Virus record (IMG/VR): IMGVR_UViG_3300015607_004939
Direction: 5' to 3' (one strand)
Origin: an uncultured virus (IMG/VR IMGVR_UViG_3300015607_004939)
Lineage: Duplodnaviria; Heunggongvirae; Uroviricota; Caudoviricetes
Length of the DNA: 58,976 nt
Part shown: in pieces, positions 1 to 58,976 of the stretch
Layout of the letters: every line of letters begins with the position of its first letter
Numbering within the stretch: the stretch's first letter is position 1
The notes under the pieces: model-generated
The model's database searches: none
Told to the model about the DNA's origin: nothing
What the model saw: the letters and a program-made list of their open reading frames with translations, nothing else
Translations under genes and position numbers: made by a program

Positions 1-245
1 GCCTCATGGCCTTCCCGCAGCACGAGGCGATCATCGGCTTCACCCACGCCTCCAAGGCCGTGGCCTCGGGCGCGAAGCCCCGCGAGTTCGCCTCGGCCGA
101 CGAGGCGGTGAAGGCGTGGCGCCGGGGAGAGATCAAGCTGAACGATCCCGTGACGCTCAAAGGGACCAAGACCGCCTCCGAGCAGGACCCAGACACGAAC
201 CTCACCCGCCTGCTATCCTGGCTGGAGAGCCAACCCGATGGATGA
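1..245 (+). CDS. C-terminal end of an upstream RNA polymerase beta'-like fragment (5' partial)
   Basis: PQHEAIIG resembles beta' PSQDxVLG; FASADEAVKAWRRGEIKLNDPV resembles the following beta' segment; frame is open to the window edge; ends in a KTA-containing tail. Confidence 0.6.
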   Translation, partial: LMAFPQHEAIIGFTHASKAVASGAKPREFASADEAVKAWRRGEIKLNDPVTLKGTKTASEQDPDTNLTRLLSWLESQPDG

Positions 246-720
246 CTTCCCTGCCGACATCGACGGAATGCTGAAGGCCGCCGAGGACCCGGAGCCGGAG
301 CCCGACCCCGTGCCGGGCCTCGTGCGCAAGCTCCTCTCCGTCAAGTACGCCGTACTGCTGGCGTACGTGAGCTACGGCGACCAGCTCCGGGGCGCGAACC
401 GCGACGGGCTCTACGAGCACTTCCAGGAGCACGTGAAGGACGAGCGCCGCTCGATCTACGAGTTGAACCGTCACCTCGCCTCGCGGGGGGAGGTGCACGT
501 GCCGCACAACGTCACCATCCCCGAGGTCGAGCTCGGGGGCCCGGTGCCGCTCCTCGGCGTGCTCCTCCAGTTCGAGGAGGCCGCCCTCGAAGCGTGGCGC
601 GAGCTCTTCCGCGCGATCCCGCCGAACAAGAACGTGGGGCTCTCGGGCTTCGCGCAGAACGGCGCGCAAGCCCAGCTCGCCCACGTCGAGGACCTGCGTC
701 GCTGGGGGGCCCGGTCGTGA
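238..720 (+). CDS. Ferritin/bacterioferritin-like four-helix protein
   Basis: Helical pattern AY...EHFQEHVKDE...FEEAALEAW...AHVEDL typical of ferritin-like bundles; some metal ligands look substituted. Confidence 0.65.
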   Translation: MDDFPADIDGMLKAAEDPEPEPDPVPGLVRKLLSVKYAVLLAYVSYGDQLRGANRDGLYEHFQEHVKDERRSIYELNRHLASRGEVHVPHNVTIPEVELGGPVPLLGVLLQFEEAALEAWRELFRAIPPNKNVGLSGFAQNGAQAQLAHVEDLRRWGARS

Positions 721-935
721 AGCGTGTCGAGGTGTCCATGGGCCCGATCGTCCGGGGCGACGCGGGGAAGTTCTCCGGCACGCGCCACGCGTTCACGCAG
801 GCCGAGGAGGTGCTCAAGAAGTACGCGCTCCTGGCGGACAAGGGCAACCCGGCGGACTTCCTCGCCAAGCTCTTCCGCTCGAACCACTTCGGCTACGACG
901 CGAAGACGAACCCCCTCAACCGGCGATACCCGTGA
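717..935 (+). CDS. Small hypothetical protein (72 aa)
   Basis: GTGA overlaps with both neighbours; GTG at 717 in frame of ORF 594..935. Confidence 0.6.
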   Translation: MKRVEVSMGPIVRGDAGKFSGTRHAFTQAEEVLKKYALLADKGNPADFLAKLFRSNHFGYDAKTNPLNRRYP

Positions 936-2731
936 CAACCACCGTCGGTCACCTCCTCATCAACGCGGCCCTCCCTGACACGCACCAGATCTCGGGGCCC
1001 GTGACCAACAAGTTCCTCCACGACCACGTGGTGGACTTGGCCCGCTCGGACCCGCAGAAGTACGTGCGCACCGTCACGGACCTGAAGCGGCGCGGGGACG
1101 AGATCGCCACGCTCGAAGGGATCTCGGTGGGCCTGGACGACATCCGGCCCGACTACGCCGCGCGCGACGCGATCGTGAAGCCCGCCGTCGCCGCCCTGCG
1201 CAAGGCCACCTCGACGGGCGAGAAGGAGCGGGTCATCACCGAGGCGCAGAGCCGGATGCTGGCGTACACCAAGACCCACCCGGGCTCGATGACGCACATG
1301 GCCCTCTCGGGCGCGCGCGGCAACCCAGCGCAGCTCATGAAGATCGTGGGGACGCCGCTCGCGACTACGCACCCGCGCGAGGGCCTCGTGCCGCGCGTCC
1401 TGGAGCGGTCGTACTCCGAGGGGCTCTCCCCGGCCGACTACTGGCTCACCGGGCCCGAGGTCCGGGCCAACGAGGTCGCGGCACGCATCTCGGTGAGCGA
1501 GCCCGGCGAGATGGCCAAGGTGCTCGTGGCGAACATGATCTCGAACGTGGTGACGACGCACGACTGCGGCACGCACGCGGGCGTGCGCCTATCGCTCTCA
1601 GACACGCACGTGCTCGACCGCTACGCCCAGGACAACAAGGGCGTCCCGCGCAACACCCTGGTGACCCCGAGACTCGTCCAGTCGCTCAAGGCCCAAGGGA
1701 CGACGGACCTCTACGTGCGGTCGCCCATGACGTGCGGGGCGAGCAGAGGCGTCTGCCAGATGTGCCAGGGTCACAACGAGAAGGGTCAGCCCCAGCCCAT
1801 CGGGATGACCGTCGGCGTGCGGGCGGCCCAGGCGATGGCCGAGCCCCTCACCCAGATGGCGCTCTCCAGCCGACACGGAACGCTCACCGTCAAGATGACG
1901 ACCAAGAGCCCAACGGGGCTGAAGGGCGTTCGTCAGTTCCTGGAGATCCCCAAGGCGTTCCGCCACGAGGCGGCCCTGGCGCCGGTCACGGGTCAGGTCA
2001 CGGCCGTCGAGCGGGCGCCGCAGGGCGGCCACTACATCCGCGTGGGGACCTCGAAGCTCTACGCGGACCCGGAGCTGGAGCTGCGCGTGCGCGTGGGCGA
2101 TCACGTCGAGGCGGGCGACGCGCTCACCGACGGCGTGCCTCACCCGGCCAAGGTGGTCGAGCACAAGGGTCTCGGCGCGGGGCGCGAGTACTTCGTGAAC
2201 GCCCTGCACAAGGTCTACAAGGACGAGGGCGTGAACCTCGACCGGCGGCACCTGGAGCTCCTCGCCAAGAGCGAGATCAATCACGTGCGTCTGGGCGAGG
2301 TGGACCCCCGCCACCCCGAGCTGCTCAAGGGCGACGTGGTGAACTACAACACCTTCCGCGACGCCTACGCCACCGACGCCCACCCCGTGCCGACCGAGCG
2401 CGCCGTGGGGATGCGCCTCGGCAAGGAGGTCCTGCACCACACGGTGGGCACGCCCGTGACGGAGAGCCTCGCGCGCGAGCTGCGCGCCCGGGGCGTGGGC
2501 GAGGTGCACGTCGCGCGCGGCATGCCAGCCGTCGAGTTCGTGATGAAGCCCTTCACTATGAACCCGCTCCTCGACAAGGACTGGATGGCGAGGCTCGCCC
2601 ACCGCTACCTGAAGAGCACCTTGCAGGACGCCGCCCACACCGGGGACGAGGCGGACCTGCACTCCACCCACCCCGTCCCGGCATGGGCCTTCGGGGCCGA
2701 ACTGCACCACGGGGCGGGCGGCAACTTCTGA
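932..2731 (+). CDS. rpoC: Phage RNA polymerase beta' subunit, C-terminal fragment
   Basis: SGARG..QL, SYSEGL..YW bridge helix, DCGT, RSPMTC..GVCQMC Zn site, VGVRAAQAMAEPLTQMALSSRH trigger loop, DRRHLELL; NADFDGD not in this piece. Confidence 0.9.
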   Translation: MTTTVGHLLINAALPDTHQISGPVTNKFLHDHVVDLARSDPQKYVRTVTDLKRRGDEIATLEGISVGLDDIRPDYAARDAIVKPAVAALRKATSTGEKERVITEAQSRMLAYTKTHPGSMTHMALSGARGNPAQLMKIVGTPLATTHPREGLVPRVLERSYSEGLSPADYWLTGPEVRANEVAARISVSEPGEMAKVLVANMISNVVTTHDCGTHAGVRLSLSDTHVLDRYAQDNKGVPRNTLVTPRLVQSLKAQGTTDLYVRSPMTCGASRGVCQMCQGHNEKGQPQPIGMTVGVRAAQAMAEPLTQMALSSRHGTLTVKMTTKSPTGLKGVRQFLEIPKAFRHEAALAPVTGQVTAVERAPQGGHYIRVGTSKLYADPELELRVRVGDHVEAGDALTDGVPHPAKVVEHKGLGAGREYFVNALHKVYKDEGVNLDRRHLELLAKSEINHVRLGEVDPRHPELLKGDVVNYNTFRDAYATDAHPVPTERAVGMRLGKEVLHHTVGTPVTESLARELRARGVGEVHVARGMPAVEFVMKPFTMNPLLDKDWMARLAHRYLKSTLQDAAHTGDEADLHSTHPVPAWAFGAELHHGAGGNF

Positions 2732-2751
2732 CGTTAGGCTTGTCCCGAGCC

Positions 2752-3555
2752 ATGCCCGCCTCCCCAGACGACCGCGAGCAATACGCCGTACGAACCCTCC
2801 GACGCTACGGCTTGGAGAAGTTCGCCTCGGACCCGTCCCTCCTGGGCCGGCTCGGCGCCGGGGCCAAGTGGCTCTTCTCGCGCCACCCCAACACGCACAC
2901 CCACATGGGGATGGGCCCCGCGACCTACCGGGAGGTGCCGGGCCTCCTCTGGGGAACGAACCGGGTCCCCTCCCTCAGCCGGATGTATCAAGAGCTGCCG
3001 GGCCGGGGGCCCGGACTCGTCAACGCGCTCAAGGACCACGGGCAGGCGTGGGGGGACCTCGTGCGCGACATCTATCTTGGCAGCCCCGTGGACGCCTGGA
3101 AGAGCTTCCAGCAGCACAAGCAGAACTCCGGGTCGACCCTCGGCGGCCTCGGCCGCTTCGCCAAGGAGTACTACTGGCACCCGCAGTCCGGTGGCTTCAT
3201 GAACGCCCTGGGCGTCGCGGCCACCGGCTACGACCTCTACCGCGCCTTAACGGGCGACCCGTCGCAGCGACGCGGGGACATGGCGGCGGCGCTCACGGGC
3301 GCGGCGATCGCCCCCGTCACCGGGCACATGGGGGCGCTCCTCGGCGCCCCGATCCACCTCGGAGTGATCGGTCTCGCTCGACGCCTGGGTCATAAGTTCG
3401 ACCCTCCCGCGACCGGCGAATCGCAGCCCACCCCCTACGCTCCGCGCTTGGACCCTCGTGGCCACACGCGCCGCTGGCTGCGCACCTCCCCCAACGTCCC
3501 CTACCTCGGGGAGGGCTTCCCGGAGATGCCCGACCTCACCGACCTCGCACCCTAA
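2752..3555 (+). CDS. Putative head-associated protein, RYGLxKxA motif, Gly-rich hydrophobic segments
   Basis: ATG 2752 in ORF 1732..3555; LRRYGLEKFA near N-terminus. Confidence 0.7.
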   Translation: MPASPDDREQYAVRTLRRYGLEKFASDPSLLGRLGAGAKWLFSRHPNTHTHMGMGPATYREVPGLLWGTNRVPSLSRMYQELPGRGPGLVNALKDHGQAWGDLVRDIYLGSPVDAWKSFQQHKQNSGSTLGGLGRFAKEYYWHPQSGGFMNALGVAATGYDLYRALTGDPSQRRGDMAAALTGAAIAPVTGHMGALLGAPIHLGVIGLARRLGHKFDPPATGESQPTPYAPRLDPRGHTRRWLRTSPNVPYLGEGFPEMPDLTDLAP

Positions 3556-3583
3556 CATTCGACCGCAAGGAGATCCCCATCAG

Positions 3584-5500
3584 ATGCGCCTCTTCCCCCG
3601 AACCTTCTTCCAGGGCATGCACGACTCCCTCGTCGATGCGGGTGCCATGCACCCCTTCCCCACCGACAAGATCGCGATGGCCGTGTTCGACCAGCTCGCG
3701 GACGAGGCGGGGTTCCCCCCGATCCTGGAGGCGCCCGTGCCCAAGACGGCCGCCGTCCAGCTCGCCGGCCGCATGAAGATGGCCTCCGACCGCATCGCGC
3801 AGTCGGAGTACGCACCCTCGGTCACGCGCATCGCGCAGGCCAAGTACGCGAGCTCCTTCGACCTGGAGGACCGCGCGGGCATGGTCGCCGAGTTCTACAT
3901 GGAGAAGGCCGCGAGCGAAAACTCGCTCACCCCGCAGGGCGAGAACACCCTGGCCGACGCGGCCGGCTACGACACCGTCGCCGCGCTCGACAACCGCAAC
4001 CGCCCCGAGGGGACCTACACCCACGGCGAGCGCGGCGGCACCAACCTCCCCACGCCGGGCATCCTCGGCCGCGAGGTCGCGGCGCCCGGCGCGCCGATGG
4101 CGAAGAAGGCCAACCTGGAGAGCATCCTGGCCGCGTTCAAGGCCGCCCCAAGCCGGATCGGCGAGCACGCCTCTCAGATCGGCAGTCGCCTCACCAGCAA
4201 CCCCGTGCAGAGCGCCCGCACCGCCCTCAACGCGATGGGCGATCTGCGCGCGATGGCGCGGAACAACGGCGCCGTTCGCAGCTTCACCAACGTCGCCGAG
4301 CACGGCCAGCGCCTCTTCGAGCGCAACGAGGCGCTGAAGAACCTCGCCACCCAGGCGGGGGCGGGGGCCGTCGGTATCGGCAGCATCGGTGCCGGGGCCA
4401 TGGGCATCCGCAGCCTGATGGGCGGCGGCAAGCAGGAGCCCGCCCCCGAGGACATCGCCAAGGCGGCGATGGAGGTGTGCGCCAACGAGGACATGCCGGT
4501 CGCCGACGTGGTGGGCGGCGGTGGCGAGATGGGCGGCGCGGACCCCGAGCAGATGGGCCGCGTGATGACGTTCCTGCACGCGCTCAAGAACAAGATCCCC
4601 GGCCTGCGGCCGAGCCCGGAGGCGCAGATCGGCGCGGCGGGCCTCGGGGAGCAGGGCGAGCAGGGCCTCCAGGTGATGGCACACGTGCTGGAGACCGCCA
4701 AGACGGCCGAGGAGGCCGACGGGATGCTCCAGCACATCCTCCAGGTGCTCACCGAGCAGGGTGTTCCCCCGTCGCCCGAGCTCGTGCAGGCGATCAGCGA
4801 GGCGCTCTCCGACGAGGGCGGCGGCGAGCACCCGACGGCGGGCGCGCCGCCGCCCCCGCCCTCGGACGGCGGCGGTGGCGAGGTGCCGCCCGACGCGAAG
4901 ACGGCCGGGATCATGGACCGCCTCCGCGCGGGCGGGAAGTCGGTCTCGGACGCGGCCGGTCGCGGCACCAAGGCGGTGGGCGACGCTGCGCGCTCGGCGG
5001 GCAACGCGGTGATACACAACAAGCTGCGCACGGCGGGCGGCGTCTTGGGCTCGGCGATCCTGGTCGGCGGCGGCGTCGCGGCCAAGAACCACTTCGGCAA
5101 GAAGAAGGAGGACGAGGCCTCGAAGACCGCCGAGGATTTCTGGAACTCGATCCTCAAGCAGAGCGGCGACGGCAACGACGGCTCGCTCACCTCGCAGGGG
5201 GAGAACACCCTGGCCGACGCGGCCGGCTACGACACCGTCGCCAAGCTCGACCTGCGGAACCGCCCCGAGGGGGCCTACGCCACGGCGCAGGGCCAGACCC
5301 AGCTCAAGACCGAGTCCGGCGAGGTCGGCGACGAGAAGAAGGCCGAGGACGCCTACTGGGACAACATCCGCAAGGTGGCCGAGGAGTGGGGCGCCAAGCT
5401 CCCCGCCGCGATGGCCATCGAGGACAAGCGCGCCGCGATCCAGAAGATCGCCTCCGTCGCCCCGAGGGAGCGCGCCGCGCTCGTCGCCGGCCTGCGCTGA
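3584..5500 (+). CDS. KxA-rich putative internal head protein with duplicated 32-aa motif
   Basis: AAGGAG RBS before ATG 3584; about 15 KxA motifs; SLTxQGENTLADAAGYDTVAxLDxRNRPEGxY occurs twice. Confidence 0.75.
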   Translation: MRLFPRTFFQGMHDSLVDAGAMHPFPTDKIAMAVFDQLADEAGFPPILEAPVPKTAAVQLAGRMKMASDRIAQSEYAPSVTRIAQAKYASSFDLEDRAGMVAEFYMEKAASENSLTPQGENTLADAAGYDTVAALDNRNRPEGTYTHGERGGTNLPTPGILGREVAAPGAPMAKKANLESILAAFKAAPSRIGEHASQIGSRLTSNPVQSARTALNAMGDLRAMARNNGAVRSFTNVAEHGQRLFERNEALKNLATQAGAGAVGIGSIGAGAMGIRSLMGGGKQEPAPEDIAKAAMEVCANEDMPVADVVGGGGEMGGADPEQMGRVMTFLHALKNKIPGLRPSPEAQIGAAGLGEQGEQGLQVMAHVLETAKTAEEADGMLQHILQVLTEQGVPPSPELVQAISEALSDEGGGEHPTAGAPPPPPSDGGGGEVPPDAKTAGIMDRLRAGGKSVSDAAGRGTKAVGDAARSAGNAVIHNKLRTAGGVLGSAILVGGGVAAKNHFGKKKEDEASKTAEDFWNSILKQSGDGNDGSLTSQGENTLADAAGYDTVAKLDLRNRPEGAYATAQGQTQLKTESGEVGDEKKAEDAYWDNIRKVAEEWGAKLPAAMAIEDKRAAIQKIASVAPRERAALVAGLR

Positions 5501-5524
5501 CCCGCCTACGCTAGGGTCGAGGCC

Positions 5525-8044
5525 ATGCCCGACCCCTTCTCCCTCCTCCAGTCCCCGCGCTCCCAAGCCTTCGCCCAGGGTCCCTCGGACCCTGCCGACG
5601 AGGAGACCCTGTTCGTGCAGGGGTTCTCCGACCTCGCGTACAAGGCGATGGGCAAGAGCCAGCCCACGCTCATGGCCGACGTCGTCACCTTCCGCGTCCT
5701 GGAGAAGGACGTGGAGAACGGCGAGGCCGTGGGCTCCTTCATCCTGAAGAAGAGGAACGAGGTCATCTTCGTCCCGGTGGTGCTCGTCGACAACGCGGTC
5801 AAGCCCCTGGACATCTTCTACACGCGCAGCCGCGACCGCTACTACCCGCTCTCCTCGGGGTGGCTGCGGCAGGTCGCCAACCAGGGCATCTCCTCGGTGG
5901 GGACGGCCCTGCGGCCCCCGAACACCCTCTCGCAGGACGTGGACATCCGGCATCTGGTGGCGCCGCCCATCCAGGGCCGTACGTCGTACGCCAGCGACGA
6001 GTCCCACCTGGACGGCCGGGAGGCGTTCACGCGACTGCACCGTGAGCTCGGGGACGGCAAGCTCGTCCTCGCCCAGGCCCTGTCGCGCCTGGGGGACCGG
6101 CAGAAGGTCGCCGTGCAGGGCGCGCTCCAGAAGCGCCCCAAGGTGGCCCAGCTCCTGGCCGAGCAGTACGGCGTACCGCTCCTGCGCAACGCGCTGCGCG
6201 TGGCGCCGCAGGAGAAGCGCGCCGACACCGGGTACGAGCGGCCCCTGCGACGAGACGTCTTCATGGCCAACGCCATGACGCCCCTCCAGGAGTTCCAGCG
6301 GGAGCTCGAACCCGGCGAGGTCGCCCACGCCTTCGGCCAGTCCCGGGCCAAGGGGTTCTACGTGCGCGACCTGCGCAAGAACCACGACGAGCTCTTCTCG
6401 CTCTCCGAGACCTCGCTCGCGCTCGCGGAGCCGAAGACGCCGGGCCTGTACCGCATCTACATGGCCTCGGGCGAGGCGCCCGTGGTCCTGGTGATCCCGA
6501 ACCCCCCGTCGATCCACCGGGACTGCTCGCTGGAGACGCCCGCCCCGCCGCGCCGCGCGACCAAGGAGACGCGCTACCTCGTCGTCTTCGAGGACGGCAA
6601 GGCCGCCATGACCGAGCGCCTCTTGGCCGAGGCGGCACCGGCCGACTACGCCGACCTCGTCGGCTTCGTGCGCAAGATTGCCAAGGACAAGCCGGACGCC
6701 TCGGGCCAGGGCAGCCTCGTGACGTTCCGGGGGACAACCGTCACGGTCACCATGCCAGAGCGGGCGGCCAACGTCACGAGCCACGGCGACCGGACGACGT
6801 TCAACCTCGGGGGGTGCCACACCGTCGTGCGCGTGAAGGGCGTGCTCGGCAGTGTGGTCAAGCCCCCCTCGCAGGACACCATCCTCATCGGCGCGGACAC
6901 CCTGTGGCTGCCGCTCAAGATGGAATACATGCGCGAGGGCGACTTCCTCACCGAGCCGCGCCTCGTCTGGTCGATGATCGAGGCGGGGGCGGTCAAGAGC
7001 GGCGCTGAGAAGGTGAGCGTGAAGGTCGCGGCGGACGGCGGGTTCATCATCGGCCCGGAGCGGGTTCAGGCCCGTGGCCTGGACGCCCTCCGGCGCGTGG
7101 CCGTTCGCTATCAGGTCAAGGTCGCCGACGCCGCCAACATCCTCCAAGCGGTGCAGAACCGCGTGCCGGTCTCACTCTTCGTCAAGCACGCGGACGGACC
7201 GCCCCCGGGCGGCGACCCCTCGCAGGGCGGCGGCGACCCATCCATGGGCGGGCAGATGCCGGGCGTGCCGCAGGCCCCGCCCCCGCCGCCCTCGGGCCTG
7301 GACCTCGCCATCGCCGAGAAGAGTCAGGTCATCCAGGCTCAGATCGCCGGGCTCCAGCAGCAGCTCCAGGCGATCAACGAGATCGGCCAGAGGGCCACGA
7401 TGATCGACCAGGGCGGCGGCGGGGCCATGGCCTCCCCCATGGGCTCGACGTCCTCCATGGGGCTGCCCCCGGAGGGCGCGGGCGGGGCCCCCCCGATCGC
7501 GCCGATGGGGCCCTCCGGCGGGCCCCCCATGGCCCCTCCGGGGGGTGCTCCGATGGGCCCGCCGCCGGCCGGTGGGATGCCGACCGGCACCGCACCCGCC
7601 GCCGGGATGCCGCCGCCCGGGGTGCCCCCGCAGGGCGACCCCAACGCCATGGCGCAGGGCGGCCCGCCCCCGGTCATGACCGACTCGCCGACGCCGGACA
7701 CGATCGCCCAGCAGATCAGCCCGAACTTCCTCCAGGACGCGGCGCTGCTCGGCGACCCCCAGGTGTTCGACGCGGCGGCCGTGGCGACGTTCGCGAGGAG
7801 CCGCGCCCTGCGCGAGATCTTCCAGAACTACGCGCCCACGCTCGACAACGCCCTCGACCGCCTGGGCCGCGCGCTGCTCCTGCTCTACACCCAGGCGCGC
7901 GAGATCCGCGAGCAGATCGGCGACGAAGCGCTCCGGGACCTGGAGCAGCGAACGCGCGAGGTGTTCAAGTCCCTCGGCGACGTCATCCTCATGCTGGAGC
8001 AGTACGGCGACCAGTTGAGCCCGGAAGGTCAACCTGCCGTATAA
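5525..8044 (+). CDS. Large putative virion protein (839 aa) with Pro/Gly/Met low-complexity linker
   Basis: Long ORF with coding-like codon pattern in the head cluster; function not recognised. Confidence 0.7.
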   Translation: MPDPFSLLQSPRSQAFAQGPSDPADEETLFVQGFSDLAYKAMGKSQPTLMADVVTFRVLEKDVENGEAVGSFILKKRNEVIFVPVVLVDNAVKPLDIFYTRSRDRYYPLSSGWLRQVANQGISSVGTALRPPNTLSQDVDIRHLVAPPIQGRTSYASDESHLDGREAFTRLHRELGDGKLVLAQALSRLGDRQKVAVQGALQKRPKVAQLLAEQYGVPLLRNALRVAPQEKRADTGYERPLRRDVFMANAMTPLQEFQRELEPGEVAHAFGQSRAKGFYVRDLRKNHDELFSLSETSLALAEPKTPGLYRIYMASGEAPVVLVIPNPPSIHRDCSLETPAPPRRATKETRYLVVFEDGKAAMTERLLAEAAPADYADLVGFVRKIAKDKPDASGQGSLVTFRGTTVTVTMPERAANVTSHGDRTTFNLGGCHTVVRVKGVLGSVVKPPSQDTILIGADTLWLPLKMEYMREGDFLTEPRLVWSMIEAGAVKSGAEKVSVKVAADGGFIIGPERVQARGLDALRRVAVRYQVKVADAANILQAVQNRVPVSLFVKHADGPPPGGDPSQGGGDPSMGGQMPGVPQAPPPPPSGLDLAIAEKSQVIQAQIAGLQQQLQAINEIGQRATMIDQGGGGAMASPMGSTSSMGLPPEGAGGAPPIAPMGPSGGPPMAPPGGAPMGPPPAGGMPTGTAPAAGMPPPGVPPQGDPNAMAQGGPPPVMTDSPTPDTIAQQISPNFLQDAALLGDPQVFDAAAVATFARSRALREIFQNYAPTLDNALDRLGRALLLLYTQAREIREQIGDEALRDLEQRTREVFKSLGDVILMLEQYGDQLSPEGQPAV

Positions 8045-8052
8045 CCACCCCC

Positions 8053-8796
8053 ATGCTCCAGACACGCCCCGACGCGCGGGCCCGTGGCGTTCATCAGCGG
8101 GTCGGCGCGCAGTCGCCCCCCGACGACCCGGACGAGCGGGCCCTCTACGAGATCATGCAGGACCGGGCCGTCGACGAGGCGTACGCCCCGCTCGAAGTGG
8201 CCTGGGAGCTGGCGCGCGGCCCCGAGCACCACGTGCTCGACGCCCTGCTGATCGCGCGCGTGCCGGACGAGGCGATCTGCGAGGCGCTGCAAGTGCCCGC
8301 CGAGACGGTGAAGCACTACCGGTCCTTTTTTTTCGACGTGACCGTGTTCCGTCACGTCTTCGCGGCCCGGCGCTACGTGAAGTCGCTGCCCAACGACGGC
8401 TCCGAGGAGTACAAGTCCTACGACCTCGCGCTCAACGAGGGAGGCGACAACCTGCTCAACCGCTACCGCCTGGGCGACGCGCCCCTGCCCGACATGAGCG
8501 TCCTCCAGGGGAGGATGATTGTGGAGCTCGCGTCGCGCGCCCGCGAGCACCGGGGCGTGCCGCTCACCAACCGGAAGTCCGTCGAGTCGCTTCGGTGCGC
8601 GACCAAGGCCATGGACGGGGCCTCCGCGCGCGCGACGGCCACGGCCAAGGCGGGCTCCAGCGGCGCGTCGTCCGAGCGCGCACTCATCATGGCGCTCGTG
8701 AGCATGGAGCACACCGTGAAGGCAGACGCCCTGGGCGTGAACGTGAACGACATCGTGCAGACGGGCCCCGTGCCGCCCGCGCCGGGCACCACCTAA
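8053..8796 (+). CDS. Hypothetical protein
   Basis: 247-aa ORF filling the gap in the + operon. Confidence 0.7.
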   Translation: MLQTRPDARARGVHQRVGAQSPPDDPDERALYEIMQDRAVDEAYAPLEVAWELARGPEHHVLDALLIARVPDEAICEALQVPAETVKHYRSFFFDVTVFRHVFAARRYVKSLPNDGSEEYKSYDLALNEGGDNLLNRYRLGDAPLPDMSVLQGRMIVELASRAREHRGVPLTNRKSVESLRCATKAMDGASARATATAKAGSSGASSERALIMALVSMEHTVKADALGVNVNDIVQTGPVPPAPGTT

Positions 8797-8807
8797 CCTA
8801 TTCGACG

Positions 8808-9611
8808 ATGTGGCAGCAGAAGGACTACGAAGCGCGGGCGACGGAGATCGCGAAGGCGTACCGCGCCGGCTTGGACATCGGCGGCAGTGACCTGCCCTCG
8901 CTGGTGGAGAAGACCGCGCGCGACAACGGCCTGCTCCCCGAGCAGATCCGGCGCCTCTCCCGCTCGGTCAACACGGCCATGTTCGCCGAGGAGTACGGCG
9001 CGAAGACGGGCTCGGACCGGCGCGTCGACTTCACGCCCGTCGACGAGGACGAGGTGATCGGGCGCTTCCGCACGGCCGAGACACGCGCGACCGCATCCGT
9101 AAAGACGGCGAGCTACCCGAGCCTGCCCGACCCCCGCGTGCGCCCCGAGCGGGTGAAGACGGCCGCCGAGGTGATCGACCCGCTCCTGCCTCCCCCGGCG
9201 CCGCTGCCCGTGCGGCGCATGCACGCCAAGGCCGCGCACGAGCGGCTGCGCACGGACTTGGGGGCGCTGGAGCTCCGGTGGCATGGCGCGCTCGCCAAGG
9301 TCGCCCACCACTGCGACCGCATCGGTCATCTGCACGGCGACTTCGAGAAGAACGCCGTCGCGGTGCTCGGGGCCGAGTGCCTGCCTGAGCTCGCCCAGAT
9401 CCGGGAGTCGCTGAAGATGGCCGCGAGCCCCCTCACGGCGTCGAAGGTCGCCGAGGTGGCCGACTTCCTCGTCGGCGTCGAGGACGAGCAGACCCGGCAC
9501 ATCCAGGCCGCGATCAGCGCCCGCCACGAGTACGGCAGGAAGAAGGCCGCGCTCGACGAGGCGGCGCGACAGCTCGAAGCGATCGAGGTGGAGGTGTCCC
9601 GTGTCCTCTGA
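8808..9611 (+). CDS. KxA-rich putative head protein
   Basis: ATG 8808 after TAACCT; EKTA, VKTA x2, AKVA, SKVA, LKMA. Confidence 0.7.
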   Translation: MWQQKDYEARATEIAKAYRAGLDIGGSDLPSLVEKTARDNGLLPEQIRRLSRSVNTAMFAEEYGAKTGSDRRVDFTPVDEDEVIGRFRTAETRATASVKTASYPSLPDPRVRPERVKTAAEVIDPLLPPPAPLPVRRMHAKAAHERLRTDLGALELRWHGALAKVAHHCDRIGHLHGDFEKNAVAVLGAECLPELAQIRESLKMAASPLTASKVAEVADFLVGVEDEQTRHIQAAISARHEYGRKKAALDEAARQLEAIEVEVSRVL

Positions 9612-10983
9612 GCTCTACGACCGCATGCGCGTCAAGGAGGCGGGCCTCGCCTCGCGGGGCGCGGGGTGGGTGCGCAACGCCTTCTCGGGGATGCGCAACG
9701 GCGCCGCCGGGGCCGCGCACGCCGTCGAGAGCGCGGCGGCGCACGCTCACCCCGTCTCGCCGTCCGGCAGCACCGGGGTTCTGGCCCCCGTGTCGACGGC
9801 CCTCCATGCTCCCCCCATGGCACCCGGCGGCCGTCCCGTCGTGCCGCACGCCGACGTGCGCGCCATGCTCCCGCCGGGTGAGGCGATCCACCTCCCGCCG
9901 GACGTGCATCTGCCGAGCGCGGCACCCGCCACGGCTCCCTCGACGGCCGCCCCCGCCGCCTCCGCGCCCGCTGCCGCGCCCGCTGCCGCCCCCGCCGCGC
10001 CTTCGCCGGCCCCTGCGACCGGTGCGCCTGCGGCCCCCAGTACGCCGTACGAGCACCTCGCCCACGGCGCCCGTGGGCTCGCCCAGCAGGGCTGGCAGGG
10101 GGCCCAGGCGTGGGGGCAGCAGGCCGGGCAGCTCGGCAGGCAAGCCGCCCCCTGGGTCGGGGGCGCGGCGGCCGTGGGCGCGGGCGGCTACGCTCTCTCG
10201 CGCGCCGGTCGTGGCGCGGACGAACAGGAGGCTCGCATGCACGACTACGCCGCCAACTCACACCATCAGATGCCGCAGCCCATGCCCGGGATGAGCGTGT
10301 ACGCGAGTTACGAGGCGTTCGGCGCCGAGAAGCTGGCCGAGCTACTTGCCGCGCTCAAGCACACCTTCAACGCAGGCGACAGCGCGTCTCGCGCGCTCAT
10401 CACGCCCGTCCACGAGGCCAAGACGCTCTACTCGCGCATCCAGGGCGAGCAGACCGAGCACGAGCCGCACACCGCACGCACACTCCGCGAGATGGTCGGC
10501 GCTGGGAAGGAAGTGGCCGACTCCGTGAAGAATCATCCCTTCGTGCGGGGCTACTACCGCAAGGGTGAGGAAAAGGTGGCCGAGCAGCCCCCGCGCTTCG
10601 ACGTGCTGACGCCCACGCACAACGCCTTCGCCGTGGAGTTCGGCAAGGCGCTCGCCAACAAGTTCGTCACCGACCCGATCGACGGGATCCACCGGATCCT
10701 GAAGAAGAAGATCGTCGAGGACCCGAAGGCCATGTCGACCTTCTACGGCGTCATCGAGAGCGACCCCGAGCTCCAGCGCCACTACTCGGAGAACCCCGAT
10801 CAGGTCCACGACACCTTCAAGGCCCTGCGGCGTTTCGGGCCTTCGATGGCGTCCTCCCCCGCCGTCGTGCGCAGCTTCCTCCGTCAGTCGATGATGGCAG
10901 GCGGGAACATGGACTTCGCCACGATCCGCATGCTCGCGGAGACCGAGAAGTTCATCCAGAACAGCCGAGGGCAGGGCAAGTGA
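9601..10983 (+). CDS. KxA-motif putative head protein with Ala/Pro linker
   Basis: VKEAG, EKLA, EKVA; Gly-rich hydrophobic segment. Confidence 0.7.
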   Translation: MSSELYDRMRVKEAGLASRGAGWVRNAFSGMRNGAAGAAHAVESAAAHAHPVSPSGSTGVLAPVSTALHAPPMAPGGRPVVPHADVRAMLPPGEAIHLPPDVHLPSAAPATAPSTAAPAASAPAAAPAAAPAAPSPAPATGAPAAPSTPYEHLAHGARGLAQQGWQGAQAWGQQAGQLGRQAAPWVGGAAAVGAGGYALSRAGRGADEQEARMHDYAANSHHQMPQPMPGMSVYASYEAFGAEKLAELLAALKHTFNAGDSASRALITPVHEAKTLYSRIQGEQTEHEPHTARTLREMVGAGKEVADSVKNHPFVRGYYRKGEEKVAEQPPRFDVLTPTHNAFAVEFGKALANKFVTDPIDGIHRILKKKIVEDPKAMSTFYGVIESDPELQRHYSENPDQVHDTFKALRRFGPSMASSPAVVRSFLRQSMMAGGNMDFATIRMLAETEKFIQNSRGQGK

Positions 10984-11204
10984 AGATCCCCGTCTCCGAC
11001 ACGCTCAAGAACGCGCTCGTGCGCGAGGGCTCCTGGAAGATCGCGGCCGAGGTTCGGCGTCGCGCGGGCGGGGTCGCCCCCACGGACCCCACCCTGGAGA
11101 ACTTCGCCGTCGCGCGCGGGTTCAAGGCCGCCGCCGACCACTCCGACGAGGACGTGATCGACGAGGGGCTCGAAGCCTACCGCCGCATCCTGGAGGCGCC
11201 GTGA
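10980..11204 (+). CDS. Small KxA protein
   Basis: GTGA-coupled on both sides; LKNA, WKIA, FKAA. Confidence 0.65.
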   Translation: MKIPVSDTLKNALVREGSWKIAAEVRRRAGGVAPTDPTLENFAVARGFKAAADHSDEDVIDEGLEAYRRILEAP

Positions 11205-12232
11205 CGAACGCGTACGCCGTACGGCGGGCCTGGGAGGCGATGAAGACGGCGGCCCTGCGCGGGGGCGCGCCGCTCGTCCCCGCCATGTCTCTCGCCGCGA
11301 TCGAGAAGTGGGCCGAGATCGAGGGGCCGACGGCCCACGGCCTGTCGCGCCCGGAGCGCGAGGCGTGGGCGGCGAGCGTCGCGGGCGCGGCCATGGTCGA
11401 CGCGGCGATCGAGAAGCTCGCCGAGGCCGGTCGCTACACCGAGGCCGAGCGGGAGTTCCTGCTCGACCTGAACGCCGAGGCGGCGGTGCGCGACCTCCGG
11501 TCCCTGTGCAAGTCGGCCGGCATCCTCGGCAACGCCCTGAACGCCATGGCCGCCCACCCCCGCACCACCGGCACGATCGCCGGGGCCGCGATCAGCGGCG
11601 GTCTCGGGGCCTGGAAGGACGACGAGAACCGCCTGCGCGGGGCCGTGAGCTACGGCGTGCCGGGCGCGGTCCTCGGCTACCTGGGCGGAACGGGCCTCGC
11701 CAACTACCAGCAGAACCGGCACATGGCGCGCCTGCACCACGCGACCCAGCTCCTCGAGCAGCAGGCCGCCCAGCAGGCGCAGAGCCTCGCCAACCAGCGC
11801 GCGCTGGCCGACATGGGCCGCGTGGCGGACGACGCGGCGCGCCTGCACAAGAACTTCATCCTGGCCGCCCAGGGGATGGCGCGCGACCGAAACGTCGACC
11901 CGAACAAGGTCCAGGCGATCACGCACGCGATCGACAAGCTCCAGGACCACAGCCACGACATCATCCAGCACGCGGTCATCAACCCGGGGATGCTACACAC
12001 CGAGGTGGCGAACATGATCGACCCAGAGATCCTGAAGGAGATCCAGGGCCGCGCCGCGCACCTCCAGAAGCAGGGCCCGTACGTGCCGCTCGGCTCGCGC
12101 CTGCACCCGGACGACCTCATCGCCGCCGCCCAGGCCCACAGCCGGTCGAGCTTCGGCGGCGGCAAGGGCGGCCAAGGCGCGGCGCCCGGTGGCTCCCCCG
12201 CTCCAGCGCCCGGGACCGCGCCGACCCCGTAA
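11201..12232 (+). CDS. KxA putative head protein with glycine-zipper segments
   Basis: MKTA, EKWA, EKLA, CKSA; GTIAGAAISGGLGA and GVPGAVLGYLGG. Confidence 0.7.
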   Translation: MTNAYAVRRAWEAMKTAALRGGAPLVPAMSLAAIEKWAEIEGPTAHGLSRPEREAWAASVAGAAMVDAAIEKLAEAGRYTEAEREFLLDLNAEAAVRDLRSLCKSAGILGNALNAMAAHPRTTGTIAGAAISGGLGAWKDDENRLRGAVSYGVPGAVLGYLGGTGLANYQQNRHMARLHHATQLLEQQAAQQAQSLANQRALADMGRVADDAARLHKNFILAAQGMARDRNVDPNKVQAITHAIDKLQDHSHDIIQHAVINPGMLHTEVANMIDPEILKEIQGRAAHLQKQGPYVPLGSRLHPDDLIAAAQAHSRSSFGGGKGGQGAAPGGSPAPAPGTAPTP

Positions 12233-12241
12233 CCTTCCCCC

Positions 12242-14035
12242 GTGCGCAAGCTCCTCGAACTCGACCAGTACTTCCCCAAGACGGGGGAGCCGACAGTGCA
12301 ACTGGCGGCCTTCGCCAACCAGCGCGGCGGCCTCTCGATCGAGAAGCGAGCCTTCGCCGAAGGTCACTCGCAGTTCTATGACTTCCTGAAGACCGTCCAG
12401 CCCGAGCCGGGGATCACCTACCTGCTCGTGAACGCGATGGGCTCATGGGAGTACTACGACCTGAACCGCAACGCGGACGGCTTCCCCGAGCGGGCGTACA
12501 TGGTCGGCACGCGCGCCAAGTGCGGCCACCCCGACTGCACGCTGAGCCTGGACGGCTGGGTGAGCGAGCCCGAGACGCTCGTCCACCACTACAAGACCTT
12601 CGAGGAGTCGGGCGGCATCTACCGCCACCACAAGAACGACGACCCCTCCAAGAGTCGCGGGACGGTGAAGCCCGCCCTGTGGAACGCCCGGATGCACCGG
12701 GTGGAGCTGCTCCTCCGGTACGTGAACTCCCGCGACCCGGAGATCCCCTCCAAGATCGCCGACGGGGTGTTCCCGGCCGTCTCGATGGGCTGCCGCGTCG
12801 CCTACGACGTGTGCACAATCTGCGGCCACCGGGCGCCCACGCGCGCGCAGTACTGCTCGCACGCCCTCAGTCAGATGAACGCGATCCTCCCAGACGGGAG
12901 GAAGGTCGGGGTGCTGAACCCACGGCCCCGGTTCTTCGACATCTCGTTCGTCTTCCGACCCGCCGACCCGACGGGCTGGACGCTCCAGAAGGTCGCGCGC
13001 CACGGCGGCATGTCGTCGGCCGAGCTCGGCGAGCTGATGGACCGCGCGGAGGGCTCGCGCCTGCCGTTCTGGTCCACGGCCAAGGAGATCAACGCCTCCT
13101 GGGACGAGCCGGGGAGCTTCATGGGACGCTTCGTGCGCGGGTCGTTCCCGAGCGGGAAGGTGGCCGGCGCACCCTCGACGCTCCTGGAGCTGGCCGCCTC
13201 GCCCGTCCCGCACCCCCAGTCGCTCGTGGCCAAGCTCGCCTCCCAGGCCCTCGGGATCCCGCTCACCGACGACATGGTCGACCGACTCGTGTGCGCGACC
13301 CCGGCCCTCGTCGCCCTGGTCGGCGAGTCCTCGGAGACCGTCAAGCACGCCTCCTTCGGCGAAGCCGGCGACGTCCTCCGAGACCGCGCCTACGCCCCCT
13401 GGCCCGACGTGCCGAGCGTGGACGTGGGCCCCGGCGCCCTGCACCGGGCGGCCGAGCCCCCGCGCACGGACCTGCTCACGATGACCGACCCCTTCACGGG
13501 GGCTGTCTACCAGACGACGCGCGGAGCGGCCCAGGACGCGACGCGGGAGGACGTGAAGAAGCGGCTCCTGAACACCGCCCTCCTCACGGGCCTCTACGCG
13601 GCGGGCCTGCACAAGGCGCTCAAACCGACGGGCCTCGGGGGCCTCGGACGCGCGGCCGTCGCGTTGCCGGTGGGAGCACTCCTCGGCCGGGCGACCGAGC
13701 GCGGTATCCACAACGTCCTCGAACCCTACCGACACCCGTACTACCAGACCGACCAGGGCGTCCCCGTCTCCGGGGGCACCGAGTTCAAGGCGGCCTCGAT
13801 CGAGCCCTCCTCCTGGGCGCGAAAGCTCGCCTCGGACCTGGAGGAGCGCGACGCCGCCCGCGCCCGGATCGCCCGGCGCGGGGGGCACCGATTCTTGAAG
13901 TGGGCCGCGAGCCCCTTGGACCTCCAGGTCCGCTCACTCGCCGGGGAAGACCGCGCCCCCGAGGAGCCGTACGCCGTACGACCCGACGACGCCCGCGACA
14001 TGGCCGAGCGTCTGACGTTCCTGCTGACCACCTAA
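12242..14035 (+). CDS. Prohead (capsid maturation) protease with Cys/His insertion
   Basis: NRNADGF, YRHH, AVSMGCRVAYDVCTICG..YCSH, FFDISFVFRPAD match HK97/herpes-type phage maturation proteases; upstream of capsid gene. Confidence 0.8.
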   Translation: MRKLLELDQYFPKTGEPTVQLAAFANQRGGLSIEKRAFAEGHSQFYDFLKTVQPEPGITYLLVNAMGSWEYYDLNRNADGFPERAYMVGTRAKCGHPDCTLSLDGWVSEPETLVHHYKTFEESGGIYRHHKNDDPSKSRGTVKPALWNARMHRVELLLRYVNSRDPEIPSKIADGVFPAVSMGCRVAYDVCTICGHRAPTRAQYCSHALSQMNAILPDGRKVGVLNPRPRFFDISFVFRPADPTGWTLQKVARHGGMSSAELGELMDRAEGSRLPFWSTAKEINASWDEPGSFMGRFVRGSFPSGKVAGAPSTLLELAASPVPHPQSLVAKLASQALGIPLTDDMVDRLVCATPALVALVGESSETVKHASFGEAGDVLRDRAYAPWPDVPSVDVGPGALHRAAEPPRTDLLTMTDPFTGAVYQTTRGAAQDATREDVKKRLLNTALLTGLYAAGLHKALKPTGLGGLGRAAVALPVGALLGRATERGIHNVLEPYRHPYYQTDQGVPVSGGTEFKAASIEPSSWARKLASDLEERDAARARIARRGGHRFLKWAASPLDLQVRSLAGEDRAPEEPYAVRPDDARDMAERLTFLLTT

Positions 14036-14056
14036 CATTCCGACGGAGACCTCCCG

Positions 14057-14515
14057 ATGAACCTGAGCAGCCTCTTCCCCAACACCCAGACCAAGATCGC
14101 CGCCGTCGCGCCGGCCGCGACCTCCCAGGGCGACAACGCCGCCAGGGCCCGCGCCGAGATCGACGCGGCGCTTCAGGCGACGACCCTGAAGACGGCCGGC
14201 GTCCAGGCCCCTCCCCACGCCGCGCCCGCCGCCGGCCCCACTGGGGACCTGGAGAAGGTCGCCGAGGAGATCAAGAAGGCCAACCACGAGCGGCGCGTCC
14301 GTGAGGCGTTCGCCGAGGGCGAGGCGCACTGCGACGGCTTCATGAGCCGCCTCGCGCTCTACGAGAAGGTCGCGGCTGAGCAGGCTCCCTGGCAGCCGGC
14401 GAACCAGAAGACCGCCGCCGAGCACACCGAGCAGGAGGTCGTGACGCAGATCCACAAGGTCGCCAGCGCCCACTACCTGGAGGGGTACGGCGCGGCGAGG
14501 ATGGCGCTCCAGTGA
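14057..14515 (+). CDS. Putative scaffold/core protein
   Basis: Between protease and capsid; helical; 7 of 8 Lys are in KxA; GGAG RBS. Confidence 0.6.
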   Translation: MNLSSLFPNTQTKIAAVAPAATSQGDNAARARAEIDAALQATTLKTAGVQAPPHAAPAAGPTGDLEKVAEEIKKANHERRVREAFAEGEAHCDGFMSRLALYEKVAAEQAPWQPANQKTAAEHTEQEVVTQIHKVASAHYLEGYGAARMALQ

Positions 14516-14697
14516 ACCGCGCCCGAGCCGCCGAGCTGATCCTGGACCACGAGCGCCTGCGTAAGTCGGCCTTCGAGGTCGCCTCTCGCGGCGCGGGCGA
14601 GTTCTTCGAGGGCGCGCGGGGTGAGCTCACCCAGAAGCGCGCCGAGGCCGTCACGACCATGAACCTCCGGCTCGTCAGGCACCTCACCACGCCATGA
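14512..14697 (+). CDS. Small KxA protein
   Basis: Coupled overlaps; RKSA, QKRA. Confidence 0.55.
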   Translation: MNRARAAELILDHERLRKSAFEVASRGAGEFFEGARGELTQKRAEAVTTMNLRLVRHLTTP

Positions 14698-15080
14698 ACC
14701 CCCGCCGCCCCTCGCTCCTCGACACCCTGAACGGCATCGAGTCGTCCGTCACCGCCGCCCCCACGGGGTCGCTGCCCGAGGCACCGCGCGCCTTCTCGGA
14801 CGACCTGCGCAAGCTCGGCTCGGCCCTGCGCGAGGCGGGCGCGTCCGACCCCGTGACCTACGACGAGGTGTACGCCGTACGGCGGGGGGACTACCCCGCC
14901 CCAGGGGCCGCGCCCGCCCACACCCCCATGACGGGCGGCGGCGGCGACGTCCTGCGCAAGCTCGCCAACGCCGTGCGCGACGAGGCGTACGAGCGAGAAA
15001 CCGCTCACCACACCAAGGTTGCCCTCCACCTCCCCGCGATCGAGGGCCTTACGCTTCTGCGGGACCGGAGCCGACGATGA
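14694..15080 (+). CDS. Small KxA protein
   Basis: ATGA-coupled; LRKLG/LRKLA internal repeat, TKVA. Confidence 0.65.
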   Translation: MNPRRPSLLDTLNGIESSVTAAPTGSLPEAPRAFSDDLRKLGSALREAGASDPVTYDEVYAVRRGDYPAPGAAPAHTPMTGGGGDVLRKLANAVRDEAYERETAHHTKVALHLPAIEGLTLLRDRSRR

Positions 15081-15400
15081 GCCGCCTCACCAAGATCGCC
15101 AACGCCCTGGACGCCATCGCGCTCGTCGCCGACGAGACGCCGGCCGCGTCCGCCGCCCCCGACCCCTTCATCGAGCAACTGGAGGCCCGCGTGGGCCCGC
15201 TCGACCCCGGGGTCCGGCAGAAGCTCGCCTCGGACGCGGACTACCGCCGCACCTTCGAGAAGCTCACGGCCCAGCCCGAGGCGCCCCGCTCCCTCGGCGG
15301 CCCGAGTGAGAAGTCGGCCGGCGAAGCCCCGCGCTCCAAGGCCGAGCGCATGCGCGACGCCGAGGAGAAGTTCGCCGCGATCGTCATGGGCCAAGGCTGA
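15077..15400 (+). CDS. Small KxA protein, scaffold candidate
   Basis: TKIA, QKLA, EKSA, EKFA. Confidence 0.65.
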   Translation: MSRLTKIANALDAIALVADETPAASAAPDPFIEQLEARVGPLDPGVRQKLASDADYRRTFEKLTAQPEAPRSLGGPSEKSAGEAPRSKAERMRDAEEKFAAIVMGQG

Positions 15401-15433
15401 GCCCACTACCATTCACCCCGAGGTCAACCCGAC

Positions 15434-15949
15434 ATGCGATTCCAGGAACTGTTCAAGCCGACCACCGAGTCCCCCAAGGAGGCGTTCGTCGCCTGCCTCG
15501 GCCTCTCCGAGTACTTCGCTCAGGAGATGGCGACCGCCTTCAATGCCGGCACCGGTCCCGGCACGCCCGACGCCTTCGGGTCCATCCAGGCGGGCACCAT
15601 CACGCCCGGCACGATGGTCACGATGAACTCGGAGAAGAACTGGGAGGCCGCGACCTCCCCGCTGCTCAACGCGGCGCTGCCCAAGCAGATCTTCCTCGTG
15701 TTCGAGGGCTCGGTCGACCTCGTCGGCCGCAACCTCGGCAAGCTGACGGCGGTGCGCGGCCTGTGCCGCTTCTACACCACCTACTACAACGGGTCGGGGT
15801 TCGTCGTGAACACCCCGCTCGTCGCGAACGCGGGCCGGTTCGAGGTCAAGGTGTTCGGCGACAACAAGCAGATCGTCGGCTTCGTGGGCCCCGACCAGGA
15901 CGCCAACGGCCGCCTCGACGTCATCTTCGAGGCGAGCACCACGGGTTGA
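15434..15949 (+). CDS. Putative capsid decoration/cement protein
   Basis: Beta-rich 171 aa directly upstream of the capsid gene; own -10 box and RBS. Confidence 0.55.
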   Translation: MRFQELFKPTTESPKEAFVACLGLSEYFAQEMATAFNAGTGPGTPDAFGSIQAGTITPGTMVTMNSEKNWEAATSPLLNAALPKQIFLVFEGSVDLVGRNLGKLTAVRGLCRFYTTYYNGSGFVVNTPLVANAGRFEVKVFGDNKQIVGFVGPDQDANGRLDVIFEASTTG

Positions 15950-15989
15950 TCGGACCCACTACGCTACGAGCAAGGAGCCCACGGAGCCC

Positions 15990-16913
15990 ATGAACTACGG
16001 AATCGAAACCCTGGACGTCAAGGCCCAGGTCCTCAACCAGAACTTCATCGACCTGATCGGCAGCGGCCAGATCAAGCAGGCCGAGGAGGCCGGGTCGATC
16101 CTCATCCGCGAGATCGTCCGCCAGGACGCGGCGGTTCGCGAGATCCTCCCCTGCCGCCAGATCGCGCCGTCGGAGCTGGACATCTGGCCCGACTCGGACG
16201 CGCCGATGAAGTTCCTGGACATCGAGACGCAGACCGTCGCGTCCTACGTCCAGTTCTACGGCACCCCGAAGGCCAACTACTACACCCTGCGGCACGTCCC
16301 GGTCTTCTTCGGGAAGATCCAGTCGGACGAGTTCGTCAAGTCGAAGTTCGAGCTCATGAGCTACCGCACCGACGTGCGCAAGCTCCTGGCCGACAACTCC
16401 ACCAAGGACATCGCCGACCAGGAGGACATGTTCTTCCGCCGCGCGTGCCTCCAGGCCGTGAACCGCAACCCGAGCCTCCAGCGCACGGAGCTCCCGCGCC
16501 TGACGGCGACCGGCTGGGCCCAGACCCTCACCGCGATGGACAACCGCCGCCGCCCCGTGGGCAAGGCGCTCATGAGCAAGGCGCGCCACCGCGACGCGAT
16601 CGACCTCCCGGCGACGGCCGTGGGCACCGACATCGCCGCCGAGCACTACCGCAACGGCATCGAGAAGGAGGATGGCCTGTGGGGCACCCCGCTGGTCACC
16701 ACCATCAAGAGCGACATCTACCTGCCGGACGAGGCGTGGATGTTCGTGCCGGAGAACTACCTCGGCCGTTTCTGGACCCTCCAGGAGCCGACGCTCTTCG
16801 TCGAGCAGCGCGCCGACATCATCAAGTTCTTCATCTACTCGGCGCCCGGCATCGGCCTCCCGTCGCTGCTCGGCATCCAGCAGATGGTCTTCACGCCGCG
16901 CGCGCCGGCCTGA
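15990..16913 (+). CDS. Major capsid protein
   Basis: 307 aa, AAGGAG RBS, position after protease/scaffold/decoration; IREIVRQDAAVREILP and GLWGTPLVTT consistent with HK97 fold. Confidence 0.75.
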   Translation: MNYGIETLDVKAQVLNQNFIDLIGSGQIKQAEEAGSILIREIVRQDAAVREILPCRQIAPSELDIWPDSDAPMKFLDIETQTVASYVQFYGTPKANYYTLRHVPVFFGKIQSDEFVKSKFELMSYRTDVRKLLADNSTKDIADQEDMFFRRACLQAVNRNPSLQRTELPRLTATGWAQTLTAMDNRRRPVGKALMSKARHRDAIDLPATAVGTDIAAEHYRNGIEKEDGLWGTPLVTTIKSDIYLPDEAWMFVPENYLGRFWTLQEPTLFVEQRADIIKFFIYSAPGIGLPSLLGIQQMVFTPRAPA

Positions 16914-16942
16914 TCCCCGCCCCTCCCGCCTACCGTTGAGGG

Positions 16943-17290
16943 GTGGCAACGCCCCTCTCGACCCGCATCAAGAAGCTCCAGGAGCGTCGGGGTTGGACCG
17001 ACGAGCAGATGCTCGCACGGTTCGGCAAGACCTCGGCGCACGCCCACGACCGGATCGAGGAGCGCACCGAGTTCCACCGCTCGCACGTGGACTTGATCCA
17101 GCGGGCCGTGGACACGCTCTCGCTCGGGCCCGGCACCTACCACCTCCCCCTGCGCCACCAGGACGGTCGCGTCGCCGGGTACGCCCAGTTCAAGAGCGTC
17201 CCGAACCGTAAGAGCCCCGTGCTCGCGACGATCCTGGGGCCCCAGATGCGACCGGGCGGCGAGAACATCGAGCGGATGATCGGCCTGTGA
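16943..17290 (+). CDS. Hypothetical protein, possible RelE/BECR-like RNase fold
   Basis: HAHDRIEER helix followed by strands ending VLATIL. Confidence 0.45.
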   Translation: MATPLSTRIKKLQERRGWTDEQMLARFGKTSAHAHDRIEERTEFHRSHVDLIQRAVDTLSLGPGTYHLPLRHQDGRVAGYAQFKSVPNRKSPVLATILGPQMRPGGENIERMIGL

Positions 17291-18105
17291 AGCTCAAGAT
17301 CACACGCACACTGGCCTTGGTGCCGTCGGGATTCCACGTCCAGTGGGACGTCGAGGACGCGACCGAGTCGGGCGTCTACCGCTTCACGCTGGAGCGCTCG
17401 GGCTCCCCCGAGGGCCCCTGGGACCCGGTGGCGACGGACGTCGCCGACCAGTACGCCGTACGGGACGACTACGGCTTCTCGGTCAACGACCGGGACGTTC
17501 GGGGGCCGAACCAGCTCACGCTCACGGGCAGCGTCCACTACCGCCTCTCGTGCGTGACCCCGTCGGGTGCGCGCCTCCGCGTCGTGCAGGAGACCACGCC
17601 CGCCGACCCCATCCCCAAGATGGCGCAGTACCTGCGCAAGGCGCAGTGGAACTTCACCGTGGCGATGAAGTACGCGCGGCCCCTGGCCGTGCTCAAGCGA
17701 CGCACTTGGGGTGAGCGTTGTCCGCTGTGCGTGAACAAGTCGACAGGTAAGGTCATGCGTGCCGATTGCCTCAACTGTTGGGGTACGGGGCTCGTCGGAG
17801 GCTACTGGACCCCCTGCTACATGAAGGGGCGCCGTAGCGCCCCAGACAACACAAGCGAGATCAGCCCCGACCAGAAGAGCGACTCAAACTCGCACAACTT
17901 CCTCATGCCGAGCTCACCGTCGCTGGAGCGTGACGACGTGATCGTCTCGCTCGACAGCGGTCAGCGGTACCTCGTACGCAAGCAGAACGAGACCCAGATT
18001 CAACTCCGAGCCGTCCACCAGTCTGTCGGGACGGTGGAGCTCGCGCGTGACCACATCATCTACCGCCTGCGGGTCGAACCCGAGGCGCGCGAGCCGAGGT
18101 TCTGA
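17287..18105 (+). CDS. Putative neck/head-closure protein with Zn-finger insertion
   Basis: After capsid; CPLC..CLNCWGTGLVGGY; C-terminal barrel-like DDVIV..QRYLV. Confidence 0.6.
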   Translation: MKLKITRTLALVPSGFHVQWDVEDATESGVYRFTLERSGSPEGPWDPVATDVADQYAVRDDYGFSVNDRDVRGPNQLTLTGSVHYRLSCVTPSGARLRVVQETTPADPIPKMAQYLRKAQWNFTVAMKYARPLAVLKRRTWGERCPLCVNKSTGKVMRADCLNCWGTGLVGGYWTPCYMKGRRSAPDNTSEISPDQKSDSNSHNFLMPSSPSLERDDVIVSLDSGQRYLVRKQNETQIQLRAVHQSVGTVELARDHIIYRLRVEPEAREPRF

Positions 18106-18824
18106 TGCCGCCCGGGAAGTCCGATCATGGTTTGACCCGTGTCGAGGGCGACCACCCCGACGTATTCCCGTCGGGTCCGAATGCCCTTGTCGGGGTGTTC
18201 GTCGCCATCGTGCAGGCGTGCTTCTACGCGCCGAGCCGGCCCGCGAATATCCCATGGTACTGGGACACCCAACCTACCCCCGAGTCTGACGACAGCGGGG
18301 ACCCCGAGGAATCGGGCGGCCGTCGCCTCTACGTCTCGGAGGAGAGCCTGGAGTACCCAGACTCGCGCAACGTACGGCCCGCTGTTCTGGTCGGACGCTC
18401 GGACATCCAGTACGTGTCACTCGGCGCATCCAACATCGCGGAGGTCGATTACCCCCGCATGGGGCAGGTTCTGTACTGCCACTCCATGCTCTCCATCGAA
18501 CTCGCTTGTCTCGCGCGTGAGCAGGGGGAGAGCGCGACGCTCGCGGACGTGATGGCCTCCTTCCTCGTCGGATCGGGACAGGAGATCCGGGAACACTTCG
18601 GGCTGCACTCGCTCGGTATGCCCTCGATCTCAAAGACCAGTCCCACGCGACGCTTTGCTGGCACCACCGAGTTCTGGGAGACGGTCGTGCGTGTGCCCGT
18701 CGAGGCCAAGTACAAGTGGGTCAAGTGGCCACTCGCCCCTGTGATCTCCGAGATCTTCGCGCACCTGAAGGTCAACGGAGAGGTCCGAGACCTGCGCGAA
18801 GTGCTCCAACGCCCTACCACCTAA
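18105..18824 (+). CDS. Putative tail completion/terminator protein
   Basis: Directly before sheath; RPAVLV..IELACLAREQGESATLAD pattern. Confidence 0.55.
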   Translation: MPPGKSDHGLTRVEGDHPDVFPSGPNALVGVFVAIVQACFYAPSRPANIPWYWDTQPTPESDDSGDPEESGGRRLYVSEESLEYPDSRNVRPAVLVGRSDIQYVSLGASNIAEVDYPRMGQVLYCHSMLSIELACLAREQGESATLADVMASFLVGSGQEIREHFGLHSLGMPSISKTSPTRRFAGTTEFWETVVRVPVEAKYKWVKWPLAPVISEIFAHLKVNGEVRDLREVLQRPTT

Positions 18825-18839
18825 CCTTCGGTCAACGCC

Positions 18840-21800
18840 ATGTCGCTCAAGCCCCTCATCCTGGTCTACCTGGAGATCGCCCAACCCTCGGTCACCCCGG
18901 CCACGCCGGTCCTGAACACCGTGATCGTGGGCCCTGCCTGCGACGTGTTCGACTACCCGGACGACGCCCAGGCGACGCTGCTCACCGACACCTACGGCCG
19001 TCTGGAAGCCGGTTCGGGGTACGCGCCGCCCGTCTCGGGCACCGACGCCGTTCGCGTGCTCGACGGGGGGTACCCCAGCCAGAGCGCGGGGGCACGCGTG
19101 GACCACGACTCGGTCTACTTCACGCTCAAGACTCCGCGCGTGATCCTCGGATCGACGAACCTGAGCGGCTCGGTCGCCCCCGTGCTCGGCACCTCCGTCA
19201 CGACAAGCGAGGCGGACCGGACGCTCCTCACGTTCAACAGCCCCACGGCCAACCTGCTCCAGGCGCTCGTGCAGCCGGGGGATCGGGTGATCCTCACCTC
19301 CTCCTTCGGTCAGGAGTTCGTGGGCACGGTGGCCCTGGTCGGCGAGCCGAACGCAGCGGGCCTCGTCCCCTCGGGCAACGAGAACCTGCTGCGCCTGACC
19401 TCGCAGCTCCCCTCGCCGAACGTCGCTGCGACGGGCACGATCACCGCGATCGCCGCCTCCTCGCTCCTCGACGGCGAGACCTTCACGCTCGACGACGGGA
19501 TCAACCCCCCCACGGTCTTCGAGTTCGATACGGGCTCCTCGGTCGGCGCGGGGCACGTGGCCATCGCCATCGCGAGCCAGACCGCGACCCAGGTCCGCGA
19601 CCTCATGCGCGCGGCCATCAACGGGGTGGGCTCGGGCCTCCGCATCACGGCCACCGACCTCGGCTCGACGGGCCTCACGCTCACGAACGACGTGCCCGGC
19701 GACCAGGGCAACACCACGATCTCCGACACGGTGGTCGACGCGGGGTTCACCCACACGAACATGGCCGGGGGGACCTCGGAGCCCTCGCAGTGGGCCTACG
19801 ACGACGCGGCCGAGTGCCGCATCGAGCGCGTGCTGTCCACGACCCGCCTCTCTGACCCCTCCCGGACGTACGTCGTATTCCCGGAGCCGGGCTCCGACGA
19901 GGTCGTCGTGCGCGGCGGCGTGAGCGTCTCGATCCGTGGCACCCCGGCCGCGAGCGTCGGCACCCCCTCCCCGGCGCCCCAGACGGTCTCCCGGGCGCTC
20001 TCCTACGCCGAGCTCTACGTCTCCTACGTCGCCCTGCGCCAGGACCTCCAGTCGCTCGCCAAGGCGATCCCGACGGACAGCCAGAGCCTGAACGGCGTCC
20101 CGATCGTGCGGGGCATCGGCAAGGTCGACGCACGCAACCCCCTGGCCGTGGGCGTGAAGCTCGCCCTGGCCAACGGCGGCAACGTGCCGATCTACTACTA
20201 CGGCGTCTCGGCCCGCGACTCCTCGGGCTACGACAACGCGAGAGCCCGGCTCGCCTCGCGCAACGACCTCTACTGCTTCGTGCCGCTCACGCAGGACCTG
20301 AACGTACACGCGGCCTTCAAGGCCGCGTTCGTCCAGAACGCCAACCCCCTCTACTGCCGCGAGCGCGGCGTCCGTCAACGCTTCCGCATCGTCCTCGGCT
20401 CGGTGCCGATGCCCACCGAGCAGACGATCTACGAGGGGTCGATCTCGGGCGTGTCGAGCGACGCCGGCCAGTCGACGGGCCGCTACCGCACGATCTCCAT
20501 CGCCGCCGCCTCCACGGGCTCGGCGCCCGCGACGGGCGCGGCCGAGGACATCGACTTCAGCTACGTCCTGCCAGGGGACACGGTCACCATCGGCCTCTCG
20601 GCCGGGGGGACCTCGGCGTGGCAGAACCGACGCGGCACTCACCGCGTGGGCCACGTCAACACCAGCCAGGACTTCCCCAACTCAGGTGACCCGGCCGCGC
20701 TGGAGGTCATCCCCGGCAGCTCGCGCTGGGACGACACGGCCGGCGCCACGGTCGACGACATCGAGATCCTGGTGCGCGGCCCCGACGGCTCGACCAAGTT
20801 CTCCAGCACCGCGTCCACGGACGTCTCCACGGGCGCAGGCGGCACGCTCGGCACCGTGCGCTACTCCATGCGCCTGCCCACGGTGGTGGGCGGGCCCTAC
20901 ACGGTGCGCTACGTGGCGAGCGGCGACGCCGACCACGTGGTGGGGGTGGCCCTGGCCGGGTTCGCCATCACGGTCACGGTGGGCAGCCTCGTCACGCACA
21001 CCGAGCTCGCCACGGCCGTCAACGCCCACCCGGGCGTCTCGGCGGTGCTCGCGGCGGCCGTGACGGCGGGCGGCGGCAACGCCGTCGTGCCGGGCTCGCA
21101 GAGCCCCGCCGCCCCGGCGTCGATCCTCCCGGCCTCCGGCGACTGCTCGGCCCAGGTGCTGGTCAACGACGCTCTCTACACGCAGCTCACCGACGGCTCG
21201 GCGACGTTCCTCCAGGCGAACGTCAAGCCCGGCGACCTCGTGGAGATCCCGGCCGACCCGAACAACTACGACCCCCTGGCCTACTCGGGGCGCCTGCTCA
21301 CCTACCGGGTGGGCGCGGTGCAGAACGAGAACCGCCTGCGGATCGCGGGCGGCACCGACGACGGAGCGGACGCGGCCACGGAGCTGCCGCACTTCTTCAA
21401 CCGCACGCTCCAGGCCCGGTACCTGGACAACACGGCGCCGAACGCGATCAACTACCGCGTACGGCGTACGCTCACCTCGTTCGACCGGGCGCTCGCGCTC
21501 GTGTCGATCGCCCAGAGCGTGCGCTCCTCGCGCCTGACGCTCATGTGGCCCGACCTCGTCGGGGTGTCGGAGCTCGCGGACGGCGGCCTCCCCAGGGCGC
21601 TGCCGGCCGTGCCGACCCGCGCGGGCCTCGTCCCGAGCTACTACCTCGCCTGCGCCGTGGGCGGGGTGATCGCCGGGGTGCCCCCGCAGATGGGCCTCAC
21701 GGGCGGCTCGTTCATCGGCTTCGACCGGGTGAGCCACACCGCCGACTCCTTCAACGAGGAGGAGCTGTCGCTGATCTCGGACGGCGGCTTCTTCCTCTGC

Positions 21801-22178
21801 ACGCAGGAGACCGAGGGGGCGCTCATCCAGTGCGAGCACCAGCTCACCACCGAACCCTCGGCCCTGGAGACCGGCGAGCTGTCGATGGTGAAGAACGTCG
21901 ACTTCCTCGCCATCAACTACTCGGACCTGATCCGTGGGTTCCTGCGGCAGTACAACAACATCCCCGAGGCCCTCGGGGAGATCTACCGCTCGGTGGTGGA
22001 CAACACGAACCTCCTCAAGGGGCAGTACGTGGCCAAGATCGGCCCGCCGCTCCTGGAGGGCACCATCACCTCGCTCGCCCAGAGCGAGACGAGCGCCGAC
22101 ACGGCCGAGCTCTTCTTCGACGCGAAGATCAGCGCGCCGCTCAACAACGTCGGCTTCCACCTCGTCGTCAGGAAGTGA
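18840..22178 (+). CDS. Tail sheath protein with inserted domains
   Basis: 1112 aa; LVYLEI N-terminus, DLYCFVPLTQD, SYYLACAVGG, HQLTT..ELSMVKNVDF, APLNNV C-terminus. Confidence 0.85.
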   Translation: MSLKPLILVYLEIAQPSVTPATPVLNTVIVGPACDVFDYPDDAQATLLTDTYGRLEAGSGYAPPVSGTDAVRVLDGGYPSQSAGARVDHDSVYFTLKTPRVILGSTNLSGSVAPVLGTSVTTSEADRTLLTFNSPTANLLQALVQPGDRVILTSSFGQEFVGTVALVGEPNAAGLVPSGNENLLRLTSQLPSPNVAATGTITAIAASSLLDGETFTLDDGINPPTVFEFDTGSSVGAGHVAIAIASQTATQVRDLMRAAINGVGSGLRITATDLGSTGLTLTNDVPGDQGNTTISDTVVDAGFTHTNMAGGTSEPSQWAYDDAAECRIERVLSTTRLSDPSRTYVVFPEPGSDEVVVRGGVSVSIRGTPAASVGTPSPAPQTVSRALSYAELYVSYVALRQDLQSLAKAIPTDSQSLNGVPIVRGIGKVDARNPLAVGVKLALANGGNVPIYYYGVSARDSSGYDNARARLASRNDLYCFVPLTQDLNVHAAFKAAFVQNANPLYCRERGVRQRFRIVLGSVPMPTEQTIYEGSISGVSSDAGQSTGRYRTISIAAASTGSAPATGAAEDIDFSYVLPGDTVTIGLSAGGTSAWQNRRGTHRVGHVNTSQDFPNSGDPAALEVIPGSSRWDDTAGATVDDIEILVRGPDGSTKFSSTASTDVSTGAGGTLGTVRYSMRLPTVVGGPYTVRYVASGDADHVVGVALAGFAITVTVGSLVTHTELATAVNAHPGVSAVLAAAVTAGGGNAVVPGSQSPAAPASILPASGDCSAQVLVNDALYTQLTDGSATFLQANVKPGDLVEIPADPNNYDPLAYSGRLLTYRVGAVQNENRLRIAGGTDDGADAATELPHFFNRTLQARYLDNTAPNAINYRVRRTLTSFDRALALVSIAQSVRSSRLTLMWPDLVGVSELADGGLPRALPAVPTRAGLVPSYYLACAVGGVIAGVPPQMGLTGGSFIGFDRVSHTADSFNEEELSLISDGGFFLCTQETEGALIQCEHQLTTEPSALETGELSMVKNVDFLAINYSDLIRGFLRQYNNIPEALGEIYRSVVDNTNLLKGQYVAKIGPPLLEGTITSLAQSETSADTAELFFDAKISAPLNNVGFHLVVRK

Positions 22179-22185
22179 CCGGCGA

Positions 22186-22797
22186 ATGGAGCTTTACGAG
22201 AAGTTCGCGCACGCCAAGACGGCCGGGCTCATCGGCACGGCCGCCCGTGGCGCCCTGAGCGTCGGCAAGGGCCTCGTCATGCCCTTCTCGGGGGCCGGGG
22301 CCAAGGCGTCGCTCGGCCAGAAAGCCCTACACGCGGGCGCGAGCGCGTACGCCATCGGCGCCCCGATAGCCGACTCGGTCGCCCCGTCGGCCAAGCCCCC
22401 CGCCACCGCCCATATCGCCGGACGCACCTTCGGGAGCGGCCAGCGCGACAACTCGGGCGGGATGAAGTCGGCCGCCCTCGACGAGCGGCTCTCGCGGCTG
22501 GTCAAGGTGGCCCTCTCGATCGGGCCCTTCTCGCTCCAGCACCCGAAGGACCTGATCGACATCGGGAGCTACGGGGCGATGATCGGCTCGAAGCTCCTCC
22601 CGCACGACCACCCGTGGCACACCGGTCTGGAGGCTGCGGGGCTGATCGGCCTCGGCAGCTCGGTGGGCGCCGACATGCTCATGGACCCCGGCGAGCGCAA
22701 GCCCGGTGCCAAGGACCTTGCGGGCCTCGCCCTCTTCGGCAGCGCCCTCTACGACCGCTGGAAGCGCGAGCACGGCCCCGGCGCCCCCACCCACTAA
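22186..22797 (+). CDS. KxA protein with Gly-rich hydrophobic segments
   Basis: ATG 22186; EKFA, AKTA, MKSA, VKVA. Confidence 0.65.
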   Translation: MELYEKFAHAKTAGLIGTAARGALSVGKGLVMPFSGAGAKASLGQKALHAGASAYAIGAPIADSVAPSAKPPATAHIAGRTFGSGQRDNSGGMKSAALDERLSRLVKVALSIGPFSLQHPKDLIDIGSYGAMIGSKLLPHDHPWHTGLEAAGLIGLGSSVGADMLMDPGERKPGAKDLAGLALFGSALYDRWKREHGPGAPTH

Positions 22798-22818
22798 CCT
22801 TCCCCCGGAGTCAACGAG

Positions 22819-23601
22819 ATGCCCGCCTATCCCATCGGAGTCACCCGAAGCCTCGGCACCTGGGGGTTCAACAACCGCCACGTCGAGCGGATGAACGACA
22901 ACGCCACGTACGACGCGGCGCACCCCGACGACACGCTGATCCTGGCGGGCCCGGCGCGCCGCGCCGTCGCCAGGAGTGACCGCTCCAGCGCCCGCACCCT
23001 GCGCGCGCTCGGGATGTTCCAGACGTTCTCGATGCAGTCGCAGGCGCCCGTCCAGCCGATGATGGCCATCGGCTCGGCGCGCTCCTTCTTCCTGCGCGGC
23101 AAGAGCCAGTCCTCCTGGTCGATCCAGCGCGTGATGCTGAACGGCCTGAACCTGCTGCGCGCGCTCTACCACAACGCGGTGGAGGCCGGCGTCAACGTCG
23201 ACCAGTTCGACGACCCCGCCGCGATGGAGGGCTCGCCCCAAAGCCAGTTCTTCATCAACCTGGACTCCGAGCTCTTCTACATTCCGTTCGGCCTGGGCGT
23301 GCTCATGCGCACGAAGTCCCACACCCTGGTGGGCGGCTGCTACATCGAGCTGTCGCTCATCGGCACCTGGGGCACGCAGATCGCGGGCGGCCAGTCGATG
23401 CTCGTCGAGAGCGTGACGGGCTTCGCCGATCGCATCCTGCCCTTCCAGGCCAGCGACGCGATGAGCGTCCCGCGCGTGCCGCGCTTCCTCATGGACGCCG
23501 TGCTCGGCCTCGCCCCGAACAACTCGCCCGGCGCGGTGTACGACCGGATCGGCGAGCAGGGCGCCGGGGGCCTGGACGACGCTTCGGTCCCCGCCCTCTG
23601 A
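22819..23601 (+). CDS. Tail tube protein
   Basis: LGMFQTFSMQSQAPVQPMMAIGSARSFF..ESVT..DRI; downstream of sheath. Confidence 0.75.
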   Translation: MPAYPIGVTRSLGTWGFNNRHVERMNDNATYDAAHPDDTLILAGPARRAVARSDRSSARTLRALGMFQTFSMQSQAPVQPMMAIGSARSFFLRGKSQSSWSIQRVMLNGLNLLRALYHNAVEAGVNVDQFDDPAAMEGSPQSQFFINLDSELFYIPFGLGVLMRTKSHTLVGGCYIELSLIGTWGTQIAGGQSMLVESVTGFADRILPFQASDAMSVPRVPRFLMDAVLGLAPNNSPGAVYDRIGEQGAGGLDDASVPAL

Positions 23602-23639
23602 CGCTGTACGGCGTACTCCGAGGCGCGTAGCTTCGAGTC

Positions 23640-25001
23640 ATGACCCGCCGCTCCGAACAACTCCCCTCCACCCCGGACCCGCTGATCCCGGACCCCGCCC
23701 CGCCCGGCGCCAGCCCCCTCGTCGGGGGCGCGGCGCACATGGAGCGAGGGGTGGTCCTGGAGACCGACGCCCGCCGCCACAGCTACCGCGTCCAGATGCC
23801 ATCGGGCCGGGTGGTGTCCATGGGCCGCATAGCCTCGGGCCCCGGGGACACGACGCTCCTGCCGCACGGCTGCAACGTGGCCGTGACGTGGGCGCTGGGC
23901 CTGCCGTACATCCTCGGCGTCCTGCCCGACGACACGGCCCACTCGGACGCGGGACCCCAGATCACCCCCCAGGCGGGCCAAGGGGGCCAGGACCCGGCCC
24001 TCGACCGGCACTTGCCGGCATCAAGCCGCAACCGCAACGCCCCGGTGGACATGCTCCCGGGGGACGCCCTGATCCAGGGGCCGGACGGGGCGCTCGTCGG
24101 CGCCCTGAGGGGCGAGCACGCCACACTCTCCGGCGGGCCGCTCGCGCGCGTCGAGGCCCTGGGCGACCAGGACCGGCTGGAGCTGGTCGCGGGCGAGATG
24201 CGGCAGACGACCTGGATGGGCTACCAGGAGGTCGTCAACGAGGACGGCAAGACGAGCCTCCGCTTTCGGGGCGGCAGCGACCAGCTCACCCAGACGGGCC
24301 CCGACGAGGCCCGCTACACGATCCAGTGGGACGTGGGTCACGCGGGCGACCTCGTGCGCTTCGAGCTCACGAACCGCGAGGGTCAGGCCCTCTTCCGCGT
24401 GCACGTAGACGCGCACGGCCGCATGGAGCTCTTCGCGGCGGGCGGCATCGCCCAGACCCACGGCGACGGCCCGGAAGCCGTGCAGGAGAGCGCCCACCAC
24501 GGCCGCGCCTCCCACGAGGTGACCGGCGATTCGACCCACGTCACGGGGGGCGAGCACCGTCAGACGGCCGCCACGTGGCGCACGATCGTCGAGGGTCTCG
24601 CCGAGATCCAGAGCGGCGGTTCGGTGAACGTCGTGGGCACCGATCGGGTGCAGGTCCTGGCCGGAGGCGAGGCCGTCCTCTCGGCGGCCGACCGGGCGCG
24701 CCTCTCGGGTCGGGGCGTGACTGTCAACCCGGGCGTGCAGGACTTCCTCGTCGACACGACCGTGAACGACATGATCGTCCTCGGGCGCGGGGCGTCCAAC
24801 CACGGCGTGATGTACGAGCCGCTTGACCGGGTGCTCCAGGTCATCGTTCGGCGCCTCGACCAGCTCGCCAGCGCCTTCGCCGGGCACACCCACCCGGTCT
24901 CCTTGGGGGTCGCCGGCCCCAACCCCGCCTACCTTTCGTTCGCGACGCCCACGGTCTACCAGCCGCTCCCGATGCGGTCCAGGCTCGTCAAGCTCCTATG
25001 A
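23640..25001 (+). CDS. Baseplate central spike (gpV/gp5-like)
   Basis: OB-fold-like N-terminus, repetitive beta region, C-terminal HTHPV resembling the HxH apex of P2 gpV-type spikes. Confidence 0.7.
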   Translation: MTRRSEQLPSTPDPLIPDPAPPGASPLVGGAAHMERGVVLETDARRHSYRVQMPSGRVVSMGRIASGPGDTTLLPHGCNVAVTWALGLPYILGVLPDDTAHSDAGPQITPQAGQGGQDPALDRHLPASSRNRNAPVDMLPGDALIQGPDGALVGALRGEHATLSGGPLARVEALGDQDRLELVAGEMRQTTWMGYQEVVNEDGKTSLRFRGGSDQLTQTGPDEARYTIQWDVGHAGDLVRFELTNREGQALFRVHVDAHGRMELFAAGGIAQTHGDGPEAVQESAHHGRASHEVTGDSTHVTGGEHRQTAATWRTIVEGLAEIQSGGSVNVVGTDRVQVLAGGEAVLSAADRARLSGRGVTVNPGVQDFLVDTTVNDMIVLGRGASNHGVMYEPLDRVLQVIVRRLDQLASAFAGHTHPVSLGVAGPNPAYLSFATPTVYQPLPMRSRLVKLL

Positions 25002-25059
25002 ACACCGCCTACACTTCACCCAGCAACGGCCTCCGCGTGGGGCCCCCAGGAGACACCCC

Positions 25060-26664
25060 ATGTTGGATCTGACGCTCATCGGCTATGGCAACTTCTCGGT
25101 CGCCGACGAGATCGCCCTCGAAACCATGGCCCCCGAGGCGCAGTTTCGCGGGCAGACCCTCGACCAGGACATCAACTCGGTCGTCGTGCGGATGACCGAG
25201 GCGTCGTGGGACCGCATCCGCCCGCGCGTGCGCGACATGTCCCAGCGCCGCATCCCGGCCGTGGACGCGAACGGCGCCGCCGTCCCGAACGTGACCCGCC
25301 CCGCGATGGAGTACTCCGTCGTGCCGGTCCCCGCGCGCCTGCCCCGCCTGACCCAGATCGAGCCCACCGCCCCGGTGAGCCTCGTCACCGACGGCGTCCT
25401 CACGCTGCGCGGGGTGAACCTGCTCGGGGGCATGCCGGCCGAGTACGACGTCATCACCCAGAGCGGCAACACGCTGCCCGGCATGACGGGCCAGCGCCGG
25501 TTCGCGCGCGGCGTTCGGGTGCTGCACCTCCAGGCCGTGCCCCTCGGCCCCGTCGGCAACCGCATCGGCGTGCGCTTCGCGGCGGCCTCGGGTGCCGGCT
25601 CGGTGAGCGTGAAGATGAAGCGCGACGGTGAGATCCTCATCGACGTCGTGCCAGCCTCGGGGTCGGACGACGCCACGAGCGTGGCGGCGCAGATCGCGGC
25701 TTCGGCGGCGGCCCTCTTCGTCACGGCCACGGCGATCGTGGGCTCGGCCAAGGTGCCGCCCACCAACCAGGACCAGTCGCCCCTCAGCGCGGTCCAGGTG
25801 ATCCGCCAGCCGTACGCGATGCTGCACGGTGGGGACGGCGGTGGCGTCGCCGAGGTGAACTTCCTCGTCTCCGGCACCGACCCGACCAACCGCCTGCGCA
25901 TCGTCGCGCAGAAGGCCGGCACGCCGTCCAACGGCATTCGCGTGAAGCTGGTGATGGACCAGGGCTCCAACTCCGTCTCGGTGAGCGGCAAGACCATCAC
26001 CGTCAACCGCACGGGCTCGACCGAGACCATCGCCAACCTCGTCACGGCCATCAACGGCAACGCGAGCGCGGCGGCCCTCGTGGCGGCCTCGGCGGTCGGC
26101 TCGGGGTCCCTCGACGACTGCGACGCCTACCTCTACGGCGGCTCGGGCGAGGAGCCCGTGGCCACCGTCGGCGGCGCCTCGGCCGCGATCACCGGCCACA
26201 CCGACTCCGCGATGGTCCTCAGCGTGACGGCGGCGGCCCTCGGGACGGCAGGCGTCGCGAACCTGGAGGACGCGGTGATCCAGGTCGTGATGGGCACCGA
26301 GCAGCTCCAGGGCCAGCAGACGGCCGGCGGCGGCGAGACGCGCAGCGCGGTGCGCGCCCGCGTCCGCGCCCAGGCCAACGTGACCCTCGCCACCCCGGGC
26401 GCCAACATCGACAGCACCGCCATGGCGGCGGGCCAGAAGTTCTGGGCCGACGCCCAGACCACCGGCTCGCAGGACGGCCTCTACGTCTGGAACGGCGCGG
26501 CCGTGCCCGCCACGCGCGCCCCCGAGGTCCCGGTGGGCTTCCGCGCGAGCGGCCTGCTGGTCTCTATCGCCGAGGGCACCGACGCCGGCAAGGTCCAGCA
26601 GGTCACCAACGCAGCGGGGTCGGACGTCGTCGGCACGGCCAACCTCACCACCGCCGCCGTCTGA
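25060..26664 (+). CDS. Virion structural protein with two sheath-like modules and a fibre/decoration-type C-terminal domain
   Basis: ATG 25060 after AGGAG; GNRIGV and SNGIRV modules; VRAQANVTL..IDS..QTTGSQDGLYVW. Confidence 0.65.
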   Translation: MLDLTLIGYGNFSVADEIALETMAPEAQFRGQTLDQDINSVVVRMTEASWDRIRPRVRDMSQRRIPAVDANGAAVPNVTRPAMEYSVVPVPARLPRLTQIEPTAPVSLVTDGVLTLRGVNLLGGMPAEYDVITQSGNTLPGMTGQRRFARGVRVLHLQAVPLGPVGNRIGVRFAAASGAGSVSVKMKRDGEILIDVVPASGSDDATSVAAQIAASAAALFVTATAIVGSAKVPPTNQDQSPLSAVQVIRQPYAMLHGGDGGGVAEVNFLVSGTDPTNRLRIVAQKAGTPSNGIRVKLVMDQGSNSVSVSGKTITVNRTGSTETIANLVTAINGNASAAALVAASAVGSGSLDDCDAYLYGGSGEEPVATVGGASAAITGHTDSAMVLSVTAAALGTAGVANLEDAVIQVVMGTEQLQGQQTAGGGETRSAVRARVRAQANVTLATPGANIDSTAMAAGQKFWADAQTTGSQDGLYVWNGAAVPATRAPEVPVGFRASGLLVSIAEGTDAGKVQQVTNAAGSDVVGTANLTTAAV

Positions 26665-26667
26665 CCG

Positions 26668-27459
26668 TCAGGACTTCGGGGTGCCCTTCGGGGCGCCCTT
26701 CTGGCCGCCCTGGCCCTTCCCCTCCACCGCCACCTTCCCGGCCTCCCCAGCCCCCGCCTGGGGCGCTGGCGGGGCCTGTCCGAGCCCCGAGAGGGGGTCG
26801 CCCGCCCCGGCGTCGCCCGGGGGCTCCGGGGGGCTCGGCTCGGGCGCCTGGGTCTGGCCGGGGGCGAAGACCGACTGGGGGTGGTGCTCGCCGCCCGCCC
26901 CCAGCGAGGGGTCGCGCGTGGGGCTCGTCGCGGCCTCGGGGCTCTTCATGGGCTCGAACACCGAGCTCGGGTTCTCCTCGCGCGAGGGGGGCGGCGGCGC
27001 CTTGGCGAGGCCGCCCCCGTAGAGGGAGGCCGGGGTCGCGACCCCACGCGCCGTGGCGGCCGACATGGGGTCCTTGGCGAGCTGCTCGGAGACGAGCTTG
27101 GACTCCTTGGGGATGTAGGTCTGGGACACGCCGATGGCGGTGCCCACAGCTGTGGCGGGGGAGTCGGGGCTCTTGGCGAGCTGCTCGGACACGAGGCGGC
27201 TCTCCTGGGGGAGCGACCGGACTCGCTGACTCGGGGGGCTGCCCTCGGGCACGAGCTGGAGGCGTACGTCGTATTCCCCTCCCTCCTCGTCGACGACGGC
27301 GCAGAGGCTCATGCGGACCTGCCGGTCGGGCAGCACGAGGGTGACGGGCAGCCGGTTCTGGCCCCCCTCGAAGTGGAAGGTGATGGCCTCCCCGGTGTGG
27401 GGGTTCTGGAGCTGGGTGAACAGGCCCGTCGTCGCGAGCAGTTCCGATTCCTTGGACAT
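26668..27459 (-). CDS. Pro-rich hypothetical protein with internal repeats
   Basis: GGAGG RBS; ESxLVSEQLAK twice. Confidence 0.65.
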   Translation of the reverse strand: MSKESELLATTGLFTQLQNPHTGEAITFHFEGGQNRLPVTLVLPDRQVRMSLCAVVDEEGGEYDVRLQLVPEGSPPSQRVRSLPQESRLVSEQLAKSPDSPATAVGTAIGVSQTYIPKESKLVSEQLAKDPMSAATARGVATPASLYGGGLAKAPPPPSREENPSSVFEPMKSPEAATSPTRDPSLGAGGEHHPQSVFAPGQTQAPEPSPPEPPGDAGAGDPLSGLGQAPPAPQAGAGEAGKVAVEGKGQGGQKGAPKGTPKS

Positions 27460-27600
27460 GGGGTATCCTCCGTAGCGTGTGGACTCAACGCCCCCGGCTC
27501 ATCAACCTGGGCCGGGCCATCGAGAGACTGATTGTGACCGTAATGCGCGCGGAGGCCGCCCACAAGCTGACGCGCCTGCGGAATGTCCTGGAGAGCGCCG

Positions 27601-29271
27601 ATGCCGTGGATCAAAGCTGCCCCGACCCTGCCGCCGGAAGTGACGGGGGCGGCACAGACTCTGACGGGCAGCCTGTCGGCCCTGCGGACGGCGGTGACGC
27701 TGGTCCAGACCCAGGTTAGGGCCGCGATCGCGCTCGCGCGAACGGACGCCGTGGGGGCGCTCGACTCGGCCCAGGGCGTGGTCAACGCCCTCACGGGCGC
27801 CGTGCGCGACGGGGTGAACGCGCTGCTCGACGACGGGGGAGGCTACCTCCTTATCGTGCCCACCCCCAAGAAGGGCTTGACGGGGTTCGTGCAAGGGTTC
27901 GTCGACCCGCCCTCGGTCTTGCCGGCCGGGGCGCTGCGCGCCGGGGTGCCCGCTTCGGTGCGCGCGACGGACGTGTGGCGGCGGGCCTTCGCCCCGGAGG
28001 GGCTCTTCACGGGCGGCAACGCCCACTACCTTCAGACGGTGGCCGCGTCGCTCTTCGACGCTGGCGACGACTCGCGGCCCAGGTTCACGAACGACACCTA
28101 CTGGGGTTACTGCGCTTTCGTCGCGGGGGCGACGGACATCGCGGCGGCCATAAGCGTCGCCACCTACTTCGATCGGCTCTTCGGCGCCAAGATGGGGACC
28201 GAGTCCCTGGCCGCCGCGAGGTCGGGCGGGGAGCTCGTCGCCCAAGGTCTGCGCGCCCAAGCCTCGGGGCGCGGCGAAGTGGTCGTGCTCACATGGAGCC
28301 CGATCGACCCGTTGGCACTGGAGGATGACACGCGGATGGTCGCCACGCACTACGCGATCATCCGCAGCGAGCGTCCCCAGGCCATGACCGCGCGTCAGGT
28401 GAGCGACTTGTTCTCGGACGCCGACCTTCGCGAAGGCGCCACGGGTCGGTTCGGCGCGAAGGTGTTGAAGGTGACGACGAACGACGGGTTCGTGCACCGC
28501 TACGTCGATTCCGAGCGCCTCACCCCCAACCAGACCTACTACTACCACATCGCCGTGCGCACGCGCGTGGAGCGCCAGGGCGTGCGCGAGGACCGTGGGT
28601 ACGGGCTCCTATCCTCGGCCGCACGCTACCGGCCGGAGCCGCAGCGCACCACCGGGCGGCACGGGAAGTTCCCCGACTGGTACCGCACGCCGTCGCTCGC
28701 CCGGCTCATCCCGGGTCTCTCGCGCCTGATCGACCGGATCCAGGAGGCGGTCAACACAGCCGTGAGCGTCGGTACGCGCGGGGCGACGCTCGCCGAGAGC
28801 TCGGCCGCCTTGCTCGACCGCTACGTATCCAAGATCGACGAGACCGTCACCGAGCTGAACCTCATCCTCTCGCAGATCGAGGGTGTTTTCGAGACGCCAG
28901 ACGTGGGGGTCTACCTCACGATGCGACGAGGCAAAGGCAACGTGGGATCGTTTCTCTCGGACCTGGGCATTGCCTTCTCTGACCCGAGCGACGTGAACCG
29001 ACCCCCATTCGAGACGGGCAACGAGTACACGTGCGGCTCGATCATCCTCGTGGCCGCCCCGAGCGAGGACGCCTTCCTGCGGGCCTGGGCCATGCTGGAG
29101 CTGCTCTTCGGCGAAGCCTCCGAGGACGACCCCGTTCTCGCGGGGATCAACTCGATCCAAGCCGCCGTCGCCGCGACCATCCCGCCGGAGGTCGAGGCCG
29201 AACCGTCCGTCACCTTCAACCCCGACATGACCCCGCGAGCGCCCGGGACGGGCGACGCAAGCTGCGACTAA
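27601..29271 (+). CDS. Putative tail/baseplate-associated protein
   Basis: Long ORF next to tail genes; FN3-like segment LTW..LTPNQTYYY; start 27583 or 27601. Confidence 0.55.
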   Translation: MPWIKAAPTLPPEVTGAAQTLTGSLSALRTAVTLVQTQVRAAIALARTDAVGALDSAQGVVNALTGAVRDGVNALLDDGGGYLLIVPTPKKGLTGFVQGFVDPPSVLPAGALRAGVPASVRATDVWRRAFAPEGLFTGGNAHYLQTVAASLFDAGDDSRPRFTNDTYWGYCAFVAGATDIAAAISVATYFDRLFGAKMGTESLAAARSGGELVAQGLRAQASGRGEVVVLTWSPIDPLALEDDTRMVATHYAIIRSERPQAMTARQVSDLFSDADLREGATGRFGAKVLKVTTNDGFVHRYVDSERLTPNQTYYYHIAVRTRVERQGVREDRGYGLLSSAARYRPEPQRTTGRHGKFPDWYRTPSLARLIPGLSRLIDRIQEAVNTAVSVGTRGATLAESSAALLDRYVSKIDETVTELNLILSQIEGVFETPDVGVYLTMRRGKGNVGSFLSDLGIAFSDPSDVNRPPFETGNEYTCGSIILVAAPSEDAFLRAWAMLELLFGEASEDDPVLAGINSIQAAVAATIPPEVEAEPSVTFNPDMTPRAPGTGDASCD

Positions 29272-29281
29272 AGGAACCACC

Positions 29282-29725
29282 ATGCCGACCTACGAATACC
29301 AGTGCCCCGATGGCCACGAGTTCGAGATCTTCGTGCAGACCGTCTCCGCGCGACCCGTGTCCCCTCCATGCCCGTGCACCGTCGGCACCCGTTACCGCCC
29401 CGACCTCTGCCCGGGTGCCTTCTCCCACGGCTACGACGCGGCGGCCACGTGCGAGCGGTGCCCGGAGGAGCCCGAACCGTGCGAGCTGCCCGCCAAGCAG
29501 GTCTTCCGCACCCCGGCCCAAGCCTGGATCCCGGGGGTGAACAAGGAGACGGTGTTCGACTACCCCGGCAGCAAGGTCCACAAGGCCGGCTACGTGCACG
29601 GCTATGTGGACCCGGGGGTGAAGAAGGTGAGCGCGGGGGCGGGGGGCGTCCTCAACCCGTCGACGCGGGATCGGCACCCTCTGGCGAAGGTGGTTCAGCC
29701 GGACTGGAAGGCTCCGAAGGAGTGA
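29282..29725 (+). CDS. FmdB-family zinc-ribbon protein
   Basis: MPTYEYQCPDGHEFE N-terminus; extra Cys-rich insertion. Confidence 0.75.
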   Translation: MPTYEYQCPDGHEFEIFVQTVSARPVSPPCPCTVGTRYRPDLCPGAFSHGYDAAATCERCPEEPEPCELPAKQVFRTPAQAWIPGVNKETVFDYPGSKVHKAGYVHGYVDPGVKKVSAGAGGVLNPSTRDRHPLAKVVQPDWKAPKE

Positions 29726-30119
29726 CCTCCTCGCCCTCGTCGGGCGCCCCCGAGAGGCCCTGCGCGATGGGCCCGAGCTCCGGCGAGAGCTTCATCGTCC
29801 CCAGGATCTGACGCAGGAACACGATCTGGAGCGCCTCGGTCTCGTTGTCGGCCGGGAGGTCCTGGCGGGCGAGGTGGCCGGTGAGCGAGACCCACATGTG
29901 GAAGATCGCCGAGGGGGAGAGGGCCTTCAGCGTCCTCCCATCGACGCTGGTCGTCTGGATGTGGAGCTGCGGGCCGTTGAAGAGCGCCCGCACGACCAGC
30001 ACCGCGTCCGCCGAGACGCCCCCGAGTTCGAGCGCCTCGCGCTCGGAGATCTCGGGGTCCTTCTCGTCGGCCGAGTAGAGGGTCAGCATCAGGGGGCGCT
30101 TGATGTCCAGGGGGTTCAT
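29652..30119 (-). CDS. Hypothetical protein
   Basis: Protein-like ORF; TATTCT box 9 nt upstream. Confidence 0.6.
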   Translation of the reverse strand: MNPLDIKRPLMLTLYSADEKDPEISEREALELGGVSADAVLVVRALFNGPQLHIQTTSVDGRTLKALSPSAIFHMWVSLTGHLARQDLPADNETEALQIVFLRQILGTMKLSPELGPIAQGLSGAPDEGEEVTPSEPSSPAEPPSPEGADPASTG

Positions 30120-30128
30120 GTCCTGTCG

Positions 30129-30145
30129 AGAATACGCCGTACCCT
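30129..30145. promoter_or_regulatory. Candidate bidirectional promoter centred on TACGCCGTA
   Basis: TACCCT-N6-ATG(30152) on + and TATTCT-N9-ATG(30119) on -, each starting at a terminal TA of the palindrome. Confidence 0.65.
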
Positions 30146-30151
30146 AACCGC

Positions 30152-30955
30152 ATGGCTATCACGCTCGTCAGAACGCAGTTCCTGGGTCGCAACGTCGGCG
30201 GCGGGGTCACGGCCGCCATGCGGGACGCCCTGGCCAAGGCCGAGGAGGCCCTCAAGGCCGAGCACGCCTCGCAGGCCCCTCAGGTTCCGTGGCTGGACTG
30301 GTGCGGCGTCCAGTCGATCGGCGGGTACCGGCTGAACGGCGGCCCCCACACGCGCGGCATCGCCGTGGACCTCGACTACACGGAGAACCCCTACATCGCC
30401 ACGCGCACGGCCAACCGCTACGGGGGGGAGGCCCAAGGGGCCAAGCTCCAGAAGGAGCGCCAGATGGCCGTGGCAGCGTGCGACCGGGCCGTCGCGACCA
30501 CGACTTCGCTCGTCACAGCGGATCTGGCGGCGCGCCGCAAGGGCGAGTCGACGGCGTTCGTCTGGGACCGCTTCAAGGTCGTGAGCGACGCGCTGGTGAA
30601 GTACTTCGCGCCGTACTTCCGCCACGAGGGCAAGCTGGTCTCCCGCGTGCCCGTGCCCAAGCTCGGGGAGGCCGACCTCGACGACTTCGAGCCGCTGGTG
30701 CGTTCGGGCGAGCTCGTCGTGCCCCTGGCGGGCGTGCCGCTCCAGGTTCTGATCGACTACGAGGCCGTGCGCATCCCTATGGTCATCGGCAGCCCCTCGG
30801 CCGCGCCGCGCGTCACGCGCAACCCCGCGCGCGGCTTCCTCACGATCCCCCGCCACGTGACGATCGCCCTGTGCGACGTCGCCCACATGCGCTGGGGCGC
30901 CTCGGACTTCGGCCCTGCGGAGTCAGGGGACATGATGCATTTCGACCTCGCCTGA
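30152..30955 (+). CDS. M15-family Zn peptidase, endolysin candidate
   Basis: HTRGIAVD (HxxGxAxD) and RWG..DMMHF. Confidence 0.75.
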   Translation: MAITLVRTQFLGRNVGGGVTAAMRDALAKAEEALKAEHASQAPQVPWLDWCGVQSIGGYRLNGGPHTRGIAVDLDYTENPYIATRTANRYGGEAQGAKLQKERQMAVAACDRAVATTTSLVTADLAARRKGESTAFVWDRFKVVSDALVKYFAPYFRHEGKLVSRVPVPKLGEADLDDFEPLVRSGELVVPLAGVPLQVLIDYEAVRIPMVIGSPSAAPRVTRNPARGFLTIPRHVTIALCDVAHMRWGASDFGPAESGDMMHFDLA

Positions 30956-30992
30956 CCTGTCGGCCAAAGGAAAGCCGCCGTAGGCTTCCCGG

Positions 30993-31190
30993 GTGATTAC
31001 CCGGGAAGCCTTGCGGTTGCTCGCCGACACGGGACACTTCGCCGTCTGCGACCCCTCCCCCGAGGGCGCGTGGTCGATCGAGTGCATCGGGTGCCAGCGC
31101 TACTACGAGGAGCCGTGCCTGATCTTCAGCGACAACGGCCCGGTGTGCAAGAACTGCCTGAAGGCGATCTGCGACACCTACTTCGACTAG
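30993..31190 (+). CDS. Small Zn-finger protein
   Basis: CIGC..CKNC; TAGGCT-N6-GTG. Confidence 0.55.
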   Translation: MITREALRLLADTGHFAVCDPSPEGAWSIECIGCQRYYEEPCLIFSDNGPVCKNCLKAICDTYFD

Positions 31191-31663
31191 CTGATCGCAA
31201 CGGCCTCGATCTCGTCCCAGGTCACGTAGTCGGTGCGCACCTCCATGTCGACGTGCTTGGGGTAGCACATCCACATCACGCCCGACTCCGAGACGATGCA
31301 CTGGTCGCACTCGGTGCGCGCGGGCTCGAAGGTGAACTGCACGTGCATGGGGATCCGCGTGGGTCGATCGTGCGGGAGGTACGTGAGGTCCAACTGCCGC
31401 GCGATCTGCTCGGCGACATCCTCCTTCTCGACCGGCTCGGCGCCCTCCTCGGGCTCACTGTCCTCCCCGTCCCCGACCCAGTCAGGTGTCGCATCCCAGT
31501 AGTAGTGCTCCAGGGTGTCGTGGTCCTCCTCCTGGGCCACCTCGAAACGCTTCTTGCGCGAGAGGAGCTTGTTGGCGTGGTTGGGGGTGATCTCGACGAT
31601 GGCGGCCGAGAGAGGGTTGAAGTCCCCGCCGTGGGCGGGGAGGTAGAAGCGGGTTCGGTTCAT
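31187..31663 (-). CDS. Acidic hypothetical protein
   Basis: GAGGA RBS; protein-like ORF. Confidence 0.65.
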   Translation of the reverse strand: MNRTRFYLPAHGGDFNPLSAAIVEITPNHANKLLSRKKRFEVAQEEDHDTLEHYYWDATPDWVGDGEDSEPEEGAEPVEKEDVAEQIARQLDLTYLPHDRPTRIPMHVQFTFEPARTECDQCIVSESGVMWMCYPKHVDMEVRTDYVTWDEIEAVAIS

Positions 31664-31673
31664 GGCTGTGTCC

Positions 31674-32282
31674 TCAGATGACGCTGACCCAGTAGCGGTC
31701 GAGGCGCGCCTTCACGACGGCTTCTTGGAACTGCTTGCGGTCGCACGTGAGCTCCGTGAGCGTCGTCGCGAGCGGGTAGGACCACACGAGACCGACCTGC
31801 CGGATCATCCGGCCGTGGTCGGGGCCGTAGATGTCGCTCCCCTCGATCTTCTTCCCGGTCTTCGGGTCGACCTTGTAGCTGTGGGCGTTCTCCTTGTGGA
31901 CGTACTCCCACTCCACGCGTGCGTCGAACTTGACGCCCAGCTCGTAGACCTCGTTCCAGATCTCGTGCCGGGAGTTGCGGCCGATGAACTCGGTCGTGAG
32001 GGTGAGCTCGGAGACGGGCACACCGCTGCAAGACTCGCGGATGCGGCCCTGCACCCGGAAGAAGCTGTCGGTGACCTTGTTCACTCGCTTCCAGGCCCTC
32101 GTGACCTTTCGCTCGTCGTCGGTGAGCTTCTCCTTCTCCTCCAGGTCGAAGTAGCGCTCCCAGTCCTTCTCGGTGGGATCGCCCTTCAGCTTGAGCTTCT
32201 CCTTCACCTCCCCGACCCAGGGGAATCCGGTGCCCCGGGACGTCTCGCCCAGGTTGTTGATCCAAAACACATCAGATCGCAA
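31674..32282 (-). CDS. Hypothetical protein
   Basis: Protein-like ORF in minus-strand run; start uncertain. Confidence 0.65.
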   Translation of the reverse strand: MRSDVFWINNLGETSRGTGFPWVGEVKEKLKLKGDPTEKDWERYFDLEEKEKLTDDERKVTRAWKRVNKVTDSFFRVQGRIRESCSGVPVSELTLTTEFIGRNSRHEIWNEVYELGVKFDARVEWEYVHKENAHSYKVDPKTGKKIEGSDIYGPDHGRMIRQVGLVWSYPLATTLTELTCDRKQFQEAVVKARLDRYWVSVI

Positions 32283-32285
32283 GGG

Positions 32286-32813
32286 TCACTGTCCTTCCTG
32301 GAGCCGAATCTGCTCCTCCATGAGTTCCGCCATCCGCCCGCGCCGGTTCTCGATCTCCTGCCGAAGCTGTTCGATCTCCTGCTCGATCTCCCGCGCGCGG
32401 TTGCCCGGGGACCCGGCCGGAGCCGGCGGGGCCGCCTTGGCCGCCTCGGCCGCCTCGGCCTCGGCGGCCATCTCGCGCGCCCGGAGGACCGCCTCGCGGC
32501 CAGTCGGGAACTGAACCATGCGCACCACCGTGTCGCTCACGAAGGTGGTGACGCCGTACCACCGCTTGGCGGTCCTCTTGCCCCCGCCCGAGGTGTAGTC
32601 GGCGCCGAACTCGATGGCGTCGTGCAGCGTGAGTCGGTCGATGAGGTAGTAGTACTCCCCCTTGGCGGTCGGGAAGAACGCCCGCTTCAGGCCCCCGGGC
32701 GCGGAGGGGTCGATGTCGATGCTCGCCATCCAGTTCTTGCCACGGGTGTGGGATTCGTAGATCGGCACGTCCGTCAGCGCACCCGTCTCGATCGTAAACT
32801 CCTGTTCGTTCAT
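32286..32813 (-). CDS. Hypothetical protein with C-terminal coiled coil
   Basis: ATG 32813 (MNEQEF); RGKNWMA..GGLKRAF. Confidence 0.65.
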   Translation of the reverse strand: MNEQEFTIETGALTDVPIYESHTRGKNWMASIDIDPSAPGGLKRAFFPTAKGEYYYLIDRLTLHDAIEFGADYTSGGGKRTAKRWYGVTTFVSDTVVRMVQFPTGREAVLRAREMAAEAEAAEAAKAAPPAPAGSPGNRAREIEQEIEQLRQEIENRRGRMAELMEEQIRLQEGQ

Positions 32814-32839
32814 GGTCACTTCCCTTTCGTAGGTGTCGA

Positions 32840-33172
32840 TTATTCGACCGTCGGCTCGATGAAGGTCTGCTCGCACCGCGAGCACTCGTACTCCTCGCCC
32901 GGCATGAGCGGGGTCTGGTTGTTGGCGTCCTCGGCGTCCGTGAGGCAGTTGAAGCACACGTAAGCGCCTCCCACGACGAACCCGGTCCCTTCCTCGAAGT
33001 CCCCGGGCTCGTCGTCCTCGGCGTCGTCCGGCAGCTCCGTGATGAGGGCGTCCACGTCCTGGAGGCCCCACTGGGCGAGGTAAGTCCGCGCCTCTTCGCG
33101 CGTGTCGAAGTGCTCGGGCTCGTGGAATCGGCCCGGGGTCTCGGGGTTGGGCAGGTCGACGGCGAACTTCAT
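32840..33172 (-). CDS. Acidic Zn-finger protein
   Basis: ATGA-coupled; CFNC..CSRC. Confidence 0.65.
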   Translation of the reverse strand: MKFAVDLPNPETPGRFHEPEHFDTREEARTYLAQWGLQDVDALITELPDDAEDDEPGDFEEGTGFVVGGAYVCFNCLTDAEDANNQTPLMPGEEYECSRCEQTFIEPTVE

Positions 33173-33723
33173 GACGCCTCCGGGTCGATGACCATGACAG
33201 GTTGAACGTAGTCCTGCTCGCACAGGTCGCAGCGATACGCCGTACCGGCCATGAAGGGCGTACCCGCCTCCAGGTTGTCCTTCTCCATGTCGAAGCAGGT
33301 CATACACACCGGCATGTCACCCAAGTCCATCCCGGGCCTCTCGGGGTACTTCGGGTGGTCGACGTGCGACTCCTCGGCGTTGCCGTCGTCCTCGGGCGGG
33401 TCCTCGTCCTCCGGTGGGTCCGAGTCCTCCGGGGGATCGGCGTCCTCTCCGGGGTCCGAGTCCTCGCCGGGGTCCGCGTCCTCGTTCACCTCGGGCTCGC
33501 GGTCCGCCTCGAAGTCCCCCTTCACGTCCATGTACTCCAGGGCCTTGTGCACCTCGTCGTGGCCCGTGAAGTGCCCGCCCTCGATCACGGTGACGGCTCC
33601 GGCGTGGTCGCCCCGGATCACGCCCTCGATCACGCTCATCAACGGCGTGTCGTCGCTGAACTTCTCGCGCGAGAGGACCTCCACGATCCACACGGTCTTG
33701 TACGCGCGGTCATCCATGGTCAT
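33169..33723 (-). CDS. Acidic protein with EDxDP repeats and C-terminal Zn finger
   Basis: EDADPG EDSDPG EDADPP EDSDPP EDEDPP; CMTC..CDLC. Confidence 0.65.
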   Translation of the reverse strand: MTMDDRAYKTVWIVEVLSREKFSDDTPLMSVIEGVIRGDHAGAVTVIEGGHFTGHDEVHKALEYMDVKGDFEADREPEVNEDADPGEDSDPGEDADPPEDSDPPEDEDPPEDDGNAEESHVDHPKYPERPGMDLGDMPVCMTCFDMEKDNLEAGTPFMAGTAYRCDLCEQDYVQPVMVIDPEAS

Positions 33724-33961
33724 CGGAGTCCTCCGGGTCCTCGTCCCCGAAAAAGGAACCGTCGTTGTTGACGGCGATGAGAGCCGCTTGAATCGCCGCC
33801 TTGCCACGGAGGACCTCTTCATTGGTCTGCTCGACGAGTCCGATGCAGTCACCGTCGGTCATGTCCTCCAGAAGCTCGTTCAACGGTTGGTCACCCAGGG
33901 GGTCTTCTGAAAGAATGGTCACCGTGTAAGTGGTCCTGAAGATCTTGTTAGGTCGGTCCAT
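33710..33961 (-). CDS. Small acidic protein, paralog of neighbour's N-terminus
   Basis: AAGGAGG RBS; RTTYTVTILSED..GDCIG vs KTVWIVEVLSRE..GDHAG. Confidence 0.6.
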   Translation of the reverse strand: MDRPNKIFRTTYTVTILSEDPLGDQPLNELLEDMTDGDCIGLVEQTNEEVLRGKAAIQAALIAVNNDGSFFGDEDPEDSDDHG

Positions 33962-34022
33962 ATCGCCTCCTTCAGCCCCACGAACGGGGCACCGTGGACT
34001 TCTACCCGCTTATCCTTGAGAT

Positions 34023-34403
34023 ATGGCCCTCTCGATCAGCTTCGACGGAACGCTCCTGCTCCAGCTCACCGAGGAGGCCCGGCCCACGCCCGTCCCGGTG
34101 AAGTACCAGCTCACGTACACGAAGAAGGTGATGTGGGACTTCTCCAACACCACCACCGTGACGAACCTCGCGGTGCCGCAGGCGGGCGTCGTGCACCCGC
34201 GCTTCATCCTGGTGTTCATCCGCGAGGGGGAGATCGACCTCTCCTGGGAGAGCGACGGCGACGGCGCGACCACCGTGGGCGCCAACCCCCAGGGCGGGGA
34301 CGTGCCAGTGATGATCCTCTTCCGACAGCCGCCCGACGCCTCGACCCAGCTCTACCTGTCGAGCACGGGCGTGGCGCGCGGCGCGATCTGGCTCTTCGAG
34401 TAA
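34023..34403 (+). CDS. Beta-rich hypothetical protein, possibly structural
   Basis: TATCCT-N6-ATG; isolated + gene. Confidence 0.6.
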   Translation: MALSISFDGTLLLQLTEEARPTPVPVKYQLTYTKKVMWDFSNTTTVTNLAVPQAGVVHPRFILVFIREGEIDLSWESDGDGATTVGANPQGGDVPVMILFRQPPDASTQLYLSSTGVARGAIWLFE

Positions 34404-34407
34404 CCCC

Positions 34408-34578
34408 TCAGTCCCTCTTCGCCCCGATCTTGTTGTTCACCTGGATCAGGAACGCGAGCGGGTCGCTCTTCAGGTAGTCCTCGCACGGCGGTAGCGAGTG
34501 CAGGATCGACAGGTCCTGCACCATGAACCGCCCCTCGCAGAAGGGGCAGTTGAACTCCTGCTCCGTCTCGTCGCTCAT
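34408..34578 (-). CDS. Small Zn-finger protein
   Basis: ATGA-coupled; CPFC..H..C. Confidence 0.55.
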   Translation of the reverse strand: MSDETEQEFNCPFCEGRFMVQDLSILHSLPPCEDYLKSDPLAFLIQVNNKIGAKRD

Positions 34579-35012
34579 CGAAACTGCGGCTCCTCGGTGC
34601 GCACCCGGGGGTAGGTCTCGCACGGCTTGGGCTCGGCGCACAGGCCGCTCACCACATCGACGATGCCGCCCGTCGCCGGGATCGAGAGGCCGTCGAAGAT
34701 GTCCTTGATGCCCTCGAAGCGCAGGCAGAACGGCTGGAAGCCCTCCTTGTTGGCTTCGCCGTTGAAGACGAGCAGGAAGGCGAGGTCGGTCTCGTAGCCC
34801 GTCGGGACGCGCGAGAGGATCTTCTCCTTGAAGCGCAGGCAGCCCTCGGCCAGGGGGCGCTGGGCGGTCCAGCGGTAGGTCTTGATCGCGTGGTCCCAGG
34901 AGTAGGCGAAGCCCGTCTTGGCCAGGGGGACGTACTTGTCGGGGGTCTCGTGGCGGGGGCCGACGTACAGGACCGTGAGGTCGGCCGGGGTGAGGTAGAT
35001 CTTGTCGTCCAT
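34575..35012 (-). CDS. Hypothetical protein
   Basis: CGGCG-TAGGGT-N7-ATG at 35012. Confidence 0.6.
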   Translation of the reverse strand: MDDKIYLTPADLTVLYVGPRHETPDKYVPLAKTGFAYSWDHAIKTYRWTAQRPLAEGCLRFKEKILSRVPTGYETDLAFLLVFNGEANKEGFQPFCLRFEGIKDIFDGLSIPATGGIVDVVSGLCAEPKPCETYPRVRTEEPQFR

Positions 35013-35107
35013 GAAGGCCACCCTACGCCGATCATCCGTACCGGCCAAGGTGCGGGCCAAACAAGCAGAACGCTTGCCACCCCGTCGATCGACGGGGTGT
35101 GAGTCAC

Positions 35108-35353
35108 TCAGGGTTCCCAACAGTCACTGCACGTCGAGAAACGAAGCACCCATAGGAGCCCGTTCGTGAGCATCCCCGGTTCAACCTCGTTGTCGTTGTG
35201 CTCCTGCGGCTCGTCGTAACGGACCTTGTCGGTCGCTTGCAGCCGACCGACGTAGGTGTCCCTCGGACCGCCGCACTTGTCGCAGACGATCTCGACGTTG
35301 ACCCGCTCAACCGGGGCCGGGACGGTGGTGTCGGATGTAGTCGTCAGTTCCAT
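35108..35353 (-). CDS. Small Zn-ribbon protein
   Basis: GGAGG RBS; CDKC..CSDC. Confidence 0.5.
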   Translation of the reverse strand: MELTTTSDTTVPAPVERVNVEIVCDKCGGPRDTYVGRLQATDKVRYDEPQEHNDNEVEPGMLTNGLLWVLRFSTCSDCWEP

Positions 35354-35403
35354 AGGTTCCTCCACATCCTTATACCCGCCCAGGGAGGGCGGTTTAGGAG
35401 GGG

Positions 35404-36030
35404 TCACCCGTGGTGGTGCCTGCGGTGGTGCCTGCGGTGGTGATGGCTCGGGGGAGGCTCCTCCTGACCCCCGCCCATGGCGTAGGAGGCCATCATCGGC
35501 TGGGTGAAGTGCATGGCCGGGTAGGCGATCCGCTGGCGGGCGGCGTCCAGCGCCTCCTGCTGCGCGCGCGAAGCCTCGAAGGCGTCGAAAGCCGCCCCGA
35601 GGCTCGGAAGGTACTGGTTGACGAAAGCGGCGGCGGCACCCTTCAGGAACCGAGCAGCCGTCTTCTCGGCCTGCTCGCGGTCCTGTCGTTCCTTCTTGCG
35701 CTTGTAGGCGTCACGGGCTTCGCGGTTGCGCTGGGACGCGCTCGGGGTGAGCATCCCCTTGTGCTGCCAGATGGCCTTGATCCCGATGAACGGGTCGAAG
35801 GCCACCTTCTCGGCCTGGGGCGCCGGGATGCCCAGGCGCTCATACAGCTCCTCGTGCGTCCAGGGCCGGTTCTGTGCGTGGGGCCACGCGTACGAGATCA
35901 CGTCGCGCGCCACGTCCGGGTTTACGGCGTACGCCCGCCGGAGCACGGCCAGACGGCCCTGGATGTGCTCGTACGGCTGGATCTTGTCGGCGAGCGAGAA
36001 CTCGCCGACCCCGAGGTCGAGCGGCGTCAC
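35404..36030 (-). CDS. KxA protein with His/Arg-rich tail
   Basis: EKVA, EKTA; HHHRRHHRRHHHG from a 12-bp repeat. Confidence 0.65.
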   Translation of the reverse strand: MTPLDLGVGEFSLADKIQPYEHIQGRLAVLRRAYAVNPDVARDVISYAWPHAQNRPWTHEELYERLGIPAPQAEKVAFDPFIGIKAIWQHKGMLTPSASQRNREARDAYKRKKERQDREQAEKTAARFLKGAAAAFVNQYLPSLGAAFDAFEASRAQQEALDAARQRIAYPAMHFTQPMMASYAMGGGQEEPPPSHHHRRHHRRHHHG

Positions 36031-36788
36031 ACACGCCCCCGGTCGAGCGAGGAGGAGTAGGCGCCCATGTGCTGGCGGGCGCGCATCGCTTCGAGGTCCC
36101 CGGCGTTCGGCGTGTTCGGGTTGTCGGCCTGCCCCTTCTGCGCGGCGTACTGCTGGAGGCGCCAGTTGTCGAGCCAGTCCCCGTAGCCTTGCGCGGCGCG
36201 CGTGCCGAGGTAGGCGCCGCCCGCGAAGCGACTCACGGGGTTCATGACGGCGTGGTAGGCCGTCTGCCCGAACGCCTTCAGGGGGGCCTTGGAGTCCTGG
36301 GGGATCGCGTGGATGCGCGAGAGGAGTTCGTCGGGGATCTCGTGCCCCACGGCTTCATACCTCGCGGCGGTGTCCAGCATGGACTTGCGGAGCTTCTGCT
36401 GCTCCATGTCGTGGTAGGCCGTGGGGAAGGGTCCGTTCGTCACGGCCTCGACGGCCCCCGGGGCGACCTTCTTGAAAAGCCGCCCCGCTCCGTAGCCCGT
36501 GAGGCCGCCCACCGCGCCGCCGATCGCCGCGTCGCGCGCGGCGCGCATCATGTGGTGCTCGACGGACTGCGTGGAGTCGTCGCTGCGGAAGCCGTGCACG
36601 GCGCCGACGCCCATGCCGATGCCTGCCCCCAGGGCGCTCAGGGCGCGCGGGGAGAGGGCTAGCTTCTCGTGCGCCTTCTTCGAGAGGCCCTGAACCTTCG
36701 ACATGAGGATCTCGCCCGTCAGGCGCTTGTCGATGTCGGCGATCTTGTCGAGACCGTAGCGCGCGAGCGCCGCCTGCTTGGGAGTCAT
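36027..36788 (-). CDS. KxA glycine-zipper protein starting MTPKQAALARYGLDKIA
   Basis: ATG 36788 overlaps upstream TGA (ATGA); EKLA, GAGIGMGVGA, GGAVGGLTGYGAG. Confidence 0.6.
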   Translation of the reverse strand: MTPKQAALARYGLDKIADIDKRLTGEILMSKVQGLSKKAHEKLALSPRALSALGAGIGMGVGAVHGFRSDDSTQSVEHHMMRAARDAAIGGAVGGLTGYGAGRLFKKVAPGAVEAVTNGPFPTAYHDMEQQKLRKSMLDTAARYEAVGHEIPDELLSRIHAIPQDSKAPLKAFGQTAYHAVMNPVSRFAGGAYLGTRAAQGYGDWLDNWRLQQYAAQKGQADNPNTPNAGDLEAMRARQHMGAYSSSLDRGRV

Positions 36789-37725
36789 CTCGGCCTCCGG
36801 GGCCTGGGGCTGGAAGTGATCGTAGAGGGCCTTGCCACCACGGTAGGCCGTGAGAGCGGCCGGGTCCAGACTCCCGTACTCGACCAGCTTCTTGACCGGC
36901 CGTAGGAGGAGCGAGGCGTTGTCGGCGCTCGAACGGAGCGGGTGCCGCCGTAGAGGCCCTTGAGCGCCCCGACCGTGCCCATCACCCCGTGCTCGGCGAG
37001 CGACGCGCCGATCTTGTCGAGACCGTAGCGCGCGAGCGCCGCCTGCTTGGGAGTCATCTCGGCCTCCGGGGCCTGGGGCTGGAAGTGATCGTAGAGGGCC
37101 TTGCCACCACGGTAGGTGCCGTATCCGAGGCCCGCCGTACCGGCCATGCTTCCCGCGTGCGCCGCGAGGATGGCCGTGCGAGCGGCCGGGTCCAGACCCC
37201 CGTACTCGACCAGCTTCTTGACCGGCCGTAGGAGGAGCGAGGCGTTGTCGGCGCTCGAACGGAGCGGGTGCCGCACGCCGCCGTAGAGGCCCTTGAGCGC
37301 CCCGACCGTGCCCATCACCCCGTGCTCGGCGAGCGCATCCACCAGACGGTGAAGGTCGGAAGCGAGGGCAGCCCGGCCGCGGGACGCGCCGATCTTGTCG
37401 AGACCGTAGCGCGCGAGCGCCGCCTGCTTGGGAGTCATCTCGGCCTCCGGGGCCTGGGGCTGGAAGTGATCGTAGAGGGCCTTGCCACCACGGTAGGTGC
37501 CGTATCCGAGGCCCGCCGTACCGGCCATGCTTCCCGCGTGCGCCGCGAGGATGGCCGTGAGAGCGGCCGGGTCCAGACCCCCGTACTCGACCAGCTTCTT
37601 GACCGGCCGTAGGAGGAGCGAGGCGTTGTCGGCGCTCGAACGGAGCGGGTGCCGCACGCCGCCGTAGAGGCCCTTGAGCGCCCCGACCGTGCCCATCACC
37701 CCGTGCTCGGCGAGCGACGCGCCGA
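36740..37725. repeat. Three near-identical tandem copies of a 333-bp coding unit
   Basis: Copies start at about 36740, 37009 and 37390; 48-bp insert between two copies; leftmost copy has 57-bp and 7-bp deletions. Confidence 0.9.
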
Positions 37726-38584
37726 CCTTGCTCGTGGTATGCCACTGCGGGTGGAACTTCCCCATCCCGGCGGGGTCGGTGGGCGCGAAGATCTCGGCCG
37801 GGCGGTAGCCCTTGCGCACGAAGGACTCGCGGAACTCGTCGAGGGTGCGCGACTTGGCCGCGTCCGCGTAGCCGAGCTCGCCGGCCCTGCGCGCCATGGC
37901 GTCGATCATCGAGCCGCCACCGTGGCGCATCGCCCAGCTCTCGATCGCGTGCGGCACAGTCTGTCGGGTCATCCCGGGCAGCATCGTCCCGGCCGCATCC
38001 TCCAGCATCCCGCCGTACACCGCGCCCGGCACGTGGGTGTAGCCCGGAGGGGCCGGGCGGTAGGCGGGTGCGGGGGTGCGCCGCATCGGCGCGAGCATCG
38101 TCGGCTGGGAGCGCGTGAAGGCGCGGCGTAGCGTGTCGGGGATCGTCGACAGGCGGCTCCTCACGGCCCCGAAGTCGAAGGCCGTCTTGTAGCGGTCCTT
38201 GGCGTGGGTCTCGAACTTCGGGAGGTCTCGTTGCAACTCGTCCATGTCACGGTAAACCTTACGGTGCCAGACCTCCGGGCCGTAGAGCTTGTAGATCGTC
38301 TCGCGCTCGGCGTCCGTCACGCCGACGAGGAACTTGGTCTCGTCGAGAACGTACTTCCCGTCGTCGTTCTTCCTCAGCTTCTGGAAGCTCTCCAGGTGCG
38401 GGCCCTCGTCACCCACGAAGAAGTCCAGGCCCTCGTCGTCCTCGCCCTTGTGGCGCGGGAGGTACCCGTAGTCCACCGGGTAGGTGAAGCTCTTCTCGCC
38501 GCCCCCGGGCTGGGGCCACGTCTTCACGTACCCCTTCGGGCGGTCGATCACGAAGGTGAGGCCGCCGAACGCCTTTCGCGTCAT
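36785..38584 (-). CDS. Inorganic pyrophosphatase-like (InPase) domain fused to KxA repeat region
   Basis: VIDRPKG..YPVDYGYLP..GEDDEGLDFFVG..ETKFLVG; then YKTA, SKVG and 111-aa repeats. Confidence 0.7.
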   Translation of the reverse strand: MTRKAFGGLTFVIDRPKGYVKTWPQPGGGEKSFTYPVDYGYLPRHKGEDDEGLDFFVGDEGPHLESFQKLRKNDDGKYVLDETKFLVGVTDAERETIYKLYGPEVWHRKVYRDMDELQRDLPKFETHAKDRYKTAFDFGAVRSRLSTIPDTLRRAFTRSQPTMLAPMRRTPAPAYRPAPPGYTHVPGAVYGGMLEDAAGTMLPGMTRQTVPHAIESWAMRHGGGSMIDAMARRAGELGYADAAKSRTLDEFRESFVRKGYRPAEIFAPTDPAGMGKFHPQWHTTSKVGASLAEHGVMGTVGALKGLYGGVRHPLRSSADNASLLLRPVKKLVEYGGLDPAALTAILAAHAGSMAGTAGLGYGTYRGGKALYDHFQPQAPEAEMTPKQAALARYGLDKIGASRGRAALASDLHRLVDALAEHGVMGTVGALKGLYGGVRHPLRSSADNASLLLRPVKKLVEYGGLDPAARTAILAAHAGSMAGTAGLGYGTYRGGKALYDHFQPQAPEAEMTPKQAALARYGLDKIGASLAEHGVMGTVGALKGLYGGTRSVRAPTTPRSSYGRSRSWSSTGVWTRPLSRPTVVARPSTITSSPRPRRPR

Positions 38585-40149
38585 CGCAGGACCGTCTTCA
38601 CTTTCTCGAAGTCCTCGGGGGAGAGTCGGGTCTTCAAGTTGTAATAGTCACGCGTCGCGGCGCCCTGCCGCTTGGCGATACGGCCGAGTACCTCGTGCAT
38701 CCAAGGAACGTCCGAAGCGCTCATGGTGGCGAGCATCGAGGGGGCCGGCGCGGGCTTGTATTCCTCGGGGTGATCCACCGCCTGTCGAACTTGATCGCGA
38801 AAACGATTCTGTCGCCAACCCACGTCGTGTCCATCCGCACGAGATCCGAAGTGCGAGTTGACCAGAGTGGACGCAAGGTTGCTCACATAGGCGGGCATCA
38901 TGTTGTGCCGGTTGAAACCGGTGGCGGCGTAGGTCAGGGCCGACGCGGCGACTGCCGTCCCGAGAGTGCCGTAGAGGTTAGCCTTGGCGTAAGGGTTGTC
39001 CGGGTCGGCGTTCCCTTCCTGCACTGCGCGGCGTCTCGCAGCCTCATTGACAAGGGTTGTCACGGGGGTCGCCGCGTGGAAACCCAGATTGAAAGCCAGC
39101 GGTAAGGCCGACGCGGTCTTCTCCGGTTCCCCCTCGGGGTTCGGGTGTGAGAGAGCCTCGTTCTTGGCCGAATAACGTCCGTACCCGTGGAGGAGCATCG
39201 GAAGAAGCGTCGCCGCCGCAGCCGCCCCGCCCCACATGCGCCGGGGGTTCAACACGCCGTGCGTACGGCGCGAAAGCCGCTGCCAAAGCCCTTCCTGTGG
39301 AAGCGAGGACATCTCGCGCAGGTAGGTCGCCGCGTCCGTGGCGCCGTTCGGGAGCAAGGCGCGCTGTACTCGCATGGGAGCGGCGTTGGGCGTGATGAGC
39401 CGACGGATCTTCTCCTCCACGCGACGGTGCACGCGACCGCCCATGGGCGGGACGTAGTTGCCGAACCCGCCCGCGTTGCGGAGCATCTTGTTGACCTTGG
39501 CGTCCTCGCCGCCGCGCAGACGCAGGTTCTCGAGAAGCTCTTGAGCCGCCGGGTCCTTCGTGGCCATGCGTTCGGCGAGGATCGGCAGGAGACCCGCGTG
39601 CGACGCCTGCGAAGATGACGGCGTCTTGCCCGTCATCTGGGCCCACAACTGGACCCCCTCGGCTCGCTCATGATCGACGATGGCCTTGCGGATCGGGCCG
39701 TTGGAGGCGGGGTCCCGCAAGCGCGCGGGGGAGTTGAGATCCGAGTGAATGACGTCCGGCCCGTCTTCCCCCATGAAGATCATCCCGGCCAGGTTGGCCG
39801 GGCCCGCCACGGGAAGGTTCCGATTGACCAGGGGACCGTGCTTGGCGAACTGGTCGACTTGCAGCGCGTTGAGCCGCTGGTGCCGCGCCAAGGGCGAACC
39901 GGGCTGCAACACGTGCGTGGTGCTCGTCACGGGGCCGAGCTCGGGCGCGTAGCTCTGCATGGACCGACGCGTTTCGCGGGTGACCAACCACGACGGCAAC
40001 TTCGCCCTCTGGTGGTCGGGGTTCTCGCCCGGGGAGGCGATCCCGTACCCAATACGCGACCGGTCGGACGGGCTCAGGTTGCCCGACCGCTCCTCGACCT
40101 GCCAACGCGCGAGGGCCCGCTTCTCGAACCGCTGATAAAGATCCGTCAT
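38581..40149 (-). CDS. KxA putative virion protein with HExxE segment and hydrophobic C-terminal half
   Basis: ATG 40149 (ATGA overlap); EKRA, EKTA; VDHERAE..ASHAG. Confidence 0.65.
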   Translation of the reverse strand: MTDLYQRFEKRALARWQVEERSGNLSPSDRSRIGYGIASPGENPDHQRAKLPSWLVTRETRRSMQSYAPELGPVTSTTHVLQPGSPLARHQRLNALQVDQFAKHGPLVNRNLPVAGPANLAGMIFMGEDGPDVIHSDLNSPARLRDPASNGPIRKAIVDHERAEGVQLWAQMTGKTPSSSQASHAGLLPILAERMATKDPAAQELLENLRLRGGEDAKVNKMLRNAGGFGNYVPPMGGRVHRRVEEKIRRLITPNAAPMRVQRALLPNGATDAATYLREMSSLPQEGLWQRLSRRTHGVLNPRRMWGGAAAAATLLPMLLHGYGRYSAKNEALSHPNPEGEPEKTASALPLAFNLGFHAATPVTTLVNEAARRRAVQEGNADPDNPYAKANLYGTLGTAVAASALTYAATGFNRHNMMPAYVSNLASTLVNSHFGSRADGHDVGWRQNRFRDQVRQAVDHPEEYKPAPAPSMLATMSASDVPWMHEVLGRIAKRQGAATRDYYNLKTRLSPEDFEKVKTVLR

Positions 40150-40679
40150 ACGCCGTACGGCCCCCAGTTGGTGAGGCCGCGCGCCGACCCGTAGAGCCCC
40201 GACCCGGTGAAGGCGTACCCGCTCGGCATCCCGCCGTAGACCGACTCCATGTTGCGCTGGGTCTTCACGGCCCTGGCGAGCTCGTCCCACTTGTTCCACA
40301 GGGCGGCGGACGCCTGGAGGTAGGCCCCGTGCTTGTCGTCGATGCCGATCTGCGGCACGTCCGCGTCGGCCACCGTCGCCTGATTGCGTAGCTGGCGGAA
40401 GGACTCCGACCACAGGAGGTGCGCGGCAGCCCCGTAGAGGAGCAGCACGCGCGGCAGCATGTCCACGTTGATGGGCGTGATCGGGGTCATCGCGTTGTAG
40501 CGGTCGACGGCGCCCTGGATCCCCGCGTCCACGTCGTCGTCCGAGAACTCGACGCCGTCGAGGAGCGTGTTGATGACGCCGGTCTTCGGGATGTAGCCGG
40601 GCGGGAAGTCCCGCATCCAGCGTCGGACCTCGTCGCGCGTCAGGATGCGCGGGCTCGTGGGGGTGGCGATGACGGGCAT
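40146..40679 (-). CDS. Putative head-tail adaptor
   Basis: LTRDEVRRWMRD..NTLLDGVEFSDDDV..LLLYGAAAHLL helical pattern of gp6/gp15-type adaptors. Confidence 0.55.
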   Translation of the reverse strand: MPVIATPTSPRILTRDEVRRWMRDFPPGYIPKTGVINTLLDGVEFSDDDVDAGIQGAVDRYNAMTPITPINVDMLPRVLLLYGAAAHLLWSESFRQLRNQATVADADVPQIGIDDKHGAYLQASAALWNKWDELARAVKTQRNMESVYGGMPSGYAFTGSGLYGSARGLTNWGPYGV

Positions 40680-40680
40680 G

Positions 40681-40968
40681 TCAGAACCTCGGGGCGCGGC
40701 CGGTGTAGCCCTGCGCCTGCCCCTGCGCGATCCGGGAGATCAGCTCCTGCATCTCGGGGTCGAAGCCTTGGTGTCGGGACATCTCGGCTTGCGCGTCGCG
40801 AACGTGGCGGCCGACCTGAGTCATGGCGTCGTCGGCCTTGTTGCCCGCGTACGTCAGAAGGCCCCCTCCCGTGCCGCCGATCACCGCACCCACGCCCGCC
40901 CCCTGGAGGGTGGACTTGCGAACCCGATCCCAGTCGATGGGGTCTCCGAGCTGACGGGCGACGCTCAC
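40681..40968 (-). CDS. Small glycine-zipper protein
   Basis: GAGVGAVIGGTGGGLL; GTGA-coupled. Confidence 0.55.
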   Translation of the reverse strand: MSVARQLGDPIDWDRVRKSTLQGAGVGAVIGGTGGGLLTYAGNKADDAMTQVGRHVRDAQAEMSRHQGFDPEMQELISRIAQGQAQGYTGRAPRF

Positions 40969-41354
40969 GGCCCGCTCCCGAGGGCGCCGAGGATGCCGGT
41001 GCGGATCGCCCCGCCGAGGATACCCGAGGCGTAGGACGTTCGCAGCGGCCCGGCCTTCTTCACGAGTCCGTACCGAGCCAGCACCTCGTGGGCGATCTTC
41101 TCCGACTGGCTGGTCCGGTCGCCCACCAGCTCGTTGGCCACCGTGTGGTTCATCTCCCCGGGGTCGGCGTCCGGCGTCTTGATCGCGCGGTGGATCCCGT
41201 AGCCCGCGAACGGCAGGCTCATGGCGAGGAGCGCATACGGCCCCTTGTGCGCGAGCACGTGGTCCTTCGCCTTGCGAAGGGCCTCGCCCACGACCGTGAC
41301 GTCGGGGGCCGTGGGGGCCGAGTAGCTGGTGTTGAGAAGGTCCGCCGCGTTCAT
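40965..41354 (-). CDS. Small protein with LARYGLVKKA motif
   Basis: GAGGA RBS, ATG 41354; one hydrophobic helix. Confidence 0.6.
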   Translation of the reverse strand: MNAADLLNTSYSAPTAPDVTVVGEALRKAKDHVLAHKGPYALLAMSLPFAGYGIHRAIKTPDADPGEMNHTVANELVGDRTSQSEKIAHEVLARYGLVKKAGPLRTSYASGILGGAIRTGILGALGSGP

Positions 41355-41361
41355 TCGTTCC

Positions 41362-42291
41362 TCACAGGTAGGGGAAGTGCGCCTCGCGTCGAAGATCCAT
41401 CCGAACAATGCCCGCGAGGTGCACGTCCGTCGTCACATAGAAGCACCACCCGGCCGGCAGCATGATGCGCACGTCCGACAGGCACACGTCCGGGGCCGAG
41501 GTCGTGAGCGCGTCGAAGATGAAGACCGCGACGGCCTCGTTCACCACGGGCTCGAACACGTCGTTCATGGGCGCGCGCCACAGGGTGCACGTGTGGGTTC
41601 CGCTCGCGATCGTGAAGCGGGCCTCGAACTGCCGCAGAACGATCGTGTCATCGTTCTCCGGCGAGAAGAACCCCAACTGGGTGTTGTTGGGCTGCCAGAC
41701 GTAGGTGCCCTTCCGGCCCACGGGCATCACCTCCCACCACGAGGGTGAGCTCTCGGGCGGGTGGTTCAGGTTCGGGCCTTGGATCGCGCGGTAACACACC
41801 CCGTAGCGGACCACGTCCTGGTGCAGGCTGTACGTCGTGCCCGACGACCACGCGTCCGCCGTGGGCGTGCCCCACGAGGCCACACCCCCGGTAAGGGCCG
41901 TCGCCGCCACGGCCGCGACTACCCCCGTCCCGTCGCCGTTGGGCACGGCCCTGATGGGGCACCTCTCCTGGGCGTTGATCGCCTGCGCCACCTCCTGACC
42001 CGTCGCCAGGACCGAGCCCGTGGACAGGCGCCGGAGCGTCACCTTCACGGCGGTCCCCACGACCTCGACGACCGTCGCGGGCACCGCCACCCCGGTCCCA
42101 CGGTCGATGAACTCCAGGGTGAGGGCGTTGGCGAGGGGGCCGTAGAGGCGCGCCGCCGCCCGGACCGTGGCATTGGGGTCGGCGTTGGTGATCGTCACCC
42201 GCGCCCGGCCGTGGTCCGAGCCGCTGAAGTACCCCGTGCCGCGAGCCACGTGCTGGATGATGAACGAGGTTCCGAGTGCGCTGGGGTACAT
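41362..42291 (-). CDS. Putative virion protein with sheath-like module and CBM5/12-like insert
   Basis: AARLYGPLANALTL..VAQAINA; WSSGTTY..VVRYGVCYRA..PPESSPSWW. Confidence 0.6.
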   Translation of the reverse strand: MYPSALGTSFIIQHVARGTGYFSGSDHGRARVTITNADPNATVRAAARLYGPLANALTLEFIDRGTGVAVPATVVEVVGTAVKVTLRRLSTGSVLATGQEVAQAINAQERCPIRAVPNGDGTGVVAAVAATALTGGVASWGTPTADAWSSGTTYSLHQDVVRYGVCYRAIQGPNLNHPPESSPSWWEVMPVGRKGTYVWQPNNTQLGFFSPENDDTIVLRQFEARFTIASGTHTCTLWRAPMNDVFEPVVNEAVAVFIFDALTTSAPDVCLSDVRIMLPAGWCFYVTTDVHLAGIVRMDLRREAHFPYL

Positions 42292-42315
42292 GGATCTCCC
42301 CTTAGTCTAGAGGCG

Positions 42316-42328
42316 TACGCCGTACTCT
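42316..42328 (+). promoter_or_regulatory. Palindrome fused to -10 box (candidate leaderless promoter)
   Basis: TACGCCG-TACTCT-N5-ATG 42334. Confidence 0.6.
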
Positions 42329-42333
42329 TGGGC

Positions 42334-43497
42334 ATGCTGGTCAGCCGACGCTCAAACCTGCCGCTCTCGCGCATCGCCCCGCTCGCCAACGGCGAGAGCA
42401 TCAACGGCACGAACACCGGGGGGTCGGACTCTGCGCTCGTCACCAACGACGCGGACGCGCCGGGGCTGGTGCTCGGGGACACGAACCGCCTGATCGTCGC
42501 GGCGGGGCGGTTCGCGCTCATGGGCGGCAACACGGGCGGCCTGAACCTCCCGACCTACACCTCCGGTCAGATCGCCTCGATCACGGGCAAATCCGAGGGC
42601 CTGACGATCTGGAACGCCTCGACGCACCTGCCGAACTTCTGGAACGGGTCGGCCTGGATCGCCGGGGACGGGTCGGGGGGCGCGGCCCTGCCGGACCCCG
42701 GGTCCGGTACGGCGTACGCCGTCCCCTACTCGAACGGAGCAGGGTCCTACCTCCTCTCCCCGGCCCCAGGCGGCAACACGAACGTGGCGCTCGCCGTGAA
42801 CGACGCAGGCAACGCCCTCCAGTGGCGTCGCTACATGCCGGCCACGCTCGTCTACGGAACGAACTTCCTCCCCAAGGACACCGGCCTCTACATCGGGGCC
42901 AACGACGGCACGGCCACATTCTCGGTCTACGGACAGGGGGCGTACGTCAGCCAGGGCTCGACCATCCTCAAGCTGCGATCGAAGCTCTCGCCCACGGCCG
43001 ACCCCACGCAGCTCCAGGTGGGGTCGAGCGACGGCTACTACGGGGCAATGGAGGTATGGGCCGCCGGCAAGGGCTTCTACGTGTACAGCGGGTCCAACCT
43101 CAGCACGCCACGGTCCTTCTGGTGGATGGTCGACGACGTTGCGATGGTGTCCAACGTACCCATCGACAGCCGGGCCGGGGACGTCGTCATCAACGGGGAC
43201 ACCGTCACCCTCGCACTGCCGGTGGGCAAGAGCGCCGCGTGCTATGAAGTCGTCATCACAGGCAATGACGGCAGTGACGCGCGCTACGTCCTGCCCGCGA
43301 TCATCTCCATGGTTCGTCGGGATGACGGCACCATCGAAGGCACACTCACTCCGCTCCCCTCCCACCCAGCGACCGCCCCAGCCTGGGTCACCGAACCCGT
43401 GGTGGACTCTGGCACGAACAGCGCGGTCATCACCCTCGCCCCCTCCAGCGCCACCTGGAGGACCAGCGTGCGCGCCCGCGCACTCACCAATGTGTGA
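42334..43497 (+). CDS. Putative tail fibre/appendage protein
   Basis: LPTYTSGQI..EGLTIWNAST..FWNGSAW fibre-type motif; G/S/T/N-rich. Confidence 0.6.
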   Translation: MLVSRRSNLPLSRIAPLANGESINGTNTGGSDSALVTNDADAPGLVLGDTNRLIVAAGRFALMGGNTGGLNLPTYTSGQIASITGKSEGLTIWNASTHLPNFWNGSAWIAGDGSGGAALPDPGSGTAYAVPYSNGAGSYLLSPAPGGNTNVALAVNDAGNALQWRRYMPATLVYGTNFLPKDTGLYIGANDGTATFSVYGQGAYVSQGSTILKLRSKLSPTADPTQLQVGSSDGYYGAMEVWAAGKGFYVYSGSNLSTPRSFWWMVDDVAMVSNVPIDSRAGDVVINGDTVTLALPVGKSAACYEVVITGNDGSDARYVLPAIISMVRRDDGTIEGTLTPLPSHPATAPAWVTEPVVDSGTNSAVITLAPSSATWRTSVRARALTNV

Positions 43498-43574
43498 CAG
43501 GAATCCCCAGTCACTATACTTTCCAGAGTGGACCGGGGCAACGTGCCACAAGTGGTCCCAAGGAGTACGCGTAC

Positions 43575-44252
43575 ATGGGTCGTTTCAACACCAATCACAT
43601 CGCCTCTTCGTCCGCCGTCAGCGCCGCCGTGTTGGGCCTCGCATCCGCCGCCAGCGTCGACGCGCTGGCGGCGGACCTGCTGGCCGGGGCGGGGCGCCCC
43701 CTGCTCCTCGCGCCGACCGACTACTCGGGCACGGGCGCCGATCAGGACGCCGCGCTGACGATGCCCTCGGGCCTCTCGATCAGCAGCGGCTCCAAGGCGC
43801 GCATCAAGGGCACCGCGCTCGTTCGGACGCAGGGCACCGGCCTGCGGCTCGCGGAGATCGCCTTCGACAACCTCGTCGTGGAGTGCAAAGTCTTCCCGGC
43901 CTGGAACTCCACGGACCAGGGTGCGGGCACCTACGACACCGGCTGGCGCGTGACCAACGAAGGCCACGCGTGGCAGTCCATGGTGAGCAACAACGCGACC
44001 GAGCCCACCGTGGCGAGCCACGCCGGCTGGACCGACCTCGGCGCGGGCGTCAAGGGGGCCTGGGACGAGGTCCGTGCGGCGGACGTCTCGGTCATCACCG
44101 AGACGGGCTACGACACCTACTTCGCCGACGCCGGTGACCTCCCCACCCTCGGCGACTCGGGTGGCTCGCTCGCGCTGACCTTCAACGCCATCAACGGCCA
44201 GAACGTCCGCATCGAGTTCGACGGCACCATCGCGTCCATCGGCTCGAACTGA
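43575..44252 (+). CDS. Putative virion protein with CBM5/12-like insert
   Basis: AAGGAG RBS; WNS..TYDTGWRVTNEGHAWQS..NNATEP..W. Confidence 0.55.
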   Translation: MGRFNTNHIASSSAVSAAVLGLASAASVDALAADLLAGAGRPLLLAPTDYSGTGADQDAALTMPSGLSISSGSKARIKGTALVRTQGTGLRLAEIAFDNLVVECKVFPAWNSTDQGAGTYDTGWRVTNEGHAWQSMVSNNATEPTVASHAGWTDLGAGVKGAWDEVRAADVSVITETGYDTYFADAGDLPTLGDSGGSLALTFNAINGQNVRIEFDGTIASIGSN

Positions 44253-44284
44253 TCCTCCGGTAGGCGCGCTGCGAGATCGACCAC

Positions 44285-44470
44285 GTGGCGCGCTTCACTA
44301 CCCACATCATCCCCACCGCTCAGTACCTCGCGGACGCCCGCGCCCGTGTCGCGGACCTTCAGGCTCAGCTCGACGCGGCCAAGGCCCGACTCGCCGAGAT
44401 CGAGGCCAGCCTGCCGGCCGGCAAGCTCGCCCATTCCGCCGGCACGGCCCCCAAGCCGAAGAAGAAGTAG
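44285..44470 (+). CDS. Small coiled-coil protein
   Basis: Heptad pattern, basic tail, TAG stop. Confidence 0.55.
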   Translation: MARFTTHIIPTAQYLADARARVADLQAQLDAAKARLAEIEASLPAGKLAHSAGTAPKPKKK

Positions 44471-44475
44471 CCAGC

Positions 44476-45183
44476 CTACTCGGTCGAGCCGCCGCCCTTG
44501 CCCGGGTTGCTCGGGCGCACAGGCGAGAACGGCGGGCGCGCTCCGGCCTGCACCCCCAGGACGGGCGTCGGGGCCCTGGCCCCCGCCTGCACACCGCGCA
44601 CGGGCGGGGGGCCGTGGAACATGTCCGAGCGCATGTCGATCACGGCCAGGATGTGGGCGATGTTCGCCGCCATCTCCTGCCTGAACTCGCTCTCGTCCTC
44701 GTTGCGCCGACGGAGCAGTGTCTTGATGTCCTCCAGCTCGCGCGTGACCGGTGCGATGGCTGCGGTGACGCCCACGCGGATCTCCTTGTGGATGAGCCCA
44801 TCGTCGCGGCGAACGTGGTTGTCGATCTCCTCGAAGATGAACTGCTTGCGGATCTTGACCTGCTCGGGCGAGACGTGCCACGCGGCGAGCGTGGTTTCGG
44901 TCTCCTTCTTGCGAGCTTCGACATGAACCTGTTGCCCCCACCACGCATCGCGGGCTTGGTCTCCTTCGATCTTGCGGGCCTTGATCTGCGCATCGCTCGT
45001 GTACCAGGAGATCCATGCCGCCTGCACAAGCGGCTCGACGGTGTGAGCCCAAAGCCCCCGGAAGAGCAGTATGGCTAGGAAGCCGAGAAGCCCGAAAGCC
45101 GCCGCAAGGGTCAGAACCCCAGCGATGACGTTGGCCGGGGTCCAAGGGGACTCGTTGGCCAGCAAGAGTGTCGTCGGGTACAT
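44476..45183 (-). CDS. Membrane protein with N-terminal TM helix and coiled coil
   Basis: ATG 45183; VIAGVLTLAAAFGLLGFLAILLF; GVQAGAR repeated; lysis role possible but unproven. Confidence 0.6.
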   Translation of the reverse strand: MYPTTLLLANESPWTPANVIAGVLTLAAAFGLLGFLAILLFRGLWAHTVEPLVQAAWISWYTSDAQIKARKIEGDQARDAWWGQQVHVEARKKETETTLAAWHVSPEQVKIRKQFIFEEIDNHVRRDDGLIHKEIRVGVTAAIAPVTRELEDIKTLLRRRNEDESEFRQEMAANIAHILAVIDMRSDMFHGPPPVRGVQAGARAPTPVLGVQAGARPPFSPVRPSNPGKGGGSTE

Positions 45184-45190
45184 CCCCAAA

Positions 45191-45203
45191 AGAATACGGC
45201 GTA
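45191..45203 (-). promoter_or_regulatory. Palindrome fused to -10 box (candidate leaderless promoter)
   Basis: TACGCCG-TATTCT-N7-ATG 45183. Confidence 0.6.
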
Positions 45204-45214
45204 CGAGCCCTACC

Positions 45215-45511
45215 TCAGACCGGCTGCCGAACCATCTCCTCACGCGAGAAGATCCCGGAAACCGGACCCGCAGGCTCCCAGTTGATGAGAACGCCACGCT
45301 CCGATTGCCAGAAGTAGACCTTCTGTCCGGCAACGCTCAGGCTCACGGAGGTAAGGGTCAACCCCTGCGTTCGCTTCTCCAGGTCCACGAGTGCGTCACG
45401 ATATAGGTCCGCATGGTCTACCTGTTCCGGGTCGATTGGCACGGAAAGCATGAGATGACCGCCCTCGAAGAATGCGAGGCCACGGAGAACGCGCGGCACG
45501 GCGGTGGACAT
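45215..45511 (-). CDS. Hypothetical protein
   Basis: ORF between HNH and membrane gene; start 45511 or 45451. Confidence 0.45.
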   Translation of the reverse strand: MSTAVPRVLRGLAFFEGGHLMLSVPIDPEQVDHADLYRDALVDLEKRTQGLTLTSVSLSVAGQKVYFWQSERGVLINWEPAGPVSGIFSREEMVRQPV

Positions 45512-45520
45512 GCCGTAAGG

Positions 45521-45811
45521 CTAGTCAAAGAGTTCGGAAAGTTCGGCATCATCGGCCGCCGCTTCGTGCGCGTCACCCCTCCTGTGGGTCGTGCGCGTCC
45601 TGTGGCAGACGGCGCAAACGACTTCGCACTTGGCAACCTCGGCAAGCAGCTCGTCGGTCGATAAGTGGAGGAGTTCCGAGACGTTGCCACGTTTCACGCC
45701 GAAAACGTGGTCGAACTCCATCGCCTCCGTGGGAAAGCGAGTGTGGCAATCTTGACAAGGGGCGCTCTTCAAGTGTGTCAAAAGAGCACGGTTGAACGCT
45801 CGTCGATTCAT
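45521..45811 (-). CDS. HNH endonuclease-like protein
   Basis: PCQDC..MEFDH..EVAKCEVVCAVCHRTRT. Confidence 0.8.
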   Translation of the reverse strand: MNRRAFNRALLTHLKSAPCQDCHTRFPTEAMEFDHVFGVKRGNVSELLHLSTDELLAEVAKCEVVCAVCHRTRTTHRRGDAHEAAADDAELSELFD

Positions 45812-45852
45812 GTTCGCCGTCAGCTCTCATGGCCACAGAAAAGGTGTGGCGA

Positions 45853-45879
45853 GCGGCGACGGGGTGACCCCGTCGCCGC
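45853..45879. terminator. GC-rich intergenic hairpin
   Basis: GCGGCGACGGGG-TGA-CCCCGTCGCCGC; no U tract. Confidence 0.45.
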
Positions 45880-46000
45880 CCTCCCCATCTACCGCCCTAC
45901 GCGCTTCTCGGGCGTCTGACAGGTCGTGCGCCGATGTGCGGGGCGCCGCAGAAGATGCAGTTCGGTCCCTCGCGGCCGGTGACGACTCACGTGGCCTCGG

Positions 46001-46726
46001 TCAATCGGTACGCCATAAGTCCTCCTCGTCCTCGTCGAAGTCCCAGTGCTCGACCACGTCGTGGTAGCCCATGAGCCCGGGGTTCGTCGAGTGCTCCTCG
46101 CAGATGATGTAGCCGCAGCCGTGGCAGTGGTCCTCGTCGGGGTTCACGGGGTTCTTGCAGCCCAGGTAGGCGCACCTCACCTCGCCCGGCTTCGAGGGGG
46201 TGTCCGGGAGTTCCTCGCCGATCGGGACCTCGGAGACCTCGTTCCAGTCCTGCTCGGCGGCCGTGACGTCGCCCGCGTCGAGGAGCTGTTCGATGGTGCG
46301 GGCGTTCTCCGGCTCCTTCTCGTGTAGCGAGGGGAGGCCGATGGTGCGGAGCCAGTGTTCCTTCACGTGGTCGTCGAGGTACTCGCGGTCCTTGTCCTCC
46401 TCGGTCTTCTCGTTGAGCAGGCGCGCCCGCAGGTTGTACTTGCGCGAGAAGAAGGACCACTTGCCCGACCAGAGGGCGAAGTTGCCGTCGTGGTTGTTGA
46501 CGATGATCGCGCGGTCGCCGTGGCGGGCCACCACGGCGAAGCCCTTGTTGGGCATCGTGTAGAGAGACTTGGGGTCCTCGCGCCGGACGAGCTCGGAGTT
46601 CGCGAGCTTGTCCCACGCCGCCTCCTCGGTAATGTCACAGAGGCGCAGGGCCTCGCCGTCCGCCTCGCCGCCCTCCGTGCCCGTGAAGTCCTGGATGTAG
46701 CATCCGTCACACTTGAATATGAACAT
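46001..46726 (-). CDS. Hypothetical protein with C-terminal Zn finger
   Basis: GGAGG RBS; CAYLGC..CHGCGYIICEEH. Confidence 0.65.
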   Translation of the reverse strand: MFIFKCDGCYIQDFTGTEGGEADGEALRLCDITEEAAWDKLANSELVRREDPKSLYTMPNKGFAVVARHGDRAIIVNNHDGNFALWSGKWSFFSRKYNLRARLLNEKTEEDKDREYLDDHVKEHWLRTIGLPSLHEKEPENARTIEQLLDAGDVTAAEQDWNEVSEVPIGEELPDTPSKPGEVRCAYLGCKNPVNPDEDHCHGCGYIICEEHSTNPGLMGYHDVVEHWDFDEDEEDLWRTD

Positions 46727-46803
46727 GGGGAACCTCCGAAGTCTTTTACCGTGTGGGGTGGACAGGATTGACCTGATCGGCTAAGAAGGATAGCCTCCGG
46801 TTC

Positions 46804-47382
46804 ATGCGACACCTACTGCGTCAGGTGAGCCGGTTCTTCCCGAAGTTCGTCATGCATGGGGGCGACCATACGCCGTACCTGAGCCGCTACCGGATCTTCG
46901 AGACGCCCGACTACCGCCTGTTCCTCCACCAGTTCCACCGGGGCGACTCCGACCGCGAGGTGCACAACCACCCCTGGAGCTGGGCCATGTCGCTGATCCT
47001 CTCCGGGGGATACGAGGAGGAGTGCGTCGTCGAGGGCCTGCACCTCTCGTCCGAGGACGGGTGGCTCTTGGACGCCCTGCACACGACGAAGCGCTTCTTC
47101 GGGCCGGGATCGGTCAACTGGATCGACACCGAGACCTACCACCGTGTCACGCTCCCTCACGGCGAGGCGTGGTCCCTCATCCTCTCCGGGCCCAAAACGG
47201 CTTCCTGGGGCTTCGTGCGCCTGTCGGACTGGAAGTACACGCCCTGGCGCGAGTTCATCCGCCAGAAGGGCCTGGACCCCAAGGAGGGCCCGTCGCGCTG
47301 GTCGGAGCCCGAGACCACGCTGCGACGGGAGGTCGAGAAGTGGTTGCTGGCGCGCCTCAACGCGTACGCGGAGGCGTCATGA
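46804..47382 (+). CDS. Cupin-fold protein
   Basis: LHQFHRGDSDREVHNHPW..SLILSGGYEE..YHRV. Confidence 0.75.
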   Translation: MRHLLRQVSRFFPKFVMHGGDHTPYLSRYRIFETPDYRLFLHQFHRGDSDREVHNHPWSWAMSLILSGGYEEECVVEGLHLSSEDGWLLDALHTTKRFFGPGSVNWIDTETYHRVTLPHGEAWSLILSGPKTASWGFVRLSDWKYTPWREFIRQKGLDPKEGPSRWSEPETTLRREVEKWLLARLNAYAEAS

Positions 47383-47531
47383 CACCGGATGGCCGACCGG
47401 CTCGCCGTTCGTCTGTCCGAGATCTTCGCGTATGGGCCAACAACTCTCCGTCCGTCTGTAAGACCGTCCTGTCGTGGCTCCCGAAGGCTGTTCGGGACAA
47501 CCTTGACATCATCCGCAACCAGGAGTGATCC

Positions 47532-47855
47532 GTGAAGACCGAATCCGACGTTACGCCGTACGCCCGGCTCTCCCCTCTCGCCCAGAAGATCCTGGACCTC
47601 CTCCGGTCCGAGACGGACGAGGACGCCGCCGACGCCATCGGCGTCGCCTTCAGCCACCTCGTGAAGGACCGGTTCGACGTGCCGCGCCTCGGGTGCGACT
47701 ACGCCTTCGTCGACACCGTCCTCCAGGACAAGACCCTCGGCGCGATGCACGTGCGGGCGATCGTGCTGCGGCAGATCCCGGCCGTGGACCGCGAGAGGAA
47801 GTACGCGACGGGCGAGGAGGCGGGCGCCGATCCGCCGGCCAAGGAGGAGCCGTGA
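47532..47855 (+). CDS. Hypothetical protein
   Basis: AGGAG RBS; protein-like ORF. Confidence 0.55.
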   Translation: MKTESDVTPYARLSPLAQKILDLLRSETDEDAADAIGVAFSHLVKDRFDVPRLGCDYAFVDTVLQDKTLGAMHVRAIVLRQIPAVDRERKYATGEEAGADPPAKEEP

Positions 47856-48280
47856 GGTGCCCGCGCTGCGATGACACGATGACCGAGACGGGGCCGGACG
47901 GACCGCGCCCGTGCGTCGACGCCGTGCAGCACTGGCACGTGAAGCCCGAGCGCCACCCGGACGACGAGCTCGTCCTGGGCGGCGAGCATCAACTTCGAGT
48001 GGGGCTGGGAGAAGGGTGCCAGCATCAAGGCCCTCGAAGAGAAGCTCGACATACTCCTCTTCTACTCACTCCAGGGGCTCGCATGGACTGCATGGACCGC
48101 CTGAAGGCCGCGTGGGAGTGGTTCGTGGCCCTCTTCAACGAGGAGGAACCCGAGCCGACGTGTGCGTTCTGCGGGCACGCCGAAAGCCTGCACGCACCCG
48201 AATGTCGGGACGTCACCCCGAAGGGCTCTCGCACGTCCGACTGGTACTGTCGCTGCCAGGGGTTCGCCTCCCACCCTTGA
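47852..48280 (+). CDS. Cys-rich hypothetical protein (possibly two small genes)
   Basis: GTGA-coupled; CPRC; CAFCGHAESLH..C..CRC. Confidence 0.4.
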   Translation: MRCPRCDDTMTETGPDGPRPCVDAVQHWHVKPERHPDDELVLGGEHQLRVGLGEGCQHQGPRREARHTPLLLTPGARMDCMDRLKAAWEWFVALFNEEEPEPTCAFCGHAESLHAPECRDVTPKGSRTSDWYCRCQGFASHP

Positions 48281-48301
48281 GGGCCACATGAAGGGGGAGA
48301 G

Positions 48302-48332
48302 CGCCGGCCGCCCCAACGAAGGGCGGCCGGCG
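48302..48332 (-). terminator. 12-bp hairpin downstream of tRNA
   Basis: CGCCGGCCGCCC-7nt-GGGCGGCCGGCG between convergent units. Confidence 0.6.
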
Positions 48333-48343
48333 TTCGGGTGGGA

Positions 48344-48415
48344 TGGGGGCGGTGGGAGTCGAACCCACGACCGTGCGATCTAGAAGCGCCCGCTCTACCG
48401 CTGAGCTACGCCCCC
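48344..48415 (-). tRNA. tRNA with CTA anticodon (amber suppressor candidate)
   Basis: Acceptor GGGGGCG/CGCCCCC plus A73; D stem GCTC/GAGC; loop TTCTAGA; T arm GTGGG-TTCGACT-CCCAC; anticodon stem has two terminal mismatches; no encoded CCA. Confidence 0.8.
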
Positions 48416-48573
48416 GGAGGGGTCAGGTGGTGGTTCTCGCAGGGGTAGGTGATCTTGTTGTCAGGCCAGCGAACTGCGATCCGGCGACCGCCGCAGCCGT
48501 CCATCTGGCAGACGCGCGTGGTGCCAGTCGTCTCACCGACCTGGGACTTGTCTCGGTTATAGACCTTCGTCAT
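48406..48573 (-). CDS. 55-aa Cys protein ending at TAG inside the tRNA
   Basis: Manual translation MTKVYNRDKSQVGETTGTTRVCQMDGCGGRRIAVRWPDNKITYPCENHHLTPPGA; GAGGAG upstream. Confidence 0.6.
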   Translation of the reverse strand: MTKVYNRDKSQVGETTGTTRVCQMDGCGGRRIAVRWPDNKITYPCENHHLTPPGA

Positions 48574-49114
48574 CGAACCACTCCTCTTCCATCCCGTAGT
48601 TCTCGGCCGGCTCCAGCGTTCCGTTCTCGTCTTCGATCACGAATCGGCACTTCGGAGGAAGCATCGCATCGAGATCATCGAGAAGGCGCTGCCCGAGGAC
48701 GTGATCGGGAATGCCGTTCTTGGAGATGATCTTGAGGGAGTAGACGTGGACCTTCGGGCCGATCGACTCGTCCTTCTTGGGTTCGCCCCACGACTTGATT
48801 GCGGCTTCGAGCTGAGGAAGGTCTTCAGCTTCGTCGCTGAAAGCGGTGAGTACGATCCACTCCTCGCAGAGCATGAAAAGCCTGTGCAGCGTGGACTGTT
48901 CCTCGTAGAGGAAGTCGCCTCGCATGTACGCCCATCCTCCGTTCTTGTAGGTTCCTGCGATCTCTGCGATGCGTACGCCTCCGTTCTCGTACGGCCAGCA
49001 GGAGACGTCGATCTGGGTCTCTGCGTATTCGGCGCTCGTCGGATCGACAAGCACGGGCTTCAGTAGAATCTTCAGTGCTTCAATCGCGTCGTGGACGTAG
49101 TGATTCTTATTCAT
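48557..49114 (-). CDS. Hypothetical protein, lower GC
   Basis: GAGGAG RBS; 185 aa. Confidence 0.65.
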   Translation of the reverse strand: MNKNHYVHDAIEALKILLKPVLVDPTSAEYAETQIDVSCWPYENGGVRIAEIAGTYKNGGWAYMRGDFLYEEQSTLHRLFMLCEEWIVLTAFSDEAEDLPQLEAAIKSWGEPKKDESIGPKVHVYSLKIISKNGIPDHVLGQRLLDDLDAMLPPKCRFVIEDENGTLEPAENYGMEEEWFDDEGL

Positions 49115-49122
49115 GTTTCTCC

Positions 49123-49245
49123 TCAGTCGTTGATGACGCAGCCGACCCGGCCGGGGCCGAAGGGCGTCCAGTCGGGGTGCTCGACCTCGGGGTCGAGGGT
49201 CTCGATGATGAGGCAGCCCTTGTAGGCGTGCAGCTTGACCTTCAT
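49123..49245 (-). CDS. 40-aa protein
   Basis: AGGAG RBS; MKVKLHAYKGCLIIETLDPEVEHPDWTPFGPGRVGCVIND. Confidence 0.5.
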   Translation of the reverse strand: MKVKLHAYKGCLIIETLDPEVEHPDWTPFGPGRVGCVIND

Positions 49246-49254
49246 GGTGATCTC

Positions 49255-49497
49255 CTATCGGTGTCGTCGGGGACTGGGGGATTGATTCAGGGGGGACTCG
49301 AAGTCGTCGGTGCTCTCGCTGGGCGTCGAGTCGCTCTCCAGGAGCGGCTCACCGCACTCGCCGCACGTGAGCTCCGTGGCGGCCTCGTCGCTCGCGAACA
49401 CGGGAGTCTGCTCCTCGTCGTCAGGGTCCTCGTCCATGCAGTTGATGCAGAAGGCTTCACCAGGGATGGTGAAGCCCACGATCTCCCAGGCGTTCAT
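49255..49497 (-). CDS. Acidic Zn-finger protein
   Basis: ATGA-coupled; CINC..CGEC. Confidence 0.6.
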   Translation of the reverse strand: MNAWEIVGFTIPGEAFCINCMDEDPDDEEQTPVFASDEAATELTCGECGEPLLESDSTPSESTDDFESPLNQSPSPRRHR

Positions 49498-49751
49498 CGT
49501 TGCTTCTCCAGGGCATGGACGATCGTTTCCCGCACTTCCCGGTAATACCCACGCAACACGGCGGCCCGCGCCGTGTCGACGTTCTTCGTGTTGCCGAGAT
49601 CCAGGAGCATGAGGGTCTCCGCGCCCCCGTCGTCCAGGCCGACCCACTGAAGGATGGCGCCCTCGTCGATGTCGCCATCAAACGAGTTACCTGCACGCCA
49701 GTCGGCCACCGCAGCCGACGCACCTACTTCTTCGTATCTACGCTCGTCCAT
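49494..49751 (-). CDS. Hypothetical protein
   Basis: GGAGG RBS. Confidence 0.55.
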   Translation of the reverse strand: MDERRYEEVGASAAVADWRAGNSFDGDIDEGAILQWVGLDDGGAETLMLLDLGNTKNVDTARAAVLRGYYREVRETIVHALEKQR

Positions 49752-49805
49752 CTCAATCCTCCCGGAAAACGAAGCGGAAAAAGGAGTCCCAGGCGTCCAG
49801 CCATG

Positions 49806-50333
49806 TCACTGCTCCTGCGAGCGCGCGTACTCCAGCACGTCGAGCTCCGTCGGACGGTCGTGCCACGCGCCCTCGTCCGTCGTCGTGGTGGCGGGCAGCT
49901 CGTTCATCATCGCCGTGCCCCGCCCCACCGGGGAGCAGGCGGCCTTGCCGTCACCGAAGCACACGACCTTGAGCCCCATGGCACGGCCGATCGTGTGGGC
50001 CACCATGGCCCGGAAGGCCCGGGGGCTCGGGGCGCAGTAGGCGTCGACGTACGCCGTACGGCTCGCGACGTCGAAGTGGTAGCCGCTCGCGCAGTCGGTG
50101 ACTGCCGGAGCGAGGGTGACCCGGGCGCCCGGGTCGCGCGTCAGGCGGAACTCGGGGCCGAGGTGCCCCATGGCGTCGAGAGCGGCGCGGATCTCGTGCA
50201 GGTGCTCCTCGGCGAAGAGGTAGTCCACCTGGACGAGGACGACGGCCCGCCCCGGCGGGCACTCCCCGGCGGGCGGCGCGCCCATACAAGCGAGGGCGCA
50301 GAGGACAGTGAAGGCGAAGGCGATGTGTCGCAT
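49806..50333 (-). CDS. Secreted metzincin-like protein with degenerate active site
   Basis: Signal/lipoprotein-like N-terminus; AHTIGRAMGL in place of HExGHxxGL; AMMN Met-turn. Confidence 0.55.
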   Translation of the reverse strand: MRHIAFAFTVLCALACMGAPPAGECPPGRAVVLVQVDYLFAEEHLHEIRAALDAMGHLGPEFRLTRDPGARVTLAPAVTDCASGYHFDVASRTAYVDAYCAPSPRAFRAMVAHTIGRAMGLKVVCFGDGKAACSPVGRGTAMMNELPATTTTDEGAWHDRPTELDVLEYARSQEQ

Positions 50334-50437
50334 GAAGACCTCCGTGGCGGGGTGAAGCACCCGCTCCGATCTTGTACCCGTAACTTGACGGCTAAACGGA
50401 TGCGGCGCGTCGTGGCCCCCGAAAGGGGCCTCCCATC

Positions 50438-51100
50438 ATGTCCGCCGGATTCCACCACTCGAACGGCGACCCGCTGCTCAAGAGCGGCGCCTACCACACG
50501 AGCCTCACGCTCACGATGTCGGGCGCCGCCCTCAAGAAGTTCTTCGAGGAGCGCATCGCGAAGGCCACGGCGCGCAAGACGCAGGCGCTCGCGGCCGTCG
50601 AGACCTTCAACGCCAAGGCCCGCGCCGACAACGCCGCGATCGTGCGCAAGGGGCGCGAGAACATCGAGAAGCGCAAGCACGAACCGAGCGACCCGGCCGA
50701 GAACACCCCCGAGTACAAGAAGGCGTACGAGGGCGCCGTCGAGATGATCGAGGCCGAGTACGGCCCCGAGGGCACCGAGGCCGCCTGCAAGCGCCGCGTC
50801 GCCCGCGTCGAGGAGTACTTCGAGCGCGAGATCGAGGTGATGCGGCTCCTGGCCGACCACAGCGCCGAGGACGAGGTGAGCTACCTGGAGCCCGACGTGC
50901 TCATCCCGTACTACGAGGCCGAGCGCATGGACCTGGAGAGCAACCTGGGCGGCCTGCACGGCCACCGGCTCGCCCGCGCCCCGCGCTGGGACCGGTCGGC
51001 GAGCCTGGGCGAGATGCTCGGCGGGCGCGTCGAGGGGCGCGAGATGTCCGAGAGCCGGATGGTCGACAGCATGGTCAAGACCGCCGGCCCCCGCCCCTGA
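50438..51100 (+). CDS. Helical hypothetical protein
   Basis: Coding-like codon pattern, 220 aa. Confidence 0.65.
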   Translation: MSAGFHHSNGDPLLKSGAYHTSLTLTMSGAALKKFFEERIAKATARKTQALAAVETFNAKARADNAAIVRKGRENIEKRKHEPSDPAENTPEYKKAYEGAVEMIEAEYGPEGTEAACKRRVARVEEYFEREIEVMRLLADHSAEDEVSYLEPDVLIPYYEAERMDLESNLGGLHGHRLARAPRWDRSASLGEMLGGRVEGREMSESRMVDSMVKTAGPRP

Positions 51101-51101
51101 C

Positions 51102-51863
51102 TCAGGCCCGCTTCACGGTGCAGAGCGCACCGCCCTTCGCCCCCGCCCCGAACCCCAGACCCCACCCCGGCAGGATCACCACGGGCGTGTCCACGCGCAA
51201 GATCTGACCCGTGCCGGACGCCACCGGGAACGCCACGCTCCGATCGAAGGAAGGCCGGAGCGTGAGGGTCCACGCCTGCGAGCTCTCCAGGTGCGCCACG
51301 AACTGCATGAGCACGAGCGGGTCGGGCGAATCGAAGACGAACAGACCCCCGGCCGCGTCGCTCTCGAAGATCGTCTGGTTGTCGCGGCTCGTCTGCGGCT
51401 CCTCGCCCCCGGCCAGGAGCGCCGTGCCGAGGTCCGCCGGGTCCGTGCCGTCCTCGGTGAGCGAGGCGTAGCGGAAGGTCCAGGGCGCGCGCCCCGTGAG
51501 CATGTGGTCCGTGGTCTCGCGGTGCAGGCGCAGGGACTGCTGACGGCGCGGGTCGTTCACGGGGGCGTTGAGCGTCCGCACCAGCTCCCCGGCGCTCATG
51601 CCGGCGCCCGGACGGACCTTCACGTGCCCCGCGCCCCCGTAGTCGTACTCGGACTGCGCCTCGGTGCCGGCCGCCGCCAGCACCGAGAAGCGGACGCCGT
51701 TGGCCCAGTCGCCCAGGGAGCCGGCCTCGATGCGGACGCCGGACTCGCCCGACCCGATCTCCGCGAAGGCCCGTCCCTTCTCGGTCTCGGGGTCGAAGGG
51801 GGCCTCGGAGAAGTGGCCGAGCGTGGCGGGACGGGAGAAGTCGAACCGAACGAGCGTGCTCAT
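51102..51863 (-). CDS. Putative virion protein, paralog of 41362..42291
   Basis: TATGCT-N6-ATG; EAGSLGDWANGVRF module; GLFVFDSPDPLVLMQF..LPGW. Confidence 0.6.
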   Translation of the reverse strand: MSTLVRFDFSRPATLGHFSEAPFDPETEKGRAFAEIGSGESGVRIEAGSLGDWANGVRFSVLAAAGTEAQSEYDYGGAGHVKVRPGAGMSAGELVRTLNAPVNDPRRQQSLRLHRETTDHMLTGRAPWTFRYASLTEDGTDPADLGTALLAGGEEPQTSRDNQTIFESDAAGGLFVFDSPDPLVLMQFVAHLESSQAWTLTLRPSFDRSVAFPVASGTGQILRVDTPVVILPGWGLGFGAGAKGGALCTVKRA

Positions 51864-51869
51864 GCGCGA

Positions 51870-51900
51870 AGCATACGCCGTAGTCCGGCGGGTGTAGAGT
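51870..51900. promoter_or_regulatory. Candidate divergent promoters around TACGCCGTA
   Basis: TATGCT-N6-ATG(51863) on -, TAGAGT-N7-ATG(51908) on +. Confidence 0.6.
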
Positions 51901-51907
51901 GCCCTCC

Positions 51908-52297
51908 ATGCTGATCGTTGCGGACCAACTGCTCGCGCACGCCGTGGGAGACTACATGCTCCAGTCCGACTGGATGGCCACCGAGAAGACCAAGCGACTC
52001 TGGGTGGCGTTCGTCCACGCGGCCTGCTACTCGCTGCCGTTCCTCCTGCTCCGGCCCTCACTCGCCGCGTGGCTGGTGATCGTCGTGACGCGCGCGCTGA
52101 TCGACCGCTACCGGTTGGCGCGGTACTTCGTGTGGGCCAAGGAGTGGCTCTCGCCCAACCGACCGCCGCCGCTCGCCGAGTGCCCCATGGGCTACAACGC
52201 CGAAAAGCCTGCGTGGCTGGCGGTGTGGCTCCTCATCATCGCCGACAACGCCATGCACGTGGCCATCAACGGGGCCGCGCTCAAGTACCTCCTGTGA
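51908..52297 (+). CDS. DUF3307-family membrane protein
   Basis: LLAHAVGDYMLQSDWMATEK..HAACY..DNAMH. Confidence 0.8.
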   Translation: MLIVADQLLAHAVGDYMLQSDWMATEKTKRLWVAFVHAACYSLPFLLLRPSLAAWLVIVVTRALIDRYRLARYFVWAKEWLSPNRPPPLAECPMGYNAEKPAWLAVWLLIIADNAMHVAINGAALKYLL

Positions 52298-52878
52298 TCT
52301 CCGCGAAGTACGAGAAGCTCCGGCGCATGGCCGAGAGCACGACGGCTTCGGAGGCCGAGCGGGAGATGGCCCGGCGGCTCATGGAGCGCATGGAGGCCGA
52401 ACACCCCAAGGAGGTGCTCGTGTCTCTCGTGTGGCGCCTCACGCCCGTCTCTCGCCTCCAGCAATAGCTCACGATCCACCTCCGCGCCACGCACGGCGCG
52501 AGGCTCGACCAGGAGGCCGGCACCTTCATCGTCTCGGGGCCCAAGAGGGTCGTTCAGCGCGTGGAGTTCGAGTTCCTCTCCTACGCGCCTGTGCTCGACG
52601 AGATGGAGAACATGCTACTCCTCGCGTCACTCAAGGCGTGGAACGTCTTCTGCGAGACCCCACCCGCTGGCGTGCGGCCGGAGGGTGGGAACGAGGCTGC
52701 ACCACCCAAGACGCACTTGGAGAAGGTGCCGGGCCACATCGTGGAGGCGATGCTGAAGTCCAACTTCCAGCTCGCCAAGACGCAGGCGGTGCCGGACCTG
52801 CGGATGAAGCAACTGACGGCCCCCAAGCGCGAGCCCACGTGGTTCATGCAACAACTGATGGGAAGGAGCCCGTGGTGA
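52294..52878 (+). CDS. DUF2786-like protein with in-frame TAG at 52465-52467 (readthrough or pseudogene)
   Basis: KYEKLRRMAES..EAEREMARRLM; frame stays open and protein-like after the TAG through to TGA 52878. Confidence 0.65.
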
Positions 52879-52882
52879 ATCG

Positions 52883-53446
52883 GTGAAGACGCATACTTGT
52901 GCTCATTGCCGATCAGAGTTCAAGGCGTACGGGAAGCCGAAGTTCTGCTCAAAGTCCTGTCGAGAAACTGCCTCCGGCACGGTGATTCACAACTGCCCAA
53001 CCTGCAACAAACCGTTCAAGGTCATTCGGTCACGAATGACGAGAAGCAAGAATGTCTATTGCAGCGATTCTTGTCGGTCACAAAGGACCGTAGGTCGCGG
53101 ACCTGCCAACCCAATGTGGAAAGGTGGGTCTAAGGCCACCCAAGCACGGGCTTTACGGCGTATCTATGGCAACGACTGCATGCGCTGTGGTTGGAGTGAA
53201 GCTCAGACAGATGTGCACCACATCGAGCCGAAACGTGTGGCGCAGAACCACCAACTATCAAACCTCATCATCCTCTGCCCCAACTGTCATCGACTAGCGG
53301 ACAACGGAATCCTCAGCGTCGAGGTTCTTCAAGCGCTGAGAGATCGCGCGCCATCAAAGATTGATCCGAACGAGATCAGGACCGAAGCTGTTCCTCTTCT
53401 CGAAGTGAAGGACATAGCTGAATCCTCCTTCGAGCCAGACCGGTGA
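52883..53446 (+). CDS. HNH endonuclease with N-terminal Zn-finger repeats
   Basis: CAHC..FCSKSC, CPTC..YCSDSC, NPMWKGG, DVHH..NLIILCPNCH; visibly lower GC. Confidence 0.85.
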   Translation: MKTHTCAHCRSEFKAYGKPKFCSKSCRETASGTVIHNCPTCNKPFKVIRSRMTRSKNVYCSDSCRSQRTVGRGPANPMWKGGSKATQARALRRIYGNDCMRCGWSEAQTDVHHIEPKRVAQNHQLSNLIILCPNCHRLADNGILSVEVLQALRDRAPSKIDPNEIRTEAVPLLEVKDIAESSFEPDR

Positions 53447-53896
53447 CTTCCAGCGCCCGCACGCGTCCGTGTCCACGATGAACAGCGGCGTGTCGCGCCG
53501 GTTCTGGTCCCAGTCGACGGCCCGGTAGACGCGGATCTGCGCGTCCGGTACGCCCACCCCCGAGCGTGTCGCGTACTGGAGCGCGTCGCGACCCCCGAAG
53601 TCGTGGTCGAGGCGCAAGCGAGAGAGCATCCCCGCCGCCCGCGACGCCTGGGGCTGGAAGGGCCCTGTGTCTCCGTAGAGCTCGCCGCTGGGCCCGAGCG
53701 CGCGCACGCGGTAGATGGTCTGATCGGTCCCTTGCGGATCCTCGAAGCGGAAGCGGAAGCCCGCCTGCTCCCAGTAGGGCCCGGGGACCTGATGGGGCAC
53801 GGCCGCCAGGAAGCGCTCGCCCGCCTCGATCACCGAGAGCTCGTAGCGGCTGGGGGTGAGCTCCTCGGGCGGGGTCCAGTAGAAGAGAACGCTCAT
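53354..53896 (-). CDS. Putative virion protein with Ig/transthyretin-like domains
   Basis: TAACCT-N6-ATG; YRVRAL; GVPDAQIRVY..TDACGRW..YVLHF. Confidence 0.55.
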   Translation of the reverse strand: MSVLFYWTPPEELTPSRYELSVIEAGERFLAAVPHQVPGPYWEQAGFRFRFEDPQGTDQTIYRVRALGPSGELYGDTGPFQPQASRAAGMLSRLRLDHDFGGRDALQYATRSGVGVPDAQIRVYRAVDWDQNRRDTPLFIVDTDACGRWKSPVWLEGGFSYVLHFEKRNSFGPDLVRINL

Positions 53897-53905
53897 GCCC
53901 GAAGG

Positions 53906-54310
53906 TTAGACCCACGCCTCGTACGGCGTATCGTCGCCGTGATCGAAGGGCTCCCGGGGCCCGCCGCCGGCCCAGGGCGCCCTCACGATGAGCGCCAAGC
54001 CCTCGTCGGCGTGGGCTTGCGTGAGCGGCGTCAGGCGCAGCCGGTCCAGCCGAACGAAGGTGGGAATGTCGGCGTTGCCGGAGTCCGCAAGGTCCCACCA
54101 GTCCTGCGAACGCCGCCCGAGGTTGCAGGGGCGGCAGGCGGTGACGACGTTCGTGGGGTGGTGCGAGCCGCCCAGGGAGCGCGGCGTCAGGTGGTCGAGG
54201 GTGGGATCCTGCGTAAGACGATCACACCACGCACATCGGGCTCCATCCAGGCACGCGCCGTCCCGGACGTAGATCGCCCAGCGGGTGGTGCGCCGGATCC
54301 ACTGGCTCAA
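53906..54310 (-). CDS. HNH endonuclease
   Basis: IYVRDG..CAWC..TLDHLTPRSLGGSHHPTNVVTACRPCN. Confidence 0.85.
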   Translation of the reverse strand: MSQWIRRTTRWAIYVRDGACLDGARCAWCDRLTQDPTLDHLTPRSLGGSHHPTNVVTACRPCNLGRRSQDWWDLADSGNADIPTFVRLDRLRLTPLTQAHADEGLALIVRAPWAGGGPREPFDHGDDTPYEAWV

Positions 54311-55194
54311 TCGTCGAGCCCCGAGCCGAGCTGGGGCAGCCCCACGGGCTCCTCGATCCAGGTGACCTCCACGCCCTTGAGCTTCGAGCCGCGCTCGTAG
54401 TCGAACTTGTATCGCCGATCATCGTCATCCCAGGTTGTGACGAAGTAGTGGTCGACGGGCGAGTCCTTCCGGTCGTTCCAGTACTTGGTGTCCTTGGGGT
54501 CGTGGTCGGCGATCCAGCCGTCCTCATAACGCGCCACCCGCACCTTGCCCTTGCACCCGCGATGCTCGGCATCGCGGCGGATCATCCGCGCGCGGTCCAC
54601 GTCCGACATGCCGCCCGCGAGCAGCTTGGCTGCGCCGAACGACTCCAGCCTCGCCAAGCCCTCCTCGCTGGAGATCAGCTCGCGGAAGCGGCCCTTCAGG
54701 TCCAGGAGCTTGTCCTGCATCACCCCGAGCGCGAGCCACACCTCCTCGGTGTAGTAGATGAGCGTCTTGTAGGTGTCGCGACCCCGCCACTGGTGCGGGA
54801 AGGTGAGCTTGCCACGAATGTCCCACGACTCCTCGGCGTACTGGAGTCGCTCCTCATCGGTCTGCTCCTGATTCCAGCGCGCGGTCATGTACTTGCCGTC
54901 GAGGCGCTGCCAGATGTGATAGCGGGAGTAGTCGAAGCCGAAGAAGTGGTCCTCGTTGGCGACGAAGGGCTTGGTCTCCTCGATCTCAATCACGTCCTGC
55001 CATAGGGGGCGCACCGTGGCCTTGTCCATGCGCTCCCAGAGCGTGCGGACGAGCGCCTCGTGCGAGGCGCAAACAACATTGAGTCCGTAGAGCGTCGCCT
55101 TGAAGAGCTTGTCGTTCGGGTCGTAGAAGCAGTCGACCTTCTGGCCCGTCCGGTGAGTGAGCGTTTCGGTCAACCGCTGCTTGAACTTCGGCAT
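54307..55194 (-). CDS. Hypothetical protein
   Basis: 295-aa protein-like ORF. Confidence 0.65.
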   Translation of the reverse strand: MPKFKQRLTETLTHRTGQKVDCFYDPNDKLFKATLYGLNVVCASHEALVRTLWERMDKATVRPLWQDVIEIEETKPFVANEDHFFGFDYSRYHIWQRLDGKYMTARWNQEQTDEERLQYAEESWDIRGKLTFPHQWRGRDTYKTLIYYTEEVWLALGVMQDKLLDLKGRFRELISSEEGLARLESFGAAKLLAGGMSDVDRARMIRRDAEHRGCKGKVRVARYEDGWIADHDPKDTKYWNDRKDSPVDHYFVTTWDDDDRRYKFDYERGSKLKGVEVTWIEEPVGLPQLGSGLDD

Positions 55195-55257
55195 GCGCTC
55201 TTATATCCGATGGATTCGGTTTAGCTAAGTGGCTCAGGGCCACACGAAAGGGGAGAG

Positions 55258-55290
55258 CACCCCGGGCACCCGCGATGGGCGCCCGGGGTG
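55258..55290 (-). terminator. GC-rich hairpin after minus-strand operon
   Basis: CACCCCGGGCACCC/GGGCGCCCGGGGTG with one non-Watson-Crick pair; pyrimidine tail CTCTCCCCTTT on -. Confidence 0.55.
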
Positions 55291-55304
55291 GTCGGTGTGG
55301 TGGG

Positions 55305-56015
55305 TCAGCCCGCCTGGGTCTTGGCGCGGGCGCGGGCGGCCTCGATGACCTCCGCGTCGATCTGGCGGAAGGTCTCGGCGAGCTCCTTCTGAAGCTGCTC
55401 GGGGCAGCACTCGACGTACACGTCGCGCGCGGCCATCATCGCGAGGTGCTTCACGAGCGGCGGCATGCCACGGAACGGGTCGGGCATGCGCTCGTGGGTG
55501 AAGCCGTTGACGCCCGTCTGCATGTCGTAGGCGAAGGTCGCCCAGGCCATCAGGAGGTCGTCCTTCACGAGGCCCTCGGCATTGTCCTCGGCATCGTCCA
55601 TGTGCTCGGCGAGCGCGCCGCACACCTGGGCGATCTGGGGCCTCAGGTCGGCGCGGGCGTGCTGGATCGTGCGCAGGCGCGCCAGGATGGGCTCGACCTG
55701 CACCACGCCCTCGGCGTCCACCGCGTGGGGCGGCAGGTCGACGATCGAGGTGCGGGCGTTGGGCGTGGGCTTGCCGTTGAGCGCGTCGCGGAGCTCCTCC
55801 GTGGTCTCGAAGCTCGTCACGGCGAAGCCGGCCTTGCCGAAGCGGCCGACGATCTTGTCCGCGAGACCGGTGGCCAGCATCCGGCTGTACCAGTCGTCGG
55901 GGTAGGCGCCGCCCCGAGCGGCCTTGATGGCGCTCGTGGCGGCCTCCCAGTCGTCTGCGGACGAACAGGCGTTGAGGCGGGCGAACTCGTCAGGCGTGAT
56001 GTTGGGCTGAGTCAT
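55305..56015 (-). CDS. Hypothetical protein
   Basis: ATG 56015 (ATGA overlap), AGGAG RBS. Confidence 0.65.
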   Translation of the reverse strand: MTQPNITPDEFARLNACSSADDWEAATSAIKAARGGAYPDDWYSRMLATGLADKIVGRFGKAGFAVTSFETTEELRDALNGKPTPNARTSIVDLPPHAVDAEGVVQVEPILARLRTIQHARADLRPQIAQVCGALAEHMDDAEDNAEGLVKDDLLMAWATFAYDMQTGVNGFTHERMPDPFRGMPPLVKHLAMMAARDVYVECCPEQLQKELAETFRQIDAEVIEAARARAKTQAG

Positions 56016-56368
56016 GGGAGCTTCTCCTTGGAGGTTCTCAGGAACGCGTTGCGGAACGGCTCGTGGCTCGGGTCGCCCCGGAAGGCCACCGCGATGAAGT
56101 CGTCGTCGATACGGCGTACCGTGTGAATGGGGCTTCGCTGCTGGTGGTTCAGGTGGATGGTGAAGAGGGCGATCTGGCTCTTGCGGGCCTCGTAGAAGTG
56201 GATCTCGTTCGAGCCTTGGCTCCACGAGGTGCCCCACGTGTAGGCGGTGCACAGGCGCGAGACCACCTGGACGACGGAGGCGAGCGCATCCTGGCGCCTC
56301 ATCTGCTTGCGCAGGACGACGTTGAGCACGTTCGGGTCGACCATGCCCCGGGTGGTGTGATCGGTCAC
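56012..56368 (-). CDS. Hypothetical protein
   Basis: GTG 56368 after GGAGG; protein-like part of ORF 56012..57253. Confidence 0.55.
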   Translation of the reverse strand: MTDHTTRGMVDPNVLNVVLRKQMRRQDALASVVQVVSRLCTAYTWGTSWSQGSNEIHFYEARKSQIALFTIHLNHQQRSPIHTVRRIDDDFIAVAFRGDPSHEPFRNAFLRTSKEKLP

Positions 56369-57253
56369 ATGTCCTCCGGCTTGATGGGCTCGACCTCGTC
56401 GAAGATCGTCCAGATCAGGGTCGACATCTTGATGAACATGGCGTCCTTCAAGATGTCCATGCGCGTCTCGATCACACCCTTGTTGACGCTGACGGGGAAA
56501 CGACCGTGCTTCACCTCGTGCCACCACGACATCTCCCCGCGCCATCGGAGCAACTCGGGGTCGTTGGCGATGTGCGTGACGAAGTGCTCCGGGATCAGAC
56601 CCCCTGCGTACCTCATCGAGGACCTCCGACTTCAGGTCCTGGATGCGCGGGGCGTTCTGGAGGGCGGTGAGCTGCTCCAGGGTGTAGCTGGCGAACTTCG
56701 GGATGCGTCCCGGGAACGCCTCCTTGTGGCGACGCTCCAGTTCGTTCAGCTCGTCGAGCTCCTGGTCGATTGCGAGCAGCTTGCTCGTCAGGCTCGTCAC
56801 GCGCTCCCGGCAGGCGGCCGAACGCGCCATGAGCTCGGCCTTGGCGACGGGGTCGTCGTTGCGGTTGAGGAAGTTCGCGCGCAGCCCGTCCTGCATCTCC
56901 GCGAGGGCCGTGTTGCGCGCCTCCAGGATGCGCAGGAGCAGCTCGTCGCCCTCGATCGCTCGACTCTGCGCGACGATCGAGAGATCCGCGAGGGCACGCA
57001 AGGCGGCGGGCAGCTCGGTGACGTCGGCGGCACCCGCGAGCGGCTCACCCTCGTCGAGTGAGAACTCCACCCGAACGCCGGTCTCCGACTCGGACGGGAG
57101 GTGCCGGATGTAACGAACGAGTTCGACAGGCTTGCCAAGCGTTTCCGCCGCCTGCCTGATCGCTGCTCGAACAAACTCGTGCCGCAGGACCTCAACGCCC
57201 GCGTCCGTGCCGAACTCGGCGTCGTCCAGGCTCAGAATCTCACGCGTCGCCAT
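56365..57253 (-). pseudogene. Coiled-coil protein gene with apparent 1-bp frameshift at 56600-56604
   Basis: Removing one G from a G5 run joins ..LDEVRRG to LIPEHFVTH.. of ORF 56365..56616. Confidence 0.5.
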
Positions 57254-57857
57254 CGCCCGCCTCCTCGCTCCGGTCCAGGCCGTCGTGCGCGCACCCGACC
57301 TGCCCGCACTCGCCGCAGAAGTCCTCCCGCGCGACCTCCTTGAAGTCGTCTCGGTCGACCTTGTGCGGCACGTCGTCGCCGATCATCACCACCGTCATCC
57401 AGGAGACGCCGTCGTCGGCGACGACGCGGGCGGCGCAGCCCTGGAAGTCGTGCACCTTGCCCTTGAGCGGCCCGTCGGTGAAGGGCTCCTCGGGCTCCAG
57501 GTCGCAGACGCACGACTCGAACTCGGTGCCGCAGTCGGGGCACTTGTTCTCGTCGTCCTCCTCGTCCTCGGCCGGCAGGTCGCCCACGTCGAAGTCCTCG
57601 TCGACCAGGGTGGTGGCCTCGATCGAGATGGTCTCGGTGTCCGACCAGTCGTTGAAGATCTTGAGCACCGCGCGCCAGTCCTGGCGGGCCCACGCCTCGC
57701 GGATCTGGTCGCGCGTCTCGCGGTCGTCGACGTCCGACCACCACGTCTTGATGGTCTCGGCGCCGAGCTTGAGCGCGCCCTCCTCGGTGCCCGCGACGAG
57801 CACGTCGGTGCCGTGCTTGTGCGAGTAGGTGCGAACCCAGACGTTCCTCTCGGTCAT
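57240..57857 (-). CDS. Acidic Cys-rich protein
   Basis: HKHGTDV; CPDC..CVC; VVMIGDD..FCGECGQVGCAHD. Confidence 0.65.
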   Translation of the reverse strand: MTERNVWVRTYSHKHGTDVLVAGTEEGALKLGAETIKTWWSDVDDRETRDQIREAWARQDWRAVLKIFNDWSDTETISIEATTLVDEDFDVGDLPAEDEEDDENKCPDCGTEFESCVCDLEPEEPFTDGPLKGKVHDFQGCAARVVADDGVSWMTVVMIGDDVPHKVDRDDFKEVAREDFCGECGQVGCAHDGLDRSEEAGDGDA

Positions 57858-58138
57858 GGCGTCTTCTCCTCCCTTGGGTCTTCGCCCGCTTCGATCGTCA
57901 GCATCGTCTCCATCATCGACCGGGTGGTGGCGTGCGCCCAGGCGGCGTCACCCTTCTGCACCCAGATCGACCCGGTGCCCACGATCTGCCCTGTGGGCTT
58001 GGGCTCGTTCGGCGGCCGGTGGCCCCGCCAGATGCGCCAGACGACACCACCGATCTCCTTCACCTTGACGCTCAGCTTGTGCGGGTGGTCGAAGGGGTCG
58101 GGAATCAGCGCCTCGGGCCACGAGTGGAACGTCGCCAT
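57854..58138 (-). CDS. Hypothetical protein
   Basis: Coupled overlaps on both sides. Confidence 0.55.
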   Translation of the reverse strand: MATFHSWPEALIPDPFDHPHKLSVKVKEIGGVVWRIWRGHRPPNEPKPTGQIVGTGSIWVQKGDAAWAHATTRSMMETMLTIEAGEDPREEKTP

Positions 58139-58365
58139 CAGTCGATCTCCATGAGGATCGTCTGGCGCTCCCGGGAGAGCTCGGCGACCTTCGTCATCGC
58201 CTCCTCCACCCGCGCCGCGAGCCTCTCCCTGCGGGCCCTGCGCTTGGCCGAGTCGCCGAACGGGATGAGGTTCAGCTTCTCCTGCGCCGCCCAGCCGATC
58301 CGGCTCCAGCGGAGGATCTCCCGCCCCAGCTCCTCGCGCCGCAATACGGCGTCTTGCACCTTCAT
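58138..58365 (-). CDS. Small basic helical protein
   Basis: ATG 58365 (ATGA overlap). Confidence 0.5.
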   Translation of the reverse strand: MKVQDAVLRREELGREILRWSRIGWAAQEKLNLIPFGDSAKRRARRERLAARVEEAMTKVAELSRERQTILMEID

Positions 58366-58730
58366 CGGCGCCTCGCGTCGGCGGCGAGGAAAGCCGCGTG
58401 CAGGTAGTTCAAGCGCCGCCAGCGCGCGCTCGCCTCGCCGTCGTTCACGGGCGCCGTCTCCAGGCGCCGCATCTCGGCCTGGAGGGCCCGGCGCACGTCC
58501 GTCATGGACCCGGCCTGGGCGTGGATCTCGGGCTCCAGGGTGCGGAGCGTTCCCCACAGGCTGTCGCCGGAGGGCGTCGGCTGTGCGCTCATGGCGTTGA
58601 GAGACCCACTGTGTCGGGACTTGTACGGCGGGAAGGGGTGATGCGTGGTGAGGTCGTCGAAGGTGGAGAGCTGAAGGCTCCTCACGGACATGAACCCAGA
58701 CTGTGCGATGATGTGTGACAACCGTGACAT
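58362..58730 (-). CDS. Hypothetical protein
   Basis: GGGAG RBS, ATG 58730. Confidence 0.5.
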   Translation of the reverse strand: MSRLSHIIAQSGFMSVRSLQLSTFDDLTTHHPFPPYKSRHSGSLNAMSAQPTPSGDSLWGTLRTLEPEIHAQAGSMTDVRRALQAEMRRLETAPVNDGEASARWRRLNYLHAAFLAADARRR

Positions 58731-58945
58731 GTGGAACTCCCTCTGCGGCAAGCAGGCCGCGTATCGCATCCTTGTACCGGCTCGGAGGAGTAGTCTTGGA
58801 AGACAAAGCGATTGTTTACCAAGGATTGGAATATAACCAAGGTTTCGTTGGAAGACACTAAACGCTTGTATTCACGTGGTTTGCCGTCTTCCAAGATTCT
58901 TGTAATAGTACCAGTTGGAACCAATGTAAGTAAGGGTCGTGACAT
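58682..58945 (-). CDS. AT-rich hypothetical protein
   Basis: Composition shift; overlaps neighbour. Confidence 0.35.
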   Translation of the reverse strand: MSRPLLTLVPTGTITRILEDGKPREYKRLVSSNETLVIFQSLVNNRFVFQDYSSEPVQGCDTRPACRRGSSTCHGCHTSSHSLGSCP

Positions 58946-58976
58946 GCCTGGGGGTGCGCAGGCGCATGCGTAAGAC

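Follow-up and report, generated by a model that had tools for sequence, protein, structure and literature searches.

Copies of a short palindrome, RTACGSCGTAY, are scattered over the genome of an uncultured wastewater phage of roughly 170-190 kb, with about 70-90 sites per genome, and we consider it most likely, by analogy with known ParB-family systems, that they are docking sites for the phage's own ParA-less ParB-type protein. The stretch of DNA analysed here, the window (58,976 nucleotides), is part of this genome and overlaps the near-identical record G001 with 2 mismatches over 37,335 b. Window and G001 joined give 121,547 b with 48 sites. A published description of such an arrangement of palindromes in a phage was not found in the literature.

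Enrichment of the palindrome over chance

The window holds 24 exact copies of TACGSCGTA as compared with 0.07 expected from 100 dinucleotide-preserving shuffles (shuffle maximum 1). Our recount agrees with the original prediction at every coordinate, and its rough estimates of fewer than one expected copy from base composition and of one actual copy per 2-2.5 kb (measured: 1 per 2.46 kb) proved correct. The three TACGTCGTA variants that it listed were found again at 5980, 19869 and 27265, the last of them within the widest stretch free of exact copies (6,526 b, from 23607 to 30133). Extension to GTACGSCGTAC, which had been noticed for many copies, applies to 12 of the 24. Across all 27 sites, the preceding base is G in 16, A in 8 and T in 3 cases and the following one C in 22, T in 4 and G in 1, and these flank counts define the full motif as the dyad-symmetric palindrome RTACGSCGTAY. 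The sites in the window are (gene strands in brackets):

346..354, TACGCCGTA site within the ferritin-like gene 238-720 (plus), motif retained at identical codons by G004 and G006
2782..2790, TACGCCGTA site lying between two gene calls, past the RNAP beta'-like gene (932-2731)
5980..5988, centre-W variant (TACGTCGTA) within gene 5525-8044 (plus)
6167..6175, TACGGCGTA site in gene 5525-8044 (plus), conserved in G004 and G006
10041..10049, TACGCCGTA site within gene 9601-10983 (plus)
11213..11221, TACGCCGTA site 12 nt past the start of gene 11201-12232 (plus), conserved in G006
13970..13978, TACGCCGTA site close to the end of gene 12242-14035 (plus)
14871..14879, TACGCCGTA site in gene 14694-15080 (plus), conserved in G006
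17452..17460, TACGCCGTA site in gene 17287-18105 (plus), conserved in G004 and G006
19869..19877, centre-W variant (TACGTCGTA) within gene 18840-22178 (plus)
21460..21468, TACGGCGTA site in gene 18840-22178 (plus), retained by G004 and G006, where the centre has flipped to C
23607..23615, TACGGCGTA site between gene calls
27265..27273, centre-W variant (TACGTCGTA) within gene 26668-27459 (minus), filling the largest gap
30133..30141, TACGCCGTA site in a 32-bp divergent junction, gene starts 30119 (minus) and 30152 (plus)
33236..33244, TACGCCGTA site in gene 33169-33852 (minus)
35923..35931, TACGGCGTA site in gene 35404-36030 (minus)
40149..40157, TACGCCGTA site that makes up the final three codons of gene 40146-40679 (minus)
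42316..42324, TACGCCGTA site in a 36-bp divergent junction, gene starts 42291 (minus) and 42328 (plus)
42708..42716, TACGGCGTA site in gene 42328-43497 (plus)
45195..45203, TACGGCGTA site immediately upstream of the start of gene 44476-45189 (minus)
46869..46877, TACGCCGTA site 65 nt into gene 46804-47382 (plus)
47552..47560, TACGCCGTA site 20 nt into gene 47532-47855 (plus)
50050..50058, TACGCCGTA site in gene 49806-50360 (minus), conserved in G006
51874..51882, TACGCCGTA site in a short divergent junction, gene starts 51863 (minus) and about 51899 (plus)
53154..53162, TACGGCGTA site, intergenic in the final calls, within ORF 52883-53446 (plus; HNH endonuclease)
53922..53930, TACGGCGTA site close to the end of the HNH gene 53906-54310 (minus)
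56110..56118, TACGGCGTA site between final gene calls, within first-pass ORF 55305-56252 (minus)

In the joined sequence, TACGSCGTA is by far the most enriched 9-mer, its 48 copies comparing with 0.86 expected from an order-3 and 2.5 from an order-5 Markov model. A codon-aware null, proposed along with the original prediction, leaves the enrichment intact: codon-preserving shuffles inside 121 heuristic gene calls yielded 1.66 +/- 1.17 in-gene sites (maximum 6, 200 shuffles), as opposed to 36 observed. With the codon-preserving and Markov nulls exceeded 20-55 fold and five different peptides (YAV, YGV, TPY, TAY or RR) encoded across the sites in three frames, it is highly improbable that the motif is a compositional or host-wide feature, such as a HIP1-like signature or a codon or dipeptide bias, devoid of phage-specific function. 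Related phages, moreover, bear different variants, and 43 bacterial genomes, picked as the RNR-nearest lineages, carry 1-51 copies each, about as many as of the reversed control; the host enrichment suggested as a check is thus absent from this set, although the true host may lie outside it. HIP1 of cyanobacteria is a short palindrome that is vastly over-represented across the host chromosome. The phage motif shares shortness and over-representation with it, but the analogy originally drawn with HIP1 probably fails on the lack of enrichment in the 43 bacterial genomes and on variants that follow phage lineage.

The central C or G is unbiased in three genomes (28:20, 48:44 and 38:33) and is not coupled to gene strand (15:21). 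Half-sites seldom occur apart from full sites, accounting for 13 of the 109 both-strand 8-mer occurrences. A symmetric dimer as reader fits these properties, given the dyad, the flipping centre base that is not tied to a strand and the scarcity of lone half-sites.

Placement and spacing of the sites

In line with the original description, sites occur in genes of both strands, in three frames, and between gene calls (12 of 48 in the joined sequence). Between 65% and 77% of sites lie in genes, often deep within long ORFs, and the intergenic share of 23% to 35% is 2-3 fold above chance. This intergenic excess, the three window sites occupying 32-36 bp junctions that separate divergent genes, and the RNAP beta'-like protein and sigma factors encoded by the phage might suggest that the motif serves this RNA polymerase or these sigma factors as a promoter or another kind of transcription signal. 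We regard such a role as very unlikely, because most sites are in genes, because the one asymmetric base of this palindromic motif is unlinked to gene direction, and because junctions of divergent genes show no more enrichment than junctions of other kinds. Likewise, the orientation of the form present in clade D, which is asymmetric beyond the core, shows no coupling to gene strand (16:17, 12:12 and 12:5).

Spacing regularity, another property singled out for testing, proved pronounced. The coefficient of variation (CV) in the joined sequence is 0.53 as compared with 0.97 +/- 0.13 for random placement, and none of 20,000 random placements was equally regular. In three genomes, CVs of 0.53, 0.58 and 0.58 stand against about 0.98 +/- 0.1, with no random set matching, and in clade D the values range from 0.54 to 0.71 (p <= 0.025 in 4/4 records). 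For G009, regularity does not reach significance (CV 0.80, p 0.20). Spacing so far below random variation is consistent with a function that requires coverage of the genome.

Conservation and variation among related phages

The same motif recurs in five relatives (G002-G006), with a density of 1 per 1.9-2.6 kb. Among alignable sites, 10 of 20 in G004 and 11 of 25 in G006 keep the motif at orthologous codons, compared with 4.7% and 7.1% of background 9-nt windows, respectively; the conservation check thus came out positive, with about half of the sites retained against a background of 5-7%. At site s9989 the motif is retained despite an Ala<->Pro change between relatives, and the centre base flips between C and G among orthologous sites. 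The in-gene excess over codon shuffles, the varied frames and peptides and the conservation at codon level together indicate that selection targets the DNA itself at the motif sites.

More distant relatives possess variants around a common core, ACGSCGT. G009 contains 23 copies of TTCACGnCGTGAA as opposed to 0.03 expected, with TTCACGSCGTGAA as the palindrome form, while the variant in G007, G010, G011 and G013 is CTTTACGSCGT; in G013, TT flanks on both sides were seen in just 3 of 47 sites. G011 and G013 differ in GC content (49% and 63.5%) and have a common motif variant and ParB proteins that are 79% identical. The motif tracks phage lineage. The nearest cultured relative, Salmonella phage Arash (terminase 31% identical), has neither an HTH_ParB match nor a dispersed palindrome, and no enriched motif was found in the 46.8 kb of G015, a record that contains the 3' end of parB.

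A ParB-type protein as the candidate reader

The parB gene (L007:10920-12026, minus strand, record G001) is situated some 10.5 kb upstream of where the window begins and is known from the overlapping record, outside the window's own assembly. Its 368-aa product, P0001, combines a probable N-terminal ParB-type nucleotide-binding fold with a ParB HTH and is well supported as a ParB-family protein. Pfam HTH_ParB matches with 52.5 bits (cut-off 22.6, E 6e-14), while no ParBc match is reported at E <= 0.01. Sequence matches with solved structures include Spo0J (1vz0, 1e-9) and Noc (7ol9), and the HTH domain aligns with the DNA-binding domains of Spo0J, Noc and ParB. The predicted model (pLDDT 75) matches Myxococcus xanthus ParB, Noc-NBS, Bacillus subtilis ParB and KorB (8qa9) over about 190-240 columns; its HTH fold matches 6y93, 6s6h and 1r71, and its N-terminal fold aligns with the CDP- or CTPgammaS-bound ParB structures 7bnk, 7bnr and 6sdk.

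parB was found in 12 of 15 relatives' records, the three misses being fragments, and three types of ParB DNA-binding domain pair with three motif types. These co-occurrences are confounded by phylogeny, because many other core genes have the same distribution, which counts against the ParB reading. A motif copy, TTTACGSCGTAYG, recurs at the same position, about 390 bp upstream of parB, in 11 of 12 genomes; since it sits within a conserved zinc-ribbon ORF, where it codes for LRRT, its conservation partly reflects protein constraint. In all 12 phage ParBs box II (GERRxRA) reads G-R-[RCQ]-R-x-x-[AG], with Arg replacing Glu, and because of this exchange CTP hydrolysis may work differently or be missing, which perhaps applies to clamp cycling too. 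When the alignment is mapped onto the contacts given in PMC7383237, several ParB/Noc DNA-contact positions are altered, and the residues equivalent to Q162 and R204 are retained in 12/12. Both the box II Arg and the altered contact positions speak against ParB as reader, as do the asymmetry of the clade D motif, which is odd for a symmetric dimer, the parB end in G015 without a motif, and the spacing in G009.

A canonical ParABS partition system was rejected: ParA (PF13614) is missing from all five records searched, two of them complete genomes (controls 14/14), and none of the 12 phage ParBs contains the ParA-binding motif that PMC12704722 defines, (L|F|I)G[KR]G(L|F|I).

It is possible, though clearly less probable than a ParB reader, that the sites bind another symmetric DNA-binding protein, be it a phage regulator or a host protein. 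The zinc-ribbon protein or a small protein encoded just upstream of parB could play this part: two conserved small ORFs adjoin parB, one overlapping its start, and neither has a Pfam match at the curated cut-off (best E-value 0.004), so that no DNA-binding family is matched. Most phage proteins match no family and could conceal an unrecognised reader, and an asymmetric motif like that of clade D is untypical of ParB sites. A reader encoded by the host is disfavoured because the variant follows phage lineage across 49% vs 63.5% GC. On the other hand, ParB is the only conserved candidate here from a family known to read dispersed palindromes. The original proposal of a site for a dimeric DNA-binding protein thus gains support from the dyad, the free centre base and the conserved candidate reader of ParB type.

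The same proposal had allowed for a modifying protein, and this part found no support: the DNA methyltransferase families PF00145, PF01555 and PF02086 (C5, N6/N4 and D12) were matched in 0/5 records, with positive controls, and did not appear in the Pfam scans. A sequence-specific enzyme that modifies or nicks DNA at the motif, its marks doing the work in place of a bound protein, is unlikely; such an enzyme could be a thymine dioxygenase assisted by an activator of ParB type or a nickase in the style of T5/phiKMV. According to PMC13229309, some ParB-like proteins of phages activate thymine dioxygenases, but the dioxygenase-associated ParBs have no DNA-binding domain, which P0001 does have. 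The Tet_JBP profile matched none of five records, its control being likewise silent. Nick-associated motifs occur in other phages (PMC11780129), and the window encodes two HNH genes, yet these are without homologue in 6/6 relatives' records, and motif symmetry and the free centre orientation disfavour strand-specific nicks. Furthermore, modification or protection predicts neither over-representation, even spacing nor positional conservation.

Returning to P0001 as the most likely reader, the palindromes would act in cis as docking sites on which a symmetric ParB dimer nucleates, before spreading or sliding along the flanking DNA, by analogy with KorB and Noc. With one site per 2-2.5 kb, the entire 170-190 kb chromosome would stay loaded. 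Selection for such coverage would produce even spacing, sites in coding sequence against codon bias and their codon-level conservation across relatives, with the cheaper intergenic DNA used 2-3 times above chance. The coat might silence or time transcription genome-wide, as KorB does, or else compact, mark or shield the phage DNA. We infer the reader, its spreading and its biological role alike.

Comparison with known systems

Judged by analogy, KorB with its OB operators on plasmid RK2 appears to be the closest known system, and KorB/OB and Noc/NBS seem closer than stoperators or HIP1. The OB core on this IncP plasmid is TTTAGCGGCTAAA, and OB sites lie dispersed across the replicon, with differing distances to promoters; in the model put forward in PMC11790492, KorB-CTP loads at OB, slides and acts at a distance. 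Common to both systems are a ParB-family HTH protein, as candidate reader in the phage, and an odd-length palindrome with an S (G/C) centre and T-rich arms. Unlike RK2, the replicon is a large phage without sign of plasmid life, lacking a ParA/IncC partner (0/5 records) and any identified KorA-like partner; its sites are about 70-90 per genome, mostly in genes and evenly spaced, and its ParB is closer in sequence to Spo0J/Noc, with Arg where Glu stands in box II.

An orphan ParB paralogue lacking ParA, Noc binds dispersed palindromes in large numbers, and NBS is an even 16-bp palindrome, TATTTCCC-GGGAAATA (PMC7383237, PMC8429893). The phage system resembles it in the lack of ParA and the dispersed palindromes, and Noc ranks among the best matches of the phage ParB in both sequence and fold; inspection of P0001 by eye revealed no N-terminal membrane-targeting helix of the Noc kind. 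Motif density in the phage is far above that of NBS on the Bacillus chromosome.

Cluster O mycobacteriophages carry over 30 copies of a 17-bp dyad repeat, TGTTCGGNNNCCGAACA, throughout the genome, about two thirds of them between genes or close to gene starts, with a higher density of repeats towards one end of the genome (PMC4351075). Like the palindromes described here, these are dyad sites within and between genes that are not oriented with transcription; sequence and phage family differ, and the part of that report dealing with the repeats links them in no way to a ParB-like protein. Cluster A stoperators, with which the motif had originally been compared, are likewise many short-site copies through a phage genome, genes included. 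The comparison does not hold, as stoperators are asymmetric and oriented with transcription (PMC4351075), while our motif is symmetric and unlinked in orientation to gene strand (15:21).

Chromosomal parS, finally, is TGTTTCAC-GTGAAACA (PMC7383237). In the phage, ParA and the ParA-binding motif are missing, sites are unclustered and half-sites stand 3 bp further apart. Fold and HTH are common to chromosomal ParB and the phage protein, and the variant arm TTTCAC of G009 is identical to the parS half-site given in PMC7383237.

The palindrome is enriched beyond base composition and codon usage

All 24 copies of TACGSCGTA predicted for the 58,976-b window were recovered exactly where they had been placed, together with three TACGTCGTA variants, of which the one at 27265 falls within the largest gap between exact copies. 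Fewer than one copy had been anticipated by chance, and indeed the expectation is 0.07, with a maximum of 1 among 100 dinucleotide-preserving shuffles of this sequence, whose GC content is 65-73%. Extension to GTACGSCGTAC, originally noted for many copies, applies to 12 of the 24. The flanking bases of the 27 window sites (G 16, A 8 and T 3 before; C 22, T 4 and G 1 after) define the full motif as an 11-bp palindrome, RTACGSCGTAY.

For counting, the window was merged with the overlapping IMG/VR record G001 (99,906 b), in which base 62,572 corresponds to window base 1 and which shows 2 mismatches over the 37,335 b overlap. In the joined sequence (121,547 b, 68.9% GC, 48 exact sites), TACGSCGTA is by far the most enriched 9-mer, with 48 copies versus 0.86 expected from an order-3 and 2.5 from an order-5 Markov model. 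TACGSCGT half-sites are rarely found outside full sites (13 of 109 occurrences on both strands), and single-mismatch variants amount to 27, seven of them with A or T at the centre. A GC3 heuristic yielded 121 gene calls with 92% of the sequence coding; these calls are rough, above all at the gene starts. The codon-aware null is clearly exceeded: 36 exact sites lie within genes, compared with 1.66 +/- 1.17 and a maximum of 6 in 200 synonymous-codon shuffles per gene. When the seven variants with a central A or T are included, 43 of 55 sites are in genes, in phases 0, 2 and 1 at 22, 17 and 4, and genes of both strands are represented, in agreement with what had been stated about frames and strands. 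The in-gene sites encode YAV, YGV, TPY, TAY or RR, and every one of these readings requires a rare A- or T-ending codon in a genome with high GC3.

The sites are also regularly spaced. The 48 sites of the joined sequence have a gap coefficient of variation (CV) of 0.53 versus 0.97 +/- 0.13 for random placement, none of 20,000 random sets being as regular, and the largest gap is 6,526 b compared with a null median of 10,557 b. Very similar values were obtained for the complete genomes of two relatives, G004 (92 sites, mean gap 1,887 b, CV 0.58) and G006 (71 sites, mean gap 2,575 b, CV 0.58), for which the nulls are about 0.98 +/- 0.1 with minimum CVs of 0.73 and 0.67. Gaps at both extremes, very short and very long, are scarce, as would be expected if one site is required per stretch of DNA and a further one close by brings no gain.

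That the motif is a host-wide or compositional feature has a next to negligible probability, since the codon-preserving and Markov nulls are exceeded and the 43 bacterial genomes searched behave like a reversed control. The ribonucleotide reductase of the phage is closest (51-53% identity) to sequences from metagenome-assembled genomes labelled Proteobacteria, Gemmatimonadota and Latescibacterota; its similarity (51%) points weakly to Gemmatimonadota/Latescibacterota and was not taken as a host call. In 43 of the 80 bacterial genomes reached through this similarity, 1-51 copies were counted per genome of 0.7-11.3 Mb, similar to the 1-103 copies of the reversed control, and the highest bacterial density was 22 per Mb versus 395-532 per Mb in the phages.

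Sites are retained at fixed codons in related phages

Neither megablast nor blastn matched the window to any of 50,697 deposited phage records, and the sequencing runs that contain it are exclusively wastewater metagenomes, with no RNA run listed among them. Pfam and PHROG scans indicate a large tailed phage with terminase, protease, head decoration protein, family A DNA polymerase, ribonucleotide reductase, helicases (one with an intein), PD-(D/E)XK nuclease, sigma factors and an RNA polymerase beta'-like protein, while most phage proteins are without a family match. The beta'-like protein is encoded at window 932-2731 (+; Pfam RNA_pol_Rpb1_5, E 1e-15); part of the transcription machinery may be encoded by the phage itself. 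A terminase search retrieved relatives at 40-81% identity, including the complete genomes G004 (172,885 b) and G006 (186,803 b with terminal repeats). The nearest cultured phages by terminase, about 31% identical, are Salmonella phage Arash and three Vibrio phages.

The relatives G002, G003, G004, G005 and G006 contain 16, 39, 92, 22 and 71 motif copies, versus 0, 0, 1, 0 and 0 for the reversed, non-complemented control. Genes of the joined sequence were aligned to G004 and G006 by tblastn and sites were compared in aligned codons. The exact motif is present at the aligned codons for 10 of 20 sites in G004 and 11 of 25 in G006, compared with 4.7% and 7.1% of background 9-nt windows that keep their eight outer bases; overall nucleotide identity of the aligned genes is 60% and 64%. 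Around conserved sites local protein identity falls to 36-50%, and the centre flips between C and G in orthologous sites, in one case at the cost of an Ala/Pro change. The other half of the sites is not shared, which implies turnover under continued selection for density.

Orientation and gene context speak against a directional signal

The central C and G are balanced on the plus strand (28:20 in the joined sequence, 48:44 in G004, 38:33 in G006) and also with respect to the coding strand (15:21). In clade D, four more distant relatives with an asymmetric form of the motif, this form is likewise not oriented with genes (16:17, 12:12, 12:5). The analogy to stoperators drawn in the original prediction therefore fails, as the motif does not follow the direction of transcription. 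A hairpin promoter or other directional signal was rejected as well, given a centre base that shows no bias and switches from one orthologue to another.

A role as transcription signal could account for the two- to threefold enrichment of sites between gene calls (25% of sites in 8% of the DNA, 35% in 16% and 23% in 12%) and for three sites in divergent junctions of 32-36 bp, yet 65-77% of sites lie inside genes and orientation is not tied to gene strand, so that we regard it as very unlikely. Enrichment at divergent junctions does not exceed that at convergent or co-directional ones, for which reason the idea of divergent promoters was discarded. We read the intergenic excess as cheaper placement and not as proof of promoter function. 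Taken together, orientation and context argue against promoters, stoperator-like terminators, Chi-like signals and strand-specific nick sites. The three window divergent junctions that each hold a motif copy are:
30119-30152
42291-42328
51863-51899
They are too narrow for two conventional promoters; transcripts may be leaderless there, or promoters may reside inside the neighbouring genes.

The motif varies with the phage lineage

In records with about 50% identical terminases the core ACGSCGT is kept and the arms differ. The relative G009 carries TTCACGnCGTGAA, a 13-bp palindrome, 23 times versus 0.03 expected, with a spacing CV of 0.80 that is not significant; CACG-type copies were also seen in the records L193 and L196. 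The clade D records (G007, G010, G011, G013) carry CTTTACGSCGT, asymmetric outside the core, at CVs of 0.54-0.71 (p <= 0.025 in all four); the TT arm occurs on both sides in only 3 of 47 sites in G013, 3 of 37 in G011, 0 of 22 in G007 and 0 of 34 in G010. G011 (49% GC) and G013 (63.5% GC) have this variant in common and their ParB proteins are 79% identical, which means that the motif follows the phage lineage and not base composition; probably it tracks the phage lineage rather than the host. The fragments G015 and G016 showed no enriched motif, and neither did Arash. In the 90-kb relative G010 a tandem hexamer-type repeat (GGCTAC units) dominates the k-mer table, with GCCGTAGCCGT occurring 26 times on both strands; this is probably a repetitive coding region.

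An orphan ParB is the candidate reader

The pattern is real and strongly non-random, a conserved lattice in which a symmetric site recurs at even spacing and follows the phage lineage. A candidate for the protein reading it, P0001, is encoded about 10.5 kb upstream of the window start, behind two small ORFs that are conserved in all 12 parB-bearing records:
L007:10920-12026 on G001, minus strand, P0001, ParB-type protein of 368 aa
L007:11920-12384 on G001, minus strand, small ORF upstream of parB
L007:12258-12485 on G001, minus strand, small ORF upstream of parB

P0001 contains a Pfam HTH_ParB domain (52.5 bits, E 6e-14) and matches solved Spo0J (1vz0, 1e-9), Noc (7ol9) and the ParB proteins of B. 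subtilis, M. xanthus and Caulobacter. Structural modelling on the basis of 11 orthologues (mean pLDDT 75) gave a fold that matches ParB-CDP, Noc-NBS, KorB (8qa9) and Spo0J over about 190-240 columns, covering the nucleotide-binding and DNA-binding domains. In all 12 orthologues box II, aligned to GERRxRA, has the sequence GR[RCQ]R, with Arg in place of Glu. A ParA-type ATPase is absent from five of five records, including both complete genomes (controls positive in 14 of 14), and none of 12 ParBs has the ParA-binding motif. P0001 is an orphan ParB as defined in PMC12704722. Twelve of the 15 records from relatives contain the gene, and the three without it are fragments (15-43% complete); Arash has neither an HTH_ParB match nor the lattice. 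Searching cultured phages with ParB by tblastn gave weak partial matches only (27-35% identity, at most 57% of the query).

Three types of ParB DNA-binding domain accompany three motif types: RTACGSCGTAY with P0001, TTCACGSCGTGAA with the G009 type and CTTTACGSCGT with the G013 type. This pairing of sequences fits co-evolution and is at the same time confounded by phylogeny; a second search for ParB relatives added only three records, not enough to test co-variation independently.

The small ORFs encode a CxxC...CxxC zinc ribbon of about 75 aa and a helical protein of about 115 aa. The latter ends in a variable acidic tail that overlaps the start of parB in a different frame. No Pfam family was matched above cut-off by either protein. 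Together with parB they look like a three-gene block. Eleven of 12 genomes have a TTTACGSCGTAYG copy at a constant position some 390 bp upstream of parB, the exception being G009 with its other motif. This copy lies inside the zinc-ribbon ORF, where it codes for LRRT with a rare TTA codon, and about 25 nt before the 115-aa ORF. The arrangement is compatible with autoregulation, an argument weakened by the coding constraint on the motif copy. On the other side, a gene for a sigma-70 region 2 protein (L007:10149-10916, +) adjoins parB.

Among the alternatives, the sites may be read by some other dimeric DNA-binding protein; most phage proteins lack a family match and offer room for one, a host-encoded reader is disfavoured because the variant follows the phage lineage across 49% versus 63.5% GC, and we treat this as a possible but less probable explanation. 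Modification or nicking of the motif is distinctly unlikely. Phage ParB-like activators of thymine dioxygenases do exist, but those described in PMC13229309 are without a DNA-binding domain. C5, N6/N4 and D12 DNA methyltransferase families were found in none of five records with positive controls, nor in any Pfam scan. A Tet_JBP search gave no match in five records and none in its controls either, so that it carries no weight. The balance of the centre base and of the clade D form against gene strand argues against strand-specific nicking. Relatives do not share the two HNH genes of the window or its dioxygenase-like gene. Of the original proposal of a dimeric binding or modifying protein whose site marks the whole genome, the symmetric, evenly spaced and conserved lattice fits the first part, while the modifying protein finds no backing in the methyltransferase searches. 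The HNH endonuclease genes, which have no counterpart in the records of six relatives, probably represent mobile genes of the homing type:
window 52883-53446, plus strand
window 53906-54310, minus strand
The motif copies at 53154 and 53922 lie in or abut them.

Relation to known ParB-family systems and possible function

We slightly favour, as the best-supported explanation, the view that the motif copies are docking sites for the orphan ParB/KorB-type protein of the phage. The KorB operator core given in PMC11790492, TTTAGCGGCTAAA, is palindromic and of odd length, with G/C at its centre and arms rich in T, and shares this layout with TTTACG-S-CGT... of the phage motif. In the model presented in that paper, KorB-CTP loads at OB and slides to promoters up to >1 kb away. 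Consensus parS and NBS are given as TGTTTCAC-GTGAAACA and TATTTCCC-GGGAAATA in PMC7383237; the G009 arm TTTCAC equals the parS half-site, but the halves are 3 bp further apart in the phage. In Cluster O mycobacteriophages, whose genomes also encode a protein with a ParB-like domain, a 17-bp dyad repeat without assigned function is present in >30 copies; the authors of PMC4351075 predict a dimeric binder and draw no link to the ParB-like protein. Literature searches on phage ParB and orphan ParB returned no published description of such a phage lattice. TACGSCGTA, GTACGSCGTAC and TACGNCGTA did not occur among the matches listed, the listed papers with motif strings were unrelated in topic, and PMC12704722, a survey of orphan and phage ParB folds, contains no word beginning with 'palindrom'.

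The putative docking sites would keep the whole chromosome loaded with ParB. A more speculative proposal, to which we assign a low probability, is that the lattice and a ParA-less ParB with replaced box II Glu serve to cover the chromosome of a lytic phage over its full length with persistent ParB clamps or a ParB condensate, which would create a protein-DNA compartment that marks the DNA as self. Such a compartment might shield the DNA from host nucleases or defence systems, or organise replication and packaging, and would represent an alternative to the phage nucleus that has neither membrane nor shell and is made from a chromosome-segregation protein.

Dispersed operator arrays read by ParB-family clamps have so far comprised one plasmid regulon (KorB/OB) and one chromosomal system (Noc/NBS). 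The present case is a phage family of about 180 kb with 70-90 evenly spaced copies and an encoded orphan ParB; the copies stay at the same codons despite codon bias and even at the expense of amino-acid identity. Should ParB be the reader, a virus would be using the CTP-switch clamp on a genome scale. The Cluster O repeats might then be explained in the same way, and the TACG, CACG and TTTACG arms would be natural variants in specificity with which the evolution of ParB recognition can be studied.

Further features of the phage genomes

A second, weaker enriched word in the joined sequence, TTGCGCAGG/CCTGCGCAA, occurs 13 times versus 1.25 expected (order-3 Markov) and is not palindromic over its full length; TTGCGCA occurs 33 times versus 8.5 under the same model. 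ARAGORN detected a single tRNA in the window (48344-48415, minus strand, 72 nt) and none in the first 80 kb of G001; it is labelled tRNA-Pyl and, with its anticodon CUA, would read the amber stop codon. The 1,007-aa helicase encoded at L005:4814-7837 (-) on G001 has Hint and LAGLIDADG domains and looks like an intein-bearing protein; its 679-aa orthologue in G006 is without them. G006 also has genes for a Hen1-like methyltransferase with a fused PNKP-ligase domain (RNA repair) and for a Thg1-like tRNA-His guanylyltransferase (L032:8316-11345, +; L031:9247-10089, +), as well as ThyX, dCMP deaminase, dNMP kinase and ADP-ribosylglycohydrolase.
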